Source of the DNA: an uncultured Opitutales bacterium
GTDB lineage: Bacteria > Verrucomicrobiota > Verrucomicrobiia > Opitutales > T3Sed10-336
NCBI GenBank assembly: GCA_964645585.1
Contig: CAZYAN010000003.1
Span: 10,673 to 74,672 of the forward strand
DNA: 64,000 bases
Direction: 5' to 3'
Below the pieces are notes generated by a model. It was not told where the DNA came from, ran no database searches, and was given only the letters and a program-made list of their open reading frames with translations. A program made the translations under genes and the position numbers. Below, piece after piece: positions 1 through 64,000 of the stretch (its first letter is position 1; every line of letters starts with the position of its first letter).

Positions 1-1059
1 CTCGGCGTCGTTCTCTGCCTTTACCTCTTCATCGTTGGTATCAGCGGCATGGGCGACGCCTTCAAAATGTTTGGCGCGGATTTCGCCAACCGGGTCCTGG
101 CGGCCACCGAGAATCCGCTCGCCGCTCTGTGCATGGGGATCCTCGCCACCGCGATCGTGCAGAGTTCCTCGACAACAACCTCCATCATTGTCGGGATGGT
201 TGGCGGCGGTGCCTTGTCGCTGGAAGCCGCCATCTCCATGATCATGGGGGCCAATATCGGCACGACACTCACGGCGTTTCTGGTTTCGTTCGGGCATATT
301 CGCCGGCCGCGGGAATTTGAACGGGCATTCCCGGCCGCGCTCCTCCACCTGACCTTCAATCTCCTTTCGGTGAGTATCCTGTTCCCGCTGCAACAGGCGA
401 CCGGCCTGCTCACCACCCTCGCCCAAGGCGCCCAGGGATTGTTTGCCGGAATCGGCGGCATGACGCTGACAAATCCGCTCCAGCAAGCGACGGGGCCAGC
501 GATCGAGCTCTTGAAGTTCCTCTGCTTCAATAACGCGATCGTCCTTTTGATCGCCACCATTTTCATCACGTACGCGACGCTTGTCGGGATCGTTAAGCTC
601 CTCCGCAGTTTGGTGCTCACCCGGATCGAAAGCTTCTTTGACCGTTACCTCTTCCTCAATTGGCGTCGCTCGATGGGTTTTGGCTTCCTCCTGACGGTCG
701 CCGTTCAAAGCAGCTCGATCACCACGAGTATCGCGATTCCCCTCGCCGGCGCCGGCATTCTCAAGCCCTTCCAAGTCTATCCGTTCAATCTCGGAGCCAA
801 CGTGGGAACAACGATCACCGCGATGCTCGCCTCCCTCGCCACCGGCGCGGCCATCCCAGTGACGGCCGCTTTCTCGCACGTCCTGTTTAACGTCCTCGGT
901 ATTCTCCTGATTTGGTCGGTTCCGCCCGTTCGCCGGCTCCCGCTCCTGGCAGCGGAGAAAATTGCCGCCGCCGCCAGCCGAAAGAGGATGGTCCCGATCT
1001 TGATGGCCGCGAGCATTTACTTTGTGATCCCGCTCACTATCATCCTGCTACTCAAATAA
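1..1059 (+). CDS. Na+/phosphate cotransporter (SLC34/NptA family), 5' end outside window
   Basis: Frame is open from base 1 (LGVVLCLYLFIVGISGM...). Two QSSS repeats (IVQSSSTTTS, AVQSSSITTS) and two GANIGTT/GANVGTT motifs are typical of this family; many TM segments. Confidence 0.93.
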   Translation, partial: LGVVLCLYLFIVGISGMGDAFKMFGADFANRVLAATENPLAALCMGILATAIVQSSSTTTSIIVGMVGGGALSLEAAISMIMGANIGTTLTAFLVSFGHIRRPREFERAFPAALLHLTFNLLSVSILFPLQQATGLLTTLAQGAQGLFAGIGGMTLTNPLQQATGPAIELLKFLCFNNAIVLLIATIFITYATLVGIVKLLRSLVLTRIESFFDRYLFLNWRRSMGFGFLLTVAVQSSSITTSIAIPLAGAGILKPFQVYPFNLGANVGTTITAMLASLATGAAIPVTAAFSHVLFNVLGILLIWSVPPVRRLPLLAAEKIAAAASRKRMVPILMAASIYFVIPLTIILLLK

Positions 1060-1063
1060 CGTC

Positions 1064-1765
1064 ATGTGGAAAAATATCCGGAGCCTCTTTCAAAAAGACG
1101 ATTTGTTCACCCAGGCAATCGAGGAATCATACAAGATGCTCGATCTCGACCTGAAGATGTTCGAGGCGTCGATCGACAGTCTGCGCTATGCGGACACGGG
1201 CGAAGTAGCCATCGACATCTACGAGATGGACAAACAGATCAACGCCTATGAAAGGGATGTCCGGCGAAAGGTGATGACGCACTTGACGATCAGCGGCCCG
1301 GCGGATCTCGCGGCCGGACTCGTCCTTGTCAGTGTGGTGATCGATATCGAACGCATTGGCGACTACGCGAAGAATATTTGCGACCTCGCAAAAGCCCACC
1401 CTGCCAAACTCCATGGCGGAAGTCTCGAACCCGAACTCGCTGAAATCGAAGACCGCGTCAAAACCACGTTCAAAGAGACCGTTCCCGCCTTCCGAACGAA
1501 CGACATCGACAAGGCCCGGATGATCATGACGGACTATAAGGAGGAACTTTCGGTCATGTGCGAAAGCATCGTCAGCCGCATCGTTTCCGGCACCGTCACC
1601 GATCTAAGCCCGGCCGACGCCGCCGCCGTCGTCCTTTACGTCCGCCACCTGAAGCGGATCGCCGCGCATTCGCGCAATATTCTGACCAGCATCGTCAACC
1701 CGTTCCATCGAATCGGCTACCGGGAAAAGAATCCGAAGAACAAAAAGAAGCAGGAGAATGGCTGA
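1064..1765 (+). CDS. phoU: PhoU-domain phosphate transport regulatory protein
   Basis: MDKQINAYE...DIERIGDYAKNI and HLKRIAAHSRNI PhoU repeats; 4 bp downstream of the Na/Pi transporter. Confidence 0.85.
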   Translation: MWKNIRSLFQKDDLFTQAIEESYKMLDLDLKMFEASIDSLRYADTGEVAIDIYEMDKQINAYERDVRRKVMTHLTISGPADLAAGLVLVSVVIDIERIGDYAKNICDLAKAHPAKLHGGSLEPELAEIEDRVKTTFKETVPAFRTNDIDKARMIMTDYKEELSVMCESIVSRIVSGTVTDLSPADAAAVVLYVRHLKRIAAHSRNILTSIVNPFHRIGYREKNPKNKKKQENG

Positions 1766-4700
1766 TTCCACCCCTCCCCTGGGCAGGACCGGCCGCTCGA
1801 AGGGTTGCCTTTCGCGGCTGCTCGCCCTGTTTGCCCTCCTCGTCCTCACGGTTCCCGCCGCCCGGAGCGAGGCGCCGCTCGTTCTCCACCGCCAATCGGT
1901 CTCTCGACCGGTCGGCCCGGGCGTCGAGCTCACTCAAATTCGCCAATTCGATTCCGATGGCTGGCTCAACTTGACGGTCTTGGAAATCGACCTCACCGAA
2001 CCAGCCGTCGAAATCGACACGATACTCGGCAATAACCGGCTGACCGGCTCCCAGGAGTTTTCCGTGACGGCCGCGGAAAGCGGCGCGATCGCCGGAATCA
2101 ATGGCGATTTTTTTCACATCCAGACAACCCGCGCGCCGATCGGCATTCATGTTCAATCCGGCGAACTGTTCAAATCGCCGCCCCAGGGAACCCTAGCTGT
2201 CGGTTTTTTTAACGATCGCGGCCGAGCGCCTCTCATCGGCGAAATTGGCTTCCGCGGTCAGGTCACCGCGCCAAACGGAGCACGCCGCCGCCTCGACGCC
2301 TGGAATCCTGCCGGCCTTCCGCCCCATGGATTGGCTTTCTACAATCACCGCTGGGATTCCGCCGCGCCAGGTGCCGGCAGCCCTGATATGCCCGCTGATG
2401 GCCTGGTCCACGTTGTGCTCAACGCAAGCCAGCGCGTAGAAGCGGTCCTTCAAGACAGCCCGGGACCGCGGGTGCCGGATGGCGGAGGCGTTCTCGCGGG
2501 CCGGGGCGACGGTGCCTCCTGGCTGCTGGAACACGCGCGTACGGGGAAAATGCTTACCGTCGACGTCCGCCTTGATCCTCCGTCGCTGCGAGCGGCGATC
2601 GGCGGACGGCCCGTACTCCTCCAAAACGGCGAGATACCGCCCGATTTCGACGACGCGATCCATCCGCGAAGCGCGATCGGATTCAACCGAGACGGCACGC
2701 GCGCCTGGTGGGTGGTCGTCGACGGCCGCAGCACCCTGAGCCGCGGAGTGACCTTGCACCAGATGGCGCGGCTTCTGAAAGATTTCGGCGCGACCGAAGC
2801 CCTCAATCTCGACGGCGGCGGTTCCGCTACTCTCCTCGCGCGCACACCCGGCGAATGGCAGCCGATCGTCTGGAACCTTCCTTCCGACGGACGCGAGCGT
2901 CCTCTTCCAAACGGACTTGGCATTTTCAATCACACACCCGCCGGCGCCATGAACCAGCTCCTGATTCCACTCCCTCCCCCAAACGATCCCCATCTGATCG
3001 AGTCGATCGAATTTCGCGTCGCGCCCGGCGCGACCGTCCTTCCATCCGCGGTCGCTGTCGACGCCCAGAACAACCGGGTCGAACTGCCTGGCGAAATTGT
3101 CTGGAGTGTTTCACCGAAGCATTTAGGAACGTTCGCGCCCGATGGAACTTTCACGGCAAGTCAACCGGGCCGCGGCACCATTACCGCCTCCGTCACAGTC
3201 GGCGACCAAACATTTTCAGCTTCACAGCCGCTGCGCGTAATCGGCGAACCGGTGGCTCTGCGCATTGAGCCCGGAGACTTGGCTGTCGGTCCGCGGGAAA
3301 CCGTTGAACTCCAGATCAACGCGGTCGATATTCACGGATTTTCCGCTCCCGTGCCGCCGGAAGACGTTCGCTGGAGCGTGCATGGATCGATCGGCACCGT
3401 GACTCCCGGCGGACATTTCACCGCCGCGGATGCAACCGCTTCAGGATCGGTGGACGCCACTTTCCGGGAGGCACGGGGCGTGGTGACCGTCGGAATTGGC
3501 GCCAGTCCCGAGCCGATTGCCGACTTCGGCAGCGAAGATGGCTGGACGGCGCTCGCGGCCCCCGAAGAAACCGCGAGCGCGGTTTCCGTGGTCGATCACC
3601 CGCCCTATTTGCGCGACGGCCGGGCGACGGCGAAACTCGCGTACGATTTCACCCACACCGGCCGCACCCGCGCGGCTTACCTGCGGCCGCCCGAAGGGGA
3701 TATTCGTTTGCCTGGCCGCCCGCTGAAGCTCGGTCTCTGGGTATTCGGGGACGGACATCAAGCCTGGTTGCGCGCCCGCATCGCCGACAGCAGCGGAACC
3801 GCTCGGGCGATCGATTTCGCCCGCCATGTCGATTGGACCGGCTGGCGTTATGTCGAGGCGGAAATCCCGCCGGGCACAGCCTACCCGATCGCTGTCCAGC
3901 GTATTTACGTCGCCGAAACCCGTCCGGACGCCCGCTACACAGGCGCCGTCTTCTTTGACCAATTACTCGTGGTCAATGCCCCGGAACTCGATCCCGCTTC
4001 CGTCATCACCCCGCCCGAAGTTCGTGATCCAGCGAATCGCCCGGTCGATTTTGCAGGTCCGGCACCGGAAAACGGCCGCTTTCGTTTCGTTGTTTTCGGT
4101 GACTCCAAAGTCCAGGCCGACCGTCCAGAAGCGGCGGAGACCGAGGTGCTGGCGGCTTTGATCGAAAGAATCAATGAACATGACGACATCGAGTTCGTCC
4201 TGTTTACCGGTGATCTGATCGAAAACGACACCGAAGCCAACTACACCTTTGGCCGGGATTTTCTCAATCGGTTGAAAAAGCCGTGTCACATGGCGATCGC
4301 CAACCATGAGATCGCGGGAAGCGACACCTGCGACCGCTACCGGAAGTTTTTTGGCGACACCTATTACGGGTTCAGTCACGGCAATTCGGAGTTTCTCATC
4401 CTCAATACCGCCCGTCCCGGCCTTCGGGAATCCGAGGAGCAACAATGGCCGTGGCTGCGCGATCGTGTCGAAGAGTCCAACGCAAAGAACCTGTTTCTCA
4501 TGACGCACACGCCGGTCGTCGACCCGATGCCCGGCGGAAAGACCGGCTGGACCGACGCCGGAGAGATCGCGATTTTCCAGCGACTCCTCGCCGATCACGC
4601 GGAGGAAGGCCGGAATGTCTATGTCTTTCACGGCCATGTCCATGGATTCGACCGTCGCGCGCATGACGGCGTGCAATATCTCACTTCGGCAGGCGCGGGC

Positions 4701-5060
4701 AGTCCGCTCTACCTGCCGCCCGACCGCGGAGGGTTCTTCCATTACGTCGTCGTGACTGTCGACGGCAGCGAGGTGACCTACCAGGTTATTCCCCTCTTGG
4801 AGGCGATTCGTCTGCCTGAACGCGTTCGTTTGCAGGCAGGCCAGACGGTGCGGCTCGATGCGCTAGGCATCGCCCCGGGCAATTTAGTCGCCTTTCCGTT
4901 GCGCTATCCGGCCGCGGTCGAGTGGGAATTTTCCAATCCGGGTATCGTTCGCGGAAATCCCGCCGACGGCACCCTGCTGGGAGTCGCCGCCGGTGAAACG
5001 AATCTGACCGTAGGCTCAGGCGGAATCACCGCTACGACAACAATCGTTGTGACGCCGTAA
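1758..5060 (+). CDS. Secreted phosphodiester glycosidase (NAGPA-like) with Ig-like/CBM-like domains and a C-terminal calcineurin-like metallophosphoesterase
   Basis: Signal peptide; NAGPA motifs GINGDFF, HPRSAIG, VVVDGR, ALNLDGGGS; metallophosphoesterase motifs FGDSK, FTGDL, ANHE, MTH, GHVH; start overlaps phoU stop. Confidence 0.85.
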   Translation: MADSTPPLGRTGRSKGCLSRLLALFALLVLTVPAARSEAPLVLHRQSVSRPVGPGVELTQIRQFDSDGWLNLTVLEIDLTEPAVEIDTILGNNRLTGSQEFSVTAAESGAIAGINGDFFHIQTTRAPIGIHVQSGELFKSPPQGTLAVGFFNDRGRAPLIGEIGFRGQVTAPNGARRRLDAWNPAGLPPHGLAFYNHRWDSAAPGAGSPDMPADGLVHVVLNASQRVEAVLQDSPGPRVPDGGGVLAGRGDGASWLLEHARTGKMLTVDVRLDPPSLRAAIGGRPVLLQNGEIPPDFDDAIHPRSAIGFNRDGTRAWWVVVDGRSTLSRGVTLHQMARLLKDFGATEALNLDGGGSATLLARTPGEWQPIVWNLPSDGRERPLPNGLGIFNHTPAGAMNQLLIPLPPPNDPHLIESIEFRVAPGATVLPSAVAVDAQNNRVELPGEIVWSVSPKHLGTFAPDGTFTASQPGRGTITASVTVGDQTFSASQPLRVIGEPVALRIEPGDLAVGPRETVELQINAVDIHGFSAPVPPEDVRWSVHGSIGTVTPGGHFTAADATASGSVDATFREARGVVTVGIGASPEPIADFGSEDGWTALAAPEETASAVSVVDHPPYLRDGRATAKLAYDFTHTGRTRAAYLRPPEGDIRLPGRPLKLGLWVFGDGHQAWLRARIADSSGTARAIDFARHVDWTGWRYVEAEIPPGTAYPIAVQRIYVAETRPDARYTGAVFFDQLLVVNAPELDPASVITPPEVRDPANRPVDFAGPAPENGRFRFVVFGDSKVQADRPEAAETEVLAALIERINEHDDIEFVLFTGDLIENDTEANYTFGRDFLNRLKKPCHMAIANHEIAGSDTCDRYRKFFGDTYYGFSHGNSEFLILNTARPGLRESEEQQWPWLRDRVEESNAKNLFLMTHTPVVDPMPGGKTGWTDAGEIAIFQRLLADHAEEGRNVYVFHGHVHGFDRRAHDGVQYLTSAGAGSPLYLPPDRGGFFHYVVVTVDGSEVTYQVIPLLEAIRLPERVRLQAGQTVRLDALGIAPGNLVAFPLRYPAAVEWEFSNPGIVRGNPADGTLLGVAAGETNLTVGSGGITATTTIVVTP

Positions 5061-5117
5061 CCGATTGTCGATCGACGGTCATCTCCGACGACTTTGCCCG
5101 CTCCACTGCGCCGCGGC

Positions 5118-6155
5118 TCAGATCGCCTTGTTGCGCACGCCGACCAGCCCTTGCTCAATCGCCACCTCAGCGATCTGAATGGCATTCAACGCCGCGCCCT
5201 TCCAGAGCTGATCGCCAACGACCCAGAAGGCCAAGCCGTTTTCAAAGACGAGATCGCGCCGGATCCGGCCGACGCCGCACTTGACCTTCTCCGCGTAGAA
5301 CAGAGGCATCGGATACTGCTGCGTCGCGGGGTCGTCCACAACTTCGCTTCCGGAAAACTCCTCCAGCACTTTCGCCGCCTCCGCGACATCGACCGGGCGC
5401 TCAAATTCGGCATTGATCGCCATGGAGTGAGCCCGCAGAACCGGCACGCGCACACAGGTCGTGGAGACACGCAAGTCCGCCAAATCGAGAATCTTCCGGC
5501 TTTCATTGGCCATTTTCAGCTCCTCGCGCGTGTAGCCGTTCTCCAAGAAGCTGTCGACCTGCGGCAGGACGTTAAAGGCGATCTGGTAGGGATACACCTT
5601 TGTCTGGAGCGGTTCGCCCGCCACAAAATCCTTCACCTGGTTCTCCAGTTCGCGCATCGCTTCCGCGCCCGAGCCGGAAACCGCTTGGTACGTAGCGGCA
5701 ATCACCTTTTTCAAGCCAAAGGCCCGGTGCAGCGGGTACAATCCCATCAAGGCGATCGCTGTCGAGCAGTTCGGATTCGCGATGATTCCCCGATGCTGCC
5801 GCATGGCCTCCGGATTGATCTCCGGAATGACCAGGGGCACCGATTCATCCATCCGAAACGCGGAACTGTTGTCAATGACGAGGCAGCCTCTTTCAACGGC
5901 GGCTGGAGCCAAATCCCGGGAAATTCCGGCACCGGCACTGAAGATCGCAATGTCAAGATCCTCAAAAGCTTCCGGCTTCGCCTCCTCGACCACTCCCGTG
6001 AAATCGTTGCATTGAATTTCCTTCCCCGCCGACCGGGCCGACGCAAGCAGCCGAATCTCCGATGCCGGGAAAGCGCGTTTCAACAACAGACGAAGCACTT
6101 CCGCGCCTACGGCACCCGTTGCTCCGACAATTCCTACTCTGTATTGATCGTTCAA
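5118..6155 (-). CDS. asd: Aspartate-semialdehyde dehydrogenase
   Basis: GIVGATGAVG, IDNSSAFRM, IIANPNCST, TCVRVPV, DQLWKGAALNAIQIAE. Probable TTG start at 6155 behind a GGAGGG SD; the ORF extends to 6197. Confidence 0.97.
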   Translation of the reverse strand: MNDQYRVGIVGATGAVGAEVLRLLLKRAFPASEIRLLASARSAGKEIQCNDFTGVVEEAKPEAFEDLDIAIFSAGAGISRDLAPAAVERGCLVIDNSSAFRMDESVPLVIPEINPEAMRQHRGIIANPNCSTAIALMGLYPLHRAFGLKKVIAATYQAVSGSGAEAMRELENQVKDFVAGEPLQTKVYPYQIAFNVLPQVDSFLENGYTREELKMANESRKILDLADLRVSTTCVRVPVLRAHSMAINAEFERPVDVAEAAKVLEEFSGSEVVDDPATQQYPMPLFYAEKVKCGVGRIRRDLVFENGLAFWVVGDQLWKGAALNAIQIAEVAIEQGLVGVRNKAI

Positions 6156-6199
6156 ATTTGATCCCTCCAAAAGCTTCTCTGTCAGAAGCATCTTCAAAA

Positions 6200-6819
6200 A
6201 CGAGCATCTCCCGTTCCGGAAGTCAAGAAATCGCGCGCATGCCGCAAACGCCTTCTCTCAACGCGGATTCCGTCATCGCATAAGCTTTCCGCTGAATACT
6301 CCAGGCGGGTTCACTCACTGCTATACATCTTTCCACTTCTTCAAATATTGCGAAATGCAAGATCAGGCGGCCCGTTGATAAAAAAACTTCTGTCTCATGC
6401 AAAATGCAATACAGCCTCCGAAAACAACAGTATATGCGTTACTTGCGAAGTCATATAGAAATGTTCCAAAACTCCGGTTTTTACCCATAAGAAATTTTAT
6501 AAGTCTTTTAAATACCCACCCGTACAGTCGGAACGCTGTTAAGCTTATAAATCCGTAAGCCGTTTTCTGTTCGACACTTCCATAATATCCTTTCGCATTA
6601 TATCCCCTATACATCAAAAAACGTTTACGTCCGTAATTCACTCACTGGTTACCGAATGATGATGAACATGTTAGCGAGAAAATTTCCCTTGCATCGTTCC
6701 GGAGAATTCAGGAAAGACCGCAATTGCAAGACGGGAAATCCCGGAAATCGGATGTAAGGTTAACCCTTACGGTTTCCGACCAATACAAGGAAATCCCTGA
6801 GAACATCATCATCTTCGAT
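6200..6819. promoter_or_regulatory. AT-rich divergent promoter region (asd / beta-helix gene) with candidate operator GTAAGG-N5-CCTTAC at 6754-6770
   Basis: Visibly AT-rich versus flanks; inverted repeat ~50 bp upstream of ATG 6820; recurrent CCRTAA hexamers; TTCACTCACTG direct repeat at 6310-6320 and 6637-6647. Confidence 0.5.
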
Positions 6820-8733
6820 ATGAATATCTGTCTATTTGCGCGTAAATCGCGCGCCATACGTAAAGCGCGAGGAGCCAGAGTGATCGCGGCCCTCGCCCTA
6901 TTCGCTTTTGCCGGTGCGCCGGCTCATGCGCTCTCCGTCAAGGATTTCGGCGCAACTGGCGACGGAAAAACCAATGACGCCAGTGCCTTCCAGGCGGCGA
7001 TCGACGAGGCGGCTTCCAAGCAGACCGTCGTCGAGGTCCCGGCGGGCCGCTACTACATCGGCAGCAATCTCGTCCTCAACAAAAAGGTTGAGATCAAGGG
7101 GCAAGGTCACGAACAGTCGGTGATCACCGGCCGGGGAGGAAAAGCCCGGCTGTTTGTCGAAGCCAGCGGAACGCGTTTCGCCGACCTCGGCTTTGAGGAT
7201 ATGACCGCGCCGATCGCACTGGTCAGCCGTTCGGGCTACACCTTGAAAGACGTCAGCGTTGTCCGCTGCCGCTTCGAGGACATTTATACCCTCGAACAGG
7301 CCCACCAGGGCGTGATCGGGCTCAGCACCTCGAACAAGGGCCAGCGTCAGCACCGGATCGACGACCTGGTGGTGCAGGACTCCATCTTCCGCAATATCGA
7401 GTCCGCGGCCATCAACGTCCGCGGCAACATCTCCCGGTGCCGGATCATCAACAACCAGTTCCTCGACATCGTCAATTCGAGCAAAGACGAAGGCCTGTCC
7501 GGCTGGCAGCTCGGCGGCTACGCCATTCGTCTCGGAGAAAGTTCCGACGACGCGAACATGGAAGAGGAGTTCGCCGATCAAGGCCGCCACCTCATCGAAG
7601 GAAACGTAATCCGAAACCTCCGGAAGACGACCGTGAAGGGAAATCTGAAAGCGATGCTTCTTTACGGAAACTTCATCCAGGTCCGCAACAATCTCTTTGA
7701 AGACCTCGACGGCGGCCCTTCCGGCGACGACGTTAACGCGATGTACTTCCGCGGCGCCTACAACGAAATCAGCGGCAACGTCATTCGTAATGTTCGCGGC
7801 TCCGACGACGACGGCGCCGTCTCCTTCAAGGGCGGGCTCGATCTCGGGAACCAGGGCAGTGTCGTCTTCCACAACTACATCGAAAACGTCGACGGCATGT
7901 CAGCGATCGAGGCGTCCAGCTCGGACATCGAAGTTTATGAGAACGAGGTCGTGAACTCAACCCGCGGATTTTACCAGCGGCACGGCACCAATGCCATTGT
8001 TCGCGACAACATCTTCCGCAACGCCGATACCCAGCTCCGCACCGAAGCCGGGGAAGTCGCGATCCACGGAAACTGGTACATCGATTCGGTCATCTGGCTG
8101 AGCACCCATCGCGGGGAGTCCGTGAATCGCGACGGTGTCTATATCTATGACAACCTCTTCCAGCGCGTCAAAGCTGACGCTTCCCAGATGATCCGCTTCT
8201 CGAACAACCCGGAAGAAAACTTCGTCTCCATTCGGAATAACCGGTTCGAATACACGAATTCCGGCAAGGATGGTGCCGTTGTTGATTTCAGTTCCAATGG
8301 CTCGCTCGATGAAGTGGAAATCATTGATAATCACGTTGAATATAAAGGCTCCGCTTCCTTCAGCTATGATACCGGGTCGGCGAAAAAGACTATTTCCGGG
8401 AACACCTCCAGCAGTAAGGGGTCGTTTTCCGACACTTCCGAATCAAATGAACAAGCGCCCGGCATTCCTCCTTCGATTCCGACCACTCCCGATACACTGG
8501 AGCGGCCGGATGATTTCAGGTTGAGCGCCGCCGCTGCCAATCCATCGATGGAATTGAGCTGGACCGGCCTCGAAGGGCATCTCTACCAGATCCAGTTTTC
8601 CAATGATCTCAAAACTTGGAACAACCACGGCGACCCGATCGCCGGAAATGGAAACGAAATCCGCGTGGAAAACCTTCCCGCCAGCAACGACAAATCGGCC
8701 TTCTACCGTCTCATGATCACCGGTCAGCCGTAA
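6820..8733 (+). CDS. Secreted right-handed beta-helix (pectin lyase-like) protein A with C-terminal W-Y-S-x-DL-x-x-W...FYR module
   Basis: Signal peptide ending AHA|LSV; Pectate_lyase_3-like start SVKDFGATGDGKTNDASAFQAAID..VPAGRY; Asn-ladder repeats; ATG 6820 preferred over TTG 6724. Confidence 0.85.
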   Translation: MNICLFARKSRAIRKARGARVIAALALFAFAGAPAHALSVKDFGATGDGKTNDASAFQAAIDEAASKQTVVEVPAGRYYIGSNLVLNKKVEIKGQGHEQSVITGRGGKARLFVEASGTRFADLGFEDMTAPIALVSRSGYTLKDVSVVRCRFEDIYTLEQAHQGVIGLSTSNKGQRQHRIDDLVVQDSIFRNIESAAINVRGNISRCRIINNQFLDIVNSSKDEGLSGWQLGGYAIRLGESSDDANMEEEFADQGRHLIEGNVIRNLRKTTVKGNLKAMLLYGNFIQVRNNLFEDLDGGPSGDDVNAMYFRGAYNEISGNVIRNVRGSDDDGAVSFKGGLDLGNQGSVVFHNYIENVDGMSAIEASSSDIEVYENEVVNSTRGFYQRHGTNAIVRDNIFRNADTQLRTEAGEVAIHGNWYIDSVIWLSTHRGESVNRDGVYIYDNLFQRVKADASQMIRFSNNPEENFVSIRNNRFEYTNSGKDGAVVDFSSNGSLDEVEIIDNHVEYKGSASFSYDTGSAKKTISGNTSSSKGSFSDTSESNEQAPGIPPSIPTTPDTLERPDDFRLSAAAANPSMELSWTGLEGHLYQIQFSNDLKTWNNHGDPIAGNGNEIRVENLPASNDKSAFYRLMITGQP

Positions 8734-8757
8734 GCGCCAGCCGCGGCGATTCGATCG

Positions 8758-8787
8758 GGTGATCCGACATCGGCCATCACCTTTTTT
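8758..8787 (+). terminator. Probable intrinsic terminator after beta-helix gene A
   Basis: GGTGAT-CCGA-CA-TCGG-cc-ATCACC hairpin followed by TTTTTT. Confidence 0.6.
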
Positions 8788-8909
8788 CATTCTTAACCGG
8801 CAACAGACTGCCCCAGCCGCCGACTCAGTCCCTGGCCGGCCGATCGACACGATCCGCCGGCCGGGCTCCCCTATTTGTCACCATTTCTTCACTACAAAAT
8901 CGAGCCATA

Positions 8910-11900
8910 ATGATTATGCTATTTCGATCCGCACAACAGTCGTTCGTCCGCAAAGGCCGGGCGCTCGCTGCCGCCGGGGGACTCGCCCTCACGGGGCTGA
9001 CGGCCGCCTGGTCCAGCGCGCACGCGGCGGAACTCGACCGGACAGGCACCCTCTGGGCGCCCGTCCTTGAATGGAGTTTCGACAATCCTTCCTGGTCGGG
9101 AAATCCGTTTGACCTCGAAGCCACCGCCACTTTCGTCCACACCGAAAGCGGCGAAACCATCAAAACCGGGTTCTTCTACGACGGAGGCAACACCTGGAAA
9201 TTCCGCTTTACCGGAACCCGCGTCGGCACCTGGACGGTCGTAACAAGCAGCAGCGATCCCGACCTCGACGGCAAACAAGGGACCGTCCAGATTAATCCCA
9301 ACCCGGATCCCAATGCCAAGGGTTTCATCGTGGCGTATGGCGACAAGTTTGCAAAGCAAGTCGGCAACGACGGCCGCCTCGAGGGATTCGTACCGAATGT
9401 CTACATGAACTTGCGGAAATACGGCAACCCGGAGAAATGCGGATGGGTCAGCGTGACGCCAACGTACAGCGATCCAGCGGTTTTTTCCGATTACCTCGAT
9501 GAAATCGAGGAGCACGGCTCAAACGCCGCATTCGTTCTGGTCGCGAATCAGTGGTTCCAGGCCGGCGCCGTGTCGTCGAGCGATCACGGCAGCGAGAATC
9601 CGGATCCGAAGACGTTCCGGGCACTCGAGCAAGGAATTCAGATGGCGCACGGCCGCGGCATGCATGTCCACATCTGGGCGTGGGGGGACGAGTCTCGCAA
9701 CTGGACTCCAACCCGCGTCGGCGGCGTCAACGGAACACCCGACCGCCGCGTCCAGCGCTATATTGCCGCCCGGCTCGGACCGCTTCCCGGCTGGACGATG
9801 GGATACGGTTTTGACCTGAGCGAATGGGCCGAGCCCAAGGAAGTCGCCTCCTGGGAAGACTACATCAACGGTCACAGCGGCTGGGAGCACCTGCTGATGG
9901 CGCGCGAAGACGGCAAATTCCCGGACGTAAAAAGTCTCCCCGCCGGCGGTTACGACGACAAGCCGTCGAAGAACTTCTACGACGCCGCGATCAACCTTCT
10001 CGGCAGGGTTAAAAACCGCCCGGCTCAGTTTGAGCGCCGTTTCAGCTACCTGCGCGATGGCGTCTGGACCATGGACAACACCCGCCGCGCCTTCTGGCAA
10101 TTCACCCTCGCCGGCGGCACCGGATCGGTCTGGGGGCTTTATCCGCCGGACTGTTCCGCCTATGTCAAAGGCACCTATCCCGAACCGCACCAGATGCGGA
10201 CTCACCGGGAATTCTGGCGCCACCGTTTTCTGGTCGACATGAAACGCGCCAACAGCCTCAGCGATAATAGCGATGCGATGGTCCTCCGCGATGGCGACCA
10301 CGCTGTCTTCTACCGCGAAAACACCACGTCGATCCACATCGACCTGTCCGGCATGAGCGGCCCCCAGCCGGTCATCGCGGTTGATACGCTGGGCCACTAC
10401 GAGGAGATCCCGGTCGGCACGCTCGATGCACGGGAACATACTTGGACGGCGCCGTATAAATCCGACTGGGCGCTGGCCGTGGGAACGTTCTCTATAGAGA
10501 TCCCTGATCCAACCGAACCGGCGGAACCGGCCAGCCTCACCGCGGTTTCGTTCCCGGAGGAACGGATCGATCTCTCGTGGCAAGCGCCCAATAACGGCGG
10601 CTCGCCGATTACGGGCTACCGAATCCAGCGTAAAGAGGCGGATGCCGGTTCCTTCACCGACCTCGTCGCCAACACGGGAAGCACCAGCACGACCTACACT
10701 GACTCCAGTGTCGCCTTGGGCGTAACCTACGCGTATCGGGTTTCCGCGATCAACGAAATCGGCGAAAGCGGCTTCTCCAACGAATCGCAGGCGACGGCCG
10801 GCGAGATTGACGATTCGATCCCCGATCTCAAGGAATTCGGCGCGGTCGGTGACGGCTCAACCGATGATTCAGCCGCGTTGCGCGAAGCGATCGCCTGGGC
10901 CGGCGCGGAAGGTCTGCCGGTCATGATTCCGGCCGGACGTTTCTTGATCGCCGAGGATATCGCGATCGGCAGCTCCGTGCAATTCATCGGGGTCGGCAAC
11001 GACAAGTCGATCATCACCTCGAACAATGGTTCGGCCAGGCTTTATGTTCGCGAGAGCGGCACAGCCTTCACCGGCATCGGGTTTGAGGATATGATTGAAC
11101 CGATCGTGCTGGAAAGCCGCAGCGGGTATGTGCTGAGCAACGTCACATTTGACGGATGCCGCTTCGAAAACCTCCAGTCCCTGAACCGCAATCGCGGGGT
11201 CATCGGGCTGGTGTCCGGAGGCTCGCCAGACCGGCCGCATCGTATTGAGAATCTCGTTATTCAGAACAGCGTTTTCCGGAATATCGATGCAAGCGCCATC
11301 AATGTTCGCGGCAACATTGGGGCGGCGCAAATCGTGAACAACCAGTTCATTGATCTCGTCAACGATCCCGACAACGCAACGGACGCTGATACGTTCGCCA
11401 TCCGCCTAGGAGATCCGGGCGACGGTTATATGGACGGCCAAGGCGGGCATTTGATTGAGAAGAACCTCATCCGCAATCTCCAAAAGAGCACCGCGGACGG
11501 CAATCTGATCGCGATCCTCCTCTACGGCGATAACTCGATCATCCGCGACAATGTCATCGAGCAGATCGACGGAACCGATGCCGGCGAGGATGTCAGTGCC
11601 ATCTTCATCCGCGGCGCGAACAACGAGATCGCGAACAACACGATCCGCAATGTTCGGGGCACGGCGAGGTTCGGCGCGATTCATCTCGAAGGAGGTATGG
11701 CGACCGCGAGCACGGGCCACCGTATCGCCGGTAACACCATCGAGGATGTTTACGGCAAGGCGGCTATCGAAGCCCGCACGTCCGATCTTGAGGTAACCGG
11801 CAACGAGATCTCCAACGCGGAGGCAGGCGGACTGGTCCATCGCTCCGGCAACGGAATCTCCATCAGCGGCAACACCTTCACCCGTGCCGATGTCACTCTC

Positions 11901-12551
11901 GAAGGCGAAGGCGGGAGTGCGGCGGTTTCCGAAAATGACTTCCTTGAATCGCGAATCACCCTGTCGCAATCCGCGACAAACCCAGCCGACCGCGAGGAAG
12001 TTTCCATCACTGGAAACCTCTTTCGCCGAACCTTGGCTGACACGGCGGTTCCAATGATTCAGCTCACTGGAGACGTCGCCGAACGCGCAGTCACCATCCG
12101 CAACAACCGCTTCGAAAACTTCGTCGAACTCACCGGCAGCGAGACCCTCGTCGACCTTGCCAACGGCGGCGCCGTCGCCCGAGTCGAGATTGTCGACAAC
12201 AAGGTCCAGCAAGCCGGCGAGGAACGGGAGGTCTTCGCGGTCGATTCTCCGGAAGAAGTCATCTCCGGCAACGAGATCACCTTCGGCAGCGAACCGGCCC
12301 CGAATCCGCCATCCGAGACGGGAATCGGTCTGACCCTGACGATGGGAAGCGACGGAGACACACCGTCCCTCGCGTGGAACAGCGAAACCGGCGTCACCTA
12401 CCGCGTCGAAACCTCACCCGATCTCAAATCGTGGGATATACACGGCGATCCGATCACCGGTACCGGCGATCCGATTGTCGTCGACGATCTTCCGGGATCC
12501 GGCGAGAAATCGATGTTCTACCGCGTGATCATTGAAGACGTCGAAGGCTGA
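8910..12551 (+). CDS. Secreted multidomain protein B: DUF5060 + TIM-barrel glycoside-hydrolase-like (DUF4038/GH140-like) + collagen-binding-like + FN3 + beta-helix + C-terminal module
   Basis: Signal peptide (AHA|AE); GNPFD...GFFYDGGNTWKFRF...GTW (DUF5060); RYIAARLG; WTAP..SDWAL; FN3 LSWQAP.NGGSPITGYRI...YAYRVSAINEIGES; then LKEFGAVGDGSTDD beta-helix homologous to A. Confidence 0.8.
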   Translation: MIMLFRSAQQSFVRKGRALAAAGGLALTGLTAAWSSAHAAELDRTGTLWAPVLEWSFDNPSWSGNPFDLEATATFVHTESGETIKTGFFYDGGNTWKFRFTGTRVGTWTVVTSSSDPDLDGKQGTVQINPNPDPNAKGFIVAYGDKFAKQVGNDGRLEGFVPNVYMNLRKYGNPEKCGWVSVTPTYSDPAVFSDYLDEIEEHGSNAAFVLVANQWFQAGAVSSSDHGSENPDPKTFRALEQGIQMAHGRGMHVHIWAWGDESRNWTPTRVGGVNGTPDRRVQRYIAARLGPLPGWTMGYGFDLSEWAEPKEVASWEDYINGHSGWEHLLMAREDGKFPDVKSLPAGGYDDKPSKNFYDAAINLLGRVKNRPAQFERRFSYLRDGVWTMDNTRRAFWQFTLAGGTGSVWGLYPPDCSAYVKGTYPEPHQMRTHREFWRHRFLVDMKRANSLSDNSDAMVLRDGDHAVFYRENTTSIHIDLSGMSGPQPVIAVDTLGHYEEIPVGTLDAREHTWTAPYKSDWALAVGTFSIEIPDPTEPAEPASLTAVSFPEERIDLSWQAPNNGGSPITGYRIQRKEADAGSFTDLVANTGSTSTTYTDSSVALGVTYAYRVSAINEIGESGFSNESQATAGEIDDSIPDLKEFGAVGDGSTDDSAALREAIAWAGAEGLPVMIPAGRFLIAEDIAIGSSVQFIGVGNDKSIITSNNGSARLYVRESGTAFTGIGFEDMIEPIVLESRSGYVLSNVTFDGCRFENLQSLNRNRGVIGLVSGGSPDRPHRIENLVIQNSVFRNIDASAINVRGNIGAAQIVNNQFIDLVNDPDNATDADTFAIRLGDPGDGYMDGQGGHLIEKNLIRNLQKSTADGNLIAILLYGDNSIIRDNVIEQIDGTDAGEDVSAIFIRGANNEIANNTIRNVRGTARFGAIHLEGGMATASTGHRIAGNTIEDVYGKAAIEARTSDLEVTGNEISNAEAGGLVHRSGNGISISGNTFTRADVTLEGEGGSAAVSENDFLESRITLSQSATNPADREEVSITGNLFRRTLADTAVPMIQLTGDVAERAVTIRNNRFENFVELTGSETLVDLANGGAVARVEIVDNKVQQAGEEREVFAVDSPEEVISGNEITFGSEPAPNPPSETGIGLTLTMGSDGDTPSLAWNSETGVTYRVETSPDLKSWDIHGDPITGTGDPIVVDDLPGSGEKSMFYRVIIEDVEG

Positions 12552-12586
12552 TCCGGACAATCCTCCTTCTCTCCTCCTCCATCCAG

Positions 12587-12615
12587 GGGCGGCCTCATCC
12601 GAGGCCGCCCTTTTT
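12587..12615 (+). terminator. Intrinsic terminator for gene B
   Basis: Perfect 10-bp stem GGGCGGCCTC-ATCC-GAGGCCGCCC followed by TTTTT. Confidence 0.85.
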
Positions 12616-12656
12616 GCTGCCGAACCGCACAGGGCAAATCCGCCTGCCTACCTGTC

Positions 12657-12690
12657 AAAGAAAAAAGGGCGACCCGTTACGGTCGCCCCT
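12657..12690 (-). terminator. Intrinsic terminator ending the polysaccharide operon
   Basis: GGGCGACC-CGTTAC-GGTCGCCC stem preceded on + by an A-run (U-tract on - strand), ~30 bp past the GT2 stop. Confidence 0.8.
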
Positions 12691-12718
12691 CTTCTTGCTC
12701 GCTGTTATCAGGATTGGT

Positions 12719-13672
12719 CTACCGTGTTCCAATGGGCTTCGAACCCTCGGTGCGCGGATCCGCCCGCCACAGTTTACGCGCCCTCTCAGCGAAAAAACTT
12801 ACCGGTGAATATGCGTAACCAAACTTTCGATAGACCACATAATACGCATACAGCCTTATCGGCATCGGAACTCGCCGCACTTTCTTGGCATAGTTCTTCT
12901 CGCACATCAGCCGAATCCCCTCGCGCCGAAAGTAATCCTTTCGCTCCGGCATCAATTCACACATCACATCGATAATTTCCAGCGAATCGTCACACCAGTT
13001 GCAGATGCTGTGCGTTGAACCGAGTTTGGATCCATGGATGCGATACGAGGACTTTGGCTCCTCAATCTCAACCCGGCCGCGCAGGTGCGCGACTCGAATA
13101 TTGGCAATCACGTCCTGAAACGCATAACATCGTGAATGAAATCCGCCAACCCGGCGTAATGTCTCCGTGTGATAGAGCGTGTTGCAAAAATAGGTCACCG
13201 CCTCCCCTCGAATCACGGCATCGAAATATTCGAATAACGTGGAGCGCCCGTGCGGATTCCGCCGGATTTTTATCAAATACCCATCGGTATCGATCTTTCG
13301 CACTCCCGTATGAACCAGCCCGGCCTCCCGCCCGTCCAGCGCGGAAATACATGTCTCGATAAAATCCTCATCCAGAACGTCGTCATCATGAAGCAGAATA
13401 AAGTACGTTCCCCGGGCTTCCCGAATGCAGTATTGAGCATTCTTCTCTGGCGGCAGCGGATCCTCCTGCCGAATATAGCGAAGTCTCGAGTCGTTCAGCG
13501 ACTCGACATAATCGCGCGTTCCGTCTGAAGAACAATTATCCGACACAACAATCTCCAGCCGGGGATAGCTCTGGGCAAGCGCGCTCGCCAGACTCTCACG
13601 CAAGTACGTCGCGGCACGGTTGTAGGTCGGAATCCCGATTGTAACCTCTGGAAGGTTATTCGTTTTGGTCAT
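12719..13672 (-). CDS. Glycosyltransferase family 2
   Basis: VTIGIPTYNR, SALAQSY, VVSDNCSSDGT, LLHDDD. Confidence 0.93.
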   Translation of the reverse strand: MTKTNNLPEVTIGIPTYNRAATYLRESLASALAQSYPRLEIVVSDNCSSDGTRDYVESLNDSRLRYIRQEDPLPPEKNAQYCIREARGTYFILLHDDDVLDEDFIETCISALDGREAGLVHTGVRKIDTDGYLIKIRRNPHGRSTLFEYFDAVIRGEAVTYFCNTLYHTETLRRVGGFHSRCYAFQDVIANIRVAHLRGRVEIEEPKSSYRIHGSKLGSTHSICNWCDDSLEIIDVMCELMPERKDYFRREGIRLMCEKNYAKKVRRVPMPIRLYAYYVVYRKFGYAYSPVSFFAERARKLWRADPRTEGSKPIGTR

Positions 13673-13679
13673 AATAATT

Positions 13680-14381
13680 CTATTGGCCGGATTGAATTAC
13701 GTGCTTTTCACCACAGCCATTGCCACCCGACCCGGACCTTTCTTTCTTTGCCGTCTCCGGCGGAACCGAAACCCAGCCGCCAGCACTCTCATCCCAGCGC
13801 CTGATTACCCGTGCTGGCGATCCGACAGCAATCGAACGGTCGGGCACATCGCGGGTGACAACGCTGTTGGCCCCGACAATCGCCATTTCCCCCACCGACA
13901 CACCGGGCATGATCACGACGTTTTGCCCGATCCAGCTCCCTCGCTTAATAACAATGGGAGCAACTCGGACCATTCCTTGGTATTTGTAGGGCAAATCAAT
14001 TCTCTCGTAGCCGTGGAGCGCATCGGACATGAAAACATTCGACGCAAGCATTACATCATCTTCGATCGTGATTTGCTCGTGCGCTGCAATATGCAACCCC
14101 GCGGTGGCAGATACGCGATTGCCAATGACGATTCGTGAATCAAACCGTTGCTCAATGTGCCGGCCGTCGTCGCGCTTCATCAGCGAGCCCGTGCCCGTGA
14201 TCGACTTAAGCGTGCAGTTCGGACCGAGGTGAACTCCGTCACCGATAAAAATTCTCTTCGGGTTTCGGATCGAGCGGGGATAGTTGATGCTGAGATTGCG
14301 CGGTTTGTTGCCAAAGCGGATCGGCAGGATCCAGCTTTTGATGCGGCGACCGACATACTTTACGGTGCGTAATATGCTCAT
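13680..14381 (-). CDS. Hexapeptide-repeat (LbH) O-acetyltransferase
   Basis: ITIEDDVML, SWIGQNVVIMPGVSVGEMAIVGANSVVTRDVP...VGSPARVIR. Confidence 0.9.
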   Translation of the reverse strand: MSILRTVKYVGRRIKSWILPIRFGNKPRNLSINYPRSIRNPKRIFIGDGVHLGPNCTLKSITGTGSLMKRDDGRHIEQRFDSRIVIGNRVSATAGLHIAAHEQITIEDDVMLASNVFMSDALHGYERIDLPYKYQGMVRVAPIVIKRGSWIGQNVVIMPGVSVGEMAIVGANSVVTRDVPDRSIAVGSPARVIRRWDESAGGWVSVPPETAKKERSGSGGNGCGEKHVIQSGQ

Positions 14382-14414
14382 AAGGGTATACTGGCAGGTG
14401 ATCGGATGATAACA

Positions 14415-15266
14415 TTATAGCAGGCCGAGGCTCCGGGCCTTTCCCGTCCCGTCCTCGGTGAAAAATCGAATAAAGATCCGCTGCGCGACTTCCGGCTCAA
14501 TAACTCCGTTTCTAACGAGAGGCCATCGCTCAAGGTCACGCAGATCGACGACGCGGGGAAAGTGGGCCTTGAACTTCACCCGCAAATAATCATGACCAAG
14601 CGCCGACAATGCCGCAGTGCGGTGAAAGCCGGCGCGGATGAGAAACCGGTAGTCTCCATCCATCCTCAAAAAGTATCCTCGAATTTCCCCGTCTGAATCG
14701 CGTGTGGGACGATATCCGCGGCTGCGGATTGACCTGTAGGTTTCCAAGAGACGGCCAAATTCGTAGCGCCCTTTCTTATCGGATACAGGACCGAATCCTT
14801 GAAGTCCGTCGGCGACCGACAAGCCGCCTTCCCCGCGCATCGGAACAAGCTTCGGATCCCAAGGCAGGCACGGGTACTGTTTGCCAATCGGCCATCGACC
14901 CAAGGTAGTTGATTCAAACTTACGCCGTTCCACCCCTTCAAAAAAAAGGTCAAGAATCGTTGCGGGATGGAACGTTTTGTAATACCGGCAGAGGGTTGAA
15001 TCCTCGAACGTGATCGCCGGATTCTCCATGTGCTCCCGGATCGTAACCACAAACGGGTGCCAGCCTTCAAGTCCGTACGAAAACTGGTACGTATATTTGC
15101 ACTTGTTCGCCGGAACCTCGAATATCACGTCGGTCTGGCTGAATATTGCTTCCGTCGGATCCTCGAAGCGCGTCATGGGACGAGGGCGCCCGAGTGTTTT
15201 AATCAAACCGCCCATCGCCAGCTGACCAGCAACGCTCTTGATCTGCTTCTTTAAGGTTTTGGTCAT
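14415..15266 (-). CDS. Hypothetical protein with ParB/sulfiredoxin-like G-x-HR motif
   Basis: Start overlaps the upstream stop; LLETYRSIRSRGY...FLIRAGFHRTAALSALG resembles the ParB/Srx core. Confidence 0.65.
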   Translation of the reverse strand: MTKTLKKQIKSVAGQLAMGGLIKTLGRPRPMTRFEDPTEAIFSQTDVIFEVPANKCKYTYQFSYGLEGWHPFVVTIREHMENPAITFEDSTLCRYYKTFHPATILDLFFEGVERRKFESTTLGRWPIGKQYPCLPWDPKLVPMRGEGGLSVADGLQGFGPVSDKKGRYEFGRLLETYRSIRSRGYRPTRDSDGEIRGYFLRMDGDYRFLIRAGFHRTAALSALGHDYLRVKFKAHFPRVVDLRDLERWPLVRNGVIEPEVAQRIFIRFFTEDGTGKARSLGLL

Positions 15267-17200
15267 GGCGTATCAGGCCTCCTCAGGGTCAGCGATCCCG
15301 AATCGGCCAGACGGCCAATTCTCCCCTCAATAACGTTCCCGCTCATTCCTACGGTTGCGGGCGGCCCGTCTATCCGAAGAACCTCGTCCACATGTACCGA
15401 AGTTGCCTCGTTTTGAATGCGATTGTTTCGAAAATCGATCACAGCCTTGGGTTCATGACCGGTCACGACGAAAAGGGTCTCCACCTCGGTTTTCGAGGAA
15501 GCAGTCGCCGCGATTCGAACGACATTCTGTTCAATGGTCGAGAAGGCCGAGGTCAGAATCGGGCCCCGGAGATCGCGTATTACAATCTCATTTCGTGAAA
15601 AGGCGCCGGCCCCGGCCGCCGGCCCTATGCGAAACAAGAGCGGGTCGCCTCCCGCCTGATCAACCCGGTTTCCAATAATCTCCGTTTTTTGAACCGTTCC
15701 CCCCGACACCAGGTCGACCAGAGATGCTTCTTCAGAATCGCTTACCGGAGCGAGGTTCCGAAAAACGTTTCCCCGAATCGACACAACGGCCTCGTCAACG
15801 TCGTTCGCGAGACCGATCAGCGGGAGGGCCGTTTTTAAATCGGTTCGCTGAAAGTGATTCCGCTGAATTTCGACCGCCTCTCGATCAGCCGGATCGGCGT
15901 TGCGTCGCTGCTCAAGCGACAGACGCGAATCAATAAACCGGTTGCCCGCGACGACCGCCGTCCCCTGTTCAGTTCGAAGAATGCAATCGGCATGGACAAA
16001 GCGATTGCCGGTGACTGTTACATTGTGCCCGAGTCGATGGTAAAATCCGCGGGTGGGCGAATTGAGGATGTCGTTCTCGACGAACAAGAGGCCGGTCGTT
16101 GAAACCTCAACCGCTGACATGCCGTAAATGTCCTCGATCCGGTTGGACGCGATCACGTTCTCCCGGTTTCCGCTGGCCATACCGCCTTTCAGGGAAACCG
16201 CACCGTCGTCGTCCGCGCCATGAATTCGGCGAATGGTGTTGGAAACAACACGATTAAACGAACCGCGCATATAGATCGCATTCGTGTCGAGTCCTTTGTC
16301 GGTGGAATCAATGTCTTCAATGAGATTTCCGCGCACGACATTGAAATCGCCGTATAAAAGCAGCCCCATGAGATTCCCCTCGACGGTTTGCTTTCTCATC
16401 CCGCGAATCACATTCTCTTCAACAACGTGCCCGCCCTGCGATGAAACCGGGGACGAGTCCGCCCCATGCTCCTCGGAATCGCCCAGCCGAATCGCGTATC
16501 CGCCACTTGGAGACGCGCTGCCGGGACGATTAACAACCCCCAGGAAAACATTTCTGACTATCCGCGCGTTCCGGATGTTTGCCCGAATATTGATCGCATG
16601 GGCGTCGATGTTTCGAAAAACGCAGTCGCGCACCACCACCCCCTCGACGCGGTGCATTCGCTGACCTGAACTGCCGGAACTTAATCCGATTGCACCTCGG
16701 TTGGGATCGCGGACTTCGATCCCCTCAAACCGGCACTGCTCAAATTGAATGTTTCGGAGCACGTAATCTTCGCGGCTCACCAAGCCGATCGGTTCAACCA
16801 TCTTCTCAAATCCGATTCCCCGAAACGAGGTGCCGCTCTCGCGCACAAGGATCCTCGCATCGGTACCCTCGCTGGTCAGAACGGATTCCTTGTGATTGAC
16901 GCCAACAACCTGGACCGCGTCATCGATGACCAGGTCCTCTCCAAGCAAATAGCGTCCCGGCGGCACCTCGACCGGCTCCCGCGAATCAGCGCCCGCCTTG
17001 ATGGCTCGCAGGAATGCGCCAACGTCGTTGGCGACGCCATCGCCAACCGCGCCATAATCGCGAACCGACACAGCATTGCCCGGAACGGCCGCCAGCAGCG
17101 AAGCAAGAAGAAATCCGAGGATCTTTATGCGACGGCATCCGCGGCGCGGGTTCGTCGCAAATCCCGCGCGGAGGCAATATCTGAACACGGTGACAATCAT
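15263..17200 (-). CDS. Beta-helix protein C (paralog of A, B, D; lacks the C-terminal module)
   Basis: Signal peptide; SVRDYGAVGDGVANDV; shared motifs AINIR, GGYAIRLG, GADDDGAVSLKGG, YGMSAVEVS. Confidence 0.85.
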   Translation of the reverse strand: MIVTVFRYCLRAGFATNPRRGCRRIKILGFLLASLLAAVPGNAVSVRDYGAVGDGVANDVGAFLRAIKAGADSREPVEVPPGRYLLGEDLVIDDAVQVVGVNHKESVLTSEGTDARILVRESGTSFRGIGFEKMVEPIGLVSREDYVLRNIQFEQCRFEGIEVRDPNRGAIGLSSGSSGQRMHRVEGVVVRDCVFRNIDAHAINIRANIRNARIVRNVFLGVVNRPGSASPSGGYAIRLGDSEEHGADSSPVSSQGGHVVEENVIRGMRKQTVEGNLMGLLLYGDFNVVRGNLIEDIDSTDKGLDTNAIYMRGSFNRVVSNTIRRIHGADDDGAVSLKGGMASGNRENVIASNRIEDIYGMSAVEVSTTGLLFVENDILNSPTRGFYHRLGHNVTVTGNRFVHADCILRTEQGTAVVAGNRFIDSRLSLEQRRNADPADREAVEIQRNHFQRTDLKTALPLIGLANDVDEAVVSIRGNVFRNLAPVSDSEEASLVDLVSGGTVQKTEIIGNRVDQAGGDPLLFRIGPAAGAGAFSRNEIVIRDLRGPILTSAFSTIEQNVVRIAATASSKTEVETLFVVTGHEPKAVIDFRNNRIQNEATSVHVDEVLRIDGPPATVGMSGNVIEGRIGRLADSGSLTLRRPDTP

Positions 17201-19047
17201 TGCACGGATGAGTCCTCAATGACCAATCGGTAAAACGCGGGCTCGCTCCATGGCTGGGGGAGCTCCTCCACTTGGATCGTTTCGCCCGTACCGTCTATTG
17301 TCTCTCCGAAATCGAACCAATCTTCCAAGTCGGTCGAATATTGTGCACGGTATGATTGGTTTGGAACGCTCGTCCAAATCAGCGCCACATCAGAATCCTT
17401 CTGAATAAGCCGCAAATCCTTCGGCATGATCGGTCGCTCAACCGGATACTGATTAAATACAACAACATTATTTAGTACAAGCTCATCGGCTGAGGAAATC
17501 CGAAAGACCTGCGTCTCGCTTCCATTCTGCACAACGTAATTCTCAACGATAGCTACCTGCTGAAGAGTTCCGTTGCCGACAAGATCGATGATCACACGGT
17601 CGACCGGCTCGTAGCTGGCATTCTCAAATCGATTCCCGCGAATCGATACGAAGCGTTCCTGAACATTGTTTGCCAGTCTGATCATTGGAACCGCCCGGCT
17701 CCGGGCGCTGGCGGTAAAGCTGTTTTCATGAATGTACGTGGCGAGACGAGCCGACGGAGATGTGGTTCGCTGACTGAGCCACAGGCGAGAATTGATCAGC
17801 TCATTATCCAAAATATAGGCAACGCCTTGCTCGGTGCGCAGATCGACATCGGCACTCCAGAATGTGTTGTTTGCCACGAGCACCCCCTCCCCCGTTCGCT
17901 GCATAAACCCGCGCGCCGGAGCGTTGAGAATAAAGTTGCCGTAAAATTGCAAAGCGGATGAGGAAACCTCGACCGCCGACATCCCGTAAATATTTTCGAT
18001 AACATTATAGGCAATCGTGTTTCCGTAGTTGATCTCGGAAGCTCCTTTAAAACTGATTGCCCCATCATCATCCGAACCTCTTACTTCACGAATCTGGTTG
18101 AACACGATTTGATTGTAGCCGCCGCGAATATAGATCGCGATCGTGTCATCCCCAAACGACTTCCCATCAAGATTCTCAATCGTGTTGTTCCTGATCACGG
18201 TTGAGTTCCCGTAAACCAGAATGCCCATCAAATTGCCCGCCGTCGTTTTCTTCTTCAGGTTGCGGATCGTATTTTGCTCAATGCGATGCTTCCCCTGGCC
18301 CGACAGCTCGTCAGACTCCCCCGTTTCATCCGTCCCGAGCCGAATCGCATAGCCGCCAAGTTCGCTGGGAGGCGCCTTCTCATTCCGACTGTTTACAAGG
18401 CCGATAAACTCGTTGCCGATGATCCGTGCCTCTTCGATCTTCCCGCGAATGTTGATGGCATGAGCGTCAATATCAAGAAACGAACAGTCGGTAACCACGA
18501 GACTTCGCAACGGATAAAGCTGCTGCGAAGCGTTCCCTGAACTCAAGCCGATTACACCTCGATTCCGATCGCGAATGTGGACTCGCTGGAACCGGCAGCG
18601 CTCGATCGTGATATTCTGGAGAAGGTAGCCTTGACGGCTGACGAGCGCGATGGGTTCGATCATTTCTTCGAACCCAAGGTCCCGAAACGTCGTTCCGCTT
18701 TCGTGAATATAAAAACGGGTCGGGCCGTAACCAGAGGTAATGACCGACGCCTCGCTCCCGCTTCCGGAAATCGTCACCGCAGCCGAAATGTCGATCTCTT
18801 GAAGCACCAGGTACCGTCCCGGCGGCACCGCCACTTCCTCGCCCGTGATGGCCGCCTCGGCCAGCGCCGCGAAAAATGCTGGAGTGTCGTCCGTGACTCC
18901 ATCGCCAGCCGCGCCGAAATGCTTCACGTCCAACGCTTCGATCCGGGAAGCGAAGAGAAAGACCAGGGCGACAGAGAGCAGTGTTTCGTAACGGGAGGGT
19001 TTACTTGGCACGCTTCGCGTAATACTTGGCGTATTTATAATTTCCAT
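17197..19047 (-). CDS. Beta-helix protein D with C-terminal module
   Basis: Signal peptide (IEA|LDV); DVKHFGAAGDGVTDDT; GSDDDGAISFKG; C-terminal WTSVPNQSYRAQYSTDLEDW...FYRL. Start uncertain (overlaps the wzc 3' end). Confidence 0.85.
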   Translation of the reverse strand: MEIINTPSITRSVPSKPSRYETLLSVALVFLFASRIEALDVKHFGAAGDGVTDDTPAFFAALAEAAITGEEVAVPPGRYLVLQEIDISAAVTISGSGSEASVITSGYGPTRFYIHESGTTFRDLGFEEMIEPIALVSRQGYLLQNITIERCRFQRVHIRDRNRGVIGLSSGNASQQLYPLRSLVVTDCSFLDIDAHAINIRGKIEEARIIGNEFIGLVNSRNEKAPPSELGGYAIRLGTDETGESDELSGQGKHRIEQNTIRNLKKKTTAGNLMGILVYGNSTVIRNNTIENLDGKSFGDDTIAIYIRGGYNQIVFNQIREVRGSDDDGAISFKGASEINYGNTIAYNVIENIYGMSAVEVSSSALQFYGNFILNAPARGFMQRTGEGVLVANNTFWSADVDLRTEQGVAYILDNELINSRLWLSQRTTSPSARLATYIHENSFTASARSRAVPMIRLANNVQERFVSIRGNRFENASYEPVDRVIIDLVGNGTLQQVAIVENYVVQNGSETQVFRISSADELVLNNVVVFNQYPVERPIMPKDLRLIQKDSDVALIWTSVPNQSYRAQYSTDLEDWFDFGETIDGTGETIQVEELPQPWSEPAFYRLVIEDSSVQ

Positions 19048-21181
19048 ACCCGTAGCCCGACCGGTAATAGGCCGCGACTCCGCCTTTGGGCATCCCGTTC
19101 ATCACGACACCGAGCAGGTTGGCACTCGCTTCGTCGAGACGGCGAATACAGTTCTTCACCTGCTGCCGCTCCACTTTTCCAAAGTGAACAACATAGAGCG
19201 CCTCATCGATCAGCGGGGCCAGCGCAAGCGCGTCAGGAAAGATACCGAGCGGCGGCGTGTCCACCAGCATCACATCGAATTCCGACTTGAGAGCCGCGAT
19301 CAGATGCCCAATGGATGGATCCGCGATCGCCTCGGTGGCCCGCTTCGTTTGTCCGCCGGCCGCCAGCAGGTAGAGATTCGGCAGGATTTCGACGATGCCC
19401 AGTGCATCCTCGTTCCTGGGTGTCGCATCCGTATGCCGGTTTTCGAGCCAGCGCAAAATGCCAAAAGCATTCGTCCGGCCGTAAAACCCGTGCAATGCCG
19501 GACGCCTCAAGTCGAAGTCGACCATCACAGTGCGTTTGCCATGCGCCGCGAAGCAAGCACCAAGGTTGCTCACAACAAACGACTTTCCTTCGTCCGGCAT
19601 GGTGCTCGTGACCAGAATGGCCCGTGAGGTGACGGATCCGTTTCGCAGGTGCAGCTGTCCAATCAATCCCCGGAATGATTCGCTCGTGGCATCATCGAGA
19701 TCCATCGAAACAATGTGCGGCCGCTCGAGCCGTTTGACCCGGCGAATCACCGACACTTCGCCCACCAGGGTTTGTTCGAGAAAGCTCTCCACGTCCTGGG
19801 CTGACTTCAGTTTCTTGTCGAACGCGGCAAGGCCGATCGGCGCGCCGATAAAGCAGAAGCCGCCCAGCACGGCCATTAATAACGCCACCTTCACCAAGCT
19901 GGGCTCCGCTGGGCTTCCGGGGACATCCGCCCGTTCGACGATCCGAATATTTCCGCCTTCGAGCTGGCTGGTCACGATGGTTTCATTTAACCGGTCGAGA
20001 ATCTGGGAGTGCGTCTGCCGCGCGACCTCCACCGCCCGATTCAATGCCGAGTACTGGATTGTCAGCTTGTCGATCCGGAGGCTTTCTTCTTCTGCCTGCC
20101 GCAACTCCTGGAGAAACCTTTCTTCGCGGTCTCGCGCGTGAACGAGCCGGCCCTGCAGCTCCGCGACCGCGAGGGCGATATTTTCCTGGATCAGGTTCTG
20201 CGCCGCCTCGATCGCTTGCTGATTGGCAATCATTGCCGGGTGGCGTTCGAGGTATTTCTTGCTCATCACCTCGCGCTCCTGACGCAGCGCGTTCAATTGC
20301 GTCATGACCTCCGGCGTGGAGCGCAACGAGGCAACCTCGAGCTCCAGCAGGTTGCCATCGTTGTCCTTGAGATCCCGCACCTGGCGGATCCGCTCCTCAA
20401 GATCGATTCGCTCCATCCGGGCCGCCGTCAGCCGGGAATTGATTTCGTTCAGCCGCTGGGCAATGAGATCCTTGTTATCTTGAACCGAGATTAAGTTGTG
20501 CTTTTGCCGGTACTCCTGCAGTTCCCTCTCCGCATCCGACACACGCTGCTCCAAGTCCCTTGCCTGCTTGCTCAAGAATGCGATCGCCGCCTCGTTGCCT
20601 GTCGCGCCGCGCCGCTGGACAAAATGAATATAGCAATCGACATACCGGTCAGCAATCAGCGCCGCGACTTCCGGATCCCGGTGAGTTGTCCGAACCTCGA
20701 GAATGAACGTATTCGGGAGATTTTCTACCTCCGTCTGCGCAAGAATGCTTTCCAGAGAAGGAACCGGCTCCTCTTCGGTTTCGGGCAAGTACGGTTCGAT
20801 CGCCTTCTGCCGTTCTTCCTCCGTGAATGAAGACGCGACGTACTGGATAAAATCCCGGCTGATAAGCTGATTGACATGATTCTCCAAGAGCACCCGCCAA
20901 ATGCCTCCACTGCTCTCCAGCCTCGTGTCGACCACCTGTTGCATATCCACGACACGCTGGCCTTCGTGTTCGACGAGGAGCGAAGCACTCGCTTGATACA
21001 GAGGTGGACGGCTGAGAAGCATGTATCCAGCGATGCAGGACACAACAAGCGCACATAGTAAACCAATGATCCATCGCTTGCGCACCATGACGTAGTAGTC
21101 GCTGAGCTTGAGCAACTCGAAGTCATGCAGGCCTGCGCCCCCTGAGGGGCTTTTTGAATGCTTATTATTGTTGGAGCTCAT
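19001..21181 (-). CDS. wzc: Polysaccharide co-polymerase / tyrosine autokinase (Wzc/GumC)
   Basis: Two TM segments around a coiled coil; Walker A TSTMPDEGKS, DFDLRRP, Walker B LVDTPP; C-terminal Tyr cluster YYRSGYGYGNYKYAKYY. Confidence 0.93.
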   Translation of the reverse strand: MSSNNNKHSKSPSGGAGLHDFELLKLSDYYVMVRKRWIIGLLCALVVSCIAGYMLLSRPPLYQASASLLVEHEGQRVVDMQQVVDTRLESSGGIWRVLLENHVNQLISRDFIQYVASSFTEEERQKAIEPYLPETEEEPVPSLESILAQTEVENLPNTFILEVRTTHRDPEVAALIADRYVDCYIHFVQRRGATGNEAAIAFLSKQARDLEQRVSDAERELQEYRQKHNLISVQDNKDLIAQRLNEINSRLTAARMERIDLEERIRQVRDLKDNDGNLLELEVASLRSTPEVMTQLNALRQEREVMSKKYLERHPAMIANQQAIEAAQNLIQENIALAVAELQGRLVHARDREERFLQELRQAEEESLRIDKLTIQYSALNRAVEVARQTHSQILDRLNETIVTSQLEGGNIRIVERADVPGSPAEPSLVKVALLMAVLGGFCFIGAPIGLAAFDKKLKSAQDVESFLEQTLVGEVSVIRRVKRLERPHIVSMDLDDATSESFRGLIGQLHLRNGSVTSRAILVTSTMPDEGKSFVVSNLGACFAAHGKRTVMVDFDLRRPALHGFYGRTNAFGILRWLENRHTDATPRNEDALGIVEILPNLYLLAAGGQTKRATEAIADPSIGHLIAALKSEFDVMLVDTPPLGIFPDALALAPLIDEALYVVHFGKVERQQVKNCIRRLDEASANLLGVVMNGMPKGGVAAYYRSGYGYGNYKYAKYYAKRAK

Positions 21182-21211
21182 GATGAATTTCGCATTAAAT
21201 CGGTGACGGTC

Positions 21212-22357
21212 CTACACGCGAAGCGGCCGCGATTCGGCTCCGGTTTCCAGCGAAGAGAGCATCGCCGACACCACCGCTTCGCGTCCGGCTGCTCCGAGTT
21301 CAGGATAGATAGGAATACTCAGCACTTCATTCGCCAGCCTGGCCGCCACGGGACAGTTCCCGCTTTGCCCGAGGTTTCGGAAGCAATCCTGAGAATCCAT
21401 CGGTTGAGGGTAATAGATCTCCGAGGCCACGCCCTGGTCCGCCATGTTCTGTCGGATCGCATCCCGACGGCCGTCCGCGATACGCACGGTATATTGATTC
21501 CACGTGTGTTCAAAACCCGCCTCCTCCGCAGGCAAGTGAACGAGTCCGTTCGCGGCAAACGGCTTTAGGATCTCATTGTAGGAGGCAGCGTTCTCCCGGC
21601 GGGCGGCAATCCATCTTCTCCAGTGAGGCAGTTTCACGAGCAGCAAGGCCGCTTGCAATGTATCCAATCGAAAATTACCGCCCACATAACGATGGTAGTA
21701 TTTCGGCCGGGAACCGTGTCCTCGCAAACACCGAGCGCGCTCCGCGAGTTGATCGTCGTCGCAAACGAGCATTCCGCCGTCGCCAAAGCCGCCGAGGTTT
21801 TTTGAGGGAAAGAAACTGAACGCTCCAAAGGTGCCTATTCCGCCCGCCGCGCGACCGCGACAGGTCGCGCCCATGGACTGCGCGCAATCCTCGATCACGG
21901 CCAAATCATGATCGGAGGCAAGTTTCATGACCGCGTCCATATCGGCCATTTGTCCAAACAGATGAACCGGAATGATCGCTTTCGTGCGCGAGGTTACTTT
22001 TCGGGCGGCGTCTTCCACATCGATGTTGAAGCTGCTTTCGAGCGAGTCGACAAATACCGGAGTGGCGCCTGTTCGAGCGATACATCCAGCTGTGGCAAAG
22101 AAGGTGAAACTCGGACAGAGCACCTCGTCTCCGGGGCCGATCTCCAGCGTCATCAGGGCGAGGAGAAGCGCATCGGTCCCGGAGCTCACACCAATCGCAT
22201 GCCGGACGCCCGTCAGTTCCGCGATTTTCTCTTCAAGTTCACCAACTTCCGGACCGAGGATGAACCGGCCCGAGCGAATCACCCGTTGAAATGCTTCCTG
22301 AAAAGCACTCTCCAGCGGCAGATTCTGCGCATTAACGTCAAGTAATGGAATTCTCAT
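21212..22357 (-). CDS. wbpE: DegT/DnrJ/EryC1 PLP aminotransferase (WbpE-like)
   Basis: SSGTDAL, IIPVHLFGQ, IEDCAQS, FSFFPSKNLGGFGDGG, NFRLDTLQAA; adjacent to wbpD/B/A. Confidence 0.85.
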   Translation of the reverse strand: MRIPLLDVNAQNLPLESAFQEAFQRVIRSGRFILGPEVGELEEKIAELTGVRHAIGVSSGTDALLLALMTLEIGPGDEVLCPSFTFFATAGCIARTGATPVFVDSLESSFNIDVEDAARKVTSRTKAIIPVHLFGQMADMDAVMKLASDHDLAVIEDCAQSMGATCRGRAAGGIGTFGAFSFFPSKNLGGFGDGGMLVCDDDQLAERARCLRGHGSRPKYYHRYVGGNFRLDTLQAALLLVKLPHWRRWIAARRENAASYNEILKPFAANGLVHLPAEEAGFEHTWNQYTVRIADGRRDAIRQNMADQGVASEIYYPQPMDSQDCFRNLGQSGNCPVAARLANEVLSIPIYPELGAAGREAVVSAMLSSLETGAESRPLRV

Positions 22358-22361
22358 AGGT

Positions 22362-23069
22362 TCAAAGTAACTCGCTGGTCAGGGCGGCACTCCGTGCTTC
22401 CGCGCGCCGGGCTTTGCATTCGTCGTAGGAAAGCCTCCCCACACTGAGGGACTCCGGCAGCGGCGCCTCCTCGTCGAGATCGAGACAGCGCATCTGTTCC
22501 GTTCCCCCTTCCTTGCGCTCAAGCAGGTAGCGAAATCCGGATTCGGGGCAGCGGCATCGCCCATCCGGTCCAAGCTGCAAAATATGTCCGTGTCGGCTCA
22601 TCCACCCGCGCTGGCGGCCGGGCACACCCACGATCCACGCGTAGTCCGGCACGTCGCGCGTCACCACCGCTCCGGCCGAAATAAAACAATACCGGCCCAG
22701 TGTGATTCCGCAGACAATGGTGGCATTCGCTCCAATCGTCGCGCCGCGACGGATTCGCGTTTCCTCGTAGAGCGTGTGGCGCCGGACTTGGGACCGCGGA
22801 TTGGTAACGTTTGTCAGTACGCACGAGGGCCCGAGAAAGACATCGTCCTCAACGATCGTGCCCGTGTAGATCGCGACGTTGTTCTGAACCTTTACATTGG
22901 TGCCGATCACGACGCCAGACGCGACCATGGTGTTCTGTCCGAAAATGCAATTCGCACCGATCCGGGCTCCTTGGCAGATGTGAGAAAAGTGCCAGATCCT
23001 GGTGCCATCGCCGATCTCGCACGGGTAATCGACGACCGCTTGAGGATGCACGTAATAATTCGCGTTCAT
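22362..23069 (-). CDS. wbpD: UDP-sugar 3-N-acetyltransferase (WbpD-like)
   Basis: IGDGTRIWHFSHI, KVQNNV, VFLGPSCVLTNVTNPRS, GVPGRQRGWMSRHG and a C-terminal CPESG Zn-ribbon. ATG 23069 preferred. Confidence 0.88.
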   Translation of the reverse strand: MNANYYVHPQAVVDYPCEIGDGTRIWHFSHICQGARIGANCIFGQNTMVASGVVIGTNVKVQNNVAIYTGTIVEDDVFLGPSCVLTNVTNPRSQVRRHTLYEETRIRRGATIGANATIVCGITLGRYCFISAGAVVTRDVPDYAWIVGVPGRQRGWMSRHGHILQLGPDGRCRCPESGFRYLLERKEGGTEQMRCLDLDEEAPLPESLSVGRLSYDECKARRAEARSAALTSELL

Positions 23070-23126
23070 GATCTGTAAAAGGGATCCAAGAGCGGCTCCG
23101 AGCCCCAGAAATATCCGCAAACGTTT

Positions 23127-24191
23127 CTAACCTGCCGCTACGCTTTCGGGCTCGACTTCGGGCGCTTCCGGAAGGCGCACCGGCCGGCCGTGCGATTCCA
23201 TTGATTCCTGACAGGCTTGCAGCACACGCAGAACATCCACACCGTTCCCGGCATCGGTCAGCGGCTGCTGACGTGATCGCACACAATCCAGAAAATGGCT
23301 GCACTCGTTCCGGAGCGGCTCCGAGGGTTCATATTCGACCGCGCTCGCCGCCCCGCTGTGGAGATGCGGAATGTGATTTCGCAATTCGACACGCTGGTCG
23401 TAAAGGAGGAGTTTGCGTTCGACCTCGACGTCATTGAACACCGCCATCCGGCGATCCCCCACCACCACAAGTTTCTGCTCTTTGAAGGGATTCAGCCAGC
23501 TAACAAAGATGTGCGAGCGTATTCCCCCGCCGAAACGGAGACACGAGAGCGTCACATCCGGCAAGTCCGGCGTCACAAAGCTTCCGCCCGAACAGGTAAC
23601 TTCCTCAGGCAGGTCGCCCGCGAGGCGAAGAATGACGGCAATGTCATGCGGCGCGAAGCTCCAAAGCGCGTTCTCTTCTGTGCGAATTTTTCCGAAATTC
23701 AGACGATTGGAGTAAATGTAATTGACGGTTCCCAGCTCTCCGGCGGCGATCAGCTCTCGCAGTTTCAAAACCGCCGGATGGTACTCCAGCAGATGCCCCA
23801 CCATCAGGATCCGTCCGGCCGCGGCCGCCAGCGACTCCATCTCCAGGCCTTGCCGAAAATCAAGGGCCAACGGTTTCTCAACAAACACATCCTTCCCTGC
23901 CCGAAGCGCCTCGACCGCCAGCGCGCAATGACTTTCCGCGGGTGTCGCAATCACGACCGCGTCGATGTCCGGCCGCCCAAATGCATCAGAGAATTCCGCC
24001 GAAATCTCCACCTTCGGAGCAAGTTTACGCGCGGTTTTTCGCCCGGGCTCCCCCGGATCACATACGAGCGCGAGCGCTCCAAGGCTGTCGAGGTTGCGAA
24101 CAAGGTTTTTCCCCCAATAGCCGCACCCGAGGACCGCCACAGTCGGAGTCGGCCCCGTTGCCCAGCCGGTTGCTGAAGGAGCCTCGATCAT
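23127..24191 (-). CDS. wbpB: Gfo/Idh/MocA oxidoreductase (WbpB-like 3-dehydrogenase)
   Basis: GCGYWGKNLVRN, VFVEKPLA, LMVGH, ENALWSFAPHD; ATGA overlap with the wbpA stop. Confidence 0.8.
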   Translation of the reverse strand: MIEAPSATGWATGPTPTVAVLGCGYWGKNLVRNLDSLGALALVCDPGEPGRKTARKLAPKVEISAEFSDAFGRPDIDAVVIATPAESHCALAVEALRAGKDVFVEKPLALDFRQGLEMESLAAAAGRILMVGHLLEYHPAVLKLRELIAAGELGTVNYIYSNRLNFGKIRTEENALWSFAPHDIAVILRLAGDLPEEVTCSGGSFVTPDLPDVTLSCLRFGGGIRSHIFVSWLNPFKEQKLVVVGDRRMAVFNDVEVERKLLLYDQRVELRNHIPHLHSGAASAVEYEPSEPLRNECSHFLDCVRSRQQPLTDAGNGVDVLRVLQACQESMESHGRPVRLPEAPEVEPESVAAG

Positions 24192-25597
24192 GCTTTGACC
24201 ACCTTTCCGCCATTGACGCCGACTTTGCTCATCGCATTCCGGGTATCGACGATACAGTCGCTCCACTCAGCCAGTTCACGGTAATCGACAGCGCTATGGG
24301 CCGTGCTGATGACGACACAATCAAACGGTGCGATTGCCGTCTGGCTCCACGCAACCGACTTCGCTCCGGCCCAATGCTCGTGCTCCCGCGTCGGCGGCAC
24401 TTCCGGAATCCACGGATCGTAATATGCGACTTCCGCGCCGCGTGCTTGTAATTGATCCATTAATACAAGCGTCGGCGACTCACGCATATCGTCGACGTCA
24501 GCCTTGTAGGCGAGACCAATCAGCAGGATCCGGCTTCCGCGAACCGGACGCGCTTTCTGATTTAAAGCTTCCGTTACCTTCCGGACAACGTAGGCGGTCA
24601 TCCCGGCGTTCACCTCGCCAGCGAGCTCAATAAACCGCGTGTGCTGCCCGTATTCGCGAGCCTTCCACGTCAGATAAAACGGATCGATCGGAATGCAATG
24701 TCCGCCGAGCCCGGGCCCTGGATAGAACGGCATGAATCCGAACGGCTTCGTCTTTGCCGCTTCAATCACCTCCCAGATGTCGATTGCCATCGCCTCGTAG
24801 ACGACCTTGAGCTCGTTGACCAGCGCGATATTCACACTGCGAAAGATATTTTCCAACAGTTTGGCGGCTTCCGCTGCCCGGCACGAGGAAACCGGCACAA
24901 GGTTCTGAATCGCCCGGCCGTAGACCGCCATCGCACGGCGTCCGCACTCAGGAGTGTAGCCGCCGACAATCTTTGGAATCGACCCGACCTTGCTGCCCGG
25001 ATTCCCGGGGTCTTCCCTCTCCGGCGAAAAAGCCAGATGAAAATCGACGCCCGCGATCAGTCCCGATCCTTCCTCCAGCACCTTCCGCAAATCCTCTTCC
25101 GTGGTGCCAGGGTAAGAGGTCGACTCCAGCACGACCAATTTCGGCTCCGGCACGTCTGACGGCTCACCATCTCCAATAGATGAAAGCCGCCCGTCCAGGT
25201 GAAGCCCGCCATCGCCATCAAGCACGCCGCCAGCGCAGGCAAGATCGCCGATCTTGCGTCTCACCCGCGCTCCAAGATAGGGTGCAATCGTTCGACCGGT
25301 GCTGAGGACGTAAGATACGTCCGGTTCCCGGTATTTATTCAAGGGTGTTGGAACGCAGATGATCACCGCCGAAACATCCGCAACCCGGGAAAAATCAGTC
25401 GAGGGGTCGAACATACCGCCCGCGACGGCTGATGCGATCGATTCGTTCGAAATATGCTTGATATAACTCCGCCCGGAGCGGAGCGCTTCCACCTTGGCCG
25501 CGTCAACATCCAGACCGACCACCTTCACGCCAGAGGCAATGAATTGAAGCGATAGAGGTAACCCGACGTATCCAAGTCCTACGATGCCAATTTTCAT
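24188..25597 (-). CDS. wbpA: UDP-N-acetylglucosamine 6-dehydrogenase (WbpA/WecC family) with ~40-aa insertion
   Basis: GLGYVGLPL, ICVPTPL, ESTSYPGTT, FSPEREDPGN, KLLENIFRSVNIALVNE, GPGLGGHCIPIDPFYL, AYKADVDDMRESP. Confidence 0.9.
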   Translation of the reverse strand: MKIGIVGLGYVGLPLSLQFIASGVKVVGLDVDAAKVEALRSGRSYIKHISNESIASAVAGGMFDPSTDFSRVADVSAVIICVPTPLNKYREPDVSYVLSTGRTIAPYLGARVRRKIGDLACAGGVLDGDGGLHLDGRLSSIGDGEPSDVPEPKLVVLESTSYPGTTEEDLRKVLEEGSGLIAGVDFHLAFSPEREDPGNPGSKVGSIPKIVGGYTPECGRRAMAVYGRAIQNLVPVSSCRAAEAAKLLENIFRSVNIALVNELKVVYEAMAIDIWEVIEAAKTKPFGFMPFYPGPGLGGHCIPIDPFYLTWKAREYGQHTRFIELAGEVNAGMTAYVVRKVTEALNQKARPVRGSRILLIGLAYKADVDDMRESPTLVLMDQLQARGAEVAYYDPWIPEVPPTREHEHWAGAKSVAWSQTAIAPFDCVVISTAHSAVDYRELAEWSDCIVDTRNAMSKVGVNGGKVVKA

Positions 25598-25701
25598 TGA
25601 TTGTTCAGGGAATTGATATTGTTGTTTCGCTTCTCTCAGAGAGCTCGTGGCGCGGTAACAACGCCCGCTTCTTCGAAAAAATTTTTGGGTTCCGCCCCCA
25701 A

Positions 25702-28524
25702 TCAGAACTCCGCCAGACCTGCGCCTTCCACGGCCGAACATTCCAAAATCGCGGGCGGGAGGTCGCGCGGACCGTAATAGACACGGCAAAGCCGTTCGCG
25801 CACAGCGTCCACCGCATCTTCTCGCGCGAGAATCATCAGGCAGCCCCCAAGTCCAGCCCCGGCGATCTGGGCGCCCGCAACCCCTTCGATCGCCTTGACC
25901 GTGTCAGCCATGCAGTCGATCTCCGGCGTGCTGCATGCGTAGTACCCTGGCTGATACATCAGTTGGGCACCGCCGACACGCTCAGGATCCTCACTCGAAA
26001 GGTCCGCGAGGAGACGATACAAATCACCATCCGAGCATCCGCTCGCGTGCGGTATCTCCGACCCGGAGGCATCGCTGGCAACGACGCGATCCCCATCGTG
26101 ACTGAGGTTCATCAGCCGCCCAAATTCCGAAACCCTGCCCTCGCTAAAGAGCCGAATCGCTTTCCTCGCACGCGCGCACTCCGCAATGCCGAAAAGCAGG
26201 ACGCCGCGAATGAAGTAGTGTTCCTGTTCACGATGGCTCGAAAAACTTCTTTCGATCAACTCGGCGTGTTTCGTGCCAAGCGCGTCGCGGATCTCCCGTC
26301 CGGTCATCACCTCGGGAACCTTCAACAGGATCTGGTAGATCTGACTCGTCTTAACCCCCAGCCTTTCCGGATCGATATCACGCAAATGCTCAACCCGCGA
26401 TGCGATTTCGGGAACCCGCTCCTTCAGGAGAGCGAATCCGAGATTGTACGACGCGATCCGCGAGTTGAAGAGGTCGCGCGCACTCGCGCTCTTGGATGCC
26501 TTGATGTGACTGTTTGCAATGACAACACGATACCCTTCCGGCGCATCGACCACGCCGTCCTCTACAAACGGAAGATTCGCGACACGCACGATCTTGTTTC
26601 GCTGTCCCAGGTAAATGGCCGCGTGATCTCCGGCACCGCCGCGCGAACCGACAAACCATTCGCCCTGACCGCACAGATCAATGAATCGCGCGCTGGTCAA
26701 TTCCAGGTTGTTCAACGCGATCGCCGCTTGTGACACGCCAACCACCAGCGATGAACTGCTGCTGAGCCCGGCGGCCATCGGAATATTGCCGGCGACCGCA
26801 AGATCCATTCCTAAAATCCGGATGTCCTGATAATAATGCTGCAACCGAAGCAAAGCTGCCTTCAGGTAATTGCCCCACTCCCCCGGATGCCCGAGCAAAT
26901 GGCTGCGAACCCAGTCACTCTCTACAAAATGAATCCACTCGCTCCAGGCAAACTGCCCGAGGAGTTCACGCATGCTGAAGTCGATCTCGCGAAAACTTTT
27001 TGCCAAGGCGCTGACGCCGACGACCCGATCATCATCCCGCTCCCCCGCCACCACAAAGGTCTCCCGGTCCAAGGCGAGGAAATTATTAGAACCGCCTCTA
27101 TGATCGATGTGACGGCCCATCAGGTTAATCCGTCCCGGCGCGCGAACAATGACTACTTTCCGGTCATACCCGAACCGTTCGCCAAAGACCCGGAGCACGC
27201 CGCGGATTTCATCGATTTTTTCATGATGAACGTTCGTATCCGGTCCGTAAATACGCACGAGCCAGTTGTAAAGAGAAACCCCCGACGCATCGAGCCGACT
27301 CAGCCACTCCCGCACGCTCGCCCGCTGACTCGGAGGCAGCGCCACCCGGCGGCGCCGCTCGACCTCCCGCTCAATCGTCGCCCGCCGTCCCCGCACGTAA
27401 TCCTGAATACGAAGGAGTTCGCTCGGGGAATTGAATCCTTGAATCCAATCGCCCCGGTCGATCATCACGGTGCGGACGCGGAATCGCGGCTCTCCCTCCT
27501 CGTCTTTAATTCGCGGAAGATGCCGAACAAAATCCGTTACATAAAACTCCTGCTGCTCGTTGCGGTTATCCAGGAGACGAACCCCCGCTCGAAACGCCTC
27601 AAACTCGAGCAGATAAAGACTCGGATTCGTCGCCTGACAGCGCGCTTCAATTTCGCTTGCCGTGTAAAAGACGCCGTCCACCGCCAGCTGGTTCGCGGGA
27701 TCATTGACAAACCGCTCGACCCGCTGCCGGTCGAATGGGACTTTGCCATCCGCCATCTCAAGCAATTCGGTGCCGGACAATTTACTTTTTGCCTGGTCCG
27801 GAAAATGTCTCTCGATCACGGAATTCAATTCGTCAACGCCGAAGGGCTCGTTTCGTTCGAGCCGTTTCTTGATCTCATCGACAACCGCTTGTCTCGCGAT
27901 CGTCATGTATTCGACAATCGCGACGGCCTGCCCGGTCGAATCCAGCAGGACACGCCCTTGTCTCTCCTGCAGGCTGCTCCCCTTCTTCAGGGTGAGCAGG
28001 GTGAAGTCCGCCCGCTGGCGGATATGCCCGTCAACAAGCGCGTCAATGGCACCTTGTTCGATGTATTTGTCACCCGGAGTTACCAGCACGGGTCCGTCAT
28101 GCTCCCACCTCTCCAAGGCTTCCGCCGCCGCGCGCGCGGCATGACCCGTTCCAAGGAGCGCCGGCTGAAAAGCGAACATCGCTTCAGGATGATCCTTGGC
28201 AACCGCCGCCATCACCTGTTCAGCGTGCGAATTGACAACAAGCAGAAACTTGCGGAACCGGCTTCGTTTGAACGACGCGATCATCCGGCTGATCGCCGGC
28301 ACGCCATCGATCTCCGAATTTACTTTCGCGAGGTCGGCCCGGCCCATGCGGGAGCCGCGACCGGCGGCCAGAATGACAACCATGGTCCGCGACACAAACC
28401 CGCGGGCGTTGAGACGTTCGTCCGCGGGACCGCGTGCCACGCTTCCTGACGGCTGAGAAATTGTTCGGGTGATCATTTCGGCAGGTTTGATTTGGGGCAT
28501 CAATTCCGTGAAAAATTCCGTCAA
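25702..28524 (-). CDS. Fused GlmU-like sugar-1-phosphate nucleotidyltransferase and galactokinase-family (GHMP) kinase
   Basis: N-term ILAAGRGSRM, LLGTGHAA, PGD, NRNEQQEFYVTD, QGFNS; C-term APGRINLMGRHIDH, IPMAAGLSSSS, GAQIAGAGLGGC. Start may be 28500 or 28476. Confidence 0.85.
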   Translation of the reverse strand: MTEFFTELMPQIKPAEMITRTISQPSGSVARGPADERLNARGFVSRTMVVILAAGRGSRMGRADLAKVNSEIDGVPAISRMIASFKRSRFRKFLLVVNSHAEQVMAAVAKDHPEAMFAFQPALLGTGHAARAAAEALERWEHDGPVLVTPGDKYIEQGAIDALVDGHIRQRADFTLLTLKKGSSLQERQGRVLLDSTGQAVAIVEYMTIARQAVVDEIKKRLERNEPFGVDELNSVIERHFPDQAKSKLSGTELLEMADGKVPFDRQRVERFVNDPANQLAVDGVFYTASEIEARCQATNPSLYLLEFEAFRAGVRLLDNRNEQQEFYVTDFVRHLPRIKDEEGEPRFRVRTVMIDRGDWIQGFNSPSELLRIQDYVRGRRATIEREVERRRRVALPPSQRASVREWLSRLDASGVSLYNWLVRIYGPDTNVHHEKIDEIRGVLRVFGERFGYDRKVVIVRAPGRINLMGRHIDHRGGSNNFLALDRETFVVAGERDDDRVVGVSALAKSFREIDFSMRELLGQFAWSEWIHFVESDWVRSHLLGHPGEWGNYLKAALLRLQHYYQDIRILGMDLAVAGNIPMAAGLSSSSSLVVGVSQAAIALNNLELTSARFIDLCGQGEWFVGSRGGAGDHAAIYLGQRNKIVRVANLPFVEDGVVDAPEGYRVVIANSHIKASKSASARDLFNSRIASYNLGFALLKERVPEIASRVEHLRDIDPERLGVKTSQIYQILLKVPEVMTGREIRDALGTKHAELIERSFSSHREQEHYFIRGVLLFGIAECARARKAIRLFSEGRVSEFGRLMNLSHDGDRVVASDASGSEIPHASGCSDGDLYRLLADLSSEDPERVGGAQLMYQPGYYACSTPEIDCMADTVKAIEGVAGAQIAGAGLGGCLMILAREDAVDAVRERLCRVYYGPRDLPPAILECSAVEGAGLAEF

Positions 28525-28626
28525 ATCGCCGTTACTCGGCGGAAAACTGCTGGAGCATCGGATCCCAGCCGTCGTCAGGAACGATCGGGATTACGGACGA
28601 GATAGGTTTTCGTGAATCGCTGTAAA

Positions 28627-29850
28627 TCAGGCGCTGCGCGCGCGGCGGACAAAAATGTTCCAAAGCGCGACGCAAGCGTATCGCAGATCAGTCCGAAATG
28701 GCGCCTGCTCATATGCGCGCAAGTACTTCAATTCGGAGGCGACGATCTCATCAAAGGTTTTTGGAAGATCGGCGTAGAACGGAGGCAGCAAGCCGGGAGT
28801 GTACCGATTGCGGATCTCCTGCGCCTCCGGCGGATAGAGACTGAAGTATTGCTGGCTTAACGGTCGAACCCCGACCAGTTTCATTTCCCCTCGCAACACA
28901 TTGAGGATCATCGGAATCTCATCCAGCCACAGACGCCGCAACCACCGCCCCCAAACCGGGATCCGAAAATCATCTTTGAACTTTCCGCCTTCTTGAAGGT
29001 TGTTGCGCCGATACACGTACTCTTGCAAAAATTCGGCGTACGGGTGCATCGTTCGCAATTTATAAACGACAAACATTTCCCCGCCCCGACCATGCCGCTT
29101 CAGCGCGCAACACGGACCATACGTCGGATCGCGCACGAACTCCGCCTCACGAACTTTCCGCACGACAAAATGCATCAATCCGCCCTGGTCGCGATGCTCC
29201 ACGATTTCAAATCCGCACGAGACGAGTCTGCCGAGGGCTTCGGCCTCTGACAGCGGTCGACTATGTCCTTTCGTGCAGGCAAAGTAGCTCCTTCTTAGTC
29301 CCGGCAGTTTCGGCCAGACGCGATGAACGAGCCAATCGACAAAATAAATTCCTGTTGCGAGAACCGGCGGATATTTTCGATGAATTCGTTCCCGCCGCTG
29401 CGCGTTGGTTTCAAAGCAACCGACGAACAATCCTCCGATCTTCAGCCGAGAATTAACCGCCCGGAAGAATTTGTTGATCCACCGCGAATTGTTGATCTTC
29501 TGCAAAACACCAATGGCGTCCCACCCCGGCGCCAGCGCCTCGACATGCGACCGCTTGATACTGCCGACGAGCCGCACACGCTGAGCATCGGGATCGAGGC
29601 GGCCCCGAAAGAACGCGTCCACCTCGGACGGTGTCCGCCCGCCTTCGGCAACTCGCGGCCGATCAGCCACCGGCGGAGCGAACAGCATCGGCGTATCCCA
29701 AACCGAAAAGAGCGGCGGATCATCGTACTCAACAACTGATGCCCCCGGAAATGAATTGCGCCTGCGTTTTAGGAACCCGCGACGCTGCTGTCCCTGCCTT
29801 CCCCCACCGCTAAACGGTCGGATCGAAACACCCGGCAATCTTGCTCTCAT
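28627..29850 (-). CDS. Priming phosphoglycosyltransferase (bacterial sugar transferase) with N-terminal extension
   Basis: YKLRTM, DDFRI..WGRWLRRLWLDEIPMILNVLRGEMKLVGVRP, TPGL. Confidence 0.85.
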   Translation of the reverse strand: MRARLPGVSIRPFSGGGRQGQQRRGFLKRRRNSFPGASVVEYDDPPLFSVWDTPMLFAPPVADRPRVAEGGRTPSEVDAFFRGRLDPDAQRVRLVGSIKRSHVEALAPGWDAIGVLQKINNSRWINKFFRAVNSRLKIGGLFVGCFETNAQRRERIHRKYPPVLATGIYFVDWLVHRVWPKLPGLRRSYFACTKGHSRPLSEAEALGRLVSCGFEIVEHRDQGGLMHFVVRKVREAEFVRDPTYGPCCALKRHGRGGEMFVVYKLRTMHPYAEFLQEYVYRRNNLQEGGKFKDDFRIPVWGRWLRRLWLDEIPMILNVLRGEMKLVGVRPLSQQYFSLYPPEAQEIRNRYTPGLLPPFYADLPKTFDEIVASELKYLRAYEQAPFRTDLRYACVALWNIFVRRARSA

Positions 29851-29900
29851 TCAACTTCCTCCCCTTCTCACACATCCCGTTCACAGCTCCCGTCGCCTGC

Positions 29901-30278
29901 TCAAAGCGGTCGCTGATAAACCCGCGGCCGCCGAACAATCGCCGGCAGAAACCCAAGAGCCACACCCGATACATTAAATAAAAAATCCATCCCGCTCATG
30001 GTTCGCTCGGGAATCAAGAATTGTCCTCCTTCCGCAAGCGCCCCGGTCAAAAGCCCAAGCACCAACCAAATCATCCCCCGCCGAAACTGCCCCTCCGGCG
30101 TGCGCACGACAAAGCCGCGCCCGACAAAGGCCCATGGAAGAAACATCGCCAAGTGCAGCAAGTGGCTCGCATCGATCCAAGACAGAAGCCTGCTGCTGGC
30201 CACACTGCCGACGGGCATCAGGTGCAGAGCAAAAACAATCATGATGTAGATCAATGAGAAACGCGTGAAGTTCTTCAT
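29901..30278 (-). CDS. VanZ-like membrane protein
   Basis: Four TM segments; HLLHLAMF, AEGGQFLIPERTMSGMDFLFNVSG. Confidence 0.8.
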   Translation of the reverse strand: MKNFTRFSLIYIMIVFALHLMPVGSVASSRLLSWIDASHLLHLAMFLPWAFVGRGFVVRTPEGQFRRGMIWLVLGLLTGALAEGGQFLIPERTMSGMDFLFNVSGVALGFLPAIVRRPRVYQRPL

Positions 30279-30364
30279 CTAGAATAAATACCGGCGCGGA
30301 AAACCATGCTGCTTCCGCAACTCGTGCGCGTCCTGTCGATCGAATATTCACATGAAAAAAGCGA

Positions 30365-31483
30365 TCACTGGACATGCTCCGCCATGCGAGCTCCGCGGCC
30401 GGTCTCTTCCCGTCGCGATTCTTCCCGAAGCTCTCGAACCGTCTCCGGATAGCCTTCAAACAATCCAGCCATGAATGCCGCGACATCGATTTTTTCCTTC
30501 AGCATCGCGGCGCGTCGGCGATCCCATACTTTCTTTGTGCCTGGTTTTGAGTAATTCTCCACCAGCCGAAACATCCGCTCCGGTTCATTTGTCCGGACGC
30601 CATAAGTAAGACCGTAACGATCTTCCAACTCTTCGAGGTATCCAATCTCGCCGACAAAATCATTAAACCTGATCGCCGGAGTTCCCAGCACCGCGGCTTC
30701 GGCAGCCATCGTTTGACTGTCCCCGACATACAATTCGGCAAACGCCATCGCGTGATGAATTTTGTCAGGAGCAATCTTAATTCGGTAACTCTCAAACTCT
30801 GGTTCGAGTTCCCTCTCGGACGTAATGTATACGGCCCCGCGGGTCTCAAGCGTACTGACAAGACGCCGGGCAACTTCACGCCCGATTCCGCGGCGTCCAG
30901 CGTCATGATGCGCGGCGAGCTTTGCGAAACGGATAAGAAAGTACGGCCCTTCCGCTGAATGAAACGTACGCACAACGGACCGATCGGGAGTAAAATGATT
31001 CGGGTGCAGGTAGGCAAGCTCATGGTACCCGCGATAGCTAATCGTTTTACGCCGCCACCGCCCCGTTCTGCAGGATTCCGGAGCAAGTATATAGTTGCAA
31101 AACGGATACGCTAATTTTGCAAAAATCGGCACCACATCCCAGTCGTCTTCGTTCACAACGATACTCGGGATCCCGAGCATACGTCCGACATGGCCGATCT
31201 CGGCACAGGTTCCAACCATAAGGTTCGGCCGGTCGCGCAGCGCTTCTCGAAAGATTGCCCGCTCCCGAATCAGCATGGCGCCCATCATACCCGCTGTTGT
31301 ATCTTTGCGCCCCCGAGGCAAAACGTTGATGAACGGCAATTCTTCCGCGTGCAGAAGGTCCTCCAGAACATCCTTGTTTCGCGCCAAAATGGTTATTTGG
31401 TGCCCGTTCTTTCGCAATGCTTGGATCACAAAACGAAAGAGATGAAAATGGGCCGGATGACCGAGGTAGATCAGAAGTTTCAT
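30365..31483 (-). CDS. DUF354 family predicted glycosyltransferase
   Basis: HPAHFHLFR, ARNKDV, SYRGYHELAYLHP, AHHD, GDSQTMAAEAAVLGTPA. Confidence 0.85.
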   Translation of the reverse strand: MKLLIYLGHPAHFHLFRFVIQALRKNGHQITILARNKDVLEDLLHAEELPFINVLPRGRKDTTAGMMGAMLIRERAIFREALRDRPNLMVGTCAEIGHVGRMLGIPSIVVNEDDWDVVPIFAKLAYPFCNYILAPESCRTGRWRRKTISYRGYHELAYLHPNHFTPDRSVVRTFHSAEGPYFLIRFAKLAAHHDAGRRGIGREVARRLVSTLETRGAVYITSERELEPEFESYRIKIAPDKIHHAMAFAELYVGDSQTMAAEAAVLGTPAIRFNDFVGEIGYLEELEDRYGLTYGVRTNEPERMFRLVENYSKPGTKKVWDRRRAAMLKEKIDVAAFMAGLFEGYPETVRELREESRREETGRGARMAEHVQ

Positions 31484-32769
31484 TCGGAAACCTGCTGGTT
31501 CAATAAAGACTTCCGCGCCGCGCTGAGTTCAACGAGCGCCAGAAACATCCATGCCTGCCCCCAGCGCATATACGGTATCCGGTTCTTTCCCACCGGGAAA
31601 AGCTGGTAACAGAAATACCCGCGCACACTGTACATATGCCGGATGGTCCAGCGCGCAATGATTCGAGCGAACTTCGCGTAATCCGGCTCTAGATGGCGCA
31701 AGCGGGAAAAGCTCAAAATGCCTTGCGCCTGGTTATGTATATCCGCAGGCCATTCTTTAGGAAGTCTCCATTTTGCCCTGCCCGACGGAAAAAACTGCTC
31801 GCGGCGATAAAAAGCTGCCCCCCGCTCGAGGGCTTGCAGGCTTTCCGAGCCGATATCGCCGAGCAAACGCCGTACGCGATCAATGGAGTCGAGCAGGAAG
31901 CCTTGGTGAAAGTCAATTTGCACCCGTTCCTGTTTCGTGACCGGATCGAGACTGTAGTTCCACCGTCCGTCAGCATGCTGGTGAGCCACGGTGAATGCGA
32001 GCGCTTGCCGCGCAAGATCTCCCCACTCCGCGCTTCCTCCGAGCGCCGCGCCCGATGCGAGAATTTCCGCGGCCAGCATATTGGCATTGTAACAGCAGTC
32101 CCGGTGCAAATGCGTGTAACTGAAACAGAGGCCCGCCGGCGTCTCGGTCCGCGGTAAATTTTCTGTCACGTACCGGCAGCAGGCGAAGATCGCATCTCTT
32201 GCACGCTTGTCTCCGCTCAATTCAAAGTAGTCGAAGATACCGCGAGCGACAAACGCGGTGACCACCACCGATGGCACACCGGCCGCCACGCGTTTTATAG
32301 GATTTACCCAATCGAAAGGATAGCCCCAGCAGAGCCCGGAAAAGCCTTCGGACCGATTGGCCAGCAGCCAATCAAACAGCTCTCGCGCTACCGATCTCAG
32401 CTCTTGGTTTTCGTCCGCCATTGCCCATCGGCTGTATCCCGAGAGAAACAGGCCGATCGCCTTCGGATTGCGCCGCTTTCGAATGCCCATCACCGGTCGC
32501 AGATTTACCGGGTTGCGCTTGTGAATCTGGGTGGCGACAGCCTGCGTCCAGCGTCCGCCCCAATGAAGCGGCGGCCAACCGGTCAACGCGTCATAGGGAT
32601 CGTAACCGGCGAATTCTTCAGCTTCAACATAGGCCCGAAGCCGAGCGAGCACCGCGTCCGCCGGATCATGCGCGACCCGGCGCGGAGGTTTCTCCTGGAT
32701 TTCCGTGTTCATGGTAAACTGATTCGGCTTGGAGGAGCTGCCCAATCGACTGGCATCCGTCCGGCTCAA
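31480..32769 (-). CDS. Uncharacterised (alpha/alpha)-barrel (six-hairpin glycosidase-like) protein
   Basis: GYDPYD, CWGYPFDW, CFSY, WNY, IDFHQGF, WPADIHNQAQGI, YMRWGQAWM pattern. Start TTG 32769 (coupled) or ATG 32712. Confidence 0.65.
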   Translation of the reverse strand: MSRTDASRLGSSSKPNQFTMNTEIQEKPPRRVAHDPADAVLARLRAYVEAEEFAGYDPYDALTGWPPLHWGGRWTQAVATQIHKRNPVNLRPVMGIRKRRNPKAIGLFLSGYSRWAMADENQELRSVARELFDWLLANRSEGFSGLCWGYPFDWVNPIKRVAAGVPSVVVTAFVARGIFDYFELSGDKRARDAIFACCRYVTENLPRTETPAGLCFSYTHLHRDCCYNANMLAAEILASGAALGGSAEWGDLARQALAFTVAHQHADGRWNYSLDPVTKQERVQIDFHQGFLLDSIDRVRRLLGDIGSESLQALERGAAFYRREQFFPSGRAKWRLPKEWPADIHNQAQGILSFSRLRHLEPDYAKFARIIARWTIRHMYSVRGYFCYQLFPVGKNRIPYMRWGQAWMFLALVELSAARKSLLNQQVSE

Positions 32770-33926
32770 ACAGCCGCCGCACCCGCCGCGTGTGTTCCAA
32801 AGGCATTTGCCCTCGCCTCTCGCTGGAGCGGGAGACGCGGCAGAGCGTTCTGCCCCAGGCGGACGACGCAGTCACGCGTGCGGGAGAAGGTCATCCCCGG
32901 CTCCCGTGCCAGTCGCCCGAGGAAGCGGTCAAAATTCCCGAACGCATAAAAGCTCTTGGAGTGGGTCAACAGAATGAGCGGCGTCTCCTCGATGCCGCGC
33001 CTTCGTGCCGCCTTGCACGCCGCTCGCGCCATGCGAAGAAGCGTTCGATGATGCATGTATCCAAAACTGCAATACGTCGCGCGCTCCGCGAAAAAGCGGT
33101 CTCGTATCGAACGGCGCCGATCGTCCGCGGGCCGAATCGCCGGTACGAAGGTCCGGGCGCGATCGTGTCGCCGCTTCCGCGCACCCACGGCCAAGTAGTG
33201 CAGAAGTGCTGCCGGTCGATCGCGCAAAAGATGAACCGCGAGCGGCACCCGGCAGGTCTCCGCAAAGGTGGGAATTTCTATAACACCCGTTCCTGGCGAG
33301 CCGGCCTTCGCCACGTCGTCCTCAGCCGTCCACCACGGCAGGAGCCGGTCGGCAGTCTCACGGAAATCGATTTCGCCATGATCGCGGTAAGCAATGTACT
33401 TCCCCGGAACCACGCTGCAGTCCGCGATCAGCCCGGCTCTGCGCATCGCACGAATCAGGGCCCCAGACGGCTGCGCCATCCAGCCCCCGGCGCGAAACGC
33501 CACCGTCTGATAGTCACGGCTAACCGGCTGCAAAAGGTGCTCCAAATAGGTTTTCCCGCGCGCGAGCCAATGATAAATTTCTTCTTCCGGCAGACTGGCC
33601 GCGCTCCATTTGGTATAATCGAGACGCCAGCGGCCTCGTTCGAATGAGCTTCCGATCCATTGCGGGTGGAGGTGCAACTGAACATCGTGCCCCCGCCGAA
33701 CCGCATCGCGAAGGATCTCCTCCCATTCCGCCGCCCACTCACGGTGCCGCGCGTGGCTCGATTCGATCATTGCAAACTGTTGCATGACTTCCGCGAAAAA
33801 CGTGTACCGAGCCCCGTGCCTGTCGCAGACCGCCAGCAGCTTCCGCGCGGGCGCGAACATCAGCTCTACCGGATTGCCCGTGCCGTCACCATTGATCTCC
33901 CAATCGTCGTGCAACAGAATGTTCAA
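32766..33926 (-). CDS. Polysaccharide deacetylase-like (NodB/CE4 fold) protein
   Basis: HDDWE, TFFAE, GHDVQLHLHPQW, AFRAGGW, DCSV, IEIP. TTG start in a TTGA overlap with the upstream stop, behind GGAGG. Confidence 0.78.
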   Translation of the reverse strand: MNILLHDDWEINGDGTGNPVELMFAPARKLLAVCDRHGARYTFFAEVMQQFAMIESSHARHREWAAEWEEILRDAVRRGHDVQLHLHPQWIGSSFERGRWRLDYTKWSAASLPEEEIYHWLARGKTYLEHLLQPVSRDYQTVAFRAGGWMAQPSGALIRAMRRAGLIADCSVVPGKYIAYRDHGEIDFRETADRLLPWWTAEDDVAKAGSPGTGVIEIPTFAETCRVPLAVHLLRDRPAALLHYLAVGARKRRHDRARTFVPAIRPADDRRRSIRDRFFAERATYCSFGYMHHRTLLRMARAACKAARRRGIEETPLILLTHSKSFYAFGNFDRFLGRLAREPGMTFSRTRDCVVRLGQNALPRLPLQREARANAFGTHAAGAAAV

Positions 33927-35086
33927 ACGCCTCCTCCCCCGCTGGAGACCGCTTCCGGCGCTGCCTCGGTGAATTTGCGCAGCCAAGTTTCCCCCTCGGC
34001 CTCATCGCCCGAGGATTCTCCAACCTTTTGCCAGATTCCTCGCAAACGCGCCGCAACTCGGTTCGCTGCAAAATGGGTTTGCGCATAATCGACATTGTAA
34101 GCACCGATCTTCTTGCGCAGGCCCGGGTCAGCAACCAGTCGCTCCAGCGCGGACGCCAATGCGTTCGGATCCGGCGACAGCAGCCAGTAACCCATCTTCC
34201 CGTTTTCGAAAAACTCGGGAAGCCCGCCCACAGGTGTGGTAATGACCGGAAGACCAAATGCCATCGCTTCAAGAACCGAGTTTGGCATCCCCTCGCCGTG
34301 AGTTGACGGAAAGACATAAACGTCCGCCTGCCGGAAAGCCTCTATCTTTTCACCGCCGACACGATAGCCAAGAAACTCCACATGCGGCACACCGCCCCTC
34401 CGGACAATATCCCGCGCGCCCTCGGATTCTCCCCCTTCACCGACCACGAGCAATCGCGTCAATGCCCCTCCCCGAAGCAGTTGTTCGTGAGCTTCGATCG
34501 CAGTATAAATGCCTTTGTCACGTTCCAGTCGGGCAAGAAAGAGGATGTTGCAACGATCTCGATCTCGCTGCTTCGGCCTCCGCGCGGCATTGACCAAATC
34601 GGATCCAACCGTGGTCGTCTCAACCCAAATCGGTCCTCGGAATCCCCACCTGCGGATGCGCTCCTTAAACTCACTCGAAAGGACAATCATTCCGTCGGCT
34701 CGGCCAAAAATCCGATAGAAAACTCCCCGCCAATGGCGGTCGATGGCACCCGCTGCTTTCTCGCTCCATCCCCGAAAGAAAACCACAACCTTCTTCCTCC
34801 GCCATTTCGCCATCAGGAGAAGAAGTCCGTCGCGCATCAGCCCGGATGCGCCGAGCGAAGGGTTCAGGTTCACGAGATCACAATCCCGGGATTCCCGCCA
34901 GAATCGGAAAGAGTCCGTTACAAGGCGAAACAGATCATCCAAAACCGATTGCCTTCCCTCACGCTTTCCAATCGTGAAGTAGTGTACATTCTCGCCTAGA
35001 TGCGGACGCAACGCCTTGTAATAATGCGCGATGCCGCCGTAGCGTTTGCGGCGCTCAAAATCCTTTAAGGTAACCAGGACCTTCAT
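33923..35086 (-). CDS. Glycosyltransferase family 4
   Basis: ILFLARLERDKGI, DVYVFPSTHGEGMPNSVLEAMAFGLPVITTPVGG. Confidence 0.93.
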   Translation of the reverse strand: MKVLVTLKDFERRKRYGGIAHYYKALRPHLGENVHYFTIGKREGRQSVLDDLFRLVTDSFRFWRESRDCDLVNLNPSLGASGLMRDGLLLLMAKWRRKKVVVFFRGWSEKAAGAIDRHWRGVFYRIFGRADGMIVLSSEFKERIRRWGFRGPIWVETTTVGSDLVNAARRPKQRDRDRCNILFLARLERDKGIYTAIEAHEQLLRGGALTRLLVVGEGGESEGARDIVRRGGVPHVEFLGYRVGGEKIEAFRQADVYVFPSTHGEGMPNSVLEAMAFGLPVITTPVGGLPEFFENGKMGYWLLSPDPNALASALERLVADPGLRKKIGAYNVDYAQTHFAANRVAARLRGIWQKVGESSGDEAEGETWLRKFTEAAPEAVSSGGGGV

Positions 35087-35987
35087 TCGTCGTCACTGCA
35101 GTCGATTGGCTCTCGCCATAGCCGAAGGCCGTCCGTGCTCGAGCCGTCATTAAACTCACGAGCCGTCGCTCCCATGGCCGCAATGTCTTGATCCCGCTCG
35201 ACGCCCGGGCGGGATCGACGCCGCGCACACTAATGCCGGTGTGACTGGATTCTTTTCCCGAAGCGCTGAGCATCGCATCTTCGAAGGGCAGTTCACAAAA
35301 CTCGCACACTCGCCGCACGGCTTCCACCGGCGAGTGGACCAAATCTTCGTACCGAACCACCAGTATCGGGTAGCGTTTCTTATATTGAAAGATCGCTCTC
35401 GCCGTGCGCCTGAACTCAAAGAGGAAGAAGAGCAGGATCACCAAATGAATACCTGGCGCGAGAACCGGATGGTCAGCTTTTCGTCCGCGCGTGCCGGGGC
35501 TCTTCAATTTCGACGCGCACATGGCAAATGGATCGCGGACAAGAAAAATACACTTCGCGTCAGGGTACCGTTCAATCACATCTGAAAAATGCCGGAAATG
35601 CGCAAAATTCTTAGCCCCGGCCCGCTCCTTCCCCTGCGTTCGCCGTGTAAACTCCAGAAAGGCATCTACCACACCCCACGCGGTTGCTTCTGTCGTCCGT
35701 ACTTGATCGAAGATTGCTTCCAGCGGCATTTTTTCACGATCAAAGTAGCGCCAGAATGCTCCATAGGCTTCGCACGCATACAGGGCCTCAAGGCCGGACC
35801 GCAACCCGCTGTCCGTTGTGAGATCGTACTTCGCCAGCACGTCGAACAATGTCCGCTGCCATGGATTCAGCACAACCATCTCATCAACGGTCATCGCCAC
35901 CCGCGAGTGCAAGTTGAGCATATTCCGCAACAGGGTGGATCCTGTACGGTGCTGACAGAAAACAAAAATTGGTGACTTCCCGCTCAC
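35055..35987 (-). CDS. PAPS-dependent sulfotransferase (Sulfotransfer_3-like)
   Basis: 5'-PSB motif CQHRTGSTLL, 3'-PB motif LVRDPFAMCAS, VRYEDLV; GTG start in a GTGA overlap with the wzy stop. Confidence 0.87.
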   Translation of the reverse strand: MSGKSPIFVFCQHRTGSTLLRNMLNLHSRVAMTVDEMVVLNPWQRTLFDVLAKYDLTTDSGLRSGLEALYACEAYGAFWRYFDREKMPLEAIFDQVRTTEATAWGVVDAFLEFTRRTQGKERAGAKNFAHFRHFSDVIERYPDAKCIFLVRDPFAMCASKLKSPGTRGRKADHPVLAPGIHLVILLFFLFEFRRTARAIFQYKKRYPILVVRYEDLVHSPVEAVRRVCEFCELPFEDAMLSASGKESSHTGISVRGVDPARASSGIKTLRPWERRLVSLMTARARTAFGYGESQSTAVTTNEGPGYLKGF

Positions 35988-37243
35988 ACCAGGGATCGTT
36001 GAAGTTCTTGTTTCTTTTGATGCTCCGGGGCATCCCCGACGTCTTCCTCCTGAATTTCGTCCGAGGGTACCGCCAGCTCCTCGATCGAAGCGAGCAATGC
36101 TCCCCATAGTGAAAAGACGAGAGAAAGCGAGGACACCACGTAATACTGACCGGAGAACGAAATAATAATATAGGCTGCAATAAGCCCGATAAAAACACCT
36201 GTAAATTCCCGGGCTAAGGCCGCCCGCCTGACACATCGAAGCCGTCTCCAGTAATCCAGCCAAAGCGCGGGAATGATCGAAAAGTATAGCAGGAATCCAA
36301 TCAGTCCCGCGCTCAGAAGATAAGCGGCATAATCCGTATGAAGGTCCCGAAAATCGCGCGTAACAGAGACGTAGTTGAAGAGCTCTCTTCCGAATAGAAC
36401 TTCTTTAAGCTCCCCGTATCGAACCAGCTCAATTCCATTGATCATCTCCTGAACCCGCCCAATCTGATCCGGGGTATCGGTTTCTCGCATACGATCTTCC
36501 AAAACGCCGTACACGTGATGAATGTAAAGTGGAAGTGTGGCAGCCGCCAGAAGTGCAGCGACCCCGATCGCCCCGAAAACACGCGTCTTTTTAGGCGTGA
36601 ACACCGTATAAATGACCAAACCGGCGAGAAGACCTAAAAGAGCACCTCGACGGCCGATCAGAGCCAGCGGAAAAAGAGCGAATAACATGATTGTCGCCTC
36701 CCACCAGCGGATTCGAAAGGGTTCGTTTCGGTAAAATCCGACGAGCGGAGAAAAGATCAGCAGGTAGGCAATCAAGTAGGTCTGCTGCACATTCCCCGCC
36801 CCAGCTTTGAGACCCTCCTCGTAATAAGGGTTTATCCCGATTCCGAAGATCTGAGCGATGATAAAGTTGATAAAGAACAGTGCGAGGCAGATCGAAACCA
36901 GCTTTGACAGTTTCCTTCTCGCAGCTTCTCCGCGAATATAGTTGTACGCCATCACAAACATCAGCAGACTGATGGCGACTTTCGCGACAACATCGAAGGT
37001 CTTTACGGGTGCCGACGAGAAGGGAACCAGGCAGATTAAATAAACCAGACAAGCGAAAATAGCCGCGGCGGTCCATGTCAGCCGCACTCCGTCGATCATC
37101 AGCAGCGGAATCATTAACGCCATGAGCGCGGCACGCATGATACCAATGTGCAGGTAGTCTGACGTAAAAAAACCCGCCGTCAAAGATACGAGAACATTTA
37201 TTAGTATGATGAACAGGACAATATCCGCTCGCTTGAAGATCAT
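35984..37243 (-). CDS. Wzy-type polymerase / O-antigen ligase family membrane protein
   Basis: About 10-12 TM segments; GRRGALLG, periplasmic loop with GR and LHTDY...GLIG (Wzy_C-like). Confidence 0.78.
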   Translation of the reverse strand: MIFKRADIVLFIILINVLVSLTAGFFTSDYLHIGIMRAALMALMIPLLMIDGVRLTWTAAAIFACLVYLICLVPFSSAPVKTFDVVAKVAISLLMFVMAYNYIRGEAARRKLSKLVSICLALFFINFIIAQIFGIGINPYYEEGLKAGAGNVQQTYLIAYLLIFSPLVGFYRNEPFRIRWWEATIMLFALFPLALIGRRGALLGLLAGLVIYTVFTPKKTRVFGAIGVAALLAAATLPLYIHHVYGVLEDRMRETDTPDQIGRVQEMINGIELVRYGELKEVLFGRELFNYVSVTRDFRDLHTDYAAYLLSAGLIGFLLYFSIIPALWLDYWRRLRCVRRAALAREFTGVFIGLIAAYIIISFSGQYYVVSSLSLVFSLWGALLASIEELAVPSDEIQEEDVGDAPEHQKKQELQRSLV

Positions 37244-38586
37244 TTGGATTCCTCCAGCCTTTCGGCTTGTCTCGCCCCGAGAACAGGCTTGGGTTTACTC
37301 AATCCGCCATCGATCGTATCTGCGGGTCGCCTGATGCGCGAGTAAAGCGAACGGTAAGCTAAATCTATACGATCGCCTGAAAACTTTTCCATAACGCGCT
37401 CGCGAGCGGCCCGTCCGGCCTCCCCAGGAGCATTTCGCTCGATAACGACCGCCCGGAGAAGGCCCGCCGCCAGGACGTCGGCATCCGCCTCCCGCACGAT
37501 GTATCCGGTTTCACCATCTTCAATAATCGCTTCGGTGATTCCGTCGATTGCAAGCGCCACCGGCGGAATCCCTGATGCCATCGCTTCAACAAGTACGTTC
37601 GGGAATCCTTCCTGACGGGACGGAAGAACAAAGAGATCAGCAGCCTGCATATACTCGCTCACGTTCATTCGCCAACCGGGATAAAACAGACGTCCGGCCA
37701 AACTCGTTTCCCGTTCCATCCCCCGGATTTCTTGTTCCCACCTTGCACCTTCATCGCTCTTGTGGGCCGGGCCAACGATCACCAGTCCTATGCGTGAATC
37801 GAGCCCAGCGAGTTTGCGAAAGGCAGGCAGTAAAAGGTCGATGCCTTTTCGCCGCAAAATACCTCCGACAAACAGGATCAACATCAAATCCTCCGGCAAA
37901 CCAAGTTCCCTCCGGCGTTGTTGCTTTCCTTCCGGACCGGCCGGAGAAAATCTTTCCGTGTCGACAGCCCGGGGAATGACGGCCAGCTTCTCGGCTGGAA
38001 TCCCGGAGCGAAGACAGACGCGTTCAAGTGCGGGCGAGAGACAGACGATCGCATCGGCCATCCGGAATTGAAGCATTTTGCGATGATGGAGAATTCGGGC
38101 GCGGTTGTGCGTGACCGAGCCGGGACAATCCCCTCCCAGGAGAGTGATCTCGACAATCAGCTTTTTTCTTAACGCCTTCGCCGCCAGCCCGGCGAAAAGG
38201 GAAAGCCAGGTCGGTGAAAAGCAATGAACAATGGAAAAATTTCGCCGAGTTCGGAAAAGCGTCCAAAAGGTGCGCACACAGCGAATGGTGTTTTCGGCAA
38301 GTAGACGAATGCCGGTTTTGATTCTTCCGGTTCCGCCGAATCCGACATGGACCGTGCTCTTCTGAATAACGTCCATGAGTTCCGCATCGCCGAGATTCCA
38401 GTCCGCCGCTGGCTGGGGTGCTGCTGTCAAAAGAAATGCCAGCTGTCCCTCCCGGTCTAGGCGCTGTGCGTATTTTAAAGCTGAATATCCGGCCCCGGAA
38501 TGGGCAGGCGGAATCATCGATGCCACAACCACCACGCGGTTCGAACAATCTTCGCTGGAATCCGCGGACACGGGAGATTTTTCCAA
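37240..38586 (-). CDS. Glycosyltransferase family 4
   Basis: ILFVGGILRRKGID, ADLFVLPSRQEGFPNVLVEAMASG. Confidence 0.93.
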   Translation of the reverse strand: MEKSPVSADSSEDCSNRVVVVASMIPPAHSGAGYSALKYAQRLDREGQLAFLLTAAPQPAADWNLGDAELMDVIQKSTVHVGFGGTGRIKTGIRLLAENTIRCVRTFWTLFRTRRNFSIVHCFSPTWLSLFAGLAAKALRKKLIVEITLLGGDCPGSVTHNRARILHHRKMLQFRMADAIVCLSPALERVCLRSGIPAEKLAVIPRAVDTERFSPAGPEGKQQRRRELGLPEDLMLILFVGGILRRKGIDLLLPAFRKLAGLDSRIGLVIVGPAHKSDEGARWEQEIRGMERETSLAGRLFYPGWRMNVSEYMQAADLFVLPSRQEGFPNVLVEAMASGIPPVALAIDGITEAIIEDGETGYIVREADADVLAAGLLRAVVIERNAPGEAGRAARERVMEKFSGDRIDLAYRSLYSRIRRPADTIDGGLSKPKPVLGARQAERLEESK

Positions 38587-38639
38587 AGAAAGAGCGATAG
38601 CCCTCGCCTGACTGCAAGGGTCGCTTCATGAAAGGTCAG

Positions 38640-39491
38640 TCAGAACTGGCTCGCCTGCCCCGAAGGAACGGGTTCCAGCAGCGGCGCCTTCAATGCCGCT
38701 TTGGCACGGCTCAGCGCCACGGCATCATCATACAAAACGCGATCTCGCGCGCAGATGCGCAGGATCTCCTCGCGAATCTCCGGAGTAACCAGCTTCTCCC
38801 GCTCCTGCCGGGAAACTGGGCTGCGATTCCTCTGGCCAATCGCAATCTTCAAGCCGGCCTGGATCTCGAGCTGCCGCGCAAGGTTCGCTGTATCTTCAAT
38901 TACCCCGCATATTGAGAATTTCCTTAAATTCTCCCGCGCTCGATCAAAAGCTTCGTCACTGCTATAACAGCCATCCTCGCGAACACCGCCCAGAAACCGG
39001 ACGTAATCAACGCCCAGTCGGCGGCCTTCCGGACTGCGAACGTACGCATCCAGGCTGTCTTGGATCTTCCATGGCGAGTCATCGTCCTTCCGGCTGTTGA
39101 AAAAATAGCTCGATAGAAAGCGCGACACCGGATCGCGAAGAACCGTCATAAACAGGTACCGCTCCCGGTGCCGGTTGTACGCGCGTTCCGAGAAGGCGTA
39201 ATGTCCGCTTACAAAACCTTGGCCTTTTTCTAGTTCATACAGAAGAAGTTCTTCGCGAAAGCGCAGGACCGCGGCATAGTCATCCGCAAACGGATCGTCG
39301 AAGCCATGAATGATCCGCGCCGCATCGAGGGATGCCCGGGCGTTGAGGCGTGAATAGGAGATCAGGTACTTTCGACGGATCGCCTGATTGATCGAGACGC
39401 CGCCGCACTTCGCGATGTGAATGAAGCAGAGCCGCGCCGCCGGTTCGATCAATCCAGCGGACATGCCTTTGAGTTTGCGAAAAATCGTCAT
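38640..39491 (-). CDS. Sulfotransferase family 2 (HS2ST/CHST-like)
   Basis: FIHIAKCGGVSI, FVSGH, TVLRDPVSRFLSSY, DRVLY. Confidence 0.85.
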   Translation of the reverse strand: MTIFRKLKGMSAGLIEPAARLCFIHIAKCGGVSINQAIRRKYLISYSRLNARASLDAARIIHGFDDPFADDYAAVLRFREELLLYELEKGQGFVSGHYAFSERAYNRHRERYLFMTVLRDPVSRFLSSYFFNSRKDDDSPWKIQDSLDAYVRSPEGRRLGVDYVRFLGGVREDGCYSSDEAFDRARENLRKFSICGVIEDTANLARQLEIQAGLKIAIGQRNRSPVSRQEREKLVTPEIREEILRICARDRVLYDDAVALSRAKAALKAPLLEPVPSGQASQF

Positions 39492-39513
39492 GATTATTTG
39501 CGGGGTTTTCCGT

Positions 39514-41337
39514 TCAGCGAGCGTTGACCATCGAGCTGAACGAACCATTCATTTCGAGCAGTTGATCATAGATGCCTTCCTCGACGACATGTCCTTCCTC
39601 CACGACAAAAATCCGGTCGCATGCCTCGACGGTTTTCAACCGGTGGGCGATCAGAATTACCGTTTTCGTCAAAGCGCTGCCATGGATAGCTTCCATCACT
39701 CGGTTCTCAGTCAATTCATCAAGAGCACTGGTCGCCTCGTCGAAGATGAGAACTTCCGGATCATGATAGAGTGCCCGTGCGATCCCAAGCCGTTGACGCT
39801 GGCCGCCGCTCAATCGAACTCCGCGCTCGCCGGCAACCGTCTCATATCCATTTAGCGTCTCGTTTTGAATGAAGTCGTGAATCTGCGCCGCCTTTGCCGC
39901 ACGAACGACCGCATCCATATCGATTTCGCTGGCCGGCAAGCCAAAGGCGATGTTCTCCGCAATGGATGTATCCGACAGGAAAATATGTTGCGGAACGTAG
40001 CCAATCTTTCGGCGCCAAGCGGAGAGGTTCTGTTCATCGAGCCGAACTCCGTCGATCAGAATCTGTCCCTCCCGCGGAAAGAACAAGCCGAGCAAAAGAT
40101 CGACAATCGTGCTCTTCCCCGAACCCGTGGGGCCGCAAAATGCCACCACACTGCGACACGGAATCGTAAAACTAATAGCACAGGCCGCGGGACGATCCCC
40201 GCCTGGATAGACAAATGTCACATTCTCGAATTGAATCTCTCGTTCGAACGCCAACGGCACTTCGTCTTTCGTTTCTTTCCGCGACGGAGTCAGTTGTTGC
40301 GGAGAACTTTCAGCAATGTTCTTGGCGTCACGGTGAAGGTCCGCCACCAGCGTCTGGTGGAAACGCAATGTCGCAAGCGAGGCGAAACAATGTTGAAGAG
40401 CCGGCATCAAGCGGTACCCGGCAAACGCATACATACTGAGTACGGGAATGACGCGCGAGAATTGATCCCGCGTGAACACAAGGTAAAGCACCAAGACAAC
40501 CAGCCCGCCAAACGCCAGCAGCTCCAGGAGGTAACGCGGCAGCCCTTTAATCAGCATCGCCGTGACCATGTATCGACTGAACCGCCGCGTCGGCCGGTCG
40601 TACTCCTCAACAAAGAAGCCTTCGCGTTCAAAGGTCTTCATTTCCTTGAACGCGCCAAACCCTTCCTGGACGGCTTTGAATCGAAGCTTGTTGGCACCGT
40701 TCCGTTTCTCGCCGATTACCGCCAGACGCGAACGAAGCGTCACGTAAATCACACTGTAAGTGCCGCCGAGAAGAAGAGTCGATACAATCGCTGTCTTCCA
40801 ATCGACGACGACGATCAGGATTAGCAGACAGATTGCCGTTGTCCCTTTGACCAGCAGTTCGACGAGCGGCTGAAGGAAATGCTTGGTAAACCGCTCGACC
40901 TCGCTGAGGATATTTTTGCCCGCGTCAGCACTCCCGTGAGCGACAAACCACAGATACGGACGGGCGAGATACTTCGTCAGGAGTTTGCGCGAAAGCATCG
41001 AATTGACTTCCCAAATGAACCGGCTGCTCAGCCAGACGCCCAGGGCGGAAGATGCGTTCGTCGCGACGAGGGCAAGGAGAACAATTGCTCCCAGAAGAAC
41101 AAGGAAGCCTTTCTCCTCGAGTCCAGAGGCATTGTACACCCATTGAAGATAGACATTGCGGTCGATCATCCCCGGGTCGGCCACAACGGCCATGAAAGGC
41201 ATGATCGAGGTGACGGCCCCCATTTGCATCAGCCCGATCCAGAGCATCACACCGATCAGCACAAGCGCCCGGCGGCGTTGCGAACGCGTCAGAAGGTCAT
41301 ATACTTGAAGAAGTGTCGCGTGCATAGATTTCAGCAA
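39514..41337 (-). CDS. ABC exporter, PglK/Wzk-like lipid-linked glycan flippase (TMD-NBD fusion)
   Basis: TM domain with YRLMPA; GPTGSGKST, LSGGQRQRLGIARALY, LIFDEATSALD, IAHRL. Confidence 0.88.
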   Translation of the reverse strand: MLKSMHATLLQVYDLLTRSQRRRALVLIGVMLWIGLMQMGAVTSIMPFMAVVADPGMIDRNVYLQWVYNASGLEEKGFLVLLGAIVLLALVATNASSALGVWLSSRFIWEVNSMLSRKLLTKYLARPYLWFVAHGSADAGKNILSEVERFTKHFLQPLVELLVKGTTAICLLILIVVVDWKTAIVSTLLLGGTYSVIYVTLRSRLAVIGEKRNGANKLRFKAVQEGFGAFKEMKTFEREGFFVEEYDRPTRRFSRYMVTAMLIKGLPRYLLELLAFGGLVVLVLYLVFTRDQFSRVIPVLSMYAFAGYRLMPALQHCFASLATLRFHQTLVADLHRDAKNIAESSPQQLTPSRKETKDEVPLAFEREIQFENVTFVYPGGDRPAACAISFTIPCRSVVAFCGPTGSGKSTIVDLLLGLFFPREGQILIDGVRLDEQNLSAWRRKIGYVPQHIFLSDTSIAENIAFGLPASEIDMDAVVRAAKAAQIHDFIQNETLNGYETVAGERGVRLSGGQRQRLGIARALYHDPEVLIFDEATSALDELTENRVMEAIHGSALTKTVILIAHRLKTVEACDRIFVVEEGHVVEEGIYDQLLEMNGSFSSMVNAR

Positions 41338-41412
41338 TCCAACCCAATTTCAGAGCGACGCGGGTAAGCTTCGCCCCGTCACGTCCCCAGCGGGAAGATC
41401 AGTCGGGTTCCC

Positions 41413-41443
41413 AAAAAAGCTGCCGGGAAGAGGCCTTCCCGGT
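41413..41443 (-). terminator. Intrinsic terminator upstream of the first polysaccharide gene
   Basis: Minus strand CCGGGAAG-GCCT-CTTCCCGG-CAGC-TTTTTT. Confidence 0.7.
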
Positions 41444-41485
41444 CATGGCAGGAAGAGTATAAATCACGGCATTCGCACCTGCTAT

Positions 41486-41630
41486 CAGGCGGCTCCCCGT
41501 TCAGTCATTGAGGTTTGCATCCGGGCAGCTTAATGTTTTTTCGGGCCTCGACCGGCAAGCAGCCTGAATCAAGGTAAGCGCAAACCTTAGTCGGTTTTTC
41601 TGGATTGCCGGGTGGACACGGATCCGCCCT
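41486..41630 (-). ncRNA. Candidate structured RNA / leader (long irregular rod)
   Basis: Three nested helices read by eye: GGGCGGATCC/GGAGCCGCCT, AGGTTTGCG/TGCAAACCT, TTCAGGCTGCTTG/TAAGCTGCCCGGA. No family assigned. Confidence 0.4.
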
Positions 41631-41875
41631 TTCAGGGGGGTAACTGGGCCCCATCACTCCCAAGAAATCTCGGGATTCGGGGACAAGAAACCAGCGAAGG
41701 AAGCTGGATTCGAGAAGCCGGCAAGATTCCAGCAGGAACGCGTCACAAATATTTCAATACAATCACGCCCGAGAATCGAAGCGCGTTGCCGATGGTGACG
41801 GCCAGCAAACGTCATCCGGCCGCGGTACTGGCTGTTTGCGGATGAAAGCACCAGGCAGTGCCTGGTAACCGATCG

Positions 41876-43645
41876 CTAGGACCTCAAATGTTCCGCGATA
41901 ATTTCCGCAATCCGCTGAGGCCCCTGGGCGACCGGCGCCTTCTCGACGTCACCGCCCGCTCGGAGCTTGAGTTCAACGATTCCTTCCTTGAGACCGCGCC
42001 CGCCGACAGTCACGCGCAAAGGGATCCCGATCAGGTCGGCGTCTTTGAATTTTACTCCGGGCCGTTCTTCGCGATCATCGATTAGCACCTCCGCGCCGGC
42101 GTCCTTTGCGGCACGCGCAAGTCCAAGACCTGTCTCGCGAACGGTTTCGTCAGACGGATCGAGAAGAACAATCTCCACATGGTACGGTGCGACGCTCCAG
42201 GGCCAGATAATGCCGTCGGCGTCATGACATTGCTCGATCACCGCTTGAAAGGTTCGGCTGATTCCGATGCCGTAACAGCCCATCACGATCGGCCTGGCCT
42301 GTCCGGACTCGTCGGTATAGGTCGCCTCAAAAGCTTCGGTATATTTGGTGCCAAGCTTGAAAATGTGACCGACCTCGATGGCGCGGCGAATTTGCAGCGG
42401 CTTCCCCGAAAGCGGACACGGCTCGCCCGCCTGCACGCTCCGGAAATCGCCAAATCGGGTGATCGCGAGGTCGCGTTTCACATTAACGTTGCGCACATGG
42501 AAGCCGTCCTTGTTGGCGCCGGTCACGCCGTTGCCAATCAGCCGAATTGTTTCGTCGGCAAACACGCCGGCCAACTTATCCGGATTTCGAATCGTTCCGC
42601 GAATGGCCCCCAGGCTTCCAGGCTGCGCGCCCATCACGTCAATCACTTCCTCCGGAGTCGCCGGACGGAACAGCGAGAATCCGAGCGAGCCGAGTTTTGC
42701 CTCCTCCAGCTCGTCCTGACCGCGCAAGATAATCACGACCGGTTTGCCGTCGCAGATATACACGAGCGTCTTAAACTGCTCCCCCGCCGGAATATGATAC
42801 GGCGCTTCCTCGAGACCGGCGATCGTTGTCACTCCGGGTGTCGCAAACTCTTCGAGTTCACCCACCGGTTCCGCATCCGCGAACTCTTCGGGCATCAAAC
42901 CGCTTCGCGCCTTTTCGCGATTGGCCGAGTAACCGCTTTCTTCGCAGTAAACAACATCGTCATCGCCGATCTCCGCGGGCACCATAAATTCATGGGAGAA
43001 GCTCCCGCCCATAACGCCAGTGTCCGCTTCGACCATGACAAAGCGCAAACCGCACCGGCTGAAGAACGCTTCGTAGGCACTCCGCATCGCATGATACACC
43101 TCCGTCGCGCCTTCATCAGTCGCGTCGAAGCTGTATCCGTCCTTCATCAAAAACTCCCGTGCCCGCATCAGGCCAAACCGCGGCCGGATCTCGTTTCGAA
43201 ATTTTGTCTGAATCTGGTAAACGTTTTTCGGAAGGTCGCGATAGCTCGTAATTTCGTGACCGATCAGCGGAGTTACAATCTCTTCATGAGTCGGCCCGAG
43301 CACCTGCTGAATTTCGTGGGCCTTCCGTCCCTCGCCTTCCGCACTGGCATCGCTCACCGCATACATAACTTCCCGCGCCGCGTCCCAGCGCGGACCGCGC
43401 TGCCAGAAGTCGACTGGATGCAAAGCCGGCATCAGCAATTCCGTCGCTCCGGCCCGATTCATTTCTTCGCGGCAAATCTTCTCAATCTTCCGCAGAACGC
43501 GAAGGCCGAGTGGAAGATAGGCATACACCCCCGCCCCGATTTTCCGGATTAGACCCGCCCGCAACAACAGCTTGTGCGAGGCGATTTCCGCGTCAGCGGG
43601 ACTTTCCTTTAAAGTCGGGATCAAGTTCTTGGACCAGAATTCCAT
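41876..43645 (-). CDS. proS: Proline--tRNA ligase (bacterial type with INS editing domain)
   Basis: PTLKESPADAEIASHKLLLRAG, LGPTHEE, KFRNEIRPRFGLMRAREF, IEVGHIFKLG, MGCYGIG, KFKDADLIG. Confidence 0.97.
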   Translation of the reverse strand: MEFWSKNLIPTLKESPADAEIASHKLLLRAGLIRKIGAGVYAYLPLGLRVLRKIEKICREEMNRAGATELLMPALHPVDFWQRGPRWDAAREVMYAVSDASAEGEGRKAHEIQQVLGPTHEEIVTPLIGHEITSYRDLPKNVYQIQTKFRNEIRPRFGLMRAREFLMKDGYSFDATDEGATEVYHAMRSAYEAFFSRCGLRFVMVEADTGVMGGSFSHEFMVPAEIGDDDVVYCEESGYSANREKARSGLMPEEFADAEPVGELEEFATPGVTTIAGLEEAPYHIPAGEQFKTLVYICDGKPVVIILRGQDELEEAKLGSLGFSLFRPATPEEVIDVMGAQPGSLGAIRGTIRNPDKLAGVFADETIRLIGNGVTGANKDGFHVRNVNVKRDLAITRFGDFRSVQAGEPCPLSGKPLQIRRAIEVGHIFKLGTKYTEAFEATYTDESGQARPIVMGCYGIGISRTFQAVIEQCHDADGIIWPWSVAPYHVEIVLLDPSDETVRETGLGLARAAKDAGAEVLIDDREERPGVKFKDADLIGIPLRVTVGGRGLKEGIVELKLRAGGDVEKAPVAQGPQRIAEIIAEHLRS

Positions 43646-43911
43646 CGGTAAAATGGTTGAGTGACAAAAATGAAGATAAAGAGCCAAGCATGCGCGCAAC
43701 ACCGAAGGCGACGCAAAAGTAAACTGGCGCTGAAGATTCCCAAGTGGAAGGTGAAACGAAAAGGCGAGAACGACAAGCCGCCGGCTTTGCCCCGCTTGGG
43801 AGCCGTGCAGTGGCGTAGCTGGCTGATTCCGGCGACTGCCGGTCGCTTCTCCGCCGTCCAGAGGGTAAACTGTTGCGGCGTCGTTGCTGGTTCTCTACCC
43901 ATTGAGCCTGC

Positions 43912-45906
43912 GTGAATCTGTTTCAACTTGATCGGTCGGTGGTGCTGACAGGCCTTACTGTATTCGGGATGCTCGTGGCGATTCTTGCTCTGTTTCCCGT
44001 GTCGGAAAGCGTTGCCGGTTTCACATCCGCCGTCGGACTCTCGCTTGTCTATATGGCGGGGGGGCTCCCGGCCGGCTGGCGGGCGACGGCCACCCTCATG
44101 AAAGAGAGGATTCTCGATATCGACCTCCTCATGGTCGTCGCGGCCATCGCCGCGGCCGCGGTCGGAGCGCCTTTTGAGGGAGCGGTCCTGCTCACGCTCT
44201 TCAGCATCTCGACCACACTGGAAGAACGCGCCCTCGGCCGGGCCCGGCGCTCTATCGAAGCATTGATGGGTCTCCGCCCGGAAACCGCGCTCCGTAAAAA
44301 GTCTGACGGAACGGTTTCAGAAATTCCGGCCGAGGATCTGCGGGTCAAGGATACTATCGTGCTGCGGCCCGGCGCACGCGTTCCCGCGGACAGTGTCATC
44401 ATTCTCGGACGAAGCTCTCTGGACGAAGCCAACATTACTGGCGAATCGCTTCCCGTGACAAAAGGGCCCGGCAACCCGATCTTTGAAGCGACGGTCAATA
44501 TCAACGGCGTGCTTGAGGCCGAAGTGACAAAATCGGTCGAGGAGAGCACGGTCGCTCGCATGATCGCCCTGGTGACACAGGCGCAGGCGGCCAAAGCCCC
44601 TTCGGAACGATTCAGTTCCTGGTTTGGCCAGCGCTACACGATCGCCGCCATGACCGGCTCCACCCTGGCCTTCGCCGCTTTCTATTTTCTCGGACGAGGC
44701 TGGGAAGACGCGCTTTACCGAGCGGCGACCCTCTTGGTCGCGGCAAGCCCGTGCGCCATTGTGATCTCGGTTCCTTCCGCGATCCTTTCCGCACTCTCGT
44801 CTGCCGCGCGAGGAGGCGTCCTTTTTAAAGGCGGCGGCGCGCTCGAAACGCTCGCGGCAGTCGACATTTTTGCCTTCGACAAAACCGGCACGCTCACGAC
44901 CGGAAAAGCTTCCGTAACCAAGCTGGTCGCACTCGATCGCGACGAACGGCGATTCCTCTCACTCGTCGCGGGGCTTGAAGCTCAATCGGAGCACCCGAGC
45001 GCGGCAGCCATCCGACAAGAGGCCGCCCGTCGCGGAGTCGAACCGGCCGGCGTACGCGATGTCGTCAACCGGCCGAGCGCCGGGATCGTCGGCGACGATG
45101 GAGCCGGTCAACTGTGGGCGGGCAATCCTCGATTAGCGGATCAGATGGGCGCCGCCATCGACCACCCGGACCTGCGAGCGCTGGCGGCGGAAGCGGAAAC
45201 GGTTATCTATGTCGGCCGGGACTCCGAGACTCTCGGTGCGTTTACCGTTGCGGACTTGGCGCGCCCTACCTCCAAGCCGGCGCTCGCCGCGTTGCGCGAG
45301 GAAGGCGTTGGGAAAATTGTCATGATGACCGGCGACCGGCGTCCCGTCGCTTTGAGAATCGGGAAAGAACTTGGGATGAAACCGGAGGACATTCATGCCG
45401 ATCTGCTGCCGGAAGACAAAGTTCAGATGACGGGCGATCTCGCGTCCACGAGCAAGGTGGCGTTCGTCGGCGACGGCGTCAACGACGCGGCCGCTCTCGC
45501 CCGAGCCGATGTCGGGATCGCCATGGGGGCGGCGGGTTCCGACGTCGCGCTTGAGGCGGCGGACATCGCGCTCCTGTCAGAAGACATGACACGGCTTGCG
45601 GATGCGCACCGTCTCGCGCGCCGGACAGCGGCGATCATCCGCCAAAACCTGCTCTTCGCGATGGGCGCCATGGTCATTCTTGTCGCCAGCGGATTGTTTT
45701 TCGACCTGCCGTTGCCGCTTGCCGTGGTCGGCCACGAAGGCGGCACGGTTCTTGTGGTGCTGAACGGATTACGGCTGTTGCGCGATCCGATCCGGGGCAA
45801 AGGTAAAAAAGAGAAGGTGAGCCAAAAGAAGCCTCTCATGGCCGGAGCAACCCCGCCAGCCGATCGACCGGTCTTCCACAGAAGAATCCCGCGCCGCGGG
45901 GAGTAG
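43912..45906 (+). CDS. Heavy-metal P1B-4-type ATPase (Co/Zn/Fe(II) exporter)
   Basis: TGES, SPC in the metal-site helix, DKTGTLT, GDGVNDA, HEGGT; no N-terminal metal-binding domain. Confidence 0.92.
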   Translation: MNLFQLDRSVVLTGLTVFGMLVAILALFPVSESVAGFTSAVGLSLVYMAGGLPAGWRATATLMKERILDIDLLMVVAAIAAAAVGAPFEGAVLLTLFSISTTLEERALGRARRSIEALMGLRPETALRKKSDGTVSEIPAEDLRVKDTIVLRPGARVPADSVIILGRSSLDEANITGESLPVTKGPGNPIFEATVNINGVLEAEVTKSVEESTVARMIALVTQAQAAKAPSERFSSWFGQRYTIAAMTGSTLAFAAFYFLGRGWEDALYRAATLLVAASPCAIVISVPSAILSALSSAARGGVLFKGGGALETLAAVDIFAFDKTGTLTTGKASVTKLVALDRDERRFLSLVAGLEAQSEHPSAAAIRQEAARRGVEPAGVRDVVNRPSAGIVGDDGAGQLWAGNPRLADQMGAAIDHPDLRALAAEAETVIYVGRDSETLGAFTVADLARPTSKPALAALREEGVGKIVMMTGDRRPVALRIGKELGMKPEDIHADLLPEDKVQMTGDLASTSKVAFVGDGVNDAAALARADVGIAMGAAGSDVALEAADIALLSEDMTRLADAHRLARRTAAIIRQNLLFAMGAMVILVASGLFFDLPLPLAVVGHEGGTVLVVLNGLRLLRDPIRGKGKKEKVSQKKPLMAGATPPADRPVFHRRIPRRGE

Positions 45907-45937
45907 GTCCGAACTGCCGCGTTCTTTGTTTCTTTCG

Positions 45938-46543
45938 CTAAAAAAGCAAAAAATACCCGACGACCCCGAACGTGCCGAGCGTCACGGTGAAGGCGATCAG
46001 CGCAATCAGTCCGTCACGTGCGACGACGGCCAGTCCGAAAGCCACAAGCGCCGCCCCGGCGCCATTCGCGCTGAACGGAACCACTTCCATAAACGGCATC
46101 ACCGCGCCGATCAGCATGCAGACCAGCGCCAAGACCCGCACGCCGGTATTGCCGGTTATTATACAGAGGCGAGGACGGAGCAGACTGTCGATAAAATGCG
46201 CCGGCCGACGAAGCCAGCCGAGTCCTTTTCGAAGCGTTTCCCGTTCAACGGATCGCCGCAAAAGCCAGCCGGGGAGCCATAGGTGGTCACGTCGCACCAG
46301 CATTTGCGCCGCCACAATGATGACTAAGATCCCAAGGATTCCAGGCACGCCGGGAATGTCTCCGATGACCGGCATCATCGTGATCAGCCCGGCTAGCAGC
46401 AGCAGCGGCCCGAATGACCGACGGCCCACTTTGTCTAAGACCGCGTCCAAGGTCACACGCCCGTCCGCGTCATCAGCCTCATCCAAGAGGTCGAGCAACT
46501 GCTCGAGGTCCGTAATTTCCTCCCTCTCCTTTTTGCCCCCCAT
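45938..46543 (-). CDS. exoD: ExoD family membrane protein
   Basis: GRRSFGPLLLL, LWLPGWL, RPRL, VPFSAN, RDG. Start 46543 or 46558. Confidence 0.88.
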   Translation of the reverse strand: MGGKKEREEITDLEQLLDLLDEADDADGRVTLDAVLDKVGRRSFGPLLLLAGLITMMPVIGDIPGVPGILGILVIIVAAQMLVRRDHLWLPGWLLRRSVERETLRKGLGWLRRPAHFIDSLLRPRLCIITGNTGVRVLALVCMLIGAVMPFMEVVPFSANGAGAALVAFGLAVVARDGLIALIAFTVTLGTFGVVGYFLLF

Positions 46544-46686
46544 CGCCGTCCCGGACATTATCCCGCAAAAGGCGGGGCTCGTAAAGCCGGAGCGGAAACT
46601 CGGGCATGCGAACAACTCTCCCTCGCACCAGCCACGCCGCCACGCGGCAGGCGGGATGGCGTTTGCTGGAGGGGGGCGGCGTTGTT

Positions 46687-47459
46687 TTACTTCGCCATCG
46701 TCGGCTTCGCCCGAATCCGGCTTTTCACGGTCGCCTTCAAGTACTGACGATTGAGCATGCCGATGAAATCCTCGCTGATGCTCTTCGGACAGACGGCTGA
46801 ACACTCGTAGTAGTTAGTGCAATTGCCAAAGCCGGCTTCGTCCATCGCGGCGACCATCTTCAACACGCGCTGGTCCTTTTCCGGCTGGCCCTGCGGCAGA
46901 AGGTTCAGATGCGCTGCCTTGGCGGCCACAAAAAGCATCGCGGAGGCGTTCTTACAAGCCGCGACGCAGGCCCCGCACCCAATACAGGCGGCGGCATCCA
47001 TCGCGAGATCCGAGGTATCTTTTGGCACGAGCGTGGAATTCGCCTCGCTCGCGCTTCCCGTGCGGACCGAAATGAATCCGCCGGCCTGGATGATCTTGTC
47101 GAACGCGCTTCGGTTGACGACCAGGTCCTTCAGGACCGGAAAGGCTTTGGCCTGGAACGGCTCAACCACAATCTCGTCGCCGTCCTTAAAGTGACGCATG
47201 TGCAGCTGACAGGTCGCCAGCCCCCGCTCGGGTCCGTGCGGAATACCGTTGATCGTGCAGGAGCACGAACCGCAAATACCTTCCCGGCAATCGCTGTCGA
47301 AGGCAATCGGTTCCTCGCCTTTCGCGATCAGGCGCTCGTTAACGACGTCGAGCATCTCCAGGAACGACATGTCCGGAGAAATGTCCGGCGCATCGTATTC
47401 AACGAGCGTTCCCGGGCTGTCAGCGTCTTTCTGTCTCCAAACTTTTAGTTTGAGATTCA

Positions 47460-47460
<1 letters not shown>
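46687..47460 (-). CDS. sdhB: Succinate dehydrogenase/fumarate reductase iron-sulfur subunit
   Basis: [34 protein letters not shown]. Confidence 0.96.
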
Positions 47461-49373
<1,913 letters not shown>

Positions 49374-49391
49374 GGACAAGCGGTGGGTGGA

Positions 49392-50072
49392 TCAACGGCC
49401 GTAACCGAGCAGAATCGCCAGCGGGATCGAGGTGTTCCCGACAAAAATGATCGCGGCAAAAAGCCATGAGATCGCCCCAATTATGCCGCGCGTGCCGGAG
49501 CTGCGCAACCCGAGCGTTTGCAACATGCTGGCGATGCCGTGACTGAGATGCATCGCGAGGAGCAGCATCGCCACAATATAAAAGGCCGACACCCAAAAAC
49601 TGCTGAAGCCGGCAATCACCATCCCGTAGACATCGGGGCGCCCGGCACTGTCGAGCATTTCGCGATACTCCGGGTGCGTAACCTGCACGGTGAAATGCAT
49701 CAGGTGATAAATGACGAACGCAAAGATGATCACGCCGCTCCAGCGCATCGTGCGCGAGGCGTAGGTTGCCTGAATCGTCCCTTCGCGCTTGTAATTACTC
49801 GGCCGCGCCTGACGGTTCTCGATTGTCAGGCTGACAGCGGCCCAGATATGGAGACCGGTTACCGCCAGCAGTCCGAGGCGCGCGACCCAGAGCAAAGCCG
49901 GCATCGCGTGGAGTTTCGCGGCATAGGCGTTCAGTTGCTCCTGCCCGATAAAAATCTGCAGGTTGCCCAGCATGTGCCCGATCACGAATCCAAGCAGGGC
50001 AAATCCGGTGACAGCCATGATTATTTTCCTCCCGATGGAGGAAGTGAACAAATTGGCTCCTGATTGCATCAA
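49392..50072 (-). CDS. sdhC: Succinate dehydrogenase cytochrome b subunit
   Basis: SIGRKIIMAVTG, GHMLGNL, HL.HF, HLSHG..S.LQTLG; five TM segments. Confidence 0.95.
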   Translation of the reverse strand: MMQSGANLFTSSIGRKIIMAVTGFALLGFVIGHMLGNLQIFIGQEQLNAYAAKLHAMPALLWVARLGLLAVTGLHIWAAVSLTIENRQARPSNYKREGTIQATYASRTMRWSGVIIFAFVIYHLMHFTVQVTHPEYREMLDSAGRPDVYGMVIAGFSSFWVSAFYIVAMLLLAMHLSHGIASMLQTLGLRSSGTRGIIGAISWLFAAIIFVGNTSIPLAILLGYGR

Positions 50073-50408
50073 TGTGTCATGATAACGGTTCTATTGAGAC
50101 CGGCAACCCAGCAGGGCCAACCGGGATCCCCATTCTTCGCACGCGAGAACCCGACTCATCCGCGGACCCAAACGCTCGGCACAAGAGGCCGAGGCAATGG
50201 CAAGAAACGGCACGGCGAAAAATCGTCCCAAGGGACCGGGTGCCAACGTAACAACTGCCTTCGCGCGGTCAATGAATGAAATCTTCTTATTAGTCCCCGC
50301 ATGCGCATACAACGATTCTACTAATAGCCCTCGTTCGTATCGTGATTCCAAATTTCTCGTTCCCGTTCATCCGCTAAGGAAACCAACCAATCGCCGCGAT
50401 CCCGCCTT

Positions 50409-51923
50409 CTATGGCTCGCGCACCCCGGTTCCGGTCGGCGAATCGTCCAAATGGAAACGCGCCGCAAGCATGTCACGATGCCGCGCCACGATCTCGGCGT
50501 ATTCAGGATCTCCAGCGAGATTGACGGTCTCGCCGGGATCATTGACGTAATCAAAAAGCTGCCGAGCCGCGCCGTCGTCGCCGCGCGCCTGATACTCCAC
50601 GTAGCGCCAGCGAAGTGTGCGTATCGAATAACCGAATCTTCCTTGCGGCGTCACCGTCTGCGTCACCGCCCCTTCCCGGCTTCGATGATCAGGATCATCG
50701 AGGACCGGCCGCAAGCTGATGCCGTCGAGGTATTCCGGCGCCTGCAAACCGCACAAATCAGCCAGCGTCGGGTAGAGGTCGAGCAGTTCCACCGGATGGG
50801 GAGCACGGCCGCCGCTGGCGGCAGCACCCGGCACTCGGATGATCAGCGGAACGCGCGCGGAGTTTTCGAAAAGGCTTCGCTTCTGCCAGAGCCCGTGCTC
50901 TCCGAGGTGATACCCGTGATCGCTCGTAAAAACAACAATGGTGTCGTCAGCGAAACCGAGCCGTTCGACCGCCTCCAGCACACGGCCAACCTGCGAATCC
51001 ATATAGGAAATCGACGCCCAATACGCCTGGCGCGCCTGCAGCCGCTGCTCGTCGGTCATCCTGTCTTCCCTCCGGTGCGCGCTGAACCAGGCCACCGCCG
51101 GTTCCCGCGCCTTGTCTTGCTCCGACAATTCTGGCAGTCCGACCTCCTCGAGCGGAATTTTCTCAAAATAGCGCCGCGGCGCCACGTAAGGTGTGTGCGG
51201 AAGGTAGAAGCCGACCGCAAGGAAGAAGCGGCGGCCCTCCACGCGGTATCTCTCCAGTTGTTCGACCGCCGCGGAAGCGGCGACCGCGTCGGTTAGCGGC
51301 GGTTCATGATTTTCAGTGGCAAGCCAGCTCAAGGTCGCTCCGAACGAACCGGGATTGAGCGAAAAGATCCGGTCGGTAATGTCGCGATCGTGTCCCCGCG
51401 GGTTGACGGTATAATTCCAGCTCAACGGATCATCGGTGCTGCCGGTGCCGATCTGGTTGGGGACATTGTAATGATACAATTTCCCGATCCGCGTGCTGAA
51501 CCACCCGGCCCGCATGAAAGCTTCCGGAAGCGTGACCGTCGCGGGAATGTGTTCACGAAAATGATTCAAGACACCGGTCCGGCCCGGGTTGGCATGGATG
51601 CCGGTGGCATGGGGCATTCGGCCGGTCAAGATTGAGGCCCGGCTCGGATTGCACAGCGGCTGCTGACAGTACGCGCGTTCAAACAAAACCCCGTCCGCGG
51701 CCAGCCGGTCCAGGGCCGGAGTTTGCACCAGCGGATGACCGTAGGCCCCAAGGTCGGCATTGAGATCATCCGCCATGAGCAGCAGGACGTTATATGGACG
51801 CGTTTCCACCGCTTTCGCCGCGGCGGGGCCGAGCGTTGCCAGAGCAACAACGATACTCGCCAAAGGAGCCGCGGCGCGGCCGGCGAAACGGGAGAAGATG
51901 TGGCGGCAGAATGAAATAATCAT
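50409..51923 (-). CDS. Secreted formylglycine-type sulfatase (iduronate-2-sulfatase/choline-sulfatase-like)
   Basis: Signal peptide; ADDL, CNPSRASILTG (CxPxR), GKLYH, PHTP, SDHGYHLGEH..W.K. Confidence 0.92.
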   Translation of the reverse strand: MIISFCRHIFSRFAGRAAAPLASIVVALATLGPAAAKAVETRPYNVLLLMADDLNADLGAYGHPLVQTPALDRLAADGVLFERAYCQQPLCNPSRASILTGRMPHATGIHANPGRTGVLNHFREHIPATVTLPEAFMRAGWFSTRIGKLYHYNVPNQIGTGSTDDPLSWNYTVNPRGHDRDITDRIFSLNPGSFGATLSWLATENHEPPLTDAVAASAAVEQLERYRVEGRRFFLAVGFYLPHTPYVAPRRYFEKIPLEEVGLPELSEQDKAREPAVAWFSAHRREDRMTDEQRLQARQAYWASISYMDSQVGRVLEAVERLGFADDTIVVFTSDHGYHLGEHGLWQKRSLFENSARVPLIIRVPGAAASGGRAPHPVELLDLYPTLADLCGLQAPEYLDGISLRPVLDDPDHRSREGAVTQTVTPQGRFGYSIRTLRWRYVEYQARGDDGAARQLFDYVNDPGETVNLAGDPEYAEIVARHRDMLAARFHLDDSPTGTGVREP

Positions 51924-51993
51924 GAGCGAGCGGCAGGAAAAACAACGGTTCACCGACCTGTCACGAATGCATCAAACTGTCAAAGGGTTTCGG

Positions 51994-52578
51994 CTACCGT
52001 GCTTCGATCTCGCGCCACAGCGGCTCGAAGAAAAAGAGCGCATTCAATACGAGCGAATGAAGAATTTTCCCTTCCCGTGCCCAGCGCAACGTCTCGGGAA
52101 CCGTTGCGAGGCTGACTTCGATTTCCTCGTCCTGATCCCAGCGCGTCTCCCTGCGGAGTTCCGCGTTTTCCACCAGAACAAAGAAGCAGCGATTGTCGAG
52201 GATGGCGGGATTCGCCCAGACCGATCCGATGATGCGGGCATTCGTCCCGACGTAGCCGGTCTCCTCCTCAAGCTCCCGCAGGCCCGCCTGCACCGGGTCT
52301 TCTCCTTCGTCGAGCATGCCGCCGGGAATTTCCAGAGAACATTTCTCAACACCGAACCGGAATTGATTCACCAGCACGAGTTCCTTCGCCGGCGTCAGCG
52401 CCAGGACATTGACCCAATTCGCGGAATGAATCGCAAAAAAATCTCGCTCGACCCTCCGCTCCGGATGGTAGCAGCGCTTCCGCAGCACCGAAAACACCCG
52501 GCAATCCGCATGCGGTTCCACTCCGCGAACTTCCCAATCACACAGATCGGATCCTGACTTCGACGCGTCACAAGACAT
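51994..52578 (-). CDS. NUDIX hydrolase (ADP-ribose pyrophosphatase-like)
   Basis: Nudix box GGMLDEGEDPVQAGLRELEEETG. Confidence 0.9.
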   Translation of the reverse strand: MSCDASKSGSDLCDWEVRGVEPHADCRVFSVLRKRCYHPERRVERDFFAIHSANWVNVLALTPAKELVLVNQFRFGVEKCSLEIPGGMLDEGEDPVQAGLRELEEETGYVGTNARIIGSVWANPAILDNRCFFVLVENAELRRETRWDQDEEIEVSLATVPETLRWAREGKILHSLVLNALFFFEPLWREIEAR

Positions 52579-52677
52579 TCAGGCAAACTGGCAGCCGCGC
52601 CGGACTGGTTCAACTCAAACCATCAGCGGGCAATTCTCCCTCCGTAAAGTGCGGGTTCCTCCACGATTCCGCTGCCC

Positions 52678-53307
52678 TCACGGACGCGGAACGCGGATCT
52701 CCTGCCCGACTTGCAGCCGGCGCGGATCGACATCCGCATTTGCTTCCAGCAACCGCCCCAGCGGGATCTGATAACGCGAGGCAACCGCCGAAAGCGTATC
52801 ACCGCTTCGAATCACATAAACCTCCATCTCCGCGCTCGCCGCGTTTTCCGATGCCCTCGACGATGCCGGACTCTGACTCTGAGCGACCGCTTCCGCCTCA
52901 TCCGCATCAACAACTTCCGCTCCCTCGTGTTGCGCGGGCGCGGACGCGACTCCCCCGCCCCGCTGCAACCCCGTCAGCCGTTCCTGCAGCGTCCGCGCAA
53001 AGGAGAGGCTTTCATTCAGGTCATTTCGCACTCGGGTCAACTCCGCGCTCACCTGGTTAAACGCGTTCTGTGTGCCCTCGCGCAACGCGTCCACCTCGCG
53101 CTTCACACGCGCGGCGCCCTCGGAAATGCCACTCGAAACCTCCTCCACTTCCTGGATTTTCCCCATCAAATCCCGGACCAGCGAAACTTCCTCGCGCAAC
53201 TCGTCCGTCTCCTGCTTGGTGCGGTAACCGTAATACAAGCCGGCAGCGCCCAAACCGACGCCAAGCAGCGCCAATAAACCGAGGAGAAACTTTGAGCCGC
53301 TGTCCAT
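52678..53307 (-). CDS. Membrane-anchored coiled-coil LysM protein
   Basis: N-terminal TM, coiled coil, C-terminal YVIRSGDTLSAVA...ANADVDPRRLQVGQEIRVP. Confidence 0.88.
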   Translation of the reverse strand: MDSGSKFLLGLLALLGVGLGAAGLYYGYRTKQETDELREEVSLVRDLMGKIQEVEEVSSGISEGAARVKREVDALREGTQNAFNQVSAELTRVRNDLNESLSFARTLQERLTGLQRGGGVASAPAQHEGAEVVDADEAEAVAQSQSPASSRASENAASAEMEVYVIRSGDTLSAVASRYQIPLGRLLEANADVDPRRLQVGQEIRVPRP

Positions 53308-53406
53308 CGCGGTAATCGTAAGAGGCTTTGAAAATGGAGAGTACCGTCGGCAGCGATCCCGAGCCGGCGCCGCCAGTCGCGGGTAAACCCGCAATTCAGG
53401 AAGAAA

Positions 53407-53483
53407 TGGTCGGGGCGGACGGATTTGAACCGCCGACCTCCTGGTCCCAAACCAGGCGCTCTACCAGGCTAAGCTACGCCCCG
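53407..53483 (-). tRNA. tRNA-Pro (anticodon UGG), CCA encoded
   Basis: CGGGGCGTAGCTTAGCCTGGTAGAGCGCCTGGTTTGGGACCAGGAGGTCGGCGGTTCAAATCCGTCCGCCCCGACCA folds as a cloverleaf. Confidence 0.97.
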
Positions 53484-53584
53484 AAACCGCCCTGACAATC
53501 GACTTCATTTACCCTCGCTGTCAAACCTTTCCTCCGCCCTCAAACCCGGCTTCGTTAAACTCGTTCCCCCCGTGACTCCCGTTT

Positions 53585-55309
53585 ATGATCATTTTCCGTT
53601 ACTCGTCAAAAATCGCGATACAGACAGAAATGAACTCGCGTTTCGAAGCCCGCGGAGTAGAACCCGCCGTCAGCCTTCCTTCTCTTTTACCTATGCATCA
53701 CTCTATCGGGTTTCAGCGCAATCGGCGGACAGCGCGGAGGCCGGGCGGCTCGACGCCATCCTTTTCCCTTTCAACCATTCTCACGGCAGCCGCGAGCAGC
53801 ATTCTCCTCTTCGCCGCCGGAGCAAACGGTGCGATTACCAGCCGCGATCACGTCTGGGACATCACTTTTCCCGTGGAGAAGGGCGCCGTGACCTACGAGC
53901 GGATGTGGCACAACTGCCGTGATTCCGGATGCACCCGCGCCCACCGTGCGGTCGACCTCCATGGCACGCCCGGTACTCCGGTCTATGCGGTCGCGGACGG
54001 AACTATCAAATGGCAAATGACCTCAGCGTCGAGCGGCTGGGCGATGTATTCTGGTGCTGGATACACGATGTACATGGACACTCCAGACGGCGCCTTCCGG
54101 CACTCCTACGGGCACTTCGGCCCCAAGGAGCGCGATCGCGAACACGAAGCGTTTGCGGTCAACCCGGCGACCGGCCAGCTCTGGAAGGTCGGCGATTTCG
54201 TCCGGCGCGGACAAGTGATCGGCTATCTCGGAAGCTCGGGGGCGACCGCCTCCGGCCCTCACCTGCACTTTGAGATCCGCTCCATTAAGCGGAGCCTTCC
54301 TCACGATGACCCTGGTCCGGATGCGATCGAGGGCCGCAGCTATGGCGACCCGAACGCGACGCTCGGCTCCTTCAGTTACCTCCGCTACGATCCGTTTCCC
54401 AGCCTGCAAGCAGCTGAGGCCCGCGGGGATTATCCAGGAGGACCGCTGCAGGTCGGCGATTTTGTCATGGTTTACGGTGTTGCAGGCAGTCTGAACGTCC
54501 GCGGGCCAGACGCGTGTGGCTCCCCGATATCCGGCGCCGCGAAACCCAAAGGGTCCATCGGCCGGATCATCGGCGGGCCAGCCTCGTGTCCGCAAATCAC
54601 CCAGCACAATCTGTGGCAAATCCTCTGGGAGGATTGCACGGTCGGCTGGTCGTCCGAGCGCTACCTTATTCACTCGCGAATTCCCGACACGTTTTGCGAA
54701 GCCTACGAGGTGTCAGTCACAGTTCAGGGTGCAGGCAACATCACGCGTTCGCCGGACCAGGCAATTTATTTTCACGGGCAAACCATCGAGCTGCACGCGC
54801 AAGCGGAACCGGAGTTCGCATTCGCCGGATGGCTGGGATCGACAATCAGCATGGACAACCCGCTCAATCTAACGGTTGGCAGCAATCAATTTCTCCTCGC
54901 CCGCTTCGTCCGCAGCTACGACGCGTGGACGGAATCACGCTTCTCACCCGCTGAACAAACCATACCTGGTTTCACGGATCCGGACGGCGATCCCTATCAT
55001 CACGGAATCGCAAACCTCGCGGTGTTCGCATTTGGACTGGACGCGCGGCATCCGGAGCGCGACAGCCTGCCGCGGGTGGAGCAAGCCGGCGACCGTCTTC
55101 TGTTCGTATTTCACCAGCTAAAAGACGATTCAGATGTCCGGTACATCGTCGAGCAATCTGCCGACCTCCAGAATTGGACCCGGATCAATCGCGGCGCGAG
55201 CTGGGAAACCGTGGATCTTCCCGGCGAGATCGTCAAAGAAATCCGTGTTCCGCTCGAATCAGACCCATCCGGCGCCACCCGCTTCGTCCGCCTCCGCCTC
55301 GAACGCTGA
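53585..55309 (+). CDS. Secreted M23 metallopeptidase with SH3-like, InlB B-repeat-like and C-terminal module
   Basis: HRAVD (HxxxD), GTPVYAVADG, GPHLHFEIR (HxH); LNVR...GWSSERYL; FAGWLG; C-terminal YIVEQSADLQNW...RFVRL. True start probably 53630 or 53693. Confidence 0.82.
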   Translation: MIIFRYSSKIAIQTEMNSRFEARGVEPAVSLPSLLPMHHSIGFQRNRRTARRPGGSTPSFSLSTILTAAASSILLFAAGANGAITSRDHVWDITFPVEKGAVTYERMWHNCRDSGCTRAHRAVDLHGTPGTPVYAVADGTIKWQMTSASSGWAMYSGAGYTMYMDTPDGAFRHSYGHFGPKERDREHEAFAVNPATGQLWKVGDFVRRGQVIGYLGSSGATASGPHLHFEIRSIKRSLPHDDPGPDAIEGRSYGDPNATLGSFSYLRYDPFPSLQAAEARGDYPGGPLQVGDFVMVYGVAGSLNVRGPDACGSPISGAAKPKGSIGRIIGGPASCPQITQHNLWQILWEDCTVGWSSERYLIHSRIPDTFCEAYEVSVTVQGAGNITRSPDQAIYFHGQTIELHAQAEPEFAFAGWLGSTISMDNPLNLTVGSNQFLLARFVRSYDAWTESRFSPAEQTIPGFTDPDGDPYHHGIANLAVFAFGLDARHPERDSLPRVEQAGDRLLFVFHQLKDDSDVRYIVEQSADLQNWTRINRGASWETVDLPGEIVKEIRVPLESDPSGATRFVRLRLER

Positions 55310-55425
55310 CGAGAAGGACGGGCTCACGCTCTCACGAACGCGGCTGCACGCAGCTCCCTGCGTGAGCCGATAGACAATCTGGTGGAAAACCCGCCGCCTC
55401 GCTTTCGTTGCGGGATCAGCGACTT

Positions 55426-57003
55426 TTATGACCGCACGATCAACGATTCGCCGGTCATTTCAGCGGGTTTTGGAAGTCCCATAAGATCCAAAACAGTTGG
55501 AGCTATGTCGGCGAGACGGCCGCCGGAACGGAGCTTGAGCGACTCACATCCTTCTCCGGCGACAAACAGCTCAACAGGATTCAATGTATGCGACGTGTGC
55601 GGGCCGCCGATCGCCGGATCCCAAAGCTGGTCCGCGTTGCCGTGGTCGGCCGTGATCACCGCCTTCCCTCCGACTTGTTTCATTGCTTCGAGAAGTTCGC
55701 CCACCGCCGCGTCGACGGTTTCCACCGCTTTGACCGTGGCCTCGAGTGAGCCGGTGTGTCCGACCATGTCCGGGTTGGCAAAGTTCACGACGATCAATCC
55801 GTATCGCTTCGACAAAATCGCCTCGCGGGTCGCAGCCGTGACCTCCGCGGCCGACATTTCCGGCTGCTGGTCGTAGGTCGCTACTTTCGGACTCGGCGCC
55901 ACATGGCGGTCCTCCAGCGGAAATGGCTCCTCCCGGTAATCGTTAAAGAAAAAAGTCACGTGCGGATACTTCTCCGTCTCGGCGCAGCGGAATTGCGGAA
56001 TGCCGGAATCACTGACGTAGCCGCCGAGAATGTTCTTCATCTTCTCCGGCTTCGGGAAGAGCACGTTGACCGGCAGGCCCGACTCATATTCGGTCATCGT
56101 CACGTAAAACAGGTCGAGCTTCGCGCCGCGATCAAAGCCGTCAAAGTCATCCAGGACAAATGCCTTGGTCAACTCGCGCGGGCGGTCTCCGCGATAATTA
56201 TAAAACAGCACCGCGTCGCCGTTACCGATGATGCCGACTGGCTCGCCAGCTTCGTTGCGTATCCGTGTCGGCACGACAAACTCGTCTCCCTGCCTCGAGG
56301 CATCCAGCGGGTTTTGGTAATACGCTTCGACGGCCTCCGCCGCCGACGCGGCCGCCGGCGCTTCCCCGCGGCCGGTCAGGCAGTTGTACGCTTTCTCCAC
56401 CCGCTCCCAGCGGTTGTCGCGATCCATGCTCCAAAACCGGCCGGAAACGGTCGCGATTTTTCCGATGCCGATCTCACGGCACTTTTCCTCGACCTGACGG
56501 ATAAATCCCAGCCCGCTCGCCGGGCTCGTGTCACGGCCGTCGGTGAATGCATGAATGAAAACCTTCTCGACGCCCTCGGCCTTCAAGATCCGCAACAGCC
56601 CGTACAGGTGTTCGAGCATTCCATGCACACCGGCGTCGGAAACGATCCCCATCAGGTGGAAGGCCGACCCGCGGCTCCGGACACGCTCCACGGCCGCGAC
56701 AAACACCGGATTTTTCCGCACTTCACCGCGCTCGAGCGCTTTGTTGATACGCACGAGTTCCTGATCCACGATCCGGCCCGCCCCGATGTTCTGATGGCCC
56801 ACTTCGCTGTTGCCCATGATCCCGTGCGGCAACCCGACGTCGAGGCCCGACGCGGCCAGCTTTGTCACCGGATAGCGCGCGCGCAGCGCGTCGTCGCACG
56901 GCGTGCGGGCGAGCTTGACGGCGTTGAACGTGTCATGAGCCGGGTTGGGATTGGCGCCCCACCCGTCGCGAATGATGAGAATAGTCGGCTGATACGATGA
57001 CAT
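55426..57003 (-). CDS. gpmI: 2,3-bisphosphoglycerate-independent phosphoglycerate mutase
   Basis: [56 protein letters not shown]. Confidence 0.97.
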
Positions 57004-57053
57004 TGGAACGGAATCAGTTTCTGTGAAAAGTGAAAGAAGCGAAGCGACGAGCG

Positions 57054-58199
57054 TTACCGTCGCTCGGTGCGGAAGAACAGCCAAATGCCCAACCCCTGAA
57101 AGAGGATATTTGGCGCCCACATCAAGAGGTCCGGGCGCAGGTGCGGCATGCGTTCGAACCAGGCAAGAACCACCATAAGAAAATAAAACGTCAGCGCGAG
57201 AATCAAGGCAACAAACAGGTTCGCCGACGTTTCCTTGCGCTGGATCGTAATGCCGAGCGGAATCGCCAAGGTCGCCAGCGACAAAATGGCGTACGCCATC
57301 GCGAATCGCTCCTGGATCGACATTTGCACCCGCATCATCGCGGCGAACCGGTCGCCGCCGCGCAGTTCTTCCTCCGGCGTCGCGCGCACGGACTTCCGCT
57401 CGTTCACGAGCTGACTGAAGGTCATCCGGGACAACTTTGGCTTCCCGCTTTTCCGACCCAAGATGTTTTCCAGCGGAAGCCGCACACTCGTCCGCTCAAA
57501 CTCCAGAGGCGGCTTCCCGCTATCGCGTACATTCTCCGGATCGTTGCTGTCGCGCACTTCGGAATACCCCCGGTCGAGTGTCAAAAGCAGGGACTCCGTT
57601 CGCGGATCGTATCCGAGCGCGCCCTCCTCCGCCTGCACAAAAAGCCGTACCCGCCGCTGATCATCGAGCTCCCAGAGCCAGATATCTTCCAGCCGCGACT
57701 CCTCTTTCTCGCCAACGTAAAGAACATAGCCCGGGAACTGGTCGACGAAGGTTTTTTCGACGATGAAATCGAGCGGATTCATCCGGACCGATTCAGCCAG
57801 GTCGCGTCGATACTGCGCGCGGGCCGCCGGCGCATACTCGAAGTTGATGATGATCGAAAACACGAGGCCGGCGATCGCGAGGAAAAAGATCGGTGACGCG
57901 ATTTGAAAGAGGTTCATCCCGGCCGAACGCATCGCGGTGATTTCGCGCTGGGCCGACAGCCGGCCGAGCACGAGCAAAATCCCCGTCACGATTCCCATCG
58001 GCAGCGCGTAGGCGACCACATACGGGACAAGCAGCAGAACCAGGCGTAGAAACAGGCCAAAGCCCAGCTGCCCGTCAGCCAGCAGCCCGACCGCGTCCCG
58101 GAGGATGTTGCCCACCAGCAACACAAACGCAAAAAGTCCGACAGCCATCAGGCTGGCGATCGTGACGCTTTTCAGAATGTAACGGTGCAGAAGAAACAT
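57054..58199 (-). CDS. LPS export ABC transporter permease (LptF/LptG family)
   Basis: 3+3 TM topology; [27 protein letters not shown]. Confidence 0.88.
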
Positions 58200-58406
58200 G
58201 TTTGCTGGCTGCAGGATGCAAGCCCGTCGACCTTGAAACGACCCGCAAACGCGGCCAACCGTCGACGACGAGCGACGCCAAGTTTTCCCGCACTGGGCCG
58301 GCTGTCAACCGCGCCCGTTATATGATTGATTATGGGTGGTGGCTTCAGCCGCTATTTCCCGAGGCGCTGAAGGCGCTGGTGCCAACTCATACCCGATGCG
58401 TTTCGC

Positions 58407-59459
58407 TCAATAGCGATGGCGGCTCAAATTCGGCTTTTCCTTCTTCAACAGTGCGCGCGCTTCGTCGATCACGTAGTCCCATTGAAAAGCGGGACCGGGG
58501 TCGACTTTGTTGGTTTGGATATGGTAATGTCCGAGCACACCCTGGTACTCTGCCAATACGTCGTCCGGGAGTTTTTGTTCGATCAAATTGCCCTCCTCGT
58601 CGCGCGGATAATCGCACTCGATTTTTGGGAAAACCCGGCTGAGCGTCGCGGTCAACTTGATCAGCGAATCGTACTGCTCCGGCGTCAGGTCGTATTGCAC
58701 GAGTTCGCGCCCTTGAATCGTCCCGGTCACCGGCTCGTTTCGCGCCGGCCTTCCGACGAAATTCTCCGTCCGCACACCTCCGTCGCCCAATCGCTCGGGC
58801 AAAGTGATTCGCGTCCCTTGATCATCCTCCGCATACCAGTTTGCGAAAGGATTGCTGCCGCTCGTGTCGTAGGCGCCGATGTTGGCGATCTCGATTCCAA
58901 TCGATCGCGAATTGGCGATCGTCGCGTGCCAAGCCCGTTCTTTCAGGTCGAGCGTCTGGTAAATCGTGCCGTCGATATCGAGCAGGAAGTGAACGCTCAG
59001 CCCGCGGCGGTCGTGGAGAATGTCGAAACAGCGGCGGGCGGTTCCGGCGACGTCATAGTGGATGACAAACTGGTCGACAACTTCCTGTAAGAGCGGTAAA
59101 TCCCAGCCTCCTCCCCGCACCTGCTCGAGCTGCTCCGGAGTCAGTTTTTCGCGCCGGATGTTGTAACGGTTCGGTGCGTTCAGGCCGGCCGCCTCGGAAT
59201 CGGACCAGCCGGACTCTTCGATCGGACTGAACCGGCGCTCAACCCGATACGCGTCGTAGCCGCCCGGATCCATCCAAAGCACAACGGGAGCGCCGGTCCG
59301 GAAAAATTGGCCGGCGGCGACAATTTCATCGCCATGACGTTTTACGCGGGTTCCCGGGAGCGGCTGAGTCGCGCACCCGGACAGGAGCAAAACAGCGGCC
59401 GCCAAGGGTAAAAGGGCACCCGGGACGGGACGAAAACGCAAACGGGATAGTAGAATCAT
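58407..59459 (-). CDS. N-acetylmuramoyl-L-alanine amidase (Amidase_2) lipoprotein
   Basis: Lipobox LLSGC; VIHYD, SVHF, AWHA, NSRSIGIEI, GH...K.DPG. Confidence 0.88.
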   Translation of the reverse strand: MILLSRLRFRPVPGALLPLAAAVLLLSGCATQPLPGTRVKRHGDEIVAAGQFFRTGAPVVLWMDPGGYDAYRVERRFSPIEESGWSDSEAAGLNAPNRYNIRREKLTPEQLEQVRGGGWDLPLLQEVVDQFVIHYDVAGTARRCFDILHDRRGLSVHFLLDIDGTIYQTLDLKERAWHATIANSRSIGIEIANIGAYDTSGSNPFANWYAEDDQGTRITLPERLGDGGVRTENFVGRPARNEPVTGTIQGRELVQYDLTPEQYDSLIKLTATLSRVFPKIECDYPRDEEGNLIEQKLPDDVLAEYQGVLGHYHIQTNKVDPGPAFQWDYVIDEARALLKKEKPNLSRHRY

Positions 59460-59587
59460 AACGGCAGGTGAAATTAAACGATTTGGAAAACCGCAGGCTA
59501 TGTCGAAGGTTCCGCGGGCAGCAAGTTCTTTAGCCAGCAAACGGAAATACCGAGCGATCAAAAACTCCCGCTTCCGTATCCTCGGAG

Positions 59588-61105
59588 TTGACACCTCGCT
59601 TTACGCAATTAACCGCGCACGGCGCCCAGGTCCAGACGCGTTCCCATGCCGGCGAGGCCGAAGATCCCTTTCCCGCCGGACCGGTCGATCTCGATCCCGG
59701 GCGCCAGATCGCTTTTACGCTCCAGTCTCGCGAACCGGTCGTGATAACAAATTTCAACGAGGAAGAACGTTTTGAACCGCCCGCGTTCCTTCCGCGAAAC
59801 ATCTCCAGCGGCATGAGCTGCACCGTTTTAGGCGAAGGCAAACATCCGTGGGGTGTGCTCGCCGTGTACGCGGATTCCCCGCGCAACTACACTTCCGATG
59901 ATGTCGCCTTTCTGCAAGCGGTCGCAAACATCCTCGCCGGTTCCGTGCAACGCAGCTTTACCGAACGGCGTTTTCAGCTCGCTTTCGCGGCGGCGCCTAA
60001 CGGCATGGTGATGGTTAACGAAGAAGGGATCATTCAGATCGTCAACGCCCAGATGGAGCAAATGTTCGGCTACTCAGCCGATGAGATGATCGGGCGCCAC
60101 GTCGAAATGCTCCTTCCGGACCGTTACCGCGGCAAACATCCGTCGCTGCGGACGATTTTTGGCTAATCCCCGGAAGCCCGCGCGATGGGCCGGGGCCGGG
60201 ACCTGTTTGGACGCCGCAAGAACGGCACTGAATTTCCCGTGGAGGTCGGACTCAATCCCGCCGAAACCCCCGAGGGCATGGTCGTGCTCGCGGCTGTGAT
60301 TGATATTTCAAAACGTAAACGAATGGAATCCGACCTGGCCGAAGCCCACGCGCGACTCGGTCAGCGTGCGCAAGAGCTGGAGTCAATGGTCGCTCAGCGA
60401 ACCGAACACCTCGAAGAGACCATCGCCGAACTGGAAAGCGTCTCCTACAGTCTCTCCCACGACATGCGGGCGCCCTTGCGCACGATTCACAGCTTTTCCG
60501 AAATCATCCTTGAGGAGGCCGCCGGCCAATTAGCTCACGAGCACCGCGACCTCCTGAAAAAGGTGATCAATGCCGCCTCCCGGCTCGACCGGCTTATCCG
60601 TGACGTCCTGATCTACAGCCGCGTCTCGCGGGTAGAAGTGAATGGGGAGCCGATCGACATCGAGGAAATCCTGGGCCAGATTATCGTCGAGCGTCCCGAA
60701 TTCCAGGAGCCTTACGCCGAGATTACCATTGAAAGCCCGCTCGCACCGGTCTGGGGACATGAAGCTTACTTGACCCAATGCTTCACCAATCTGCTCGACA
60801 ATGCTGTGAAGTTCGTCGCAACCAACGTGAAACCTCGCGTCCGCATCTGGACAGAAGAGGCGGAACAGACCATTCGCATCTGGATCGAAGACAACGGCCC
60901 CGGCATCCCTGAAGAAGCCCGCGAACGCGTCTTCGGTATTTTTCAGCGCGTATACGATGACAGCGCGTATACCGGCACCGGCATCGGCCTCGCAATCGTC
61001 CGGCGGGCCGCCGAACGAATGGGCGGCAAAGTCAGGATCGAAGCCGCTCCTGAACAAGGCAGCCGCTTTTGCCTGGAACTGCCGCGAAACCCAAAATCGT
61101 CATGA
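59588..61105 (+). pseudogene. GAF-PAS sensor histidine kinase, 5'-truncated and interrupted by in-frame TAA at 60164-60166
   Basis: ORFs 59588-60166 and 60185-61105 share a frame and split one PAS domain; kinase motifs SHDMRAPLR, NLLDNAVKF, DNGPGI, GTGIGLA. The kinase half may still be expressed from ATG 60185. Confidence 0.65.
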
Positions 61106-61566
61106 ACCAAGCGATACCCATCCTGCACGTTGAGGACCGCGAGGAAGATGTCTTTCTGCTCCATTATATTTTCAAGCAGGTCGGCATTTCGAACCCGATT
61201 CAGGTAGTCGGTGACGGCCAGGAGGCGATCGATTATATCGCGGGCAAAGGTAAATTTGCCGACCGCGAAGCTTACCCGTTTCCGGGCGTGGTCCTTCTGG
61301 ATTTGAAACTTCCCCAGAAAATAGGGCTCGAGGTGCTCGAATGGATCCGCGGCAACCCCAGCCTCCGATGCCTGATCGTTATCGTGCTGACCTCTTCGAT
61401 TTATGACCAGGATGTGCAGCGTTCCTATGACCTCGGCGCCAACGCGTTTTTAGTCAAACCGTCCGGCACCGACGAACTCAAATCGATGTGCCAGGCATTG
61501 AAGGATTTTTGGCTCACGCACAATCAGCCCCCCAGCTCCTGCGGCGATCGAAGGCCAGGAACCTGA
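61102..61566 (+). CDS. Single-domain response regulator (Rcp1-like)
   Basis: ILHVED, LLDLKLP, LTSS, YDLGANAFLVKP; ATGA overlap with the kinase stop. Confidence 0.92.
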   Translation: MNQAIPILHVEDREEDVFLLHYIFKQVGISNPIQVVGDGQEAIDYIAGKGKFADREAYPFPGVVLLDLKLPQKIGLEVLEWIRGNPSLRCLIVIVLTSSIYDQDVQRSYDLGANAFLVKPSGTDELKSMCQALKDFWLTHNQPPSSCGDRRPGT

Positions 61567-61734
61567 CGCTGTGCCTTCATGGCAGGAGCCGAATCTTGCA
61601 ATCGGCAATCCTCCAAGCCGCGAAGACCAGCGTACTGCACGTCGCCCGGCGAGGGCGCTCAGCCAGTCGGCTCGGCACCCCGCCCGCGGCCTTGCCGGCC
61701 AGCCGCGGAACGAGATTTGCTTCCAGCACCGCGT

Positions 61735-62238
61735 ATGATCCATGTCTCCACTCTATTCTCCTATTCCTCACGCGGGCGCCCGCGCCGGTCACCGTTGCGG
61801 GTTTGGACGGCGATATGCTTGATCGGCTGCCTCGCGGCGCCGCTCGGATTCGCAAGCGACGCGGGGAGTGAGCGCCTTCGCGTTGTCTACGAATTCACGC
61901 GCGGCGGCGACGAGGTGGTCGACGCCTTCCTTGCTGATATCGAGGGCCTTCAAAAACACTCCGGCGATTTTGCCAGTATCACCGTGGTCGCGTACGCGAA
62001 TGGCGTCACCCTCCTCCAAAATGGCGAAGACAAGCGCGCGCGCCGTCTCGCGCGCCTCGCCGACAAAAACGTCGATTTCGTCGTCTGCCAAAGCAGTCTG
62101 GAAGAGGCGGCGCTGACCCCGGCCGATCTCCTCGGTTTTGCGCGAACGGTGAAGGAGGGAACCAAGGAAGTGGAGCGTCTGGAGAAACAAGGCTGGGCAC
62201 GCGTCCGCGACGGGGAATCGTATGTCAGTCATTTATAG
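61735..62238 (+). CDS. DsrE-family protein with signal peptide
   Basis: VVAYANGVTLL, VDFVVCQSSL, G..EV.RL...GW. Confidence 0.72.
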   Translation: MIHVSTLFSYSSRGRPRRSPLRVWTAICLIGCLAAPLGFASDAGSERLRVVYEFTRGGDEVVDAFLADIEGLQKHSGDFASITVVAYANGVTLLQNGEDKRARRLARLADKNVDFVVCQSSLEEAALTPADLLGFARTVKEGTKEVERLEKQGWARVRDGESYVSHL

Positions 62239-62360
62239 CAGCTTCGGGATGTCTGGCAGGGAACTTGATTTGCGAACAAATCCAAACTTCGCCGGCAAAA
62301 CCCCAAATACCTCAACCTTTATTGCAATTCCATCCGGAGTTTGGTTACACTTTCGAAATC

Positions 62361-63515
62361 ATGAAGAGTTATTCTCCTGACGATGTTGTGTTTCCGCCAT
62401 TCAGCCTCACGCGGCTTCTTCGCACGGTCTTTGCCCCGGCCAAGGGTTCGAAGATCTGCATTTTGATCGATCTCGAAGATCCGAGCGAGATGAAGGACTT
62501 CGGCTTTCTTACGCGACCCGAGCTGACCATCCAGCGGCACGCGCACGACGTCTTTTTCCAAGGCCTCAAGAACGCAACCCTCAGCGAACTTGGCTTAGAG
62601 GGCGGCGAGATGTACGCCTACCAGATCACCGGCGGCAGCAACCTCGACCTTCCCGACGAGGCCTGGGATGTCGAAGGCCGGCAAATCAGCCTGGAACGCG
62701 ACGTCTACCCGAACTACGACATCATCCTCTGCATCTCGACCTACTCGGCGACCGCTCCGCTCACCGTTTTTGCCAAAAAGTACGGCTTCCGCGGCGCGAC
62801 GCTGCACGGGGTCAACGACATCATCCTCGCCTCCGGCCTCGCGGTCGACTACGACGAAGTCAGCCGCAACGCCGAGAAACTTCGCCTGGGCATGACCCGC
62901 GCCGACTGGGTCGAGATCGATTTCTCGCTTGAGGGGACGACACACACGCTGAAGCTGATTCTCGACAAGCAGGAAGCGCAGAAGAGTCACGGCCTTTGCC
63001 GCAACGGACCGGATGTTGCCAACTTGCCGGCCGGCGAAATCTACTACGTCCCGACCGGTGCGGAAGGCACGTTCCCGATGCGCTACGAAGATGGTACAAT
63101 CGGCCTCATGCACGTCAGCAACGGCCGCGTGACGAAAGCGGAGTTCATTCGCGGCAACGAGGAAACCGTCACGGCGCACAACCAAAAACTCGCTTCCGAC
63201 CCGGTGACCGGCGAACTCGGCGAACTCGGTTTCGGCACGCAGGTCCTGCCGGTTTCCGGCCGCGATATTCAGGACGAGAAAGTGCTGGGCACGGTCCACG
63301 TCGCCACCGGAAGAAGCGATCACCTCGGCGGCCATTTGACACCCGATCTGTTCGCCGAGGCTTCGCACGCGACGCATGACGACATTCTCTTCTCCCCGAG
63401 TAAAACACCCGAAATCCAGGTCTCCCAGGTGCGGATGCACCGCAACGGCGATACCGAAGTCCTTATCGAGAACTTCCAGCCCTCCGCCTACATGAAGTCG
63501 CTGCTCGAAAACTGA
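62361..63515 (+). CDS. M29 (aminopeptidase T / thermophilic metalloprotease)-like protein
   Basis: NLPAGEIY, GELGFGT, DEKVLGTVHVATG, H.DI metal-site motifs. Confidence 0.65.
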   Translation: MKSYSPDDVVFPPFSLTRLLRTVFAPAKGSKICILIDLEDPSEMKDFGFLTRPELTIQRHAHDVFFQGLKNATLSELGLEGGEMYAYQITGGSNLDLPDEAWDVEGRQISLERDVYPNYDIILCISTYSATAPLTVFAKKYGFRGATLHGVNDIILASGLAVDYDEVSRNAEKLRLGMTRADWVEIDFSLEGTTHTLKLILDKQEAQKSHGLCRNGPDVANLPAGEIYYVPTGAEGTFPMRYEDGTIGLMHVSNGRVTKAEFIRGNEETVTAHNQKLASDPVTGELGELGFGTQVLPVSGRDIQDEKVLGTVHVATGRSDHLGGHLTPDLFAEASHATHDDILFSPSKTPEIQVSQVRMHRNGDTEVLIENFQPSAYMKSLLEN

Positions 63516-63520
63516 ATTCC

Positions 63521-64000
63521 GTGGGGACGTTTTACGAATCCGAAACCATTCTTTCGTCGTATTTACTGTTTCACTACGGGAGCGCCGAAGAATCGCTCCC
63601 GTGGCCGGACGGGCCGGAGGAGGCGCTCGACTTTCCGGTCCGGTGCGTGAGCGCCTGTCTCGATTTCGATTCCCTGCCCAGAGAGGCAATGGCCCTCGAC
63701 CTCGGCTGCGCGGTCGGGCGCTCGTCCTTCGAACTCGCGCGGCACTGCTCCCGGGTGACCGGCATCGACAGCTCCGCGCGGTTCATTGAAGCGGCGCGGC
63801 AGCTGCAAGAGCGCGGCGCGCTCTCCTATCACTGCCGAACCGAGGGAGACCTTTCGGTTCCGCTCGTCGCGAAAGTTCCCGACGGGATCGAGCGGACCCG
63901 GGTCTCCTTCGCCCAGGGAGATGCGCTCACGCTCCCTCTGGACATCGGAACGTTCGACGTGGTGCTCCTTGCCAACCTGATCGACCGCCTCCCGCGCCCC
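63521..64000 (+). CDS. Class I SAM methyltransferase similar to the OvoA C-terminal domain, 3' end outside window
   Basis: Not in the ORF track. Manual translation: MGTFYESETILSSYLLFHYG...DFPVRC...ALDLGCAVGRSSFELAR...GIDSSARFI...EGDL...FAQGDA...FDVVLLANLIDRLP. Confidence 0.8.
   Translation, partial: MGTFYESETILSSYLLFHYGSAEESLPWPDGPEEALDFPVRCVSACLDFDSLPREAMALDLGCAVGRSSFELARHCSRVTGIDSSARFIEAARQLQERGALSYHCRTEGDLSVPLVAKVPDGIERTRVSFAQGDALTLPLDIGTFDVVLLANLIDRLPRP

Follow-up and report, generated by a model that had tools for sequence, protein, structure and literature searches.

Gene content of the locus

The window analysed here is a stretch of 64,000 nucleotides from an uncultured Opitutales bacterium. 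ORF calling together with Pfam and NCBIfam searches revealed 24 genes between positions 6820 and 41337, 22 of which form a single tight array on the minus strand with intergenic gaps of -280 to +102 bp. All the components that a sequence-only reading had listed for this region were recovered among these ORFs.

Four colinear minus-strand genes (21212-25789) represent the same four enzyme classes as the blocks WbpA/B/E/D(/I) of P. aeruginosa and WlbA-D of Bordetella (UDP-GlcNAc3NAcA / UDP-ManNAc3NAcA). The WbpA-like UDP-HexNAc 6-dehydrogenase (24188-25789; true start probably near residue 65) scored 393.5 bits with TIGR03026 (cut-off 189.8), while the UDP-ManNAc dehydrogenase and TviB equivalog models stayed under their cut-offs. 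The WbpB-like GFO/IDH/MocA oxidoreductase (23127-24266; PF01408, E 4.4e-20) matched the NCBIfam model of an archaeal UDP-GlcNAc 3-dehydrogenase under its cut-off (E 1.1e-38). Both proteins thus clear NCBIfam thresholds at the family or subfamily level only, and the WbpB-like assignment is a putative one at the family level. Strong PDB matches were found for the WbpD/WlbB-like hexapeptide N-acetyltransferase (22362-23120; best PDB match 3mqg, E 1.7e-64) and for the WbpE-like DegT aminotransferase (21212-22357; PF01041, E 1.6e-116), which has P. aeruginosa WbpE (3nyu) as its second-best PDB match (E 3.3e-82). In contrast to the Pseudomonas and Bordetella systems, no WbpB or WlbA chain matched the oxidoreductase among PDB sequences at E<=1e-10, the locus has no WbpI-like UDP-GlcNAc 2-epimerase (the single copy of the genome lies elsewhere), and the cassette is part of a Wzc-containing EPS locus with sulfotransferases and not of an O-antigen locus. 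The four genes are kept as a block in the metagenome locus L112 (60-72% identity).

The genes for assembly, decoration and export are also encoded on the minus strand. A GT2 glycosyltransferase (12719-13672; PF00535, E 1.6e-27) is followed by a WbbJ/WcaF-like hexapeptide O-acetyltransferase (13680-14381; NCBIfam WbbJ, E 4.3e-28, under the curated cut-off) with a 60% identical orthologue in the related genome G002. The Wzc-type chain-length regulator and tyrosine autokinase (19001-21181) has Wzz, GNVR and P-loop domains and a Tyr-rich C-terminal tail, and reached 115.5 bits with TIGR01007 (cut-off 108). An initiating polyprenyl-phosphate sugar-phosphate transferase (Bac_transf; 28627-29850; PF02397, E 8.5e-21) lies beside a small VanZ-like membrane protein that is kept in G002 (29901-30278; PF04892, E 2.7e-6, under cut-off). 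The DUF354 protein (30365-31483; PF04007, E 1.1e-7), presumably GT-B-like given its Pfam clan, has counterparts in G002 (57% identical) and L112 (47%). Two GT4 glycosyltransferases (33923-35086 and 37240-38586; PF00534, E 1.5e-33 and 9.8e-32) flank a sulfotransferase of the Sulfotransfer_3 family (35055-36263; PF13469, E 2.5e-25, residues 98-329) and a Wzy-type polymerase (Wzy_C; 35984-37243; PF04932, E 3e-9). The true start of this sulfotransferase is probably downstream of its overlap with wzy. Its HRTGST and RDP stretches are, we assume, PAPS motifs. A second sulfotransferase (Sulfotransfer_2; 38640-39548; PF03567, E 2.6e-5, 24.9 bits against a cut-off of 22) is 68% identical to its G002 orthologue. 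The last gene encodes an ABC exporter (39514-41337) and is a PglK/MsbA-like candidate flippase for a lipid-linked repeat unit; the NCBIfam PglK model gave E 2.6e-96 and 323 bits, below its cut-off of 1000. In the corresponding part of its locus, G002 carries a Wzx-type Polysacc_synt_3 gene.

Two further minus-strand genes had no counterpart in G002:C2. One encodes a protein of 283 aa (14415-15266) without a Pfam or NCBIfam match. The other is the deacetylase of the sequence-only reading (32766-33986); the gene is present, but the NodB-like assignment is weak (Pfam Polysacc_deac_1, E 0.15), next to a language-model likeness to NodB-homology clusters of the ESM Atlas (score 0.98). The locus contains no importer genes (Pfam, NCBIfam) and no Wza gene. 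Wza-type Poly_export genes are found elsewhere in the same genome, which also encodes an APS kinase. A sulfatase gene is located 9 kb from the locus (50409-51953).

Four secreted beta-helix paralogues

Four beta-helix proteins are encoded in the locus. Protein 1 lies on the plus strand (6820-8733; PF12708, E 1.5e-14); its ORF opens at 6724, and Met33 at 6820 is the likely start, as in the earlier reading. Protein 2 (8910-12551, plus strand, 1213 aa) combines an N-terminal DUF5060 (E 1.4e-11), a weak apiosidase-like (GH140-like) region (Pfam Apiosidase, 4e-4, under cut-off) and fn3 (3.9e-10) with a beta-helix at residues 640-1210 (Beta_helix, 3e-11); residues 56-145 match the 'putative glycoside hydrolase' 4n0r in the PDB (E 2.3e-10). 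Proteins 3 (15263-17200; PF12708 and PF13229) and 4 (17197-19047) are 48% identical and sit in the minus-strand operon between the acetyltransferase and wzc. The four are true paralogues (41-48% identity, E 1e-133 to 1e-151; protein 1 is 41-43% identical to the other three), and each starts with a hydrophobic, signal-peptide-like stretch, as judged by eye and a hydrophobicity window rather than by SignalP.

The family is very narrow. The genome has no copies beyond these four, and of 60 relatives only G001 and G002 have it. Across the phylum, 400 other genomes yielded no member at E<=1e-30. A search of 5.8 billion clusters returned 23 further proteins at E<=1e-5, 18 of them at E<=1e-82. In all four readable contexts, including G002, L111 and L112, the family lies inside a homologous polysaccharide locus and not outside such loci, which agrees with the association that had been claimed from the sequence. 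Protein 1 is 49% identical to the product of G002 5207-7135 and 53% identical to its positional counterpart in L111, which adjoins asd.

Of the four copies, protein 4 was modelled with AlphaFold (pLDDT 87.6). The model gave a VIA Z of 32.3 to the Pam1 tailspike, 29.9 and 29.8 to the A-modules of AlgE6 and AlgE4 (2.1 and 2.0 A over 321 and 316 residues), 28.4 to RbmB and 24.3 to WceF. RbmB is an in-cluster EPS glycanase, the VPS lyase of V. cholerae, and its substrate as described includes an N-acetyl amino-uronic residue (PMC12993940); WceF is described as the in-cluster stewartan hydrolase of Pantoea (PMC7949094). Like these two enzymes and the AlgE C5-epimerases of Azotobacter, the four proteins are right-handed beta-helices encoded together with biosynthesis genes of the polymer that would be their target. 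They differ from them in the number of paralogues, one of which is fused to a GH-like module, and in sequence, since the profile similarity to solved structures does not extend beyond the N-terminal cap.

The type of reaction cannot be read from the sequence. Most likely the proteins are depolymerases, lyases or hydrolases, and would, like RbmB and WceF, serve to set the chain length or to release cells. It is also possible, though unlikely, that they are secreted C5-epimerases or epimerase/lyases that edit the amino-uronic residues of the polymer instead of cutting it. The AlgE A-modules come close to the top of the structural matches, have the lowest rmsd (2.0-2.1 A) and are also top hits in Foldseek, and the predicted polymer includes a uronic acid. 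Azotobacter has seven paralogous AlgE enzymes (AlgE1-7), a parallel to the multi-paralogue secreted family found here. However, the catalytic motif of AlgE-type enzymes could not be aligned with the beta-helix proteins, the profile similarity ends at the N-terminal cap, the structural scores of tailspike depolymerases and of the lyase RbmB are equally good, and the glycoside-hydrolase-like module of protein 2 fits degradation. For the remodelling role put forward in the sequence-only reading, the linkage to the locus and the fold of EPS enzymes are thus in its favour; the activity itself is still putative, and the arrangement was already known from other systems.

The kinase fusion and the (alpha/alpha)6 protein

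The minus-strand gene 25702-28524 encodes a fusion of 940 aa with a GlmU-like NTP-transferase (Pfam, residues 49-205) and a GHMP anomeric sugar kinase (residues 447-917). The kinase is GalNAc kinase/galactokinase-like (best PDB match GalNAc kinase 2a2c, E 3.4e-27), and the transferase matches GlmU chains in the PDB at about 1e-10. The protein has the motifs GRGSR and GRINLMGRH, and the kinase motif at residues 582-591 is invariant across the family alignment.

Bacteroides Fkp is described as a salvage enzyme, L-fucokinase/GDP-fucose pyrophosphorylase. Like the fusion, it has its nucleotidyltransferase at the N-terminus and its GHMP kinase at the C-terminus, is about 940-950 aa long and follows a salvage logic (PMC11982464, PMC6468028). 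In contrast to Fkp, of which no chain was among the 33 PDB sequences matched at E<=0.001, the kinase of our fusion carries the GalKase_gal_bdg signature of galactokinase/GalNAc kinase-like proteins and its transferase is GlmU-like; therefore a product of the UDP-HexNAc type is expected and not GDP-fucose. Pseudomonas AmgK and MurU are a two-enzyme system for amino-sugar salvage. Likewise, NahK with GlmU or AGX1 is described as a pair in which an anomeric kinase and then a uridylyltransferase convert a free sugar to a UDP-amino-sugar (PMC6264712). The fusion would follow the same logic as these pairs, but with both predicted activities in one protein and a kinase of the GHMP type instead of the NahK/AmgK type.

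The fusion family is widespread. We found 498 proteins at E<=1e-10 (about 900 aa among the 120 matches listed) and 561 relatives in species genomes, mostly of Planctomycetota. In 79 of the best 80 loci the fusion has none of the EPS genes of the window beside it, and no neighbour is conserved (the largest neighbour cluster occurs in 7 of 79 loci). Of the 400 other Verrucomicrobiota genomes, all without the beta-helix family, 22 carry the gene. Outside Opitutales its context is variable; within this order polysaccharide genes lie alongside in 7 of 9 contexts, wbp-like genes adjoin it in four, and in G009 the homologous fusion is located between Wza and Wzc.

The product of the minus-strand gene 31480-32769 is a cytoplasmic (alpha/alpha)6-barrel protein; it belongs to a large, uncharacterised family with 2403 cluster representatives (E<=0.001). 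No signal peptide was seen by eye or in the hydrophobicity window. Its model (pLDDT 92.8) resembles GH76 and cellobiose 2-epimerase alike (Z 31.9) and GH88/GH105 unsaturated uronyl hydrolases with Z 26.6-28.4; in the matching ESM Atlas clusters 11-49% of members carry GH88.

These two proteins, together with the NodB-like protein, could close a loop in which the beta-helix enzymes cleave the polymer made by the same cell and imported fragments are converted back to nucleotide sugars for resynthesis. An anomeric kinase requires a free sugar, the (alpha/alpha)6 protein lacks a signal peptide and resembles processors of lyase products, also by the GH88 content of its clusters, the genes for the fusion, DUF354 and the (alpha/alpha)6 protein are kept together in G000 and G002, and the fusion adjoins wbp-like genes in the four Opitutales contexts. 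We nevertheless consider such a loop quite unlikely. The locus encodes no importer, the kinase is not like any uronate kinase, and the (alpha/alpha)6 fold is equally that of GH76 and of a 2-epimerase. Moreover, the modules of the locus also occur apart from one another: in G002 the fusion and beta-helix genes are present but no wbp cassette is detectable, and L112 has wbp and beta-helix genes but neither the fusion nor the (alpha/alpha)6 gene. The fusion thus occurs independently of beta-helix/wbp loci. Because its family is widespread and mostly found outside such clusters, and because the modules separate, the dedicated monomer-salvage loop that had been postulated is not supported. The fusion is more likely an accessory supplier of a UDP-HexNAc precursor than a part of such a loop. 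Its substrate would most likely be a free N-acetylhexosamine-type sugar, which would be phosphorylated at the anomeric position and converted to a UDP-sugar by uridylyl transfer; re-activation of the finished sulfated di-N-acetyl-uronic monomer is less likely. The adjacency to wbp-like genes in Opitutales leaves room for a tighter link to the diacetamido-uronic pathway.

Assembly of the predicted polymer

Opitutales and other PVC bacteria are described as polysaccharide degraders (PMC7356697, PMC6388578), and with the GH140-like/DUF5060 module of protein 2 and the sulfatase gene 9 kb away this could suggest that the beta-helix proteins digest foreign, for example algal, glycans and lie next to a biosynthesis locus by chance. 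This is very unlikely, as the family holds its position in the homologous biosynthesis loci of G002, L111 and L112, two copies are within the operon from the acetyltransferase to wzc, the genome has no copy elsewhere, and the neighbouring genes include no transporter, regulator or sulfatase of the kind found in utilisation loci. Least probable of all is an LPS O-antigen or protein-linked glycan as the product instead of a capsule or EPS: sugars of the WbpABDE type are well known from the O-antigens of Pseudomonas and Bordetella, the exporter is nearest to PglK, which serves as the flippase in protein glycosylation, Wzy_C also covers O-antigen ligases and Wza is missing from the locus, but the operon includes a complete Wzc tyrosine autokinase with its Tyr-rich tail, the G009 fusion lies between Wza and Wzc, and no PglB-like oligosaccharyltransferase gene was seen in the locus (Pfam).

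For the synthesis of a capsule or EPS we propose the following steps, all based on knowledge of the families. The Bac_transf enzyme would start the repeat unit on undecaprenyl phosphate, and the GT2, GT4 and possibly DUF354 enzymes would extend it. One of the sugars would be 2,3-diacetamido-2,3-dideoxy-hexuronic acid, made by the WbpA/B/D/E-like cassette, and the UDP-sugar from the fusion would feed the transferases and this cassette. After O-acetylation and sulfation on the cytoplasmic side by the two PAPS-type sulfotransferases, the unit would be flipped by the PglK-like exporter and polymerised by Wzy, with Wzc governing polymer length and export. Once complete, the polymer would be the extracytoplasmic target of the beta-helix paralogues. 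We infer the existence of the polymer, the identity of its sugars and the site of sulfation in the same way.

There is good support for the claim that the region directs the synthesis of a sulfated, N-acetylated amino-uronic polymer. An EPS locus with its own secreted enzymes is a known arrangement, with precedents in RbmB, WceF and AlgE. Assembly genes with in-cluster sulfotransferases are also described for the Synechocystis xss cluster, which makes the sulfated EPS synechan (PMC8205485), and for a putative sulfated GAG-like cluster of Pontiella, a relative within Verrucomicrobiota (PMC7356697). Compared with these, the sulfated product is here deduced from the genes, and the locus adds the diacetamido-uronic cassette, the four secreted beta-helix paralogues and the kinase/NTP-transferase fusion. 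The best reading is that of a Wzy-dependent locus whose product is a sulfated, O-acetylated amino-uronic heteropolysaccharide and which also encodes secreted glycan-active enzymes. On balance, we consider it rather probable that this bacterium has a Wzy-dependent capsule or EPS locus in which the beta-helix proteins act on the polymer and the fusion is an accessory that supplies UDP-sugar.

Organisation and predicted biosynthetic capacity of the polysaccharide locus

The window maps to G000:C3:10673-74672, a contig of its own genome (G000; 3.9 Mb, 97.4% complete). The components of a sulfated-glycan locus that the sequence-only reading had placed at 6820-41337 were confirmed by ORF calls and by Pfam and NCBIfam searches, which gave 24 genes. 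Two plus-strand genes for beta-helix proteins 1 and 2 (6820-8733 and 8910-12551) adjoin asd and are divergent from the other 22, which form a single minus-strand array (12719-41337) with intergenic gaps of -280 to +102 bp. Upstream of the array, a gap of 539 bp is followed by proS. In order, the array encodes a GT2 glycosyltransferase, a WbbJ-like O-acetyltransferase, a 283-aa orphan, two further beta-helix proteins (proteins 3 and 4; 15263-17200 and 17197-19047) and Wzc, followed by a DegT aminotransferase (21212-22357), an LbH N-acetyltransferase (22362-23120), a GFO/IDH/MocA oxidoreductase (23127-24266), an NDP-sugar 6-dehydrogenase (24188-25789) and a 940-aa fusion of an NTP-transferase with a GHMP kinase (25702-28524). 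Next come a Bac_transf initiating transferase, a small VanZ-like protein, a DUF354 protein and two proteins of 429 aa (31480-32769) and 406 aa (32766-33986) without Pfam match, and finally a GT4, a Sulfotransfer_3 protein, Wzy, a second GT4, a Sulfotransfer_2 protein and a PglK/MsbA-like ABC exporter.

The initiating polyprenyl-phosphate sugar-phosphate transferase (28627-29850; PF02397, E 8.5e-21) and the Wzy polymerase (35984-37243; PF04932, 37.3 bits vs cut-off 31.7) are both present, and Wzc exceeds the cut-off of TIGR01007 and has a Tyr-rich tail. With Pfam, no Wzx flippase gene of the Polysacc_synt family was found in the locus; the ABC exporter is encoded there instead. Wza is absent from the locus, and two Poly_export genes lie elsewhere in G000. 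The proposal that the locus directs synthesis of a sulfated amino-uronic polymer is supported.

The four cassette genes were compared to solved structures and family models. The WbpD-like N-acetyltransferase matched PDB 3mqg (E 1.7e-64), which we take to be WlbB, and the WbpE-like aminotransferase matched WbpE of P. aeruginosa (3nyu, E 3.3e-82), ranking second after a scyllo-inositol transaminase. PDB sequence matches were thus found for both the WbpE- and the WbpD/WlbB-type enzymes of the UDP-GlcNAc3NAcA pathway. The WbpA-like dehydrogenase exceeded the cut-off of the NDP-sugar dehydrogenase subfamily model alone, the TviB and UDP-ManNAc dehydrogenase equivalogs scoring below theirs. Its family match is split between residues 65-173 and 216-518; the protein therefore has about 40 inserted residues within the NAD-binding domain, and the start of its ORF is over-long. 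The WbpB-like oxidoreductase has the GFO/IDH/MocA domains in Pfam, and no WbpB/WlbA chain was among its PDB matches at E<=1e-10; the nearest NCBIfam model was the archaeal UDP-GlcNAc 3-dehydrogenase (133.5 bits, below the cut-off of 450). The cassette recurs in the metagenomic locus L112 as a colinear four-gene block with 60-72% identity, accompanied there by a UDP-GlcNAc 2-epimerase gene; the sole Epimerase_2 gene of G000 is on a different contig from the locus. On the enzyme matches and the conserved block in L112, a 2,3-diacetamido-uronic acid is the well-founded prediction for the product of the cassette.

Both sulfotransferase domains passed their thresholds (PF13469, 90.4 bits vs 27; PF03567, 24.9 vs 22). 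The sequences contain the stretches HRTGST and RDP as well as KCGGVS and RDPVSR, which are candidate 5'-PSB/3'-PB PAPS-binding motifs. G000 encodes an APS kinase and can thus form PAPS. Exopolysaccharides that carry sulfate are rare in bacteria and attract interest for biomaterials and marine carbon cycling; to our knowledge, genetic blueprints are available for only a few, among them synechan and a putative cluster of Pontiella. A cluster with in-cluster sulfotransferases for a sulfated EPS is described in Synechocystis (PMC8205485), and one has been proposed for Pontiella, a member of the Verrucomicrobiota (PMC7356697). Nothing relevant emerged from our literature searches on sulfotransferase-containing EPS clusters in Opitutales or on diacetamido sugars in Verrucomicrobia.

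Several genes beside the locus were also noted. Genes for a Na/Pi cotransporter and PhoU are followed downstream, at 1758-5060 (+), by one for a protein of 1100 aa that combines NAGPA (phosphodiester glycosidase), Big_2 and calcineurin-like phosphoesterase domains; a second NAGPA protein is encoded on the contig of the relative G002 at 42868-43815. An ExoD-family gene (45938-46804, -) and a gene for an N-sulfoglucosamine-sulfohydrolase-like sulfatase (50409-51953, -) lie 5-10 kb past the locus, with proS and genes for a P-type ATPase and succinate dehydrogenase in between.

A narrow family of beta-helix proteins

The four beta-helix proteins share pairwise identities of 41-48%, have hydrophobic, signal-peptide-like N-termini and make up the entire family in G000. 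The family is very narrow. Among 5.8 billion clusters, 23 relatives were found at E<=1e-5 (own cluster excluded), 18 of them at E<=1e-82; the family occurs in two of 60 relatives of the window's genome (G001 and G002) and in none of 400 further Verrucomicrobiota genomes sampled (E<=1e-30). Every readable context is a homologous polysaccharide locus. In G002 one copy lies by the left end of the locus and another adjoins wzc, in L112 a copy immediately follows the wbp cassette, and in the retrieved locus L111 a copy has asd as its neighbour, just like in the window, and a PglK-like ABC gene lies 8 kb onward. The family is thus encoded with biosynthesis genes and conserved in relatives, as looked for in an in-locus EPS modifier.

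In two related loci the left-hand beta-helix gene is immediately followed by a gene for a giant secreted protein, of 1792 aa at G002:C2:8050-13428 and of 2362 aa at L111:7561-14649, both carrying a SASA carbohydrate acetylesterase domain and Big_1/invasin Ig-like domains. In G000 this place is held by beta-helix protein 2, the N-terminal half of which contains DUF5060, a weak apiosidase-like region and fn3. A single in-frame TGA was seen in two homologues from draft relatives, a beta-helix gene (G001:C91:792-1823) and a WbpD-like gene (G011:C479:12943-13617); these codons could be sequencing errors, mark pseudogenes or reflect recoding.

The model of protein 4 (pLDDT 87.6) is a right-handed parallel beta-helix. 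It was most similar to the tailspike of cyanophage Pam1 (Z 32.3, rmsd 3.7 A), followed by the C5-epimerases AlgE6 and AlgE4 (Z 29.9 and 29.8, rmsd 2.1 and 2.0 A), a colanidase tailspike (Z 28.5, rmsd 2.6 A), the V. cholerae VPS lyase RbmB (Z 28.4, rmsd 2.2 A) and WceF (Z 24.3, rmsd 2.4 A). Sequence and profile alignment of the family to solved structures in the PDB is confined to the N-terminal cap, so lyase, hydrolase and epimerase are not distinguishable for these proteins. WceF is described as a stewartan hydrolase whose gene lies within the EPS cluster (PMC7949094), and RbmB as a lyase with a Lys base and an Arg-rich cleft (PMC12993940); in-cluster beta-helix enzymes acting on the EPS of their own cell have therefore already been described. 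With these precedents, the linkage to the locus and the fold make the proposed remodelling of the polymer plausible.

Domains and genomic contexts of the fusion

Residues 49-205 of the fusion form a GlmU-like nucleotidyltransferase with the signature GRGSR, and residues 447-917 a GHMP kinase with a galactokinase signature (PF10509, 46.2 bits vs cut-off 23.1) and an intact phosphate-binding motif. The corresponding Pfam spans are NTP_transferase (49-205), GHMP_kinases_N (552-640) and GHMP_kinases_C (857-917). GRINLMGRH is located at residue 464, and P582 and A584-S591 are invariant across the family alignment. The galactokinase equivalog TIGR00131 scored 148.9, below its cut-off of 226.65, and the best solved relatives were human GalNAc kinase (E 3.4e-27), galactokinases and GlmU. 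Fkp shares with the fusion an N-terminal pyrophosphorylase and a C-terminal GHMP kinase in one chain. Since none of the 33 PDB matches (E<=0.001) is an Fkp chain, this likeness is architectural and not at the level of sequence. Literature searches found nothing relevant on a natural HexNAc-kinase/uridyltransferase fusion, and no paper on 'AbGHMP' (PDB 9ulx).

The fusion family is large, with 498 proteins scoring at E<=1e-10; the 120 listed are about 900 aa long, and several of these are named 'N-acetylgalactosamine kinase' by JGI. When species-representative genomes were scanned, a single-protein query gave no relative and the family alignment A1 gave 561, mostly from Planctomycetota; Kuenenia, Hydrogenedentota, Calditrichota, Nitrospirales and an Aquicultor record also carry the fusion. 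The G000 and G002 copies are 47-55% identical to Planctomycetota copies, whereas identity to other Verrucomicrobiota copies is only 31-44%, which suggests that the fusion moved between the two phyla. Another fusion protein of G000, of 402 aa (G000:C4:84285-85493; L113:1286-2494), joins IspD (MEP cytidylyltransferase) to RpiB (ribose-5-phosphate isomerase B).

Among the 80 best fusion loci, the EPS genes of the window surround the fusion in one, L021, which is the G002:C2 locus. No conserved neighbours were found in the other 79, all non-Opitutales, where the largest neighbour cluster occurs in 7. In the sample of 400 other Verrucomicrobiota genomes the fusion was found in 22, and all 22 were without the beta-helix family. 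The 19 Verrucomicrobiota fusion loci with readable neighbours have a mostly housekeeping context, with a polysaccharide gene within three genes of the fusion in 3 of them. In four of the 19 (L119, L124, L125 and L126), FtsW/RodA, D-Ala-D-Ala ligase (Ddl), a Mur ligase or FtsZ/FtsA are encoded at most three genes away, which hints at a cell-envelope amino-sugar role of the wider family.

Within Opitutales, polysaccharide genes accompany the fusion in seven of nine contexts: the locus studied here, the homologous locus in G002:C2, and contigs of other relatives with a WbpD-like gene 2.5 kb off (G001:C50), flanking Wza and Wzc (G009:C169), Wzy, Wzx and DegT (G011:C144), an NDP-sugar dehydrogenase and Wzy (G026:C141) or a WbpB-like gene (G004:C371). 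Polysaccharide genes are absent from G009:C55 and G011:C157.

A canonical bifunctional GlmU was not found in G000, where the best TIGR01173 match was the N-terminal domain of the fusion (69 bits); among 31 genomes of the order (G000 and 30 relatives) there was no match at E<=1e-30 beyond fusion paralogues. A eukaryote-type UDPGP-family gene at C1:124254-125180 may encode the housekeeping UDP-GlcNAc pyrophosphorylase of G000. That the fusion is a housekeeping stand-in for the missing GlmU was rejected in view of its presence in only 6 of 60 relatives and of the UDPGP-family gene.

Probable role of the fusion and a proposed turnover of the polymer

The locus of G002 retains beta-helix genes, the O-acetyltransferase, Wzc, the fusion, Bac_transf, the VanZ-like gene, DUF354, the 429-aa protein gene, both GT4 genes, Wzy and Sulfotransfer_2. 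It is without the wbp cassette, the 406-aa protein gene and Sulfotransfer_3, and no WbpD-like gene was found anywhere in this genome (87% complete); a Wzx-type flippase gene lies at the part corresponding to the ABC exporter of G000. In L112, wbpA directly follows Bac_transf, without the fusion between them. The fusion is therefore not tied to the wbp cassette, nor needed where cassette and beta-helix family co-occur. This separability and the lack of any importer encoded within the locus speak against a loop dedicated to re-activating the monomer of the polymer, and the recycling that had been claimed for the locus was left unsupported. The data fit a simpler role, in which the fusion would convert a free sugar to UDP-HexNAc, an entry substrate for the Wbp pathway and the transferases.

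A self-contained turnover circuit for the sulfated amino-uronic polymer is, in our judgement, improbable. In such a circuit, the matrix of the cell itself would be cut by secreted beta-helix lyases into unsaturated oligosaccharides. These would then be broken down in the cytoplasm by an (alpha/alpha)6 hydrolase resembling GH88/GH105 and by a NodB-like enzyme, and the fusion would convert the N-acetylhexosamine so freed in one step to the UDP-sugar needed for resynthesis. The candidate hydrolase, the 429-aa protein, has no signal peptide, and its model (pLDDT 92.8) shows an (alpha/alpha)6 barrel. The best structural matches, tied at Z 31.9, are with GH76 mannanases and cellobiose 2-epimerases, and GH88/GH105 enzymes and N-acylglucosamine 2-epimerases follow at Z 25-28. 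A heparosan-type glucuronyl C5-epimerase had been indicated by one ESM Atlas cluster, and no such chain was among the 50 best VIA matches or the listed Foldseek matches of this model. Its family counts 2403 cluster representatives at E<=0.001, with D60, Y218, H288, H345 and R402 invariant. The 406-aa protein is weakly indicated to be NodB-like: PF01522 matched at E 0.15 and 12.5 bits, below the cut-off of 23.1, and NodB-named ESM Atlas clusters score 0.98. PDB sequence searches with these two proteins and the DUF354 protein gave no meaningful match. The intracellular dismantling step draws on the (alpha/alpha)6 and NodB-like proteins as its sole support, and both are ambiguous.

A conserved unit in which DUF354, the (alpha/alpha)6 protein and the fusion release, epimerise and re-activate a sugar was rejected, because L112 has DUF354 without the other two and other Opitutales fusion loci have no match to the DUF354 or (alpha/alpha)6 protein.

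The locus provides a testable Opitutales blueprint that joins a diacetamido-uronic acid pathway with two sulfotransferases. Its main interest lies in three uncharacterised families: the beta-helix proteins, very narrow, secreted and tied to such loci; the (alpha/alpha)6 proteins, which are widespread; and the fusion, which is present in hundreds of Planctomycetota and Verrucomicrobiota species and could turn free amino sugars into UDP-sugars within a single protein. If the turnover circuit were true, this family of about 900 aa in the two phyla would be an unrecognised one-protein route of amino-sugar salvage, analogous to AmgK/MurU or Fkp.

Follow-up and report, generated by a model that had tools for sequence, protein, structure and literature searches.

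A GlmU-like transferase and a galactokinase-like kinase in one chain

What does a protein that joins a sugar-1-phosphate nucleotidyltransferase to a sugar kinase do in a polysaccharide locus, and which sugar does it handle? The question is raised by a gene in the window that we analysed, a stretch of 64,000 nucleotides from an uncultured Opitutales bacterium. The gene occupies positions 25702–28524 and is read from the minus strand, the plus-strand reading being full of stops. Translated from TTG 28524 to the stop codon at 25702–25704, it encodes 940 amino acids, although the length of the protein (893–940 amino acids) depends on the start codon. ATG 28500 (M9) would give 932 residues and matches a database cluster of that length (P0002), and ATG 28383 (M48), directly 5' of VVILAAGRGSRMG, would give 893. 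One of these two ATG codons is likely to be the true start rather than the TTG; residues 1–37 have a pLDDT below 50 in the predicted model. Base composition across the gene showed no anomaly. The fusion is not a chance feature, because more than 1392 homologues, a lower bound, have the same architecture.

Pfam returned five matches, with NTP_transf_3/NTP_transferase at residues 49–205, GalKase_gal_bdg at 447–494, GHMP_kinases_N at 552–640 and GHMP_kinases_C at 857–917, and no Hexapep/LbH match. A sequence-only reading of this DNA had described a GlmU-type N-terminal half that lacks the LbH domain and contains an internal helical insert, followed by a galactokinase-like C-terminal half. Pfam together with alignments to PDB and GlmU sequences bears out both halves and the missing LbH domain, and the insert is visible as a break in the GlmU alignment that coincides with helices at residues 206–274 in the predicted model. 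A Rosetta-stone scan of 14 long or odd-length family members revealed no further informative Pfam domain and only one weak CxxCxxCC match. Literature searches found no paper on the fusion and no assay of any family member.

Catalytic motifs of the two halves

The nucleotidyltransferase half (27325–28383, minus strand; residues 48 to about 400) was delimited by Pfam and by alignment to GlmU of Streptococcus pneumoniae (PDB 1g95 and 4aaw; E = 2.7e-11). Its family-conserved nucleotide-binding signature, LAAGRGSRMG (28342–28371, minus strand; residues 52–61), aligns with LAAGKGTRM of GlmU. Further matches to the GlmU LAAGxGxRM, Q-x4-GTGHA, GD, E and N positions extend through K67, Q120-LGTGHA, GD152, E205, N300 and a motif resembling NAQGEYYxTD. 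Q120 and G125 align with what we take to be the uracil-binding residues of GlmU, and the positions that presumably bind GlcNAc are also kept. The signature, the aligned catalytic and sugar positions and their conservation in the family identify a GlmU-type uridylyltransferase domain. In contrast to GlmU, the fusion lacks the LbH acetyltransferase domain and carries, after the E205 strand and ahead of the N300 motif, an insert of about 70 residues (27700–27909, minus strand; residues 206–275). The S. pneumoniae alignment is interrupted at the same place, past the IVE strand and before the N..Y motif. This insert is present in the subfamily of about 900 amino acids and absent from forms of about 820. 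The fusion also scored far below the GlmU cut-offs, with 86 bits against 366.85 for TIGR01173 and at most 95.4 bits for any NCBIfam GlmU model, each under its own cut-off.

The kinase half (25705–27204, minus strand; residues 441–940) was assigned by Pfam, PDB sequence search and Foldseek. The closest solved protein by sequence is human GalNAc kinase, GALK2 (PDB 2a2c; E = 3.4e-27, compared with 4.9e-19 for Lactococcus lactis GalK), and 2a2c is also the closest by fold when the predicted model is searched (Foldseek E = 3.9e-24; TM score 0.84, normalised to the target). Alignment to L. lactis GalK places R465 at Arg36, R471 at Glu42, D474 at Asp45 and H475 at Tyr46. The protein has the machinery of a galactokinase-type GHMP anomeric kinase: R465, the phosphate-binding loop of motif II (PMAAGLSSSS; 26752–26781, minus strand; residues 582–591), motif III (GAGLGGC; 25840–25860, minus strand; residues 889–895) and R628-GGAG-D633 (26626–26643, minus strand), in which D633 corresponds by alignment to Asp183, the catalytic base in L. 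lactis GalK, and R628 to a Glu of GALK2. R628 is kept in 125 and D633 in 133 of 144 distant representatives. F686-N687 occupies the place of GalK Tyr233 in the alignment, as it does in GALK2, and, together with 2a2c as the closest characterised homologue, this Phe suggests a GALK2-type kinase. Human GALK2 (also PDB 2a2d), which works with AGX1, shares this F-N pair and the GxxGG..D catalytic loop, but it has no fused transferase and reads GEHIDYCGY and GTEGGGMDQ where the fusion reads GRHIDHRGG and GSRGGAGDH. Our literature search yielded no residue-level account of GALK1 or GALK2.

Every catalytic signature is intact in both halves. PDB entry 9ulx ('AbGHMP'), for which a literature search yielded no paper, was rejected as a family member, being only a distant match (E = 4.5e-12 and 9.4e-16). 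Matches in the ESM Atlas were confined to clusters that were unnamed or generically galactokinase-like.

A proposed role in HexNAc salvage

With moderate confidence, we propose that the fusion is a bifunctional HexNAc 1-kinase/UDP-HexNAc pyrophosphorylase that salvages GlcNAc or GalNAc. The GHMP kinase half would transfer phosphate from ATP to the anomeric hydroxyl of a free HexNAc, with D633 as the likely base, R465 at the site of phosphoryl transfer and motifs II and III presumably binding ATP. The GlmU-type half would then convert the sugar-1-phosphate and UTP to UDP-HexNAc and pyrophosphate. Placed in what appears to be an exopolysaccharide locus, between a priming phosphoglycosyl transferase and a block of WbpA-, WbpB-, WbpD- and WbpE-like genes, the protein would offer scavenged sugar a direct entry as UDP-HexNAc for the locus enzymes. 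We favour this reading because the closest solved protein to the kinase half is human GalNAc kinase, because the transferase aligns with GlmU and because neighbouring genes, at those loci of the family that are informative, include NagA, NagB, N-acylglucosamine 2-epimerase and PIG-L. MurNAc was set aside as a substrate on inference: its O3 bears a lactyl group, whereas Asp/Glu at 474 and E205 of the fusion align with residues that we assume bind O3/O4.

The scores against curated models count against this proposal, since no NCBIfam model for GalK or GlmU reaches its cut-off. The galactokinase model TIGR00131, for example, gave 148.9 bits against 226.65. Because the galactokinase and GlmU scores fall so far short, the fusion family forms a branch of its own, and the same fold and chemistry might serve another neutral sugar (galactose, GalN, GlcN or a 6-deoxy-HexNAc) or use CTP, GTP or dTTP in place of UTP. 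We consider this quite improbable. A hydrophobic residue (M or V) occupies position 471 in 21 of the 144 distant representatives, where it could accommodate a 6-deoxy sugar, but the best matches are to GalNAc kinase and GlmU, the presumed uracil-binding positions Q120 and G125 are kept, and the gene context points to amino sugars.

An arginine at the galactokinase Glu position

The canonical galactokinase signature, GR(V/I)NLIGEHxDY, is replaced here by GRINLMGRHIDHRGG (motif I; residues 464–478), with Glu42 changed to R471 and Tyr46 to H475. The Glu-to-Arg change reported by the sequence-only reading is confirmed by the alignment to L. lactis GalK, as is the motif that it had placed at about 27092–27138; its exact span is 27091–27135 on the minus strand, with the R471 codon at 27112–27114. 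The galactokinase Glu binds the 6-OH of the sugar. Arg is invariant in the close homologues that cover the position (121 of 121 and 109 of 109), and Arg-type members among the close homologues are all fused to a GlmU-like transferase. The 144 distant representatives, by contrast, have R in 102, M in 12, V in 9, T in 5 and K in 3, with E or D in none. As 471 can also be M, V, T or K in the wider family, Arg is not a family requirement.

This residue underlies an alternative that we think unlikely, although it accounts for features that the HexNAc proposal does not. The fusion could salvage a sugar with an anionic C6 group (GlcNAcA, GalNAcA, GalA, GlcA or a 6-sulfated HexNAc), with R471 pairing with the carboxylate and the product entering beside or after WbpA. 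By alignment, the GALK2 residues Glu, Cys and Glu are replaced by R471, R476 and R628, giving the fusion a more basic pocket. Together with the invariance of R471, this counts against our preferred reading, as a neutral HexNAc leaves it unexplained. Plant galacturonokinase (GalAK) reportedly has no such Glu either and reads HIDHQGG; this resembles the family motif, H[VI][DE]H[RQ]GG, although GalAK is unfused and the JGI label for relatives of the fusion is N-acetylgalactosamine kinase, not galacturonokinase. On the other side, residue 471 varies in relatives that have every other signature, and the transferase half keeps the GlmU positions that align with the presumed GlcNAc binders. A literature search for a HexNAcA kinase returned nothing relevant.

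A broader version of this idea, which we regard as a minority possibility, makes position 471 the C6 selector of a large kinase family. Arg-type fusions would activate HexNAc sugars whose C6 is anionic (GlcNAcA, GalNAcA or 6-sulfated HexNAc), and Met-, Val- and Thr-type standalone kinases would act on neutral or 6-deoxy ones. At this locus the fusion would then return the acidic building block of the sulfated diacetamido-uronic polysaccharide that the cell itself makes directly to the UDP form, in parallel to WbpA.

Gene neighbourhood

Upstream of the fusion lies a Bac_transf phosphoglycosyl transferase gene identified by Pfam (28627–29850, minus strand), a pairing that is kept in the closest relative (L019; 71% identity). 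The next gene downstream, also on this strand, encodes a WbpA-like UDP-sugar 6-dehydrogenase (24188–25597, minus strand; 393.5 bits with TIGR03026, for which the cut-off is 189.8), as the sequence-only reading had stated. Its likely start, ATG 25597, is 104 bases past the fusion stop, and WbpB-, WbpD- and WbpE-like genes come after it. The locus probably makes a diacetamido-uronic acid sugar. For a gene in such a locus, placement ahead of one for a UDP-HexNAc 6-dehydrogenase-like enzyme would suit an anionic-C6 substrate, but a WbpA-like neighbour occurs in only 1 of 120 other Arg-type loci and the closest relative, with the order transferase–fusion–Wzz, has no WbpABDE block. We therefore rejected a conserved operon with wbpA. 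A terminator-like hairpin with a T-run (25685–25701, minus strand) directly follows the fusion stop codon. Standing between the fusion and the wbpA-like gene, it counts against the HexNAc proposal, though as weak evidence; the region has 5 such sites against a mean of 4.3 in shuffles, a count not above chance.

The wider context suggests amino-sugar metabolism. A NagA homologue, with TIGR00221 as its only or best NCBIfam match, adjoins Arg-type members in three loci (L056, L062 and L117). In another (L127), a NagA homologue above the cut-off (280 bits) lies three genes from the fusion, with genes for an ABC permease, an N-acylglucosamine 2-epimerase and a PIG-L deacetylase between and beside them. 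A lineage of Thr-type standalone kinases sits between NagA-like and NagB-like genes in 8–10 of 15 loci; these loci are not independent, since their organisms are probably related. The substrates of NagA enzymes are 6-phosphorylated, not 6-carboxy, sugars, so the adjacency of NagA-type genes to both Arg-type and Thr-type members counts against an anionic C6. No uronate-pathway family was found among the recurrent neighbour clusters. The sequence-only reading had taken the Arg to indicate a uronic or N-acetyl-aminuronic substrate; this step is not supported, given that 471 varies in the wider family and that the informative neighbourhoods of Arg- and Thr-type members contain amino-sugar genes rather than uronate genes.

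The same signal is sparse, which weighs against the HexNAc proposal as well: NagA-like genes occur in only 5 of 121 Arg-type loci, most NagA-like neighbours score under the curated cut-off (170–200 bits against 225.65), and every neighbour family is confined to 6 or fewer of 81 genome loci. A sodium:solute symporter next to the fusion in 4 loci was set aside as a clue, belonging to a generic family. A link to polysaccharide synthesis is suggested by the Wzz gene directly downstream of the fusion in five loci (L019, L118, L120, L121 and L122) and by the transferase directly upstream in L019.

Distribution and origin

The fusion gene is accessory and its occurrence patchy: among the genomes sampled, 4 of 150 from other Verrucomicrobiota and about 6 of 151 from Planctomycetota were found to carry it. 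Its sequence is nested among Planctomycetota sequences and was therefore probably acquired by transfer; the donor of the Opitutales gene would have been Planctomycetota-like.

We also considered whether the fusion replaces GlmU as the main UDP-GlcNAc pyrophosphorylase of the cell. Its own genome (97.4% complete) has no GlmU above the cut-off and the fusion is the best GlmU match there, at 69 bits; the same pattern appeared in three of five Planctomycetota genomes checked, and a standalone LbH acetyltransferase resembling the GlmU C-terminal half exists (L002). However, a UDPGP-family (PF01704) protein of 480–530 amino acids is present in its own genome and in all five Planctomycetota genomes, and the fusion sits here in an accessory polysaccharide locus. 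Because the genome has this pyrophosphorylase and the fusion is rare among relatives, we rejected a housekeeping role as highly improbable.

Comparison with known systems

The two-step logic that we propose for the fusion, an anomeric kinase followed by a uridylyltransferase acting on N-acetylated amino sugars, is that of NahK with its uridylyltransferase in bifidobacteria and of AmgK–MurU in Pseudomonas. In those systems, however, the two enzymes are separate proteins and the kinases have a fold unrelated to GHMP. If our reading is correct, the fusion would give bacteria a third way, of GHMP type, to phosphorylate HexNAc at the anomeric position, with the kinase already fused to its uridylyltransferase. 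It would show how some polysaccharide-degrading bacteria route scavenged amino sugar to surface-glycan synthesis and would provide a natural one-protein catalyst for UDP-HexNAc and its analogues. A tested function would also give a usable name to thousands of proteins now labelled galactokinase, N-acetylgalactosamine kinase or NTP transferase domain-containing protein; the library of representatives contains 382 clusters at E values up to 1e-30. The varying residue at 471 offers a simple mutational handle on how the kinase fold reads the C6 group of a sugar.

Fkp of Bacteroides fragilis combines L-fucokinase and GDP-L-fucose pyrophosphorylase in one chain of about 950 amino acids (PMC11982464, PMC6468028). 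Like the fusion, it has its pyrophosphorylase at the N terminus and its GHMP anomeric kinase at the C terminus, and the two together convert a free sugar to a nucleotide sugar. Pfam finds the same order in our protein, pyrophosphorylase first and GHMP kinase last, and the Fkp-like logic suggested by the sequence-only reading fits this domain order and the catalytic signatures retained in both halves. The N-terminal halves do not appear homologous, with no Fucokinase-family match among the five Pfam matches and no Fkp among 39 PDB sequence matches. The fusion further differs in its GlmU-type transferase and GALK2-type kinase, in probably using UTP rather than GTP, and in its sugar.

Zebrafish DrGKUP is a glucuronokinase/putative UDP-GlcA pyrophosphorylase whose transferase was compared with RmlA-type enzymes and whose pyrophosphorylase activity could not be demonstrated in the study describing it (PMC3938481). 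It shares with the fusion an N-terminal nucleotidyltransferase of bacterial type, a C-terminal GHMP sugar-1-kinase and a place in UDP-sugar salvage, whereas its kinase belongs to the glucuronokinase branch.

Architecture of the fused protein

The fusion is encoded by a minus-strand ORF (25702..28524) that spans 940 aa if a TTG is taken as the start; the plus-strand reading of the same interval has stops throughout. The start codon is uncertain: an ATG at 28500 yields the 932-aa form that is database cluster P0002, and a further minus-strand ATG at 28383 lies immediately ahead of the first conserved strand. Residues 1-37 are predicted to be disordered (pLDDT <50 in the AlphaFold model). A Pfam scan found NTP_transferase (aa 49-205), the galactokinase signature (aa 447-494), GHMP_kinases_N (aa 552-640) and GHMP_kinases_C (aa 857-917), but no hexapeptide domain. 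Together with the ORF and the motif GRINLMGRHIDHRGG in its translation (aa 464-478; 27091-27135, minus strand), these domains confirmed what the sequence-only reading had described, a GlmU-like transferase fused to a GHMP kinase with an altered motif, in the order transferase first and kinase last and lacking a left-handed beta-helix (LbH) domain. The NCBIfam galactokinase model scored 148.9 bits (cut-off 226.65), and the GlmU models scored at most 95.4 bits, all under their cut-offs of 367-725. AlphaFold models the full-length protein with confidence (mean pLDDT 88.7, pTM 0.66), and the best structural match of the model is human GALK2 (2a2c; E 3.9e-24, TM 0.84 normalised to the target).

The transferase half aligns to Streptococcus pneumoniae GlmU via LAAGxGxRM, K67, Q120-LGTGHA, GD152, the E205 strand, N300 and a NAQGEYYxTD-like motif, which reads NEQQEFYVTD in the fusion. 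Positions in this half align with GlmU residues that contact uracil and GlcNAc. Its nucleotide is probably UTP. The alignment is interrupted between E205 and N300, where the model has four helices (aa 206-274), in agreement with the internal helical insert proposed earlier; this insert is found in the subfamily of about 900 aa and is missing from forms of about 820 aa.

We mapped kinase residues onto Lactococcus lactis GalK from HMMER alignments to solved structures. R465, D474 and H475 correspond to Arg36, Asp45 and Tyr46, D633 to Asp183 (the base next to O1) and F686 to Tyr233, which is also Phe in human GALK2. R471 corresponds to Glu42, the Glu-to-Arg position; in galactokinases this Glu binds the sugar 6-hydroxyl. 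R628, five residues ahead of the base D633, replaces a GALK2 Glu, and R476 replaces a GALK2 Cys. The kinase retains an intact phosphate loop, PMAAGLSSSS, and an intact motif III, GAGLGGC; motifs, alignments and model gave no sign that either half is catalytically dead.

Conservation of position 471

The first search listed 120 matches (51-69% identical), and these and the fusion itself, 121 of 121, all have the motif GRxNLMGRH[VI]DH[RQ]GG. Among the 120 matches listed for the kinase half alone, Arg occupied position 471 in all 109 proteins that cover it, the remaining 11 being fragments without this region; Glu replaces D474 in 12 of the 109. A distant search of 1.84 billion cluster representatives returned 6,205 matches at E<=0.001, 2,366 at <=1e-10 and 382 at <=1e-30, and we aligned 144 of the 150 proteins listed, those absent from the earlier searches. 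Residue 471 was R in 102 of these, M in 12, V in nine, T in five, K in three, and N, G, S or Q once each, with gaps in nine; Glu or Asp never occurred. Steadier positions were H472 (134 of 144), W623 (134), D633 (133), R628 (125) and H475 (119). From these alignments, the family signature is GxH[VI][DE]H[RQ]GG ... EW[FY]xGxRGGxxDH, with the Glu missing throughout. Non-Arg residues occur nearly always in standalone kinases of 500-560 aa, and Arg at 471 is a mark of the fused branch and not of the whole family. The variation at this position suggests that it may read the C6 group of the sugar.

Distribution and origin

The closest public relative is an Opitutales MAG locus (L019; 71% identity). 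Five of 151 genomes of the fusion's phylum, its own included, matched the protein at E<=1e-20, the other four at only 32-37% identity. Of 151 genomes sampled from the Planctomycetota, the phylum to which one Thermoguttaceae genome belongs, 15 matched the family profile at E<=1e-30; only six of these contained a strong kinase-half match (E<=1e-99), and the rest were short stretches of one half. We collected 80 genome loci, each with flanks of up to 10 kb at either end, called their ORFs and clustered them jointly with the window (81 loci). A quick maximum-likelihood tree, rooted at the midpoint only, comprised 74 full-length rows: 11 of these loci were dropped (ORF <800 aa or in another cluster), and four Verrucomicrobiota loci from the search of that phylum were added. 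The window and L019 formed a pair (support 100) nested in a 55-row clade (support 100) whose other rows were 51 Planctomycetota, one Nitrospirota and one Actinomycetota; the remaining Verrucomicrobiota homologues fell outside it. This nesting among Planctomycetota rows suggests that the gene was transferred into Opitutales. Base composition showed no anomaly across the gene.

No GlmU over cut-off was found in the window's own genome (97.4% complete), in which the fusion gene is the best GlmU match. This genome encodes a standalone LbH acetyltransferase similar to the GlmU C-half, specifically that of archaeal GlmU, as well as an RmlA and a 500-aa UDPGP-family protein (PF01704, 134.9 bits). Among five Planctomycetota genomes with the fusion, none had a full GlmU over cut-off, two had a standalone GlmU N-domain and all five had a PF01704 protein. 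We rejected a role as housekeeping GlmU because of these PF01704 proteins and the patchy distribution of the fusion. All six PVC genomes compared (G000, the window's own, C1:124254-125180 and L002:1477-2166; G151-G155) lack a full GlmU over cut-off, and each encodes a UDPGP protein (PF01704) of the eukaryote type, 480-530 aa long. The window's genome also contains an unusual fusion of IspD (182.8 bits) and ribose-5-phosphate isomerase B (181 bits), each over cut-off, in a 402-aa ORF (contig C4, L004:1468-2676, plus strand). The one NagA-like gene in this genome (168.5 bits, 328 aa) directly follows an Asparaginase_2 (glycosylasparaginase-type) gene (contig C8, L189:314-2457, plus strand).

The polysaccharide locus in the window

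A Bac_transf transferase (28627-29850, minus strand) lies upstream of the fusion, and farther upstream are glycosyltransferases, a Wzy-like protein, two sulfotransferases and an ABC exporter. The fusion had been placed directly upstream of wbpA, correctly: a WbpA-like dehydrogenase (ATG 25597, minus strand) is the next gene, after a 104-base gap containing a terminator-like hairpin (25701-25685), although such sites were no more numerous in the region than in shuffles. WbpB-like GFO oxidoreductase, WbpD-like hexapeptide acetyltransferase and WbpE-like DegT aminotransferase genes follow, then a Wzz/tyrosine-kinase protein and two beta-helix proteins. The four-gene WbpABDE-like block (21212-25597, minus strand) suggests a UDP-2,3-diacetamido-2,3-dideoxy-uronic acid pathway. 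The sulfotransferases (Sulfotransfer_3, 35055-36263; Sulfotransfer_2, 38640-39548; minus strand) stand beside the Wzy-like, GT4 and ABC exporter genes, and the locus probably makes a sulfated polysaccharide.

Flanking this region are four beta-helix proteins (pectate-lyase/epimerase type; 6724-8733 and 8910-12551, plus strand; 15263-17200 and 17197-19047, minus strand), which are possible polymer-modifying or polymer-cutting enzymes. An 1100-aa protein combining NAGPA (GlcNAc-1-phosphodiester glycosidase-type), Big_2 and calcineurin-like phosphoesterase domains (1758-5060, plus strand) may release GlcNAc. The sulfatase encoded at 50409-51953 (minus strand) carries a C-terminal N-sulphoglucosamine sulphohydrolase domain; sulfatases of this kind also adjoin the fusion in L143, L144 and L109.

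Gene neighbourhoods across the family

The most frequent neighbour family occurred in at most six of the 81 loci. L019 and the window have in common a glycosyltransferase, two unknown genes, the transferase, the fusion, Wzz and a beta-helix gene, and the WbpABDE block is absent from its place between fusion and Wzz in L019. BLAST of the window's neighbours against the retrieved loci found a WbpA-like gene near only one of 120 other Arg-type loci (L128), and matched the window's Wzz, transferase and hexapeptide acetyltransferase only in L019. Given this single locus and the absence from L019, the wbpA linkage is local and not a family property. In L118 and L120 (883-aa form), L121 and L122 (823-aa form) and L019, Wzz is the next gene after the fusion; L120 also has Wzy and flippase genes nearby. 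In the first four of these loci, the Wzz-domain protein is followed by a B12-binding radical SAM protein with DUF4080, an order kept in two size classes of the fusion. Sulfatases and sodium:solute symporters were weak neighbours (four loci each).

NagA-like genes occurred near five of 121 Arg-type loci, sparsely yet in separate lineages. They adjoin the Arg-type gene in L056 (a Nitrospirota row grouping with the window pair in the tree), L062 (a Planctomycetota row in a different subclade) and L117, and lie three genes off in L127 and five off in L186. L127 also has, on the same strand, an ABC permease, an N-acylglucosamine 2-epimerase, a PIG-L/BshB1-type deacetylase and a further amidohydrolase. 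In six NagA-like proteins scanned, TIGR00221 (nagA) was the only or best NCBIfam family, at 280 bits for L127 (cut-off 225.65) and 170-200 bits for the other five.

A profile built from standalone kinases retrieved 80 further loci, from metagenomes, and the target gene was recognised in 71. One lineage of Thr-type kinases (GTHIDHRGG) occurs in a fixed block of NagA-like protein, kinase, NagB-like protein, heparinase II/III-like lyase and glucuronyl-esterase-like protein; in the 15 Thr-type loci, probably from related organisms, NagA-like genes were found in 8-10, NagB-like in nine and the lyase in 7-8. The block is conserved on metagenome contigs L159, L164, L167, L170, L174, L175, L176, L181 and L184, and may be an undescribed amino-sugar route with a galactokinase-like kinase where NagK is expected.

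Substrate and comparison with known systems

The best homologue of the kinase half is a GalNAc enzyme and that of the transferase half a GlcNAc-1-phosphate enzyme, and the only recurring informative neighbours, of Arg- and Thr-type genes alike, are predicted to act on N-acetylated amino sugars. These observations favour reading the fusion as a HexNAc 1-kinase/UDP-HexNAc pyrophosphorylase, to which we give about an even chance. The acidic sugar proposed from the sequence, a uronic or aminuronic acid, seems a less likely substrate; in its favour is the basic pocket of R471, R476 and R628, which a HexNAc substrate leaves unexplained. None of the recurrent neighbour clusters was a uronate-pathway family. 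Plant GalAK lacks the galactokinase Glu and has HIDHQGG. If the fusion is a HexNAc enzyme, its UDP-HexNAc would supply the transferase and the WbpA-like pathway of the window locus.

Literature searches found no paper on this fusion, and database labels of family proteins are generic only. NahK and AmgK-MurU represent two-step salvage pathways, and by analogy the two halves would be GHMP-type and GlmU-type counterparts of such pairs. Known analogues of the fusion are Fkp and zebrafish DrGKUP.
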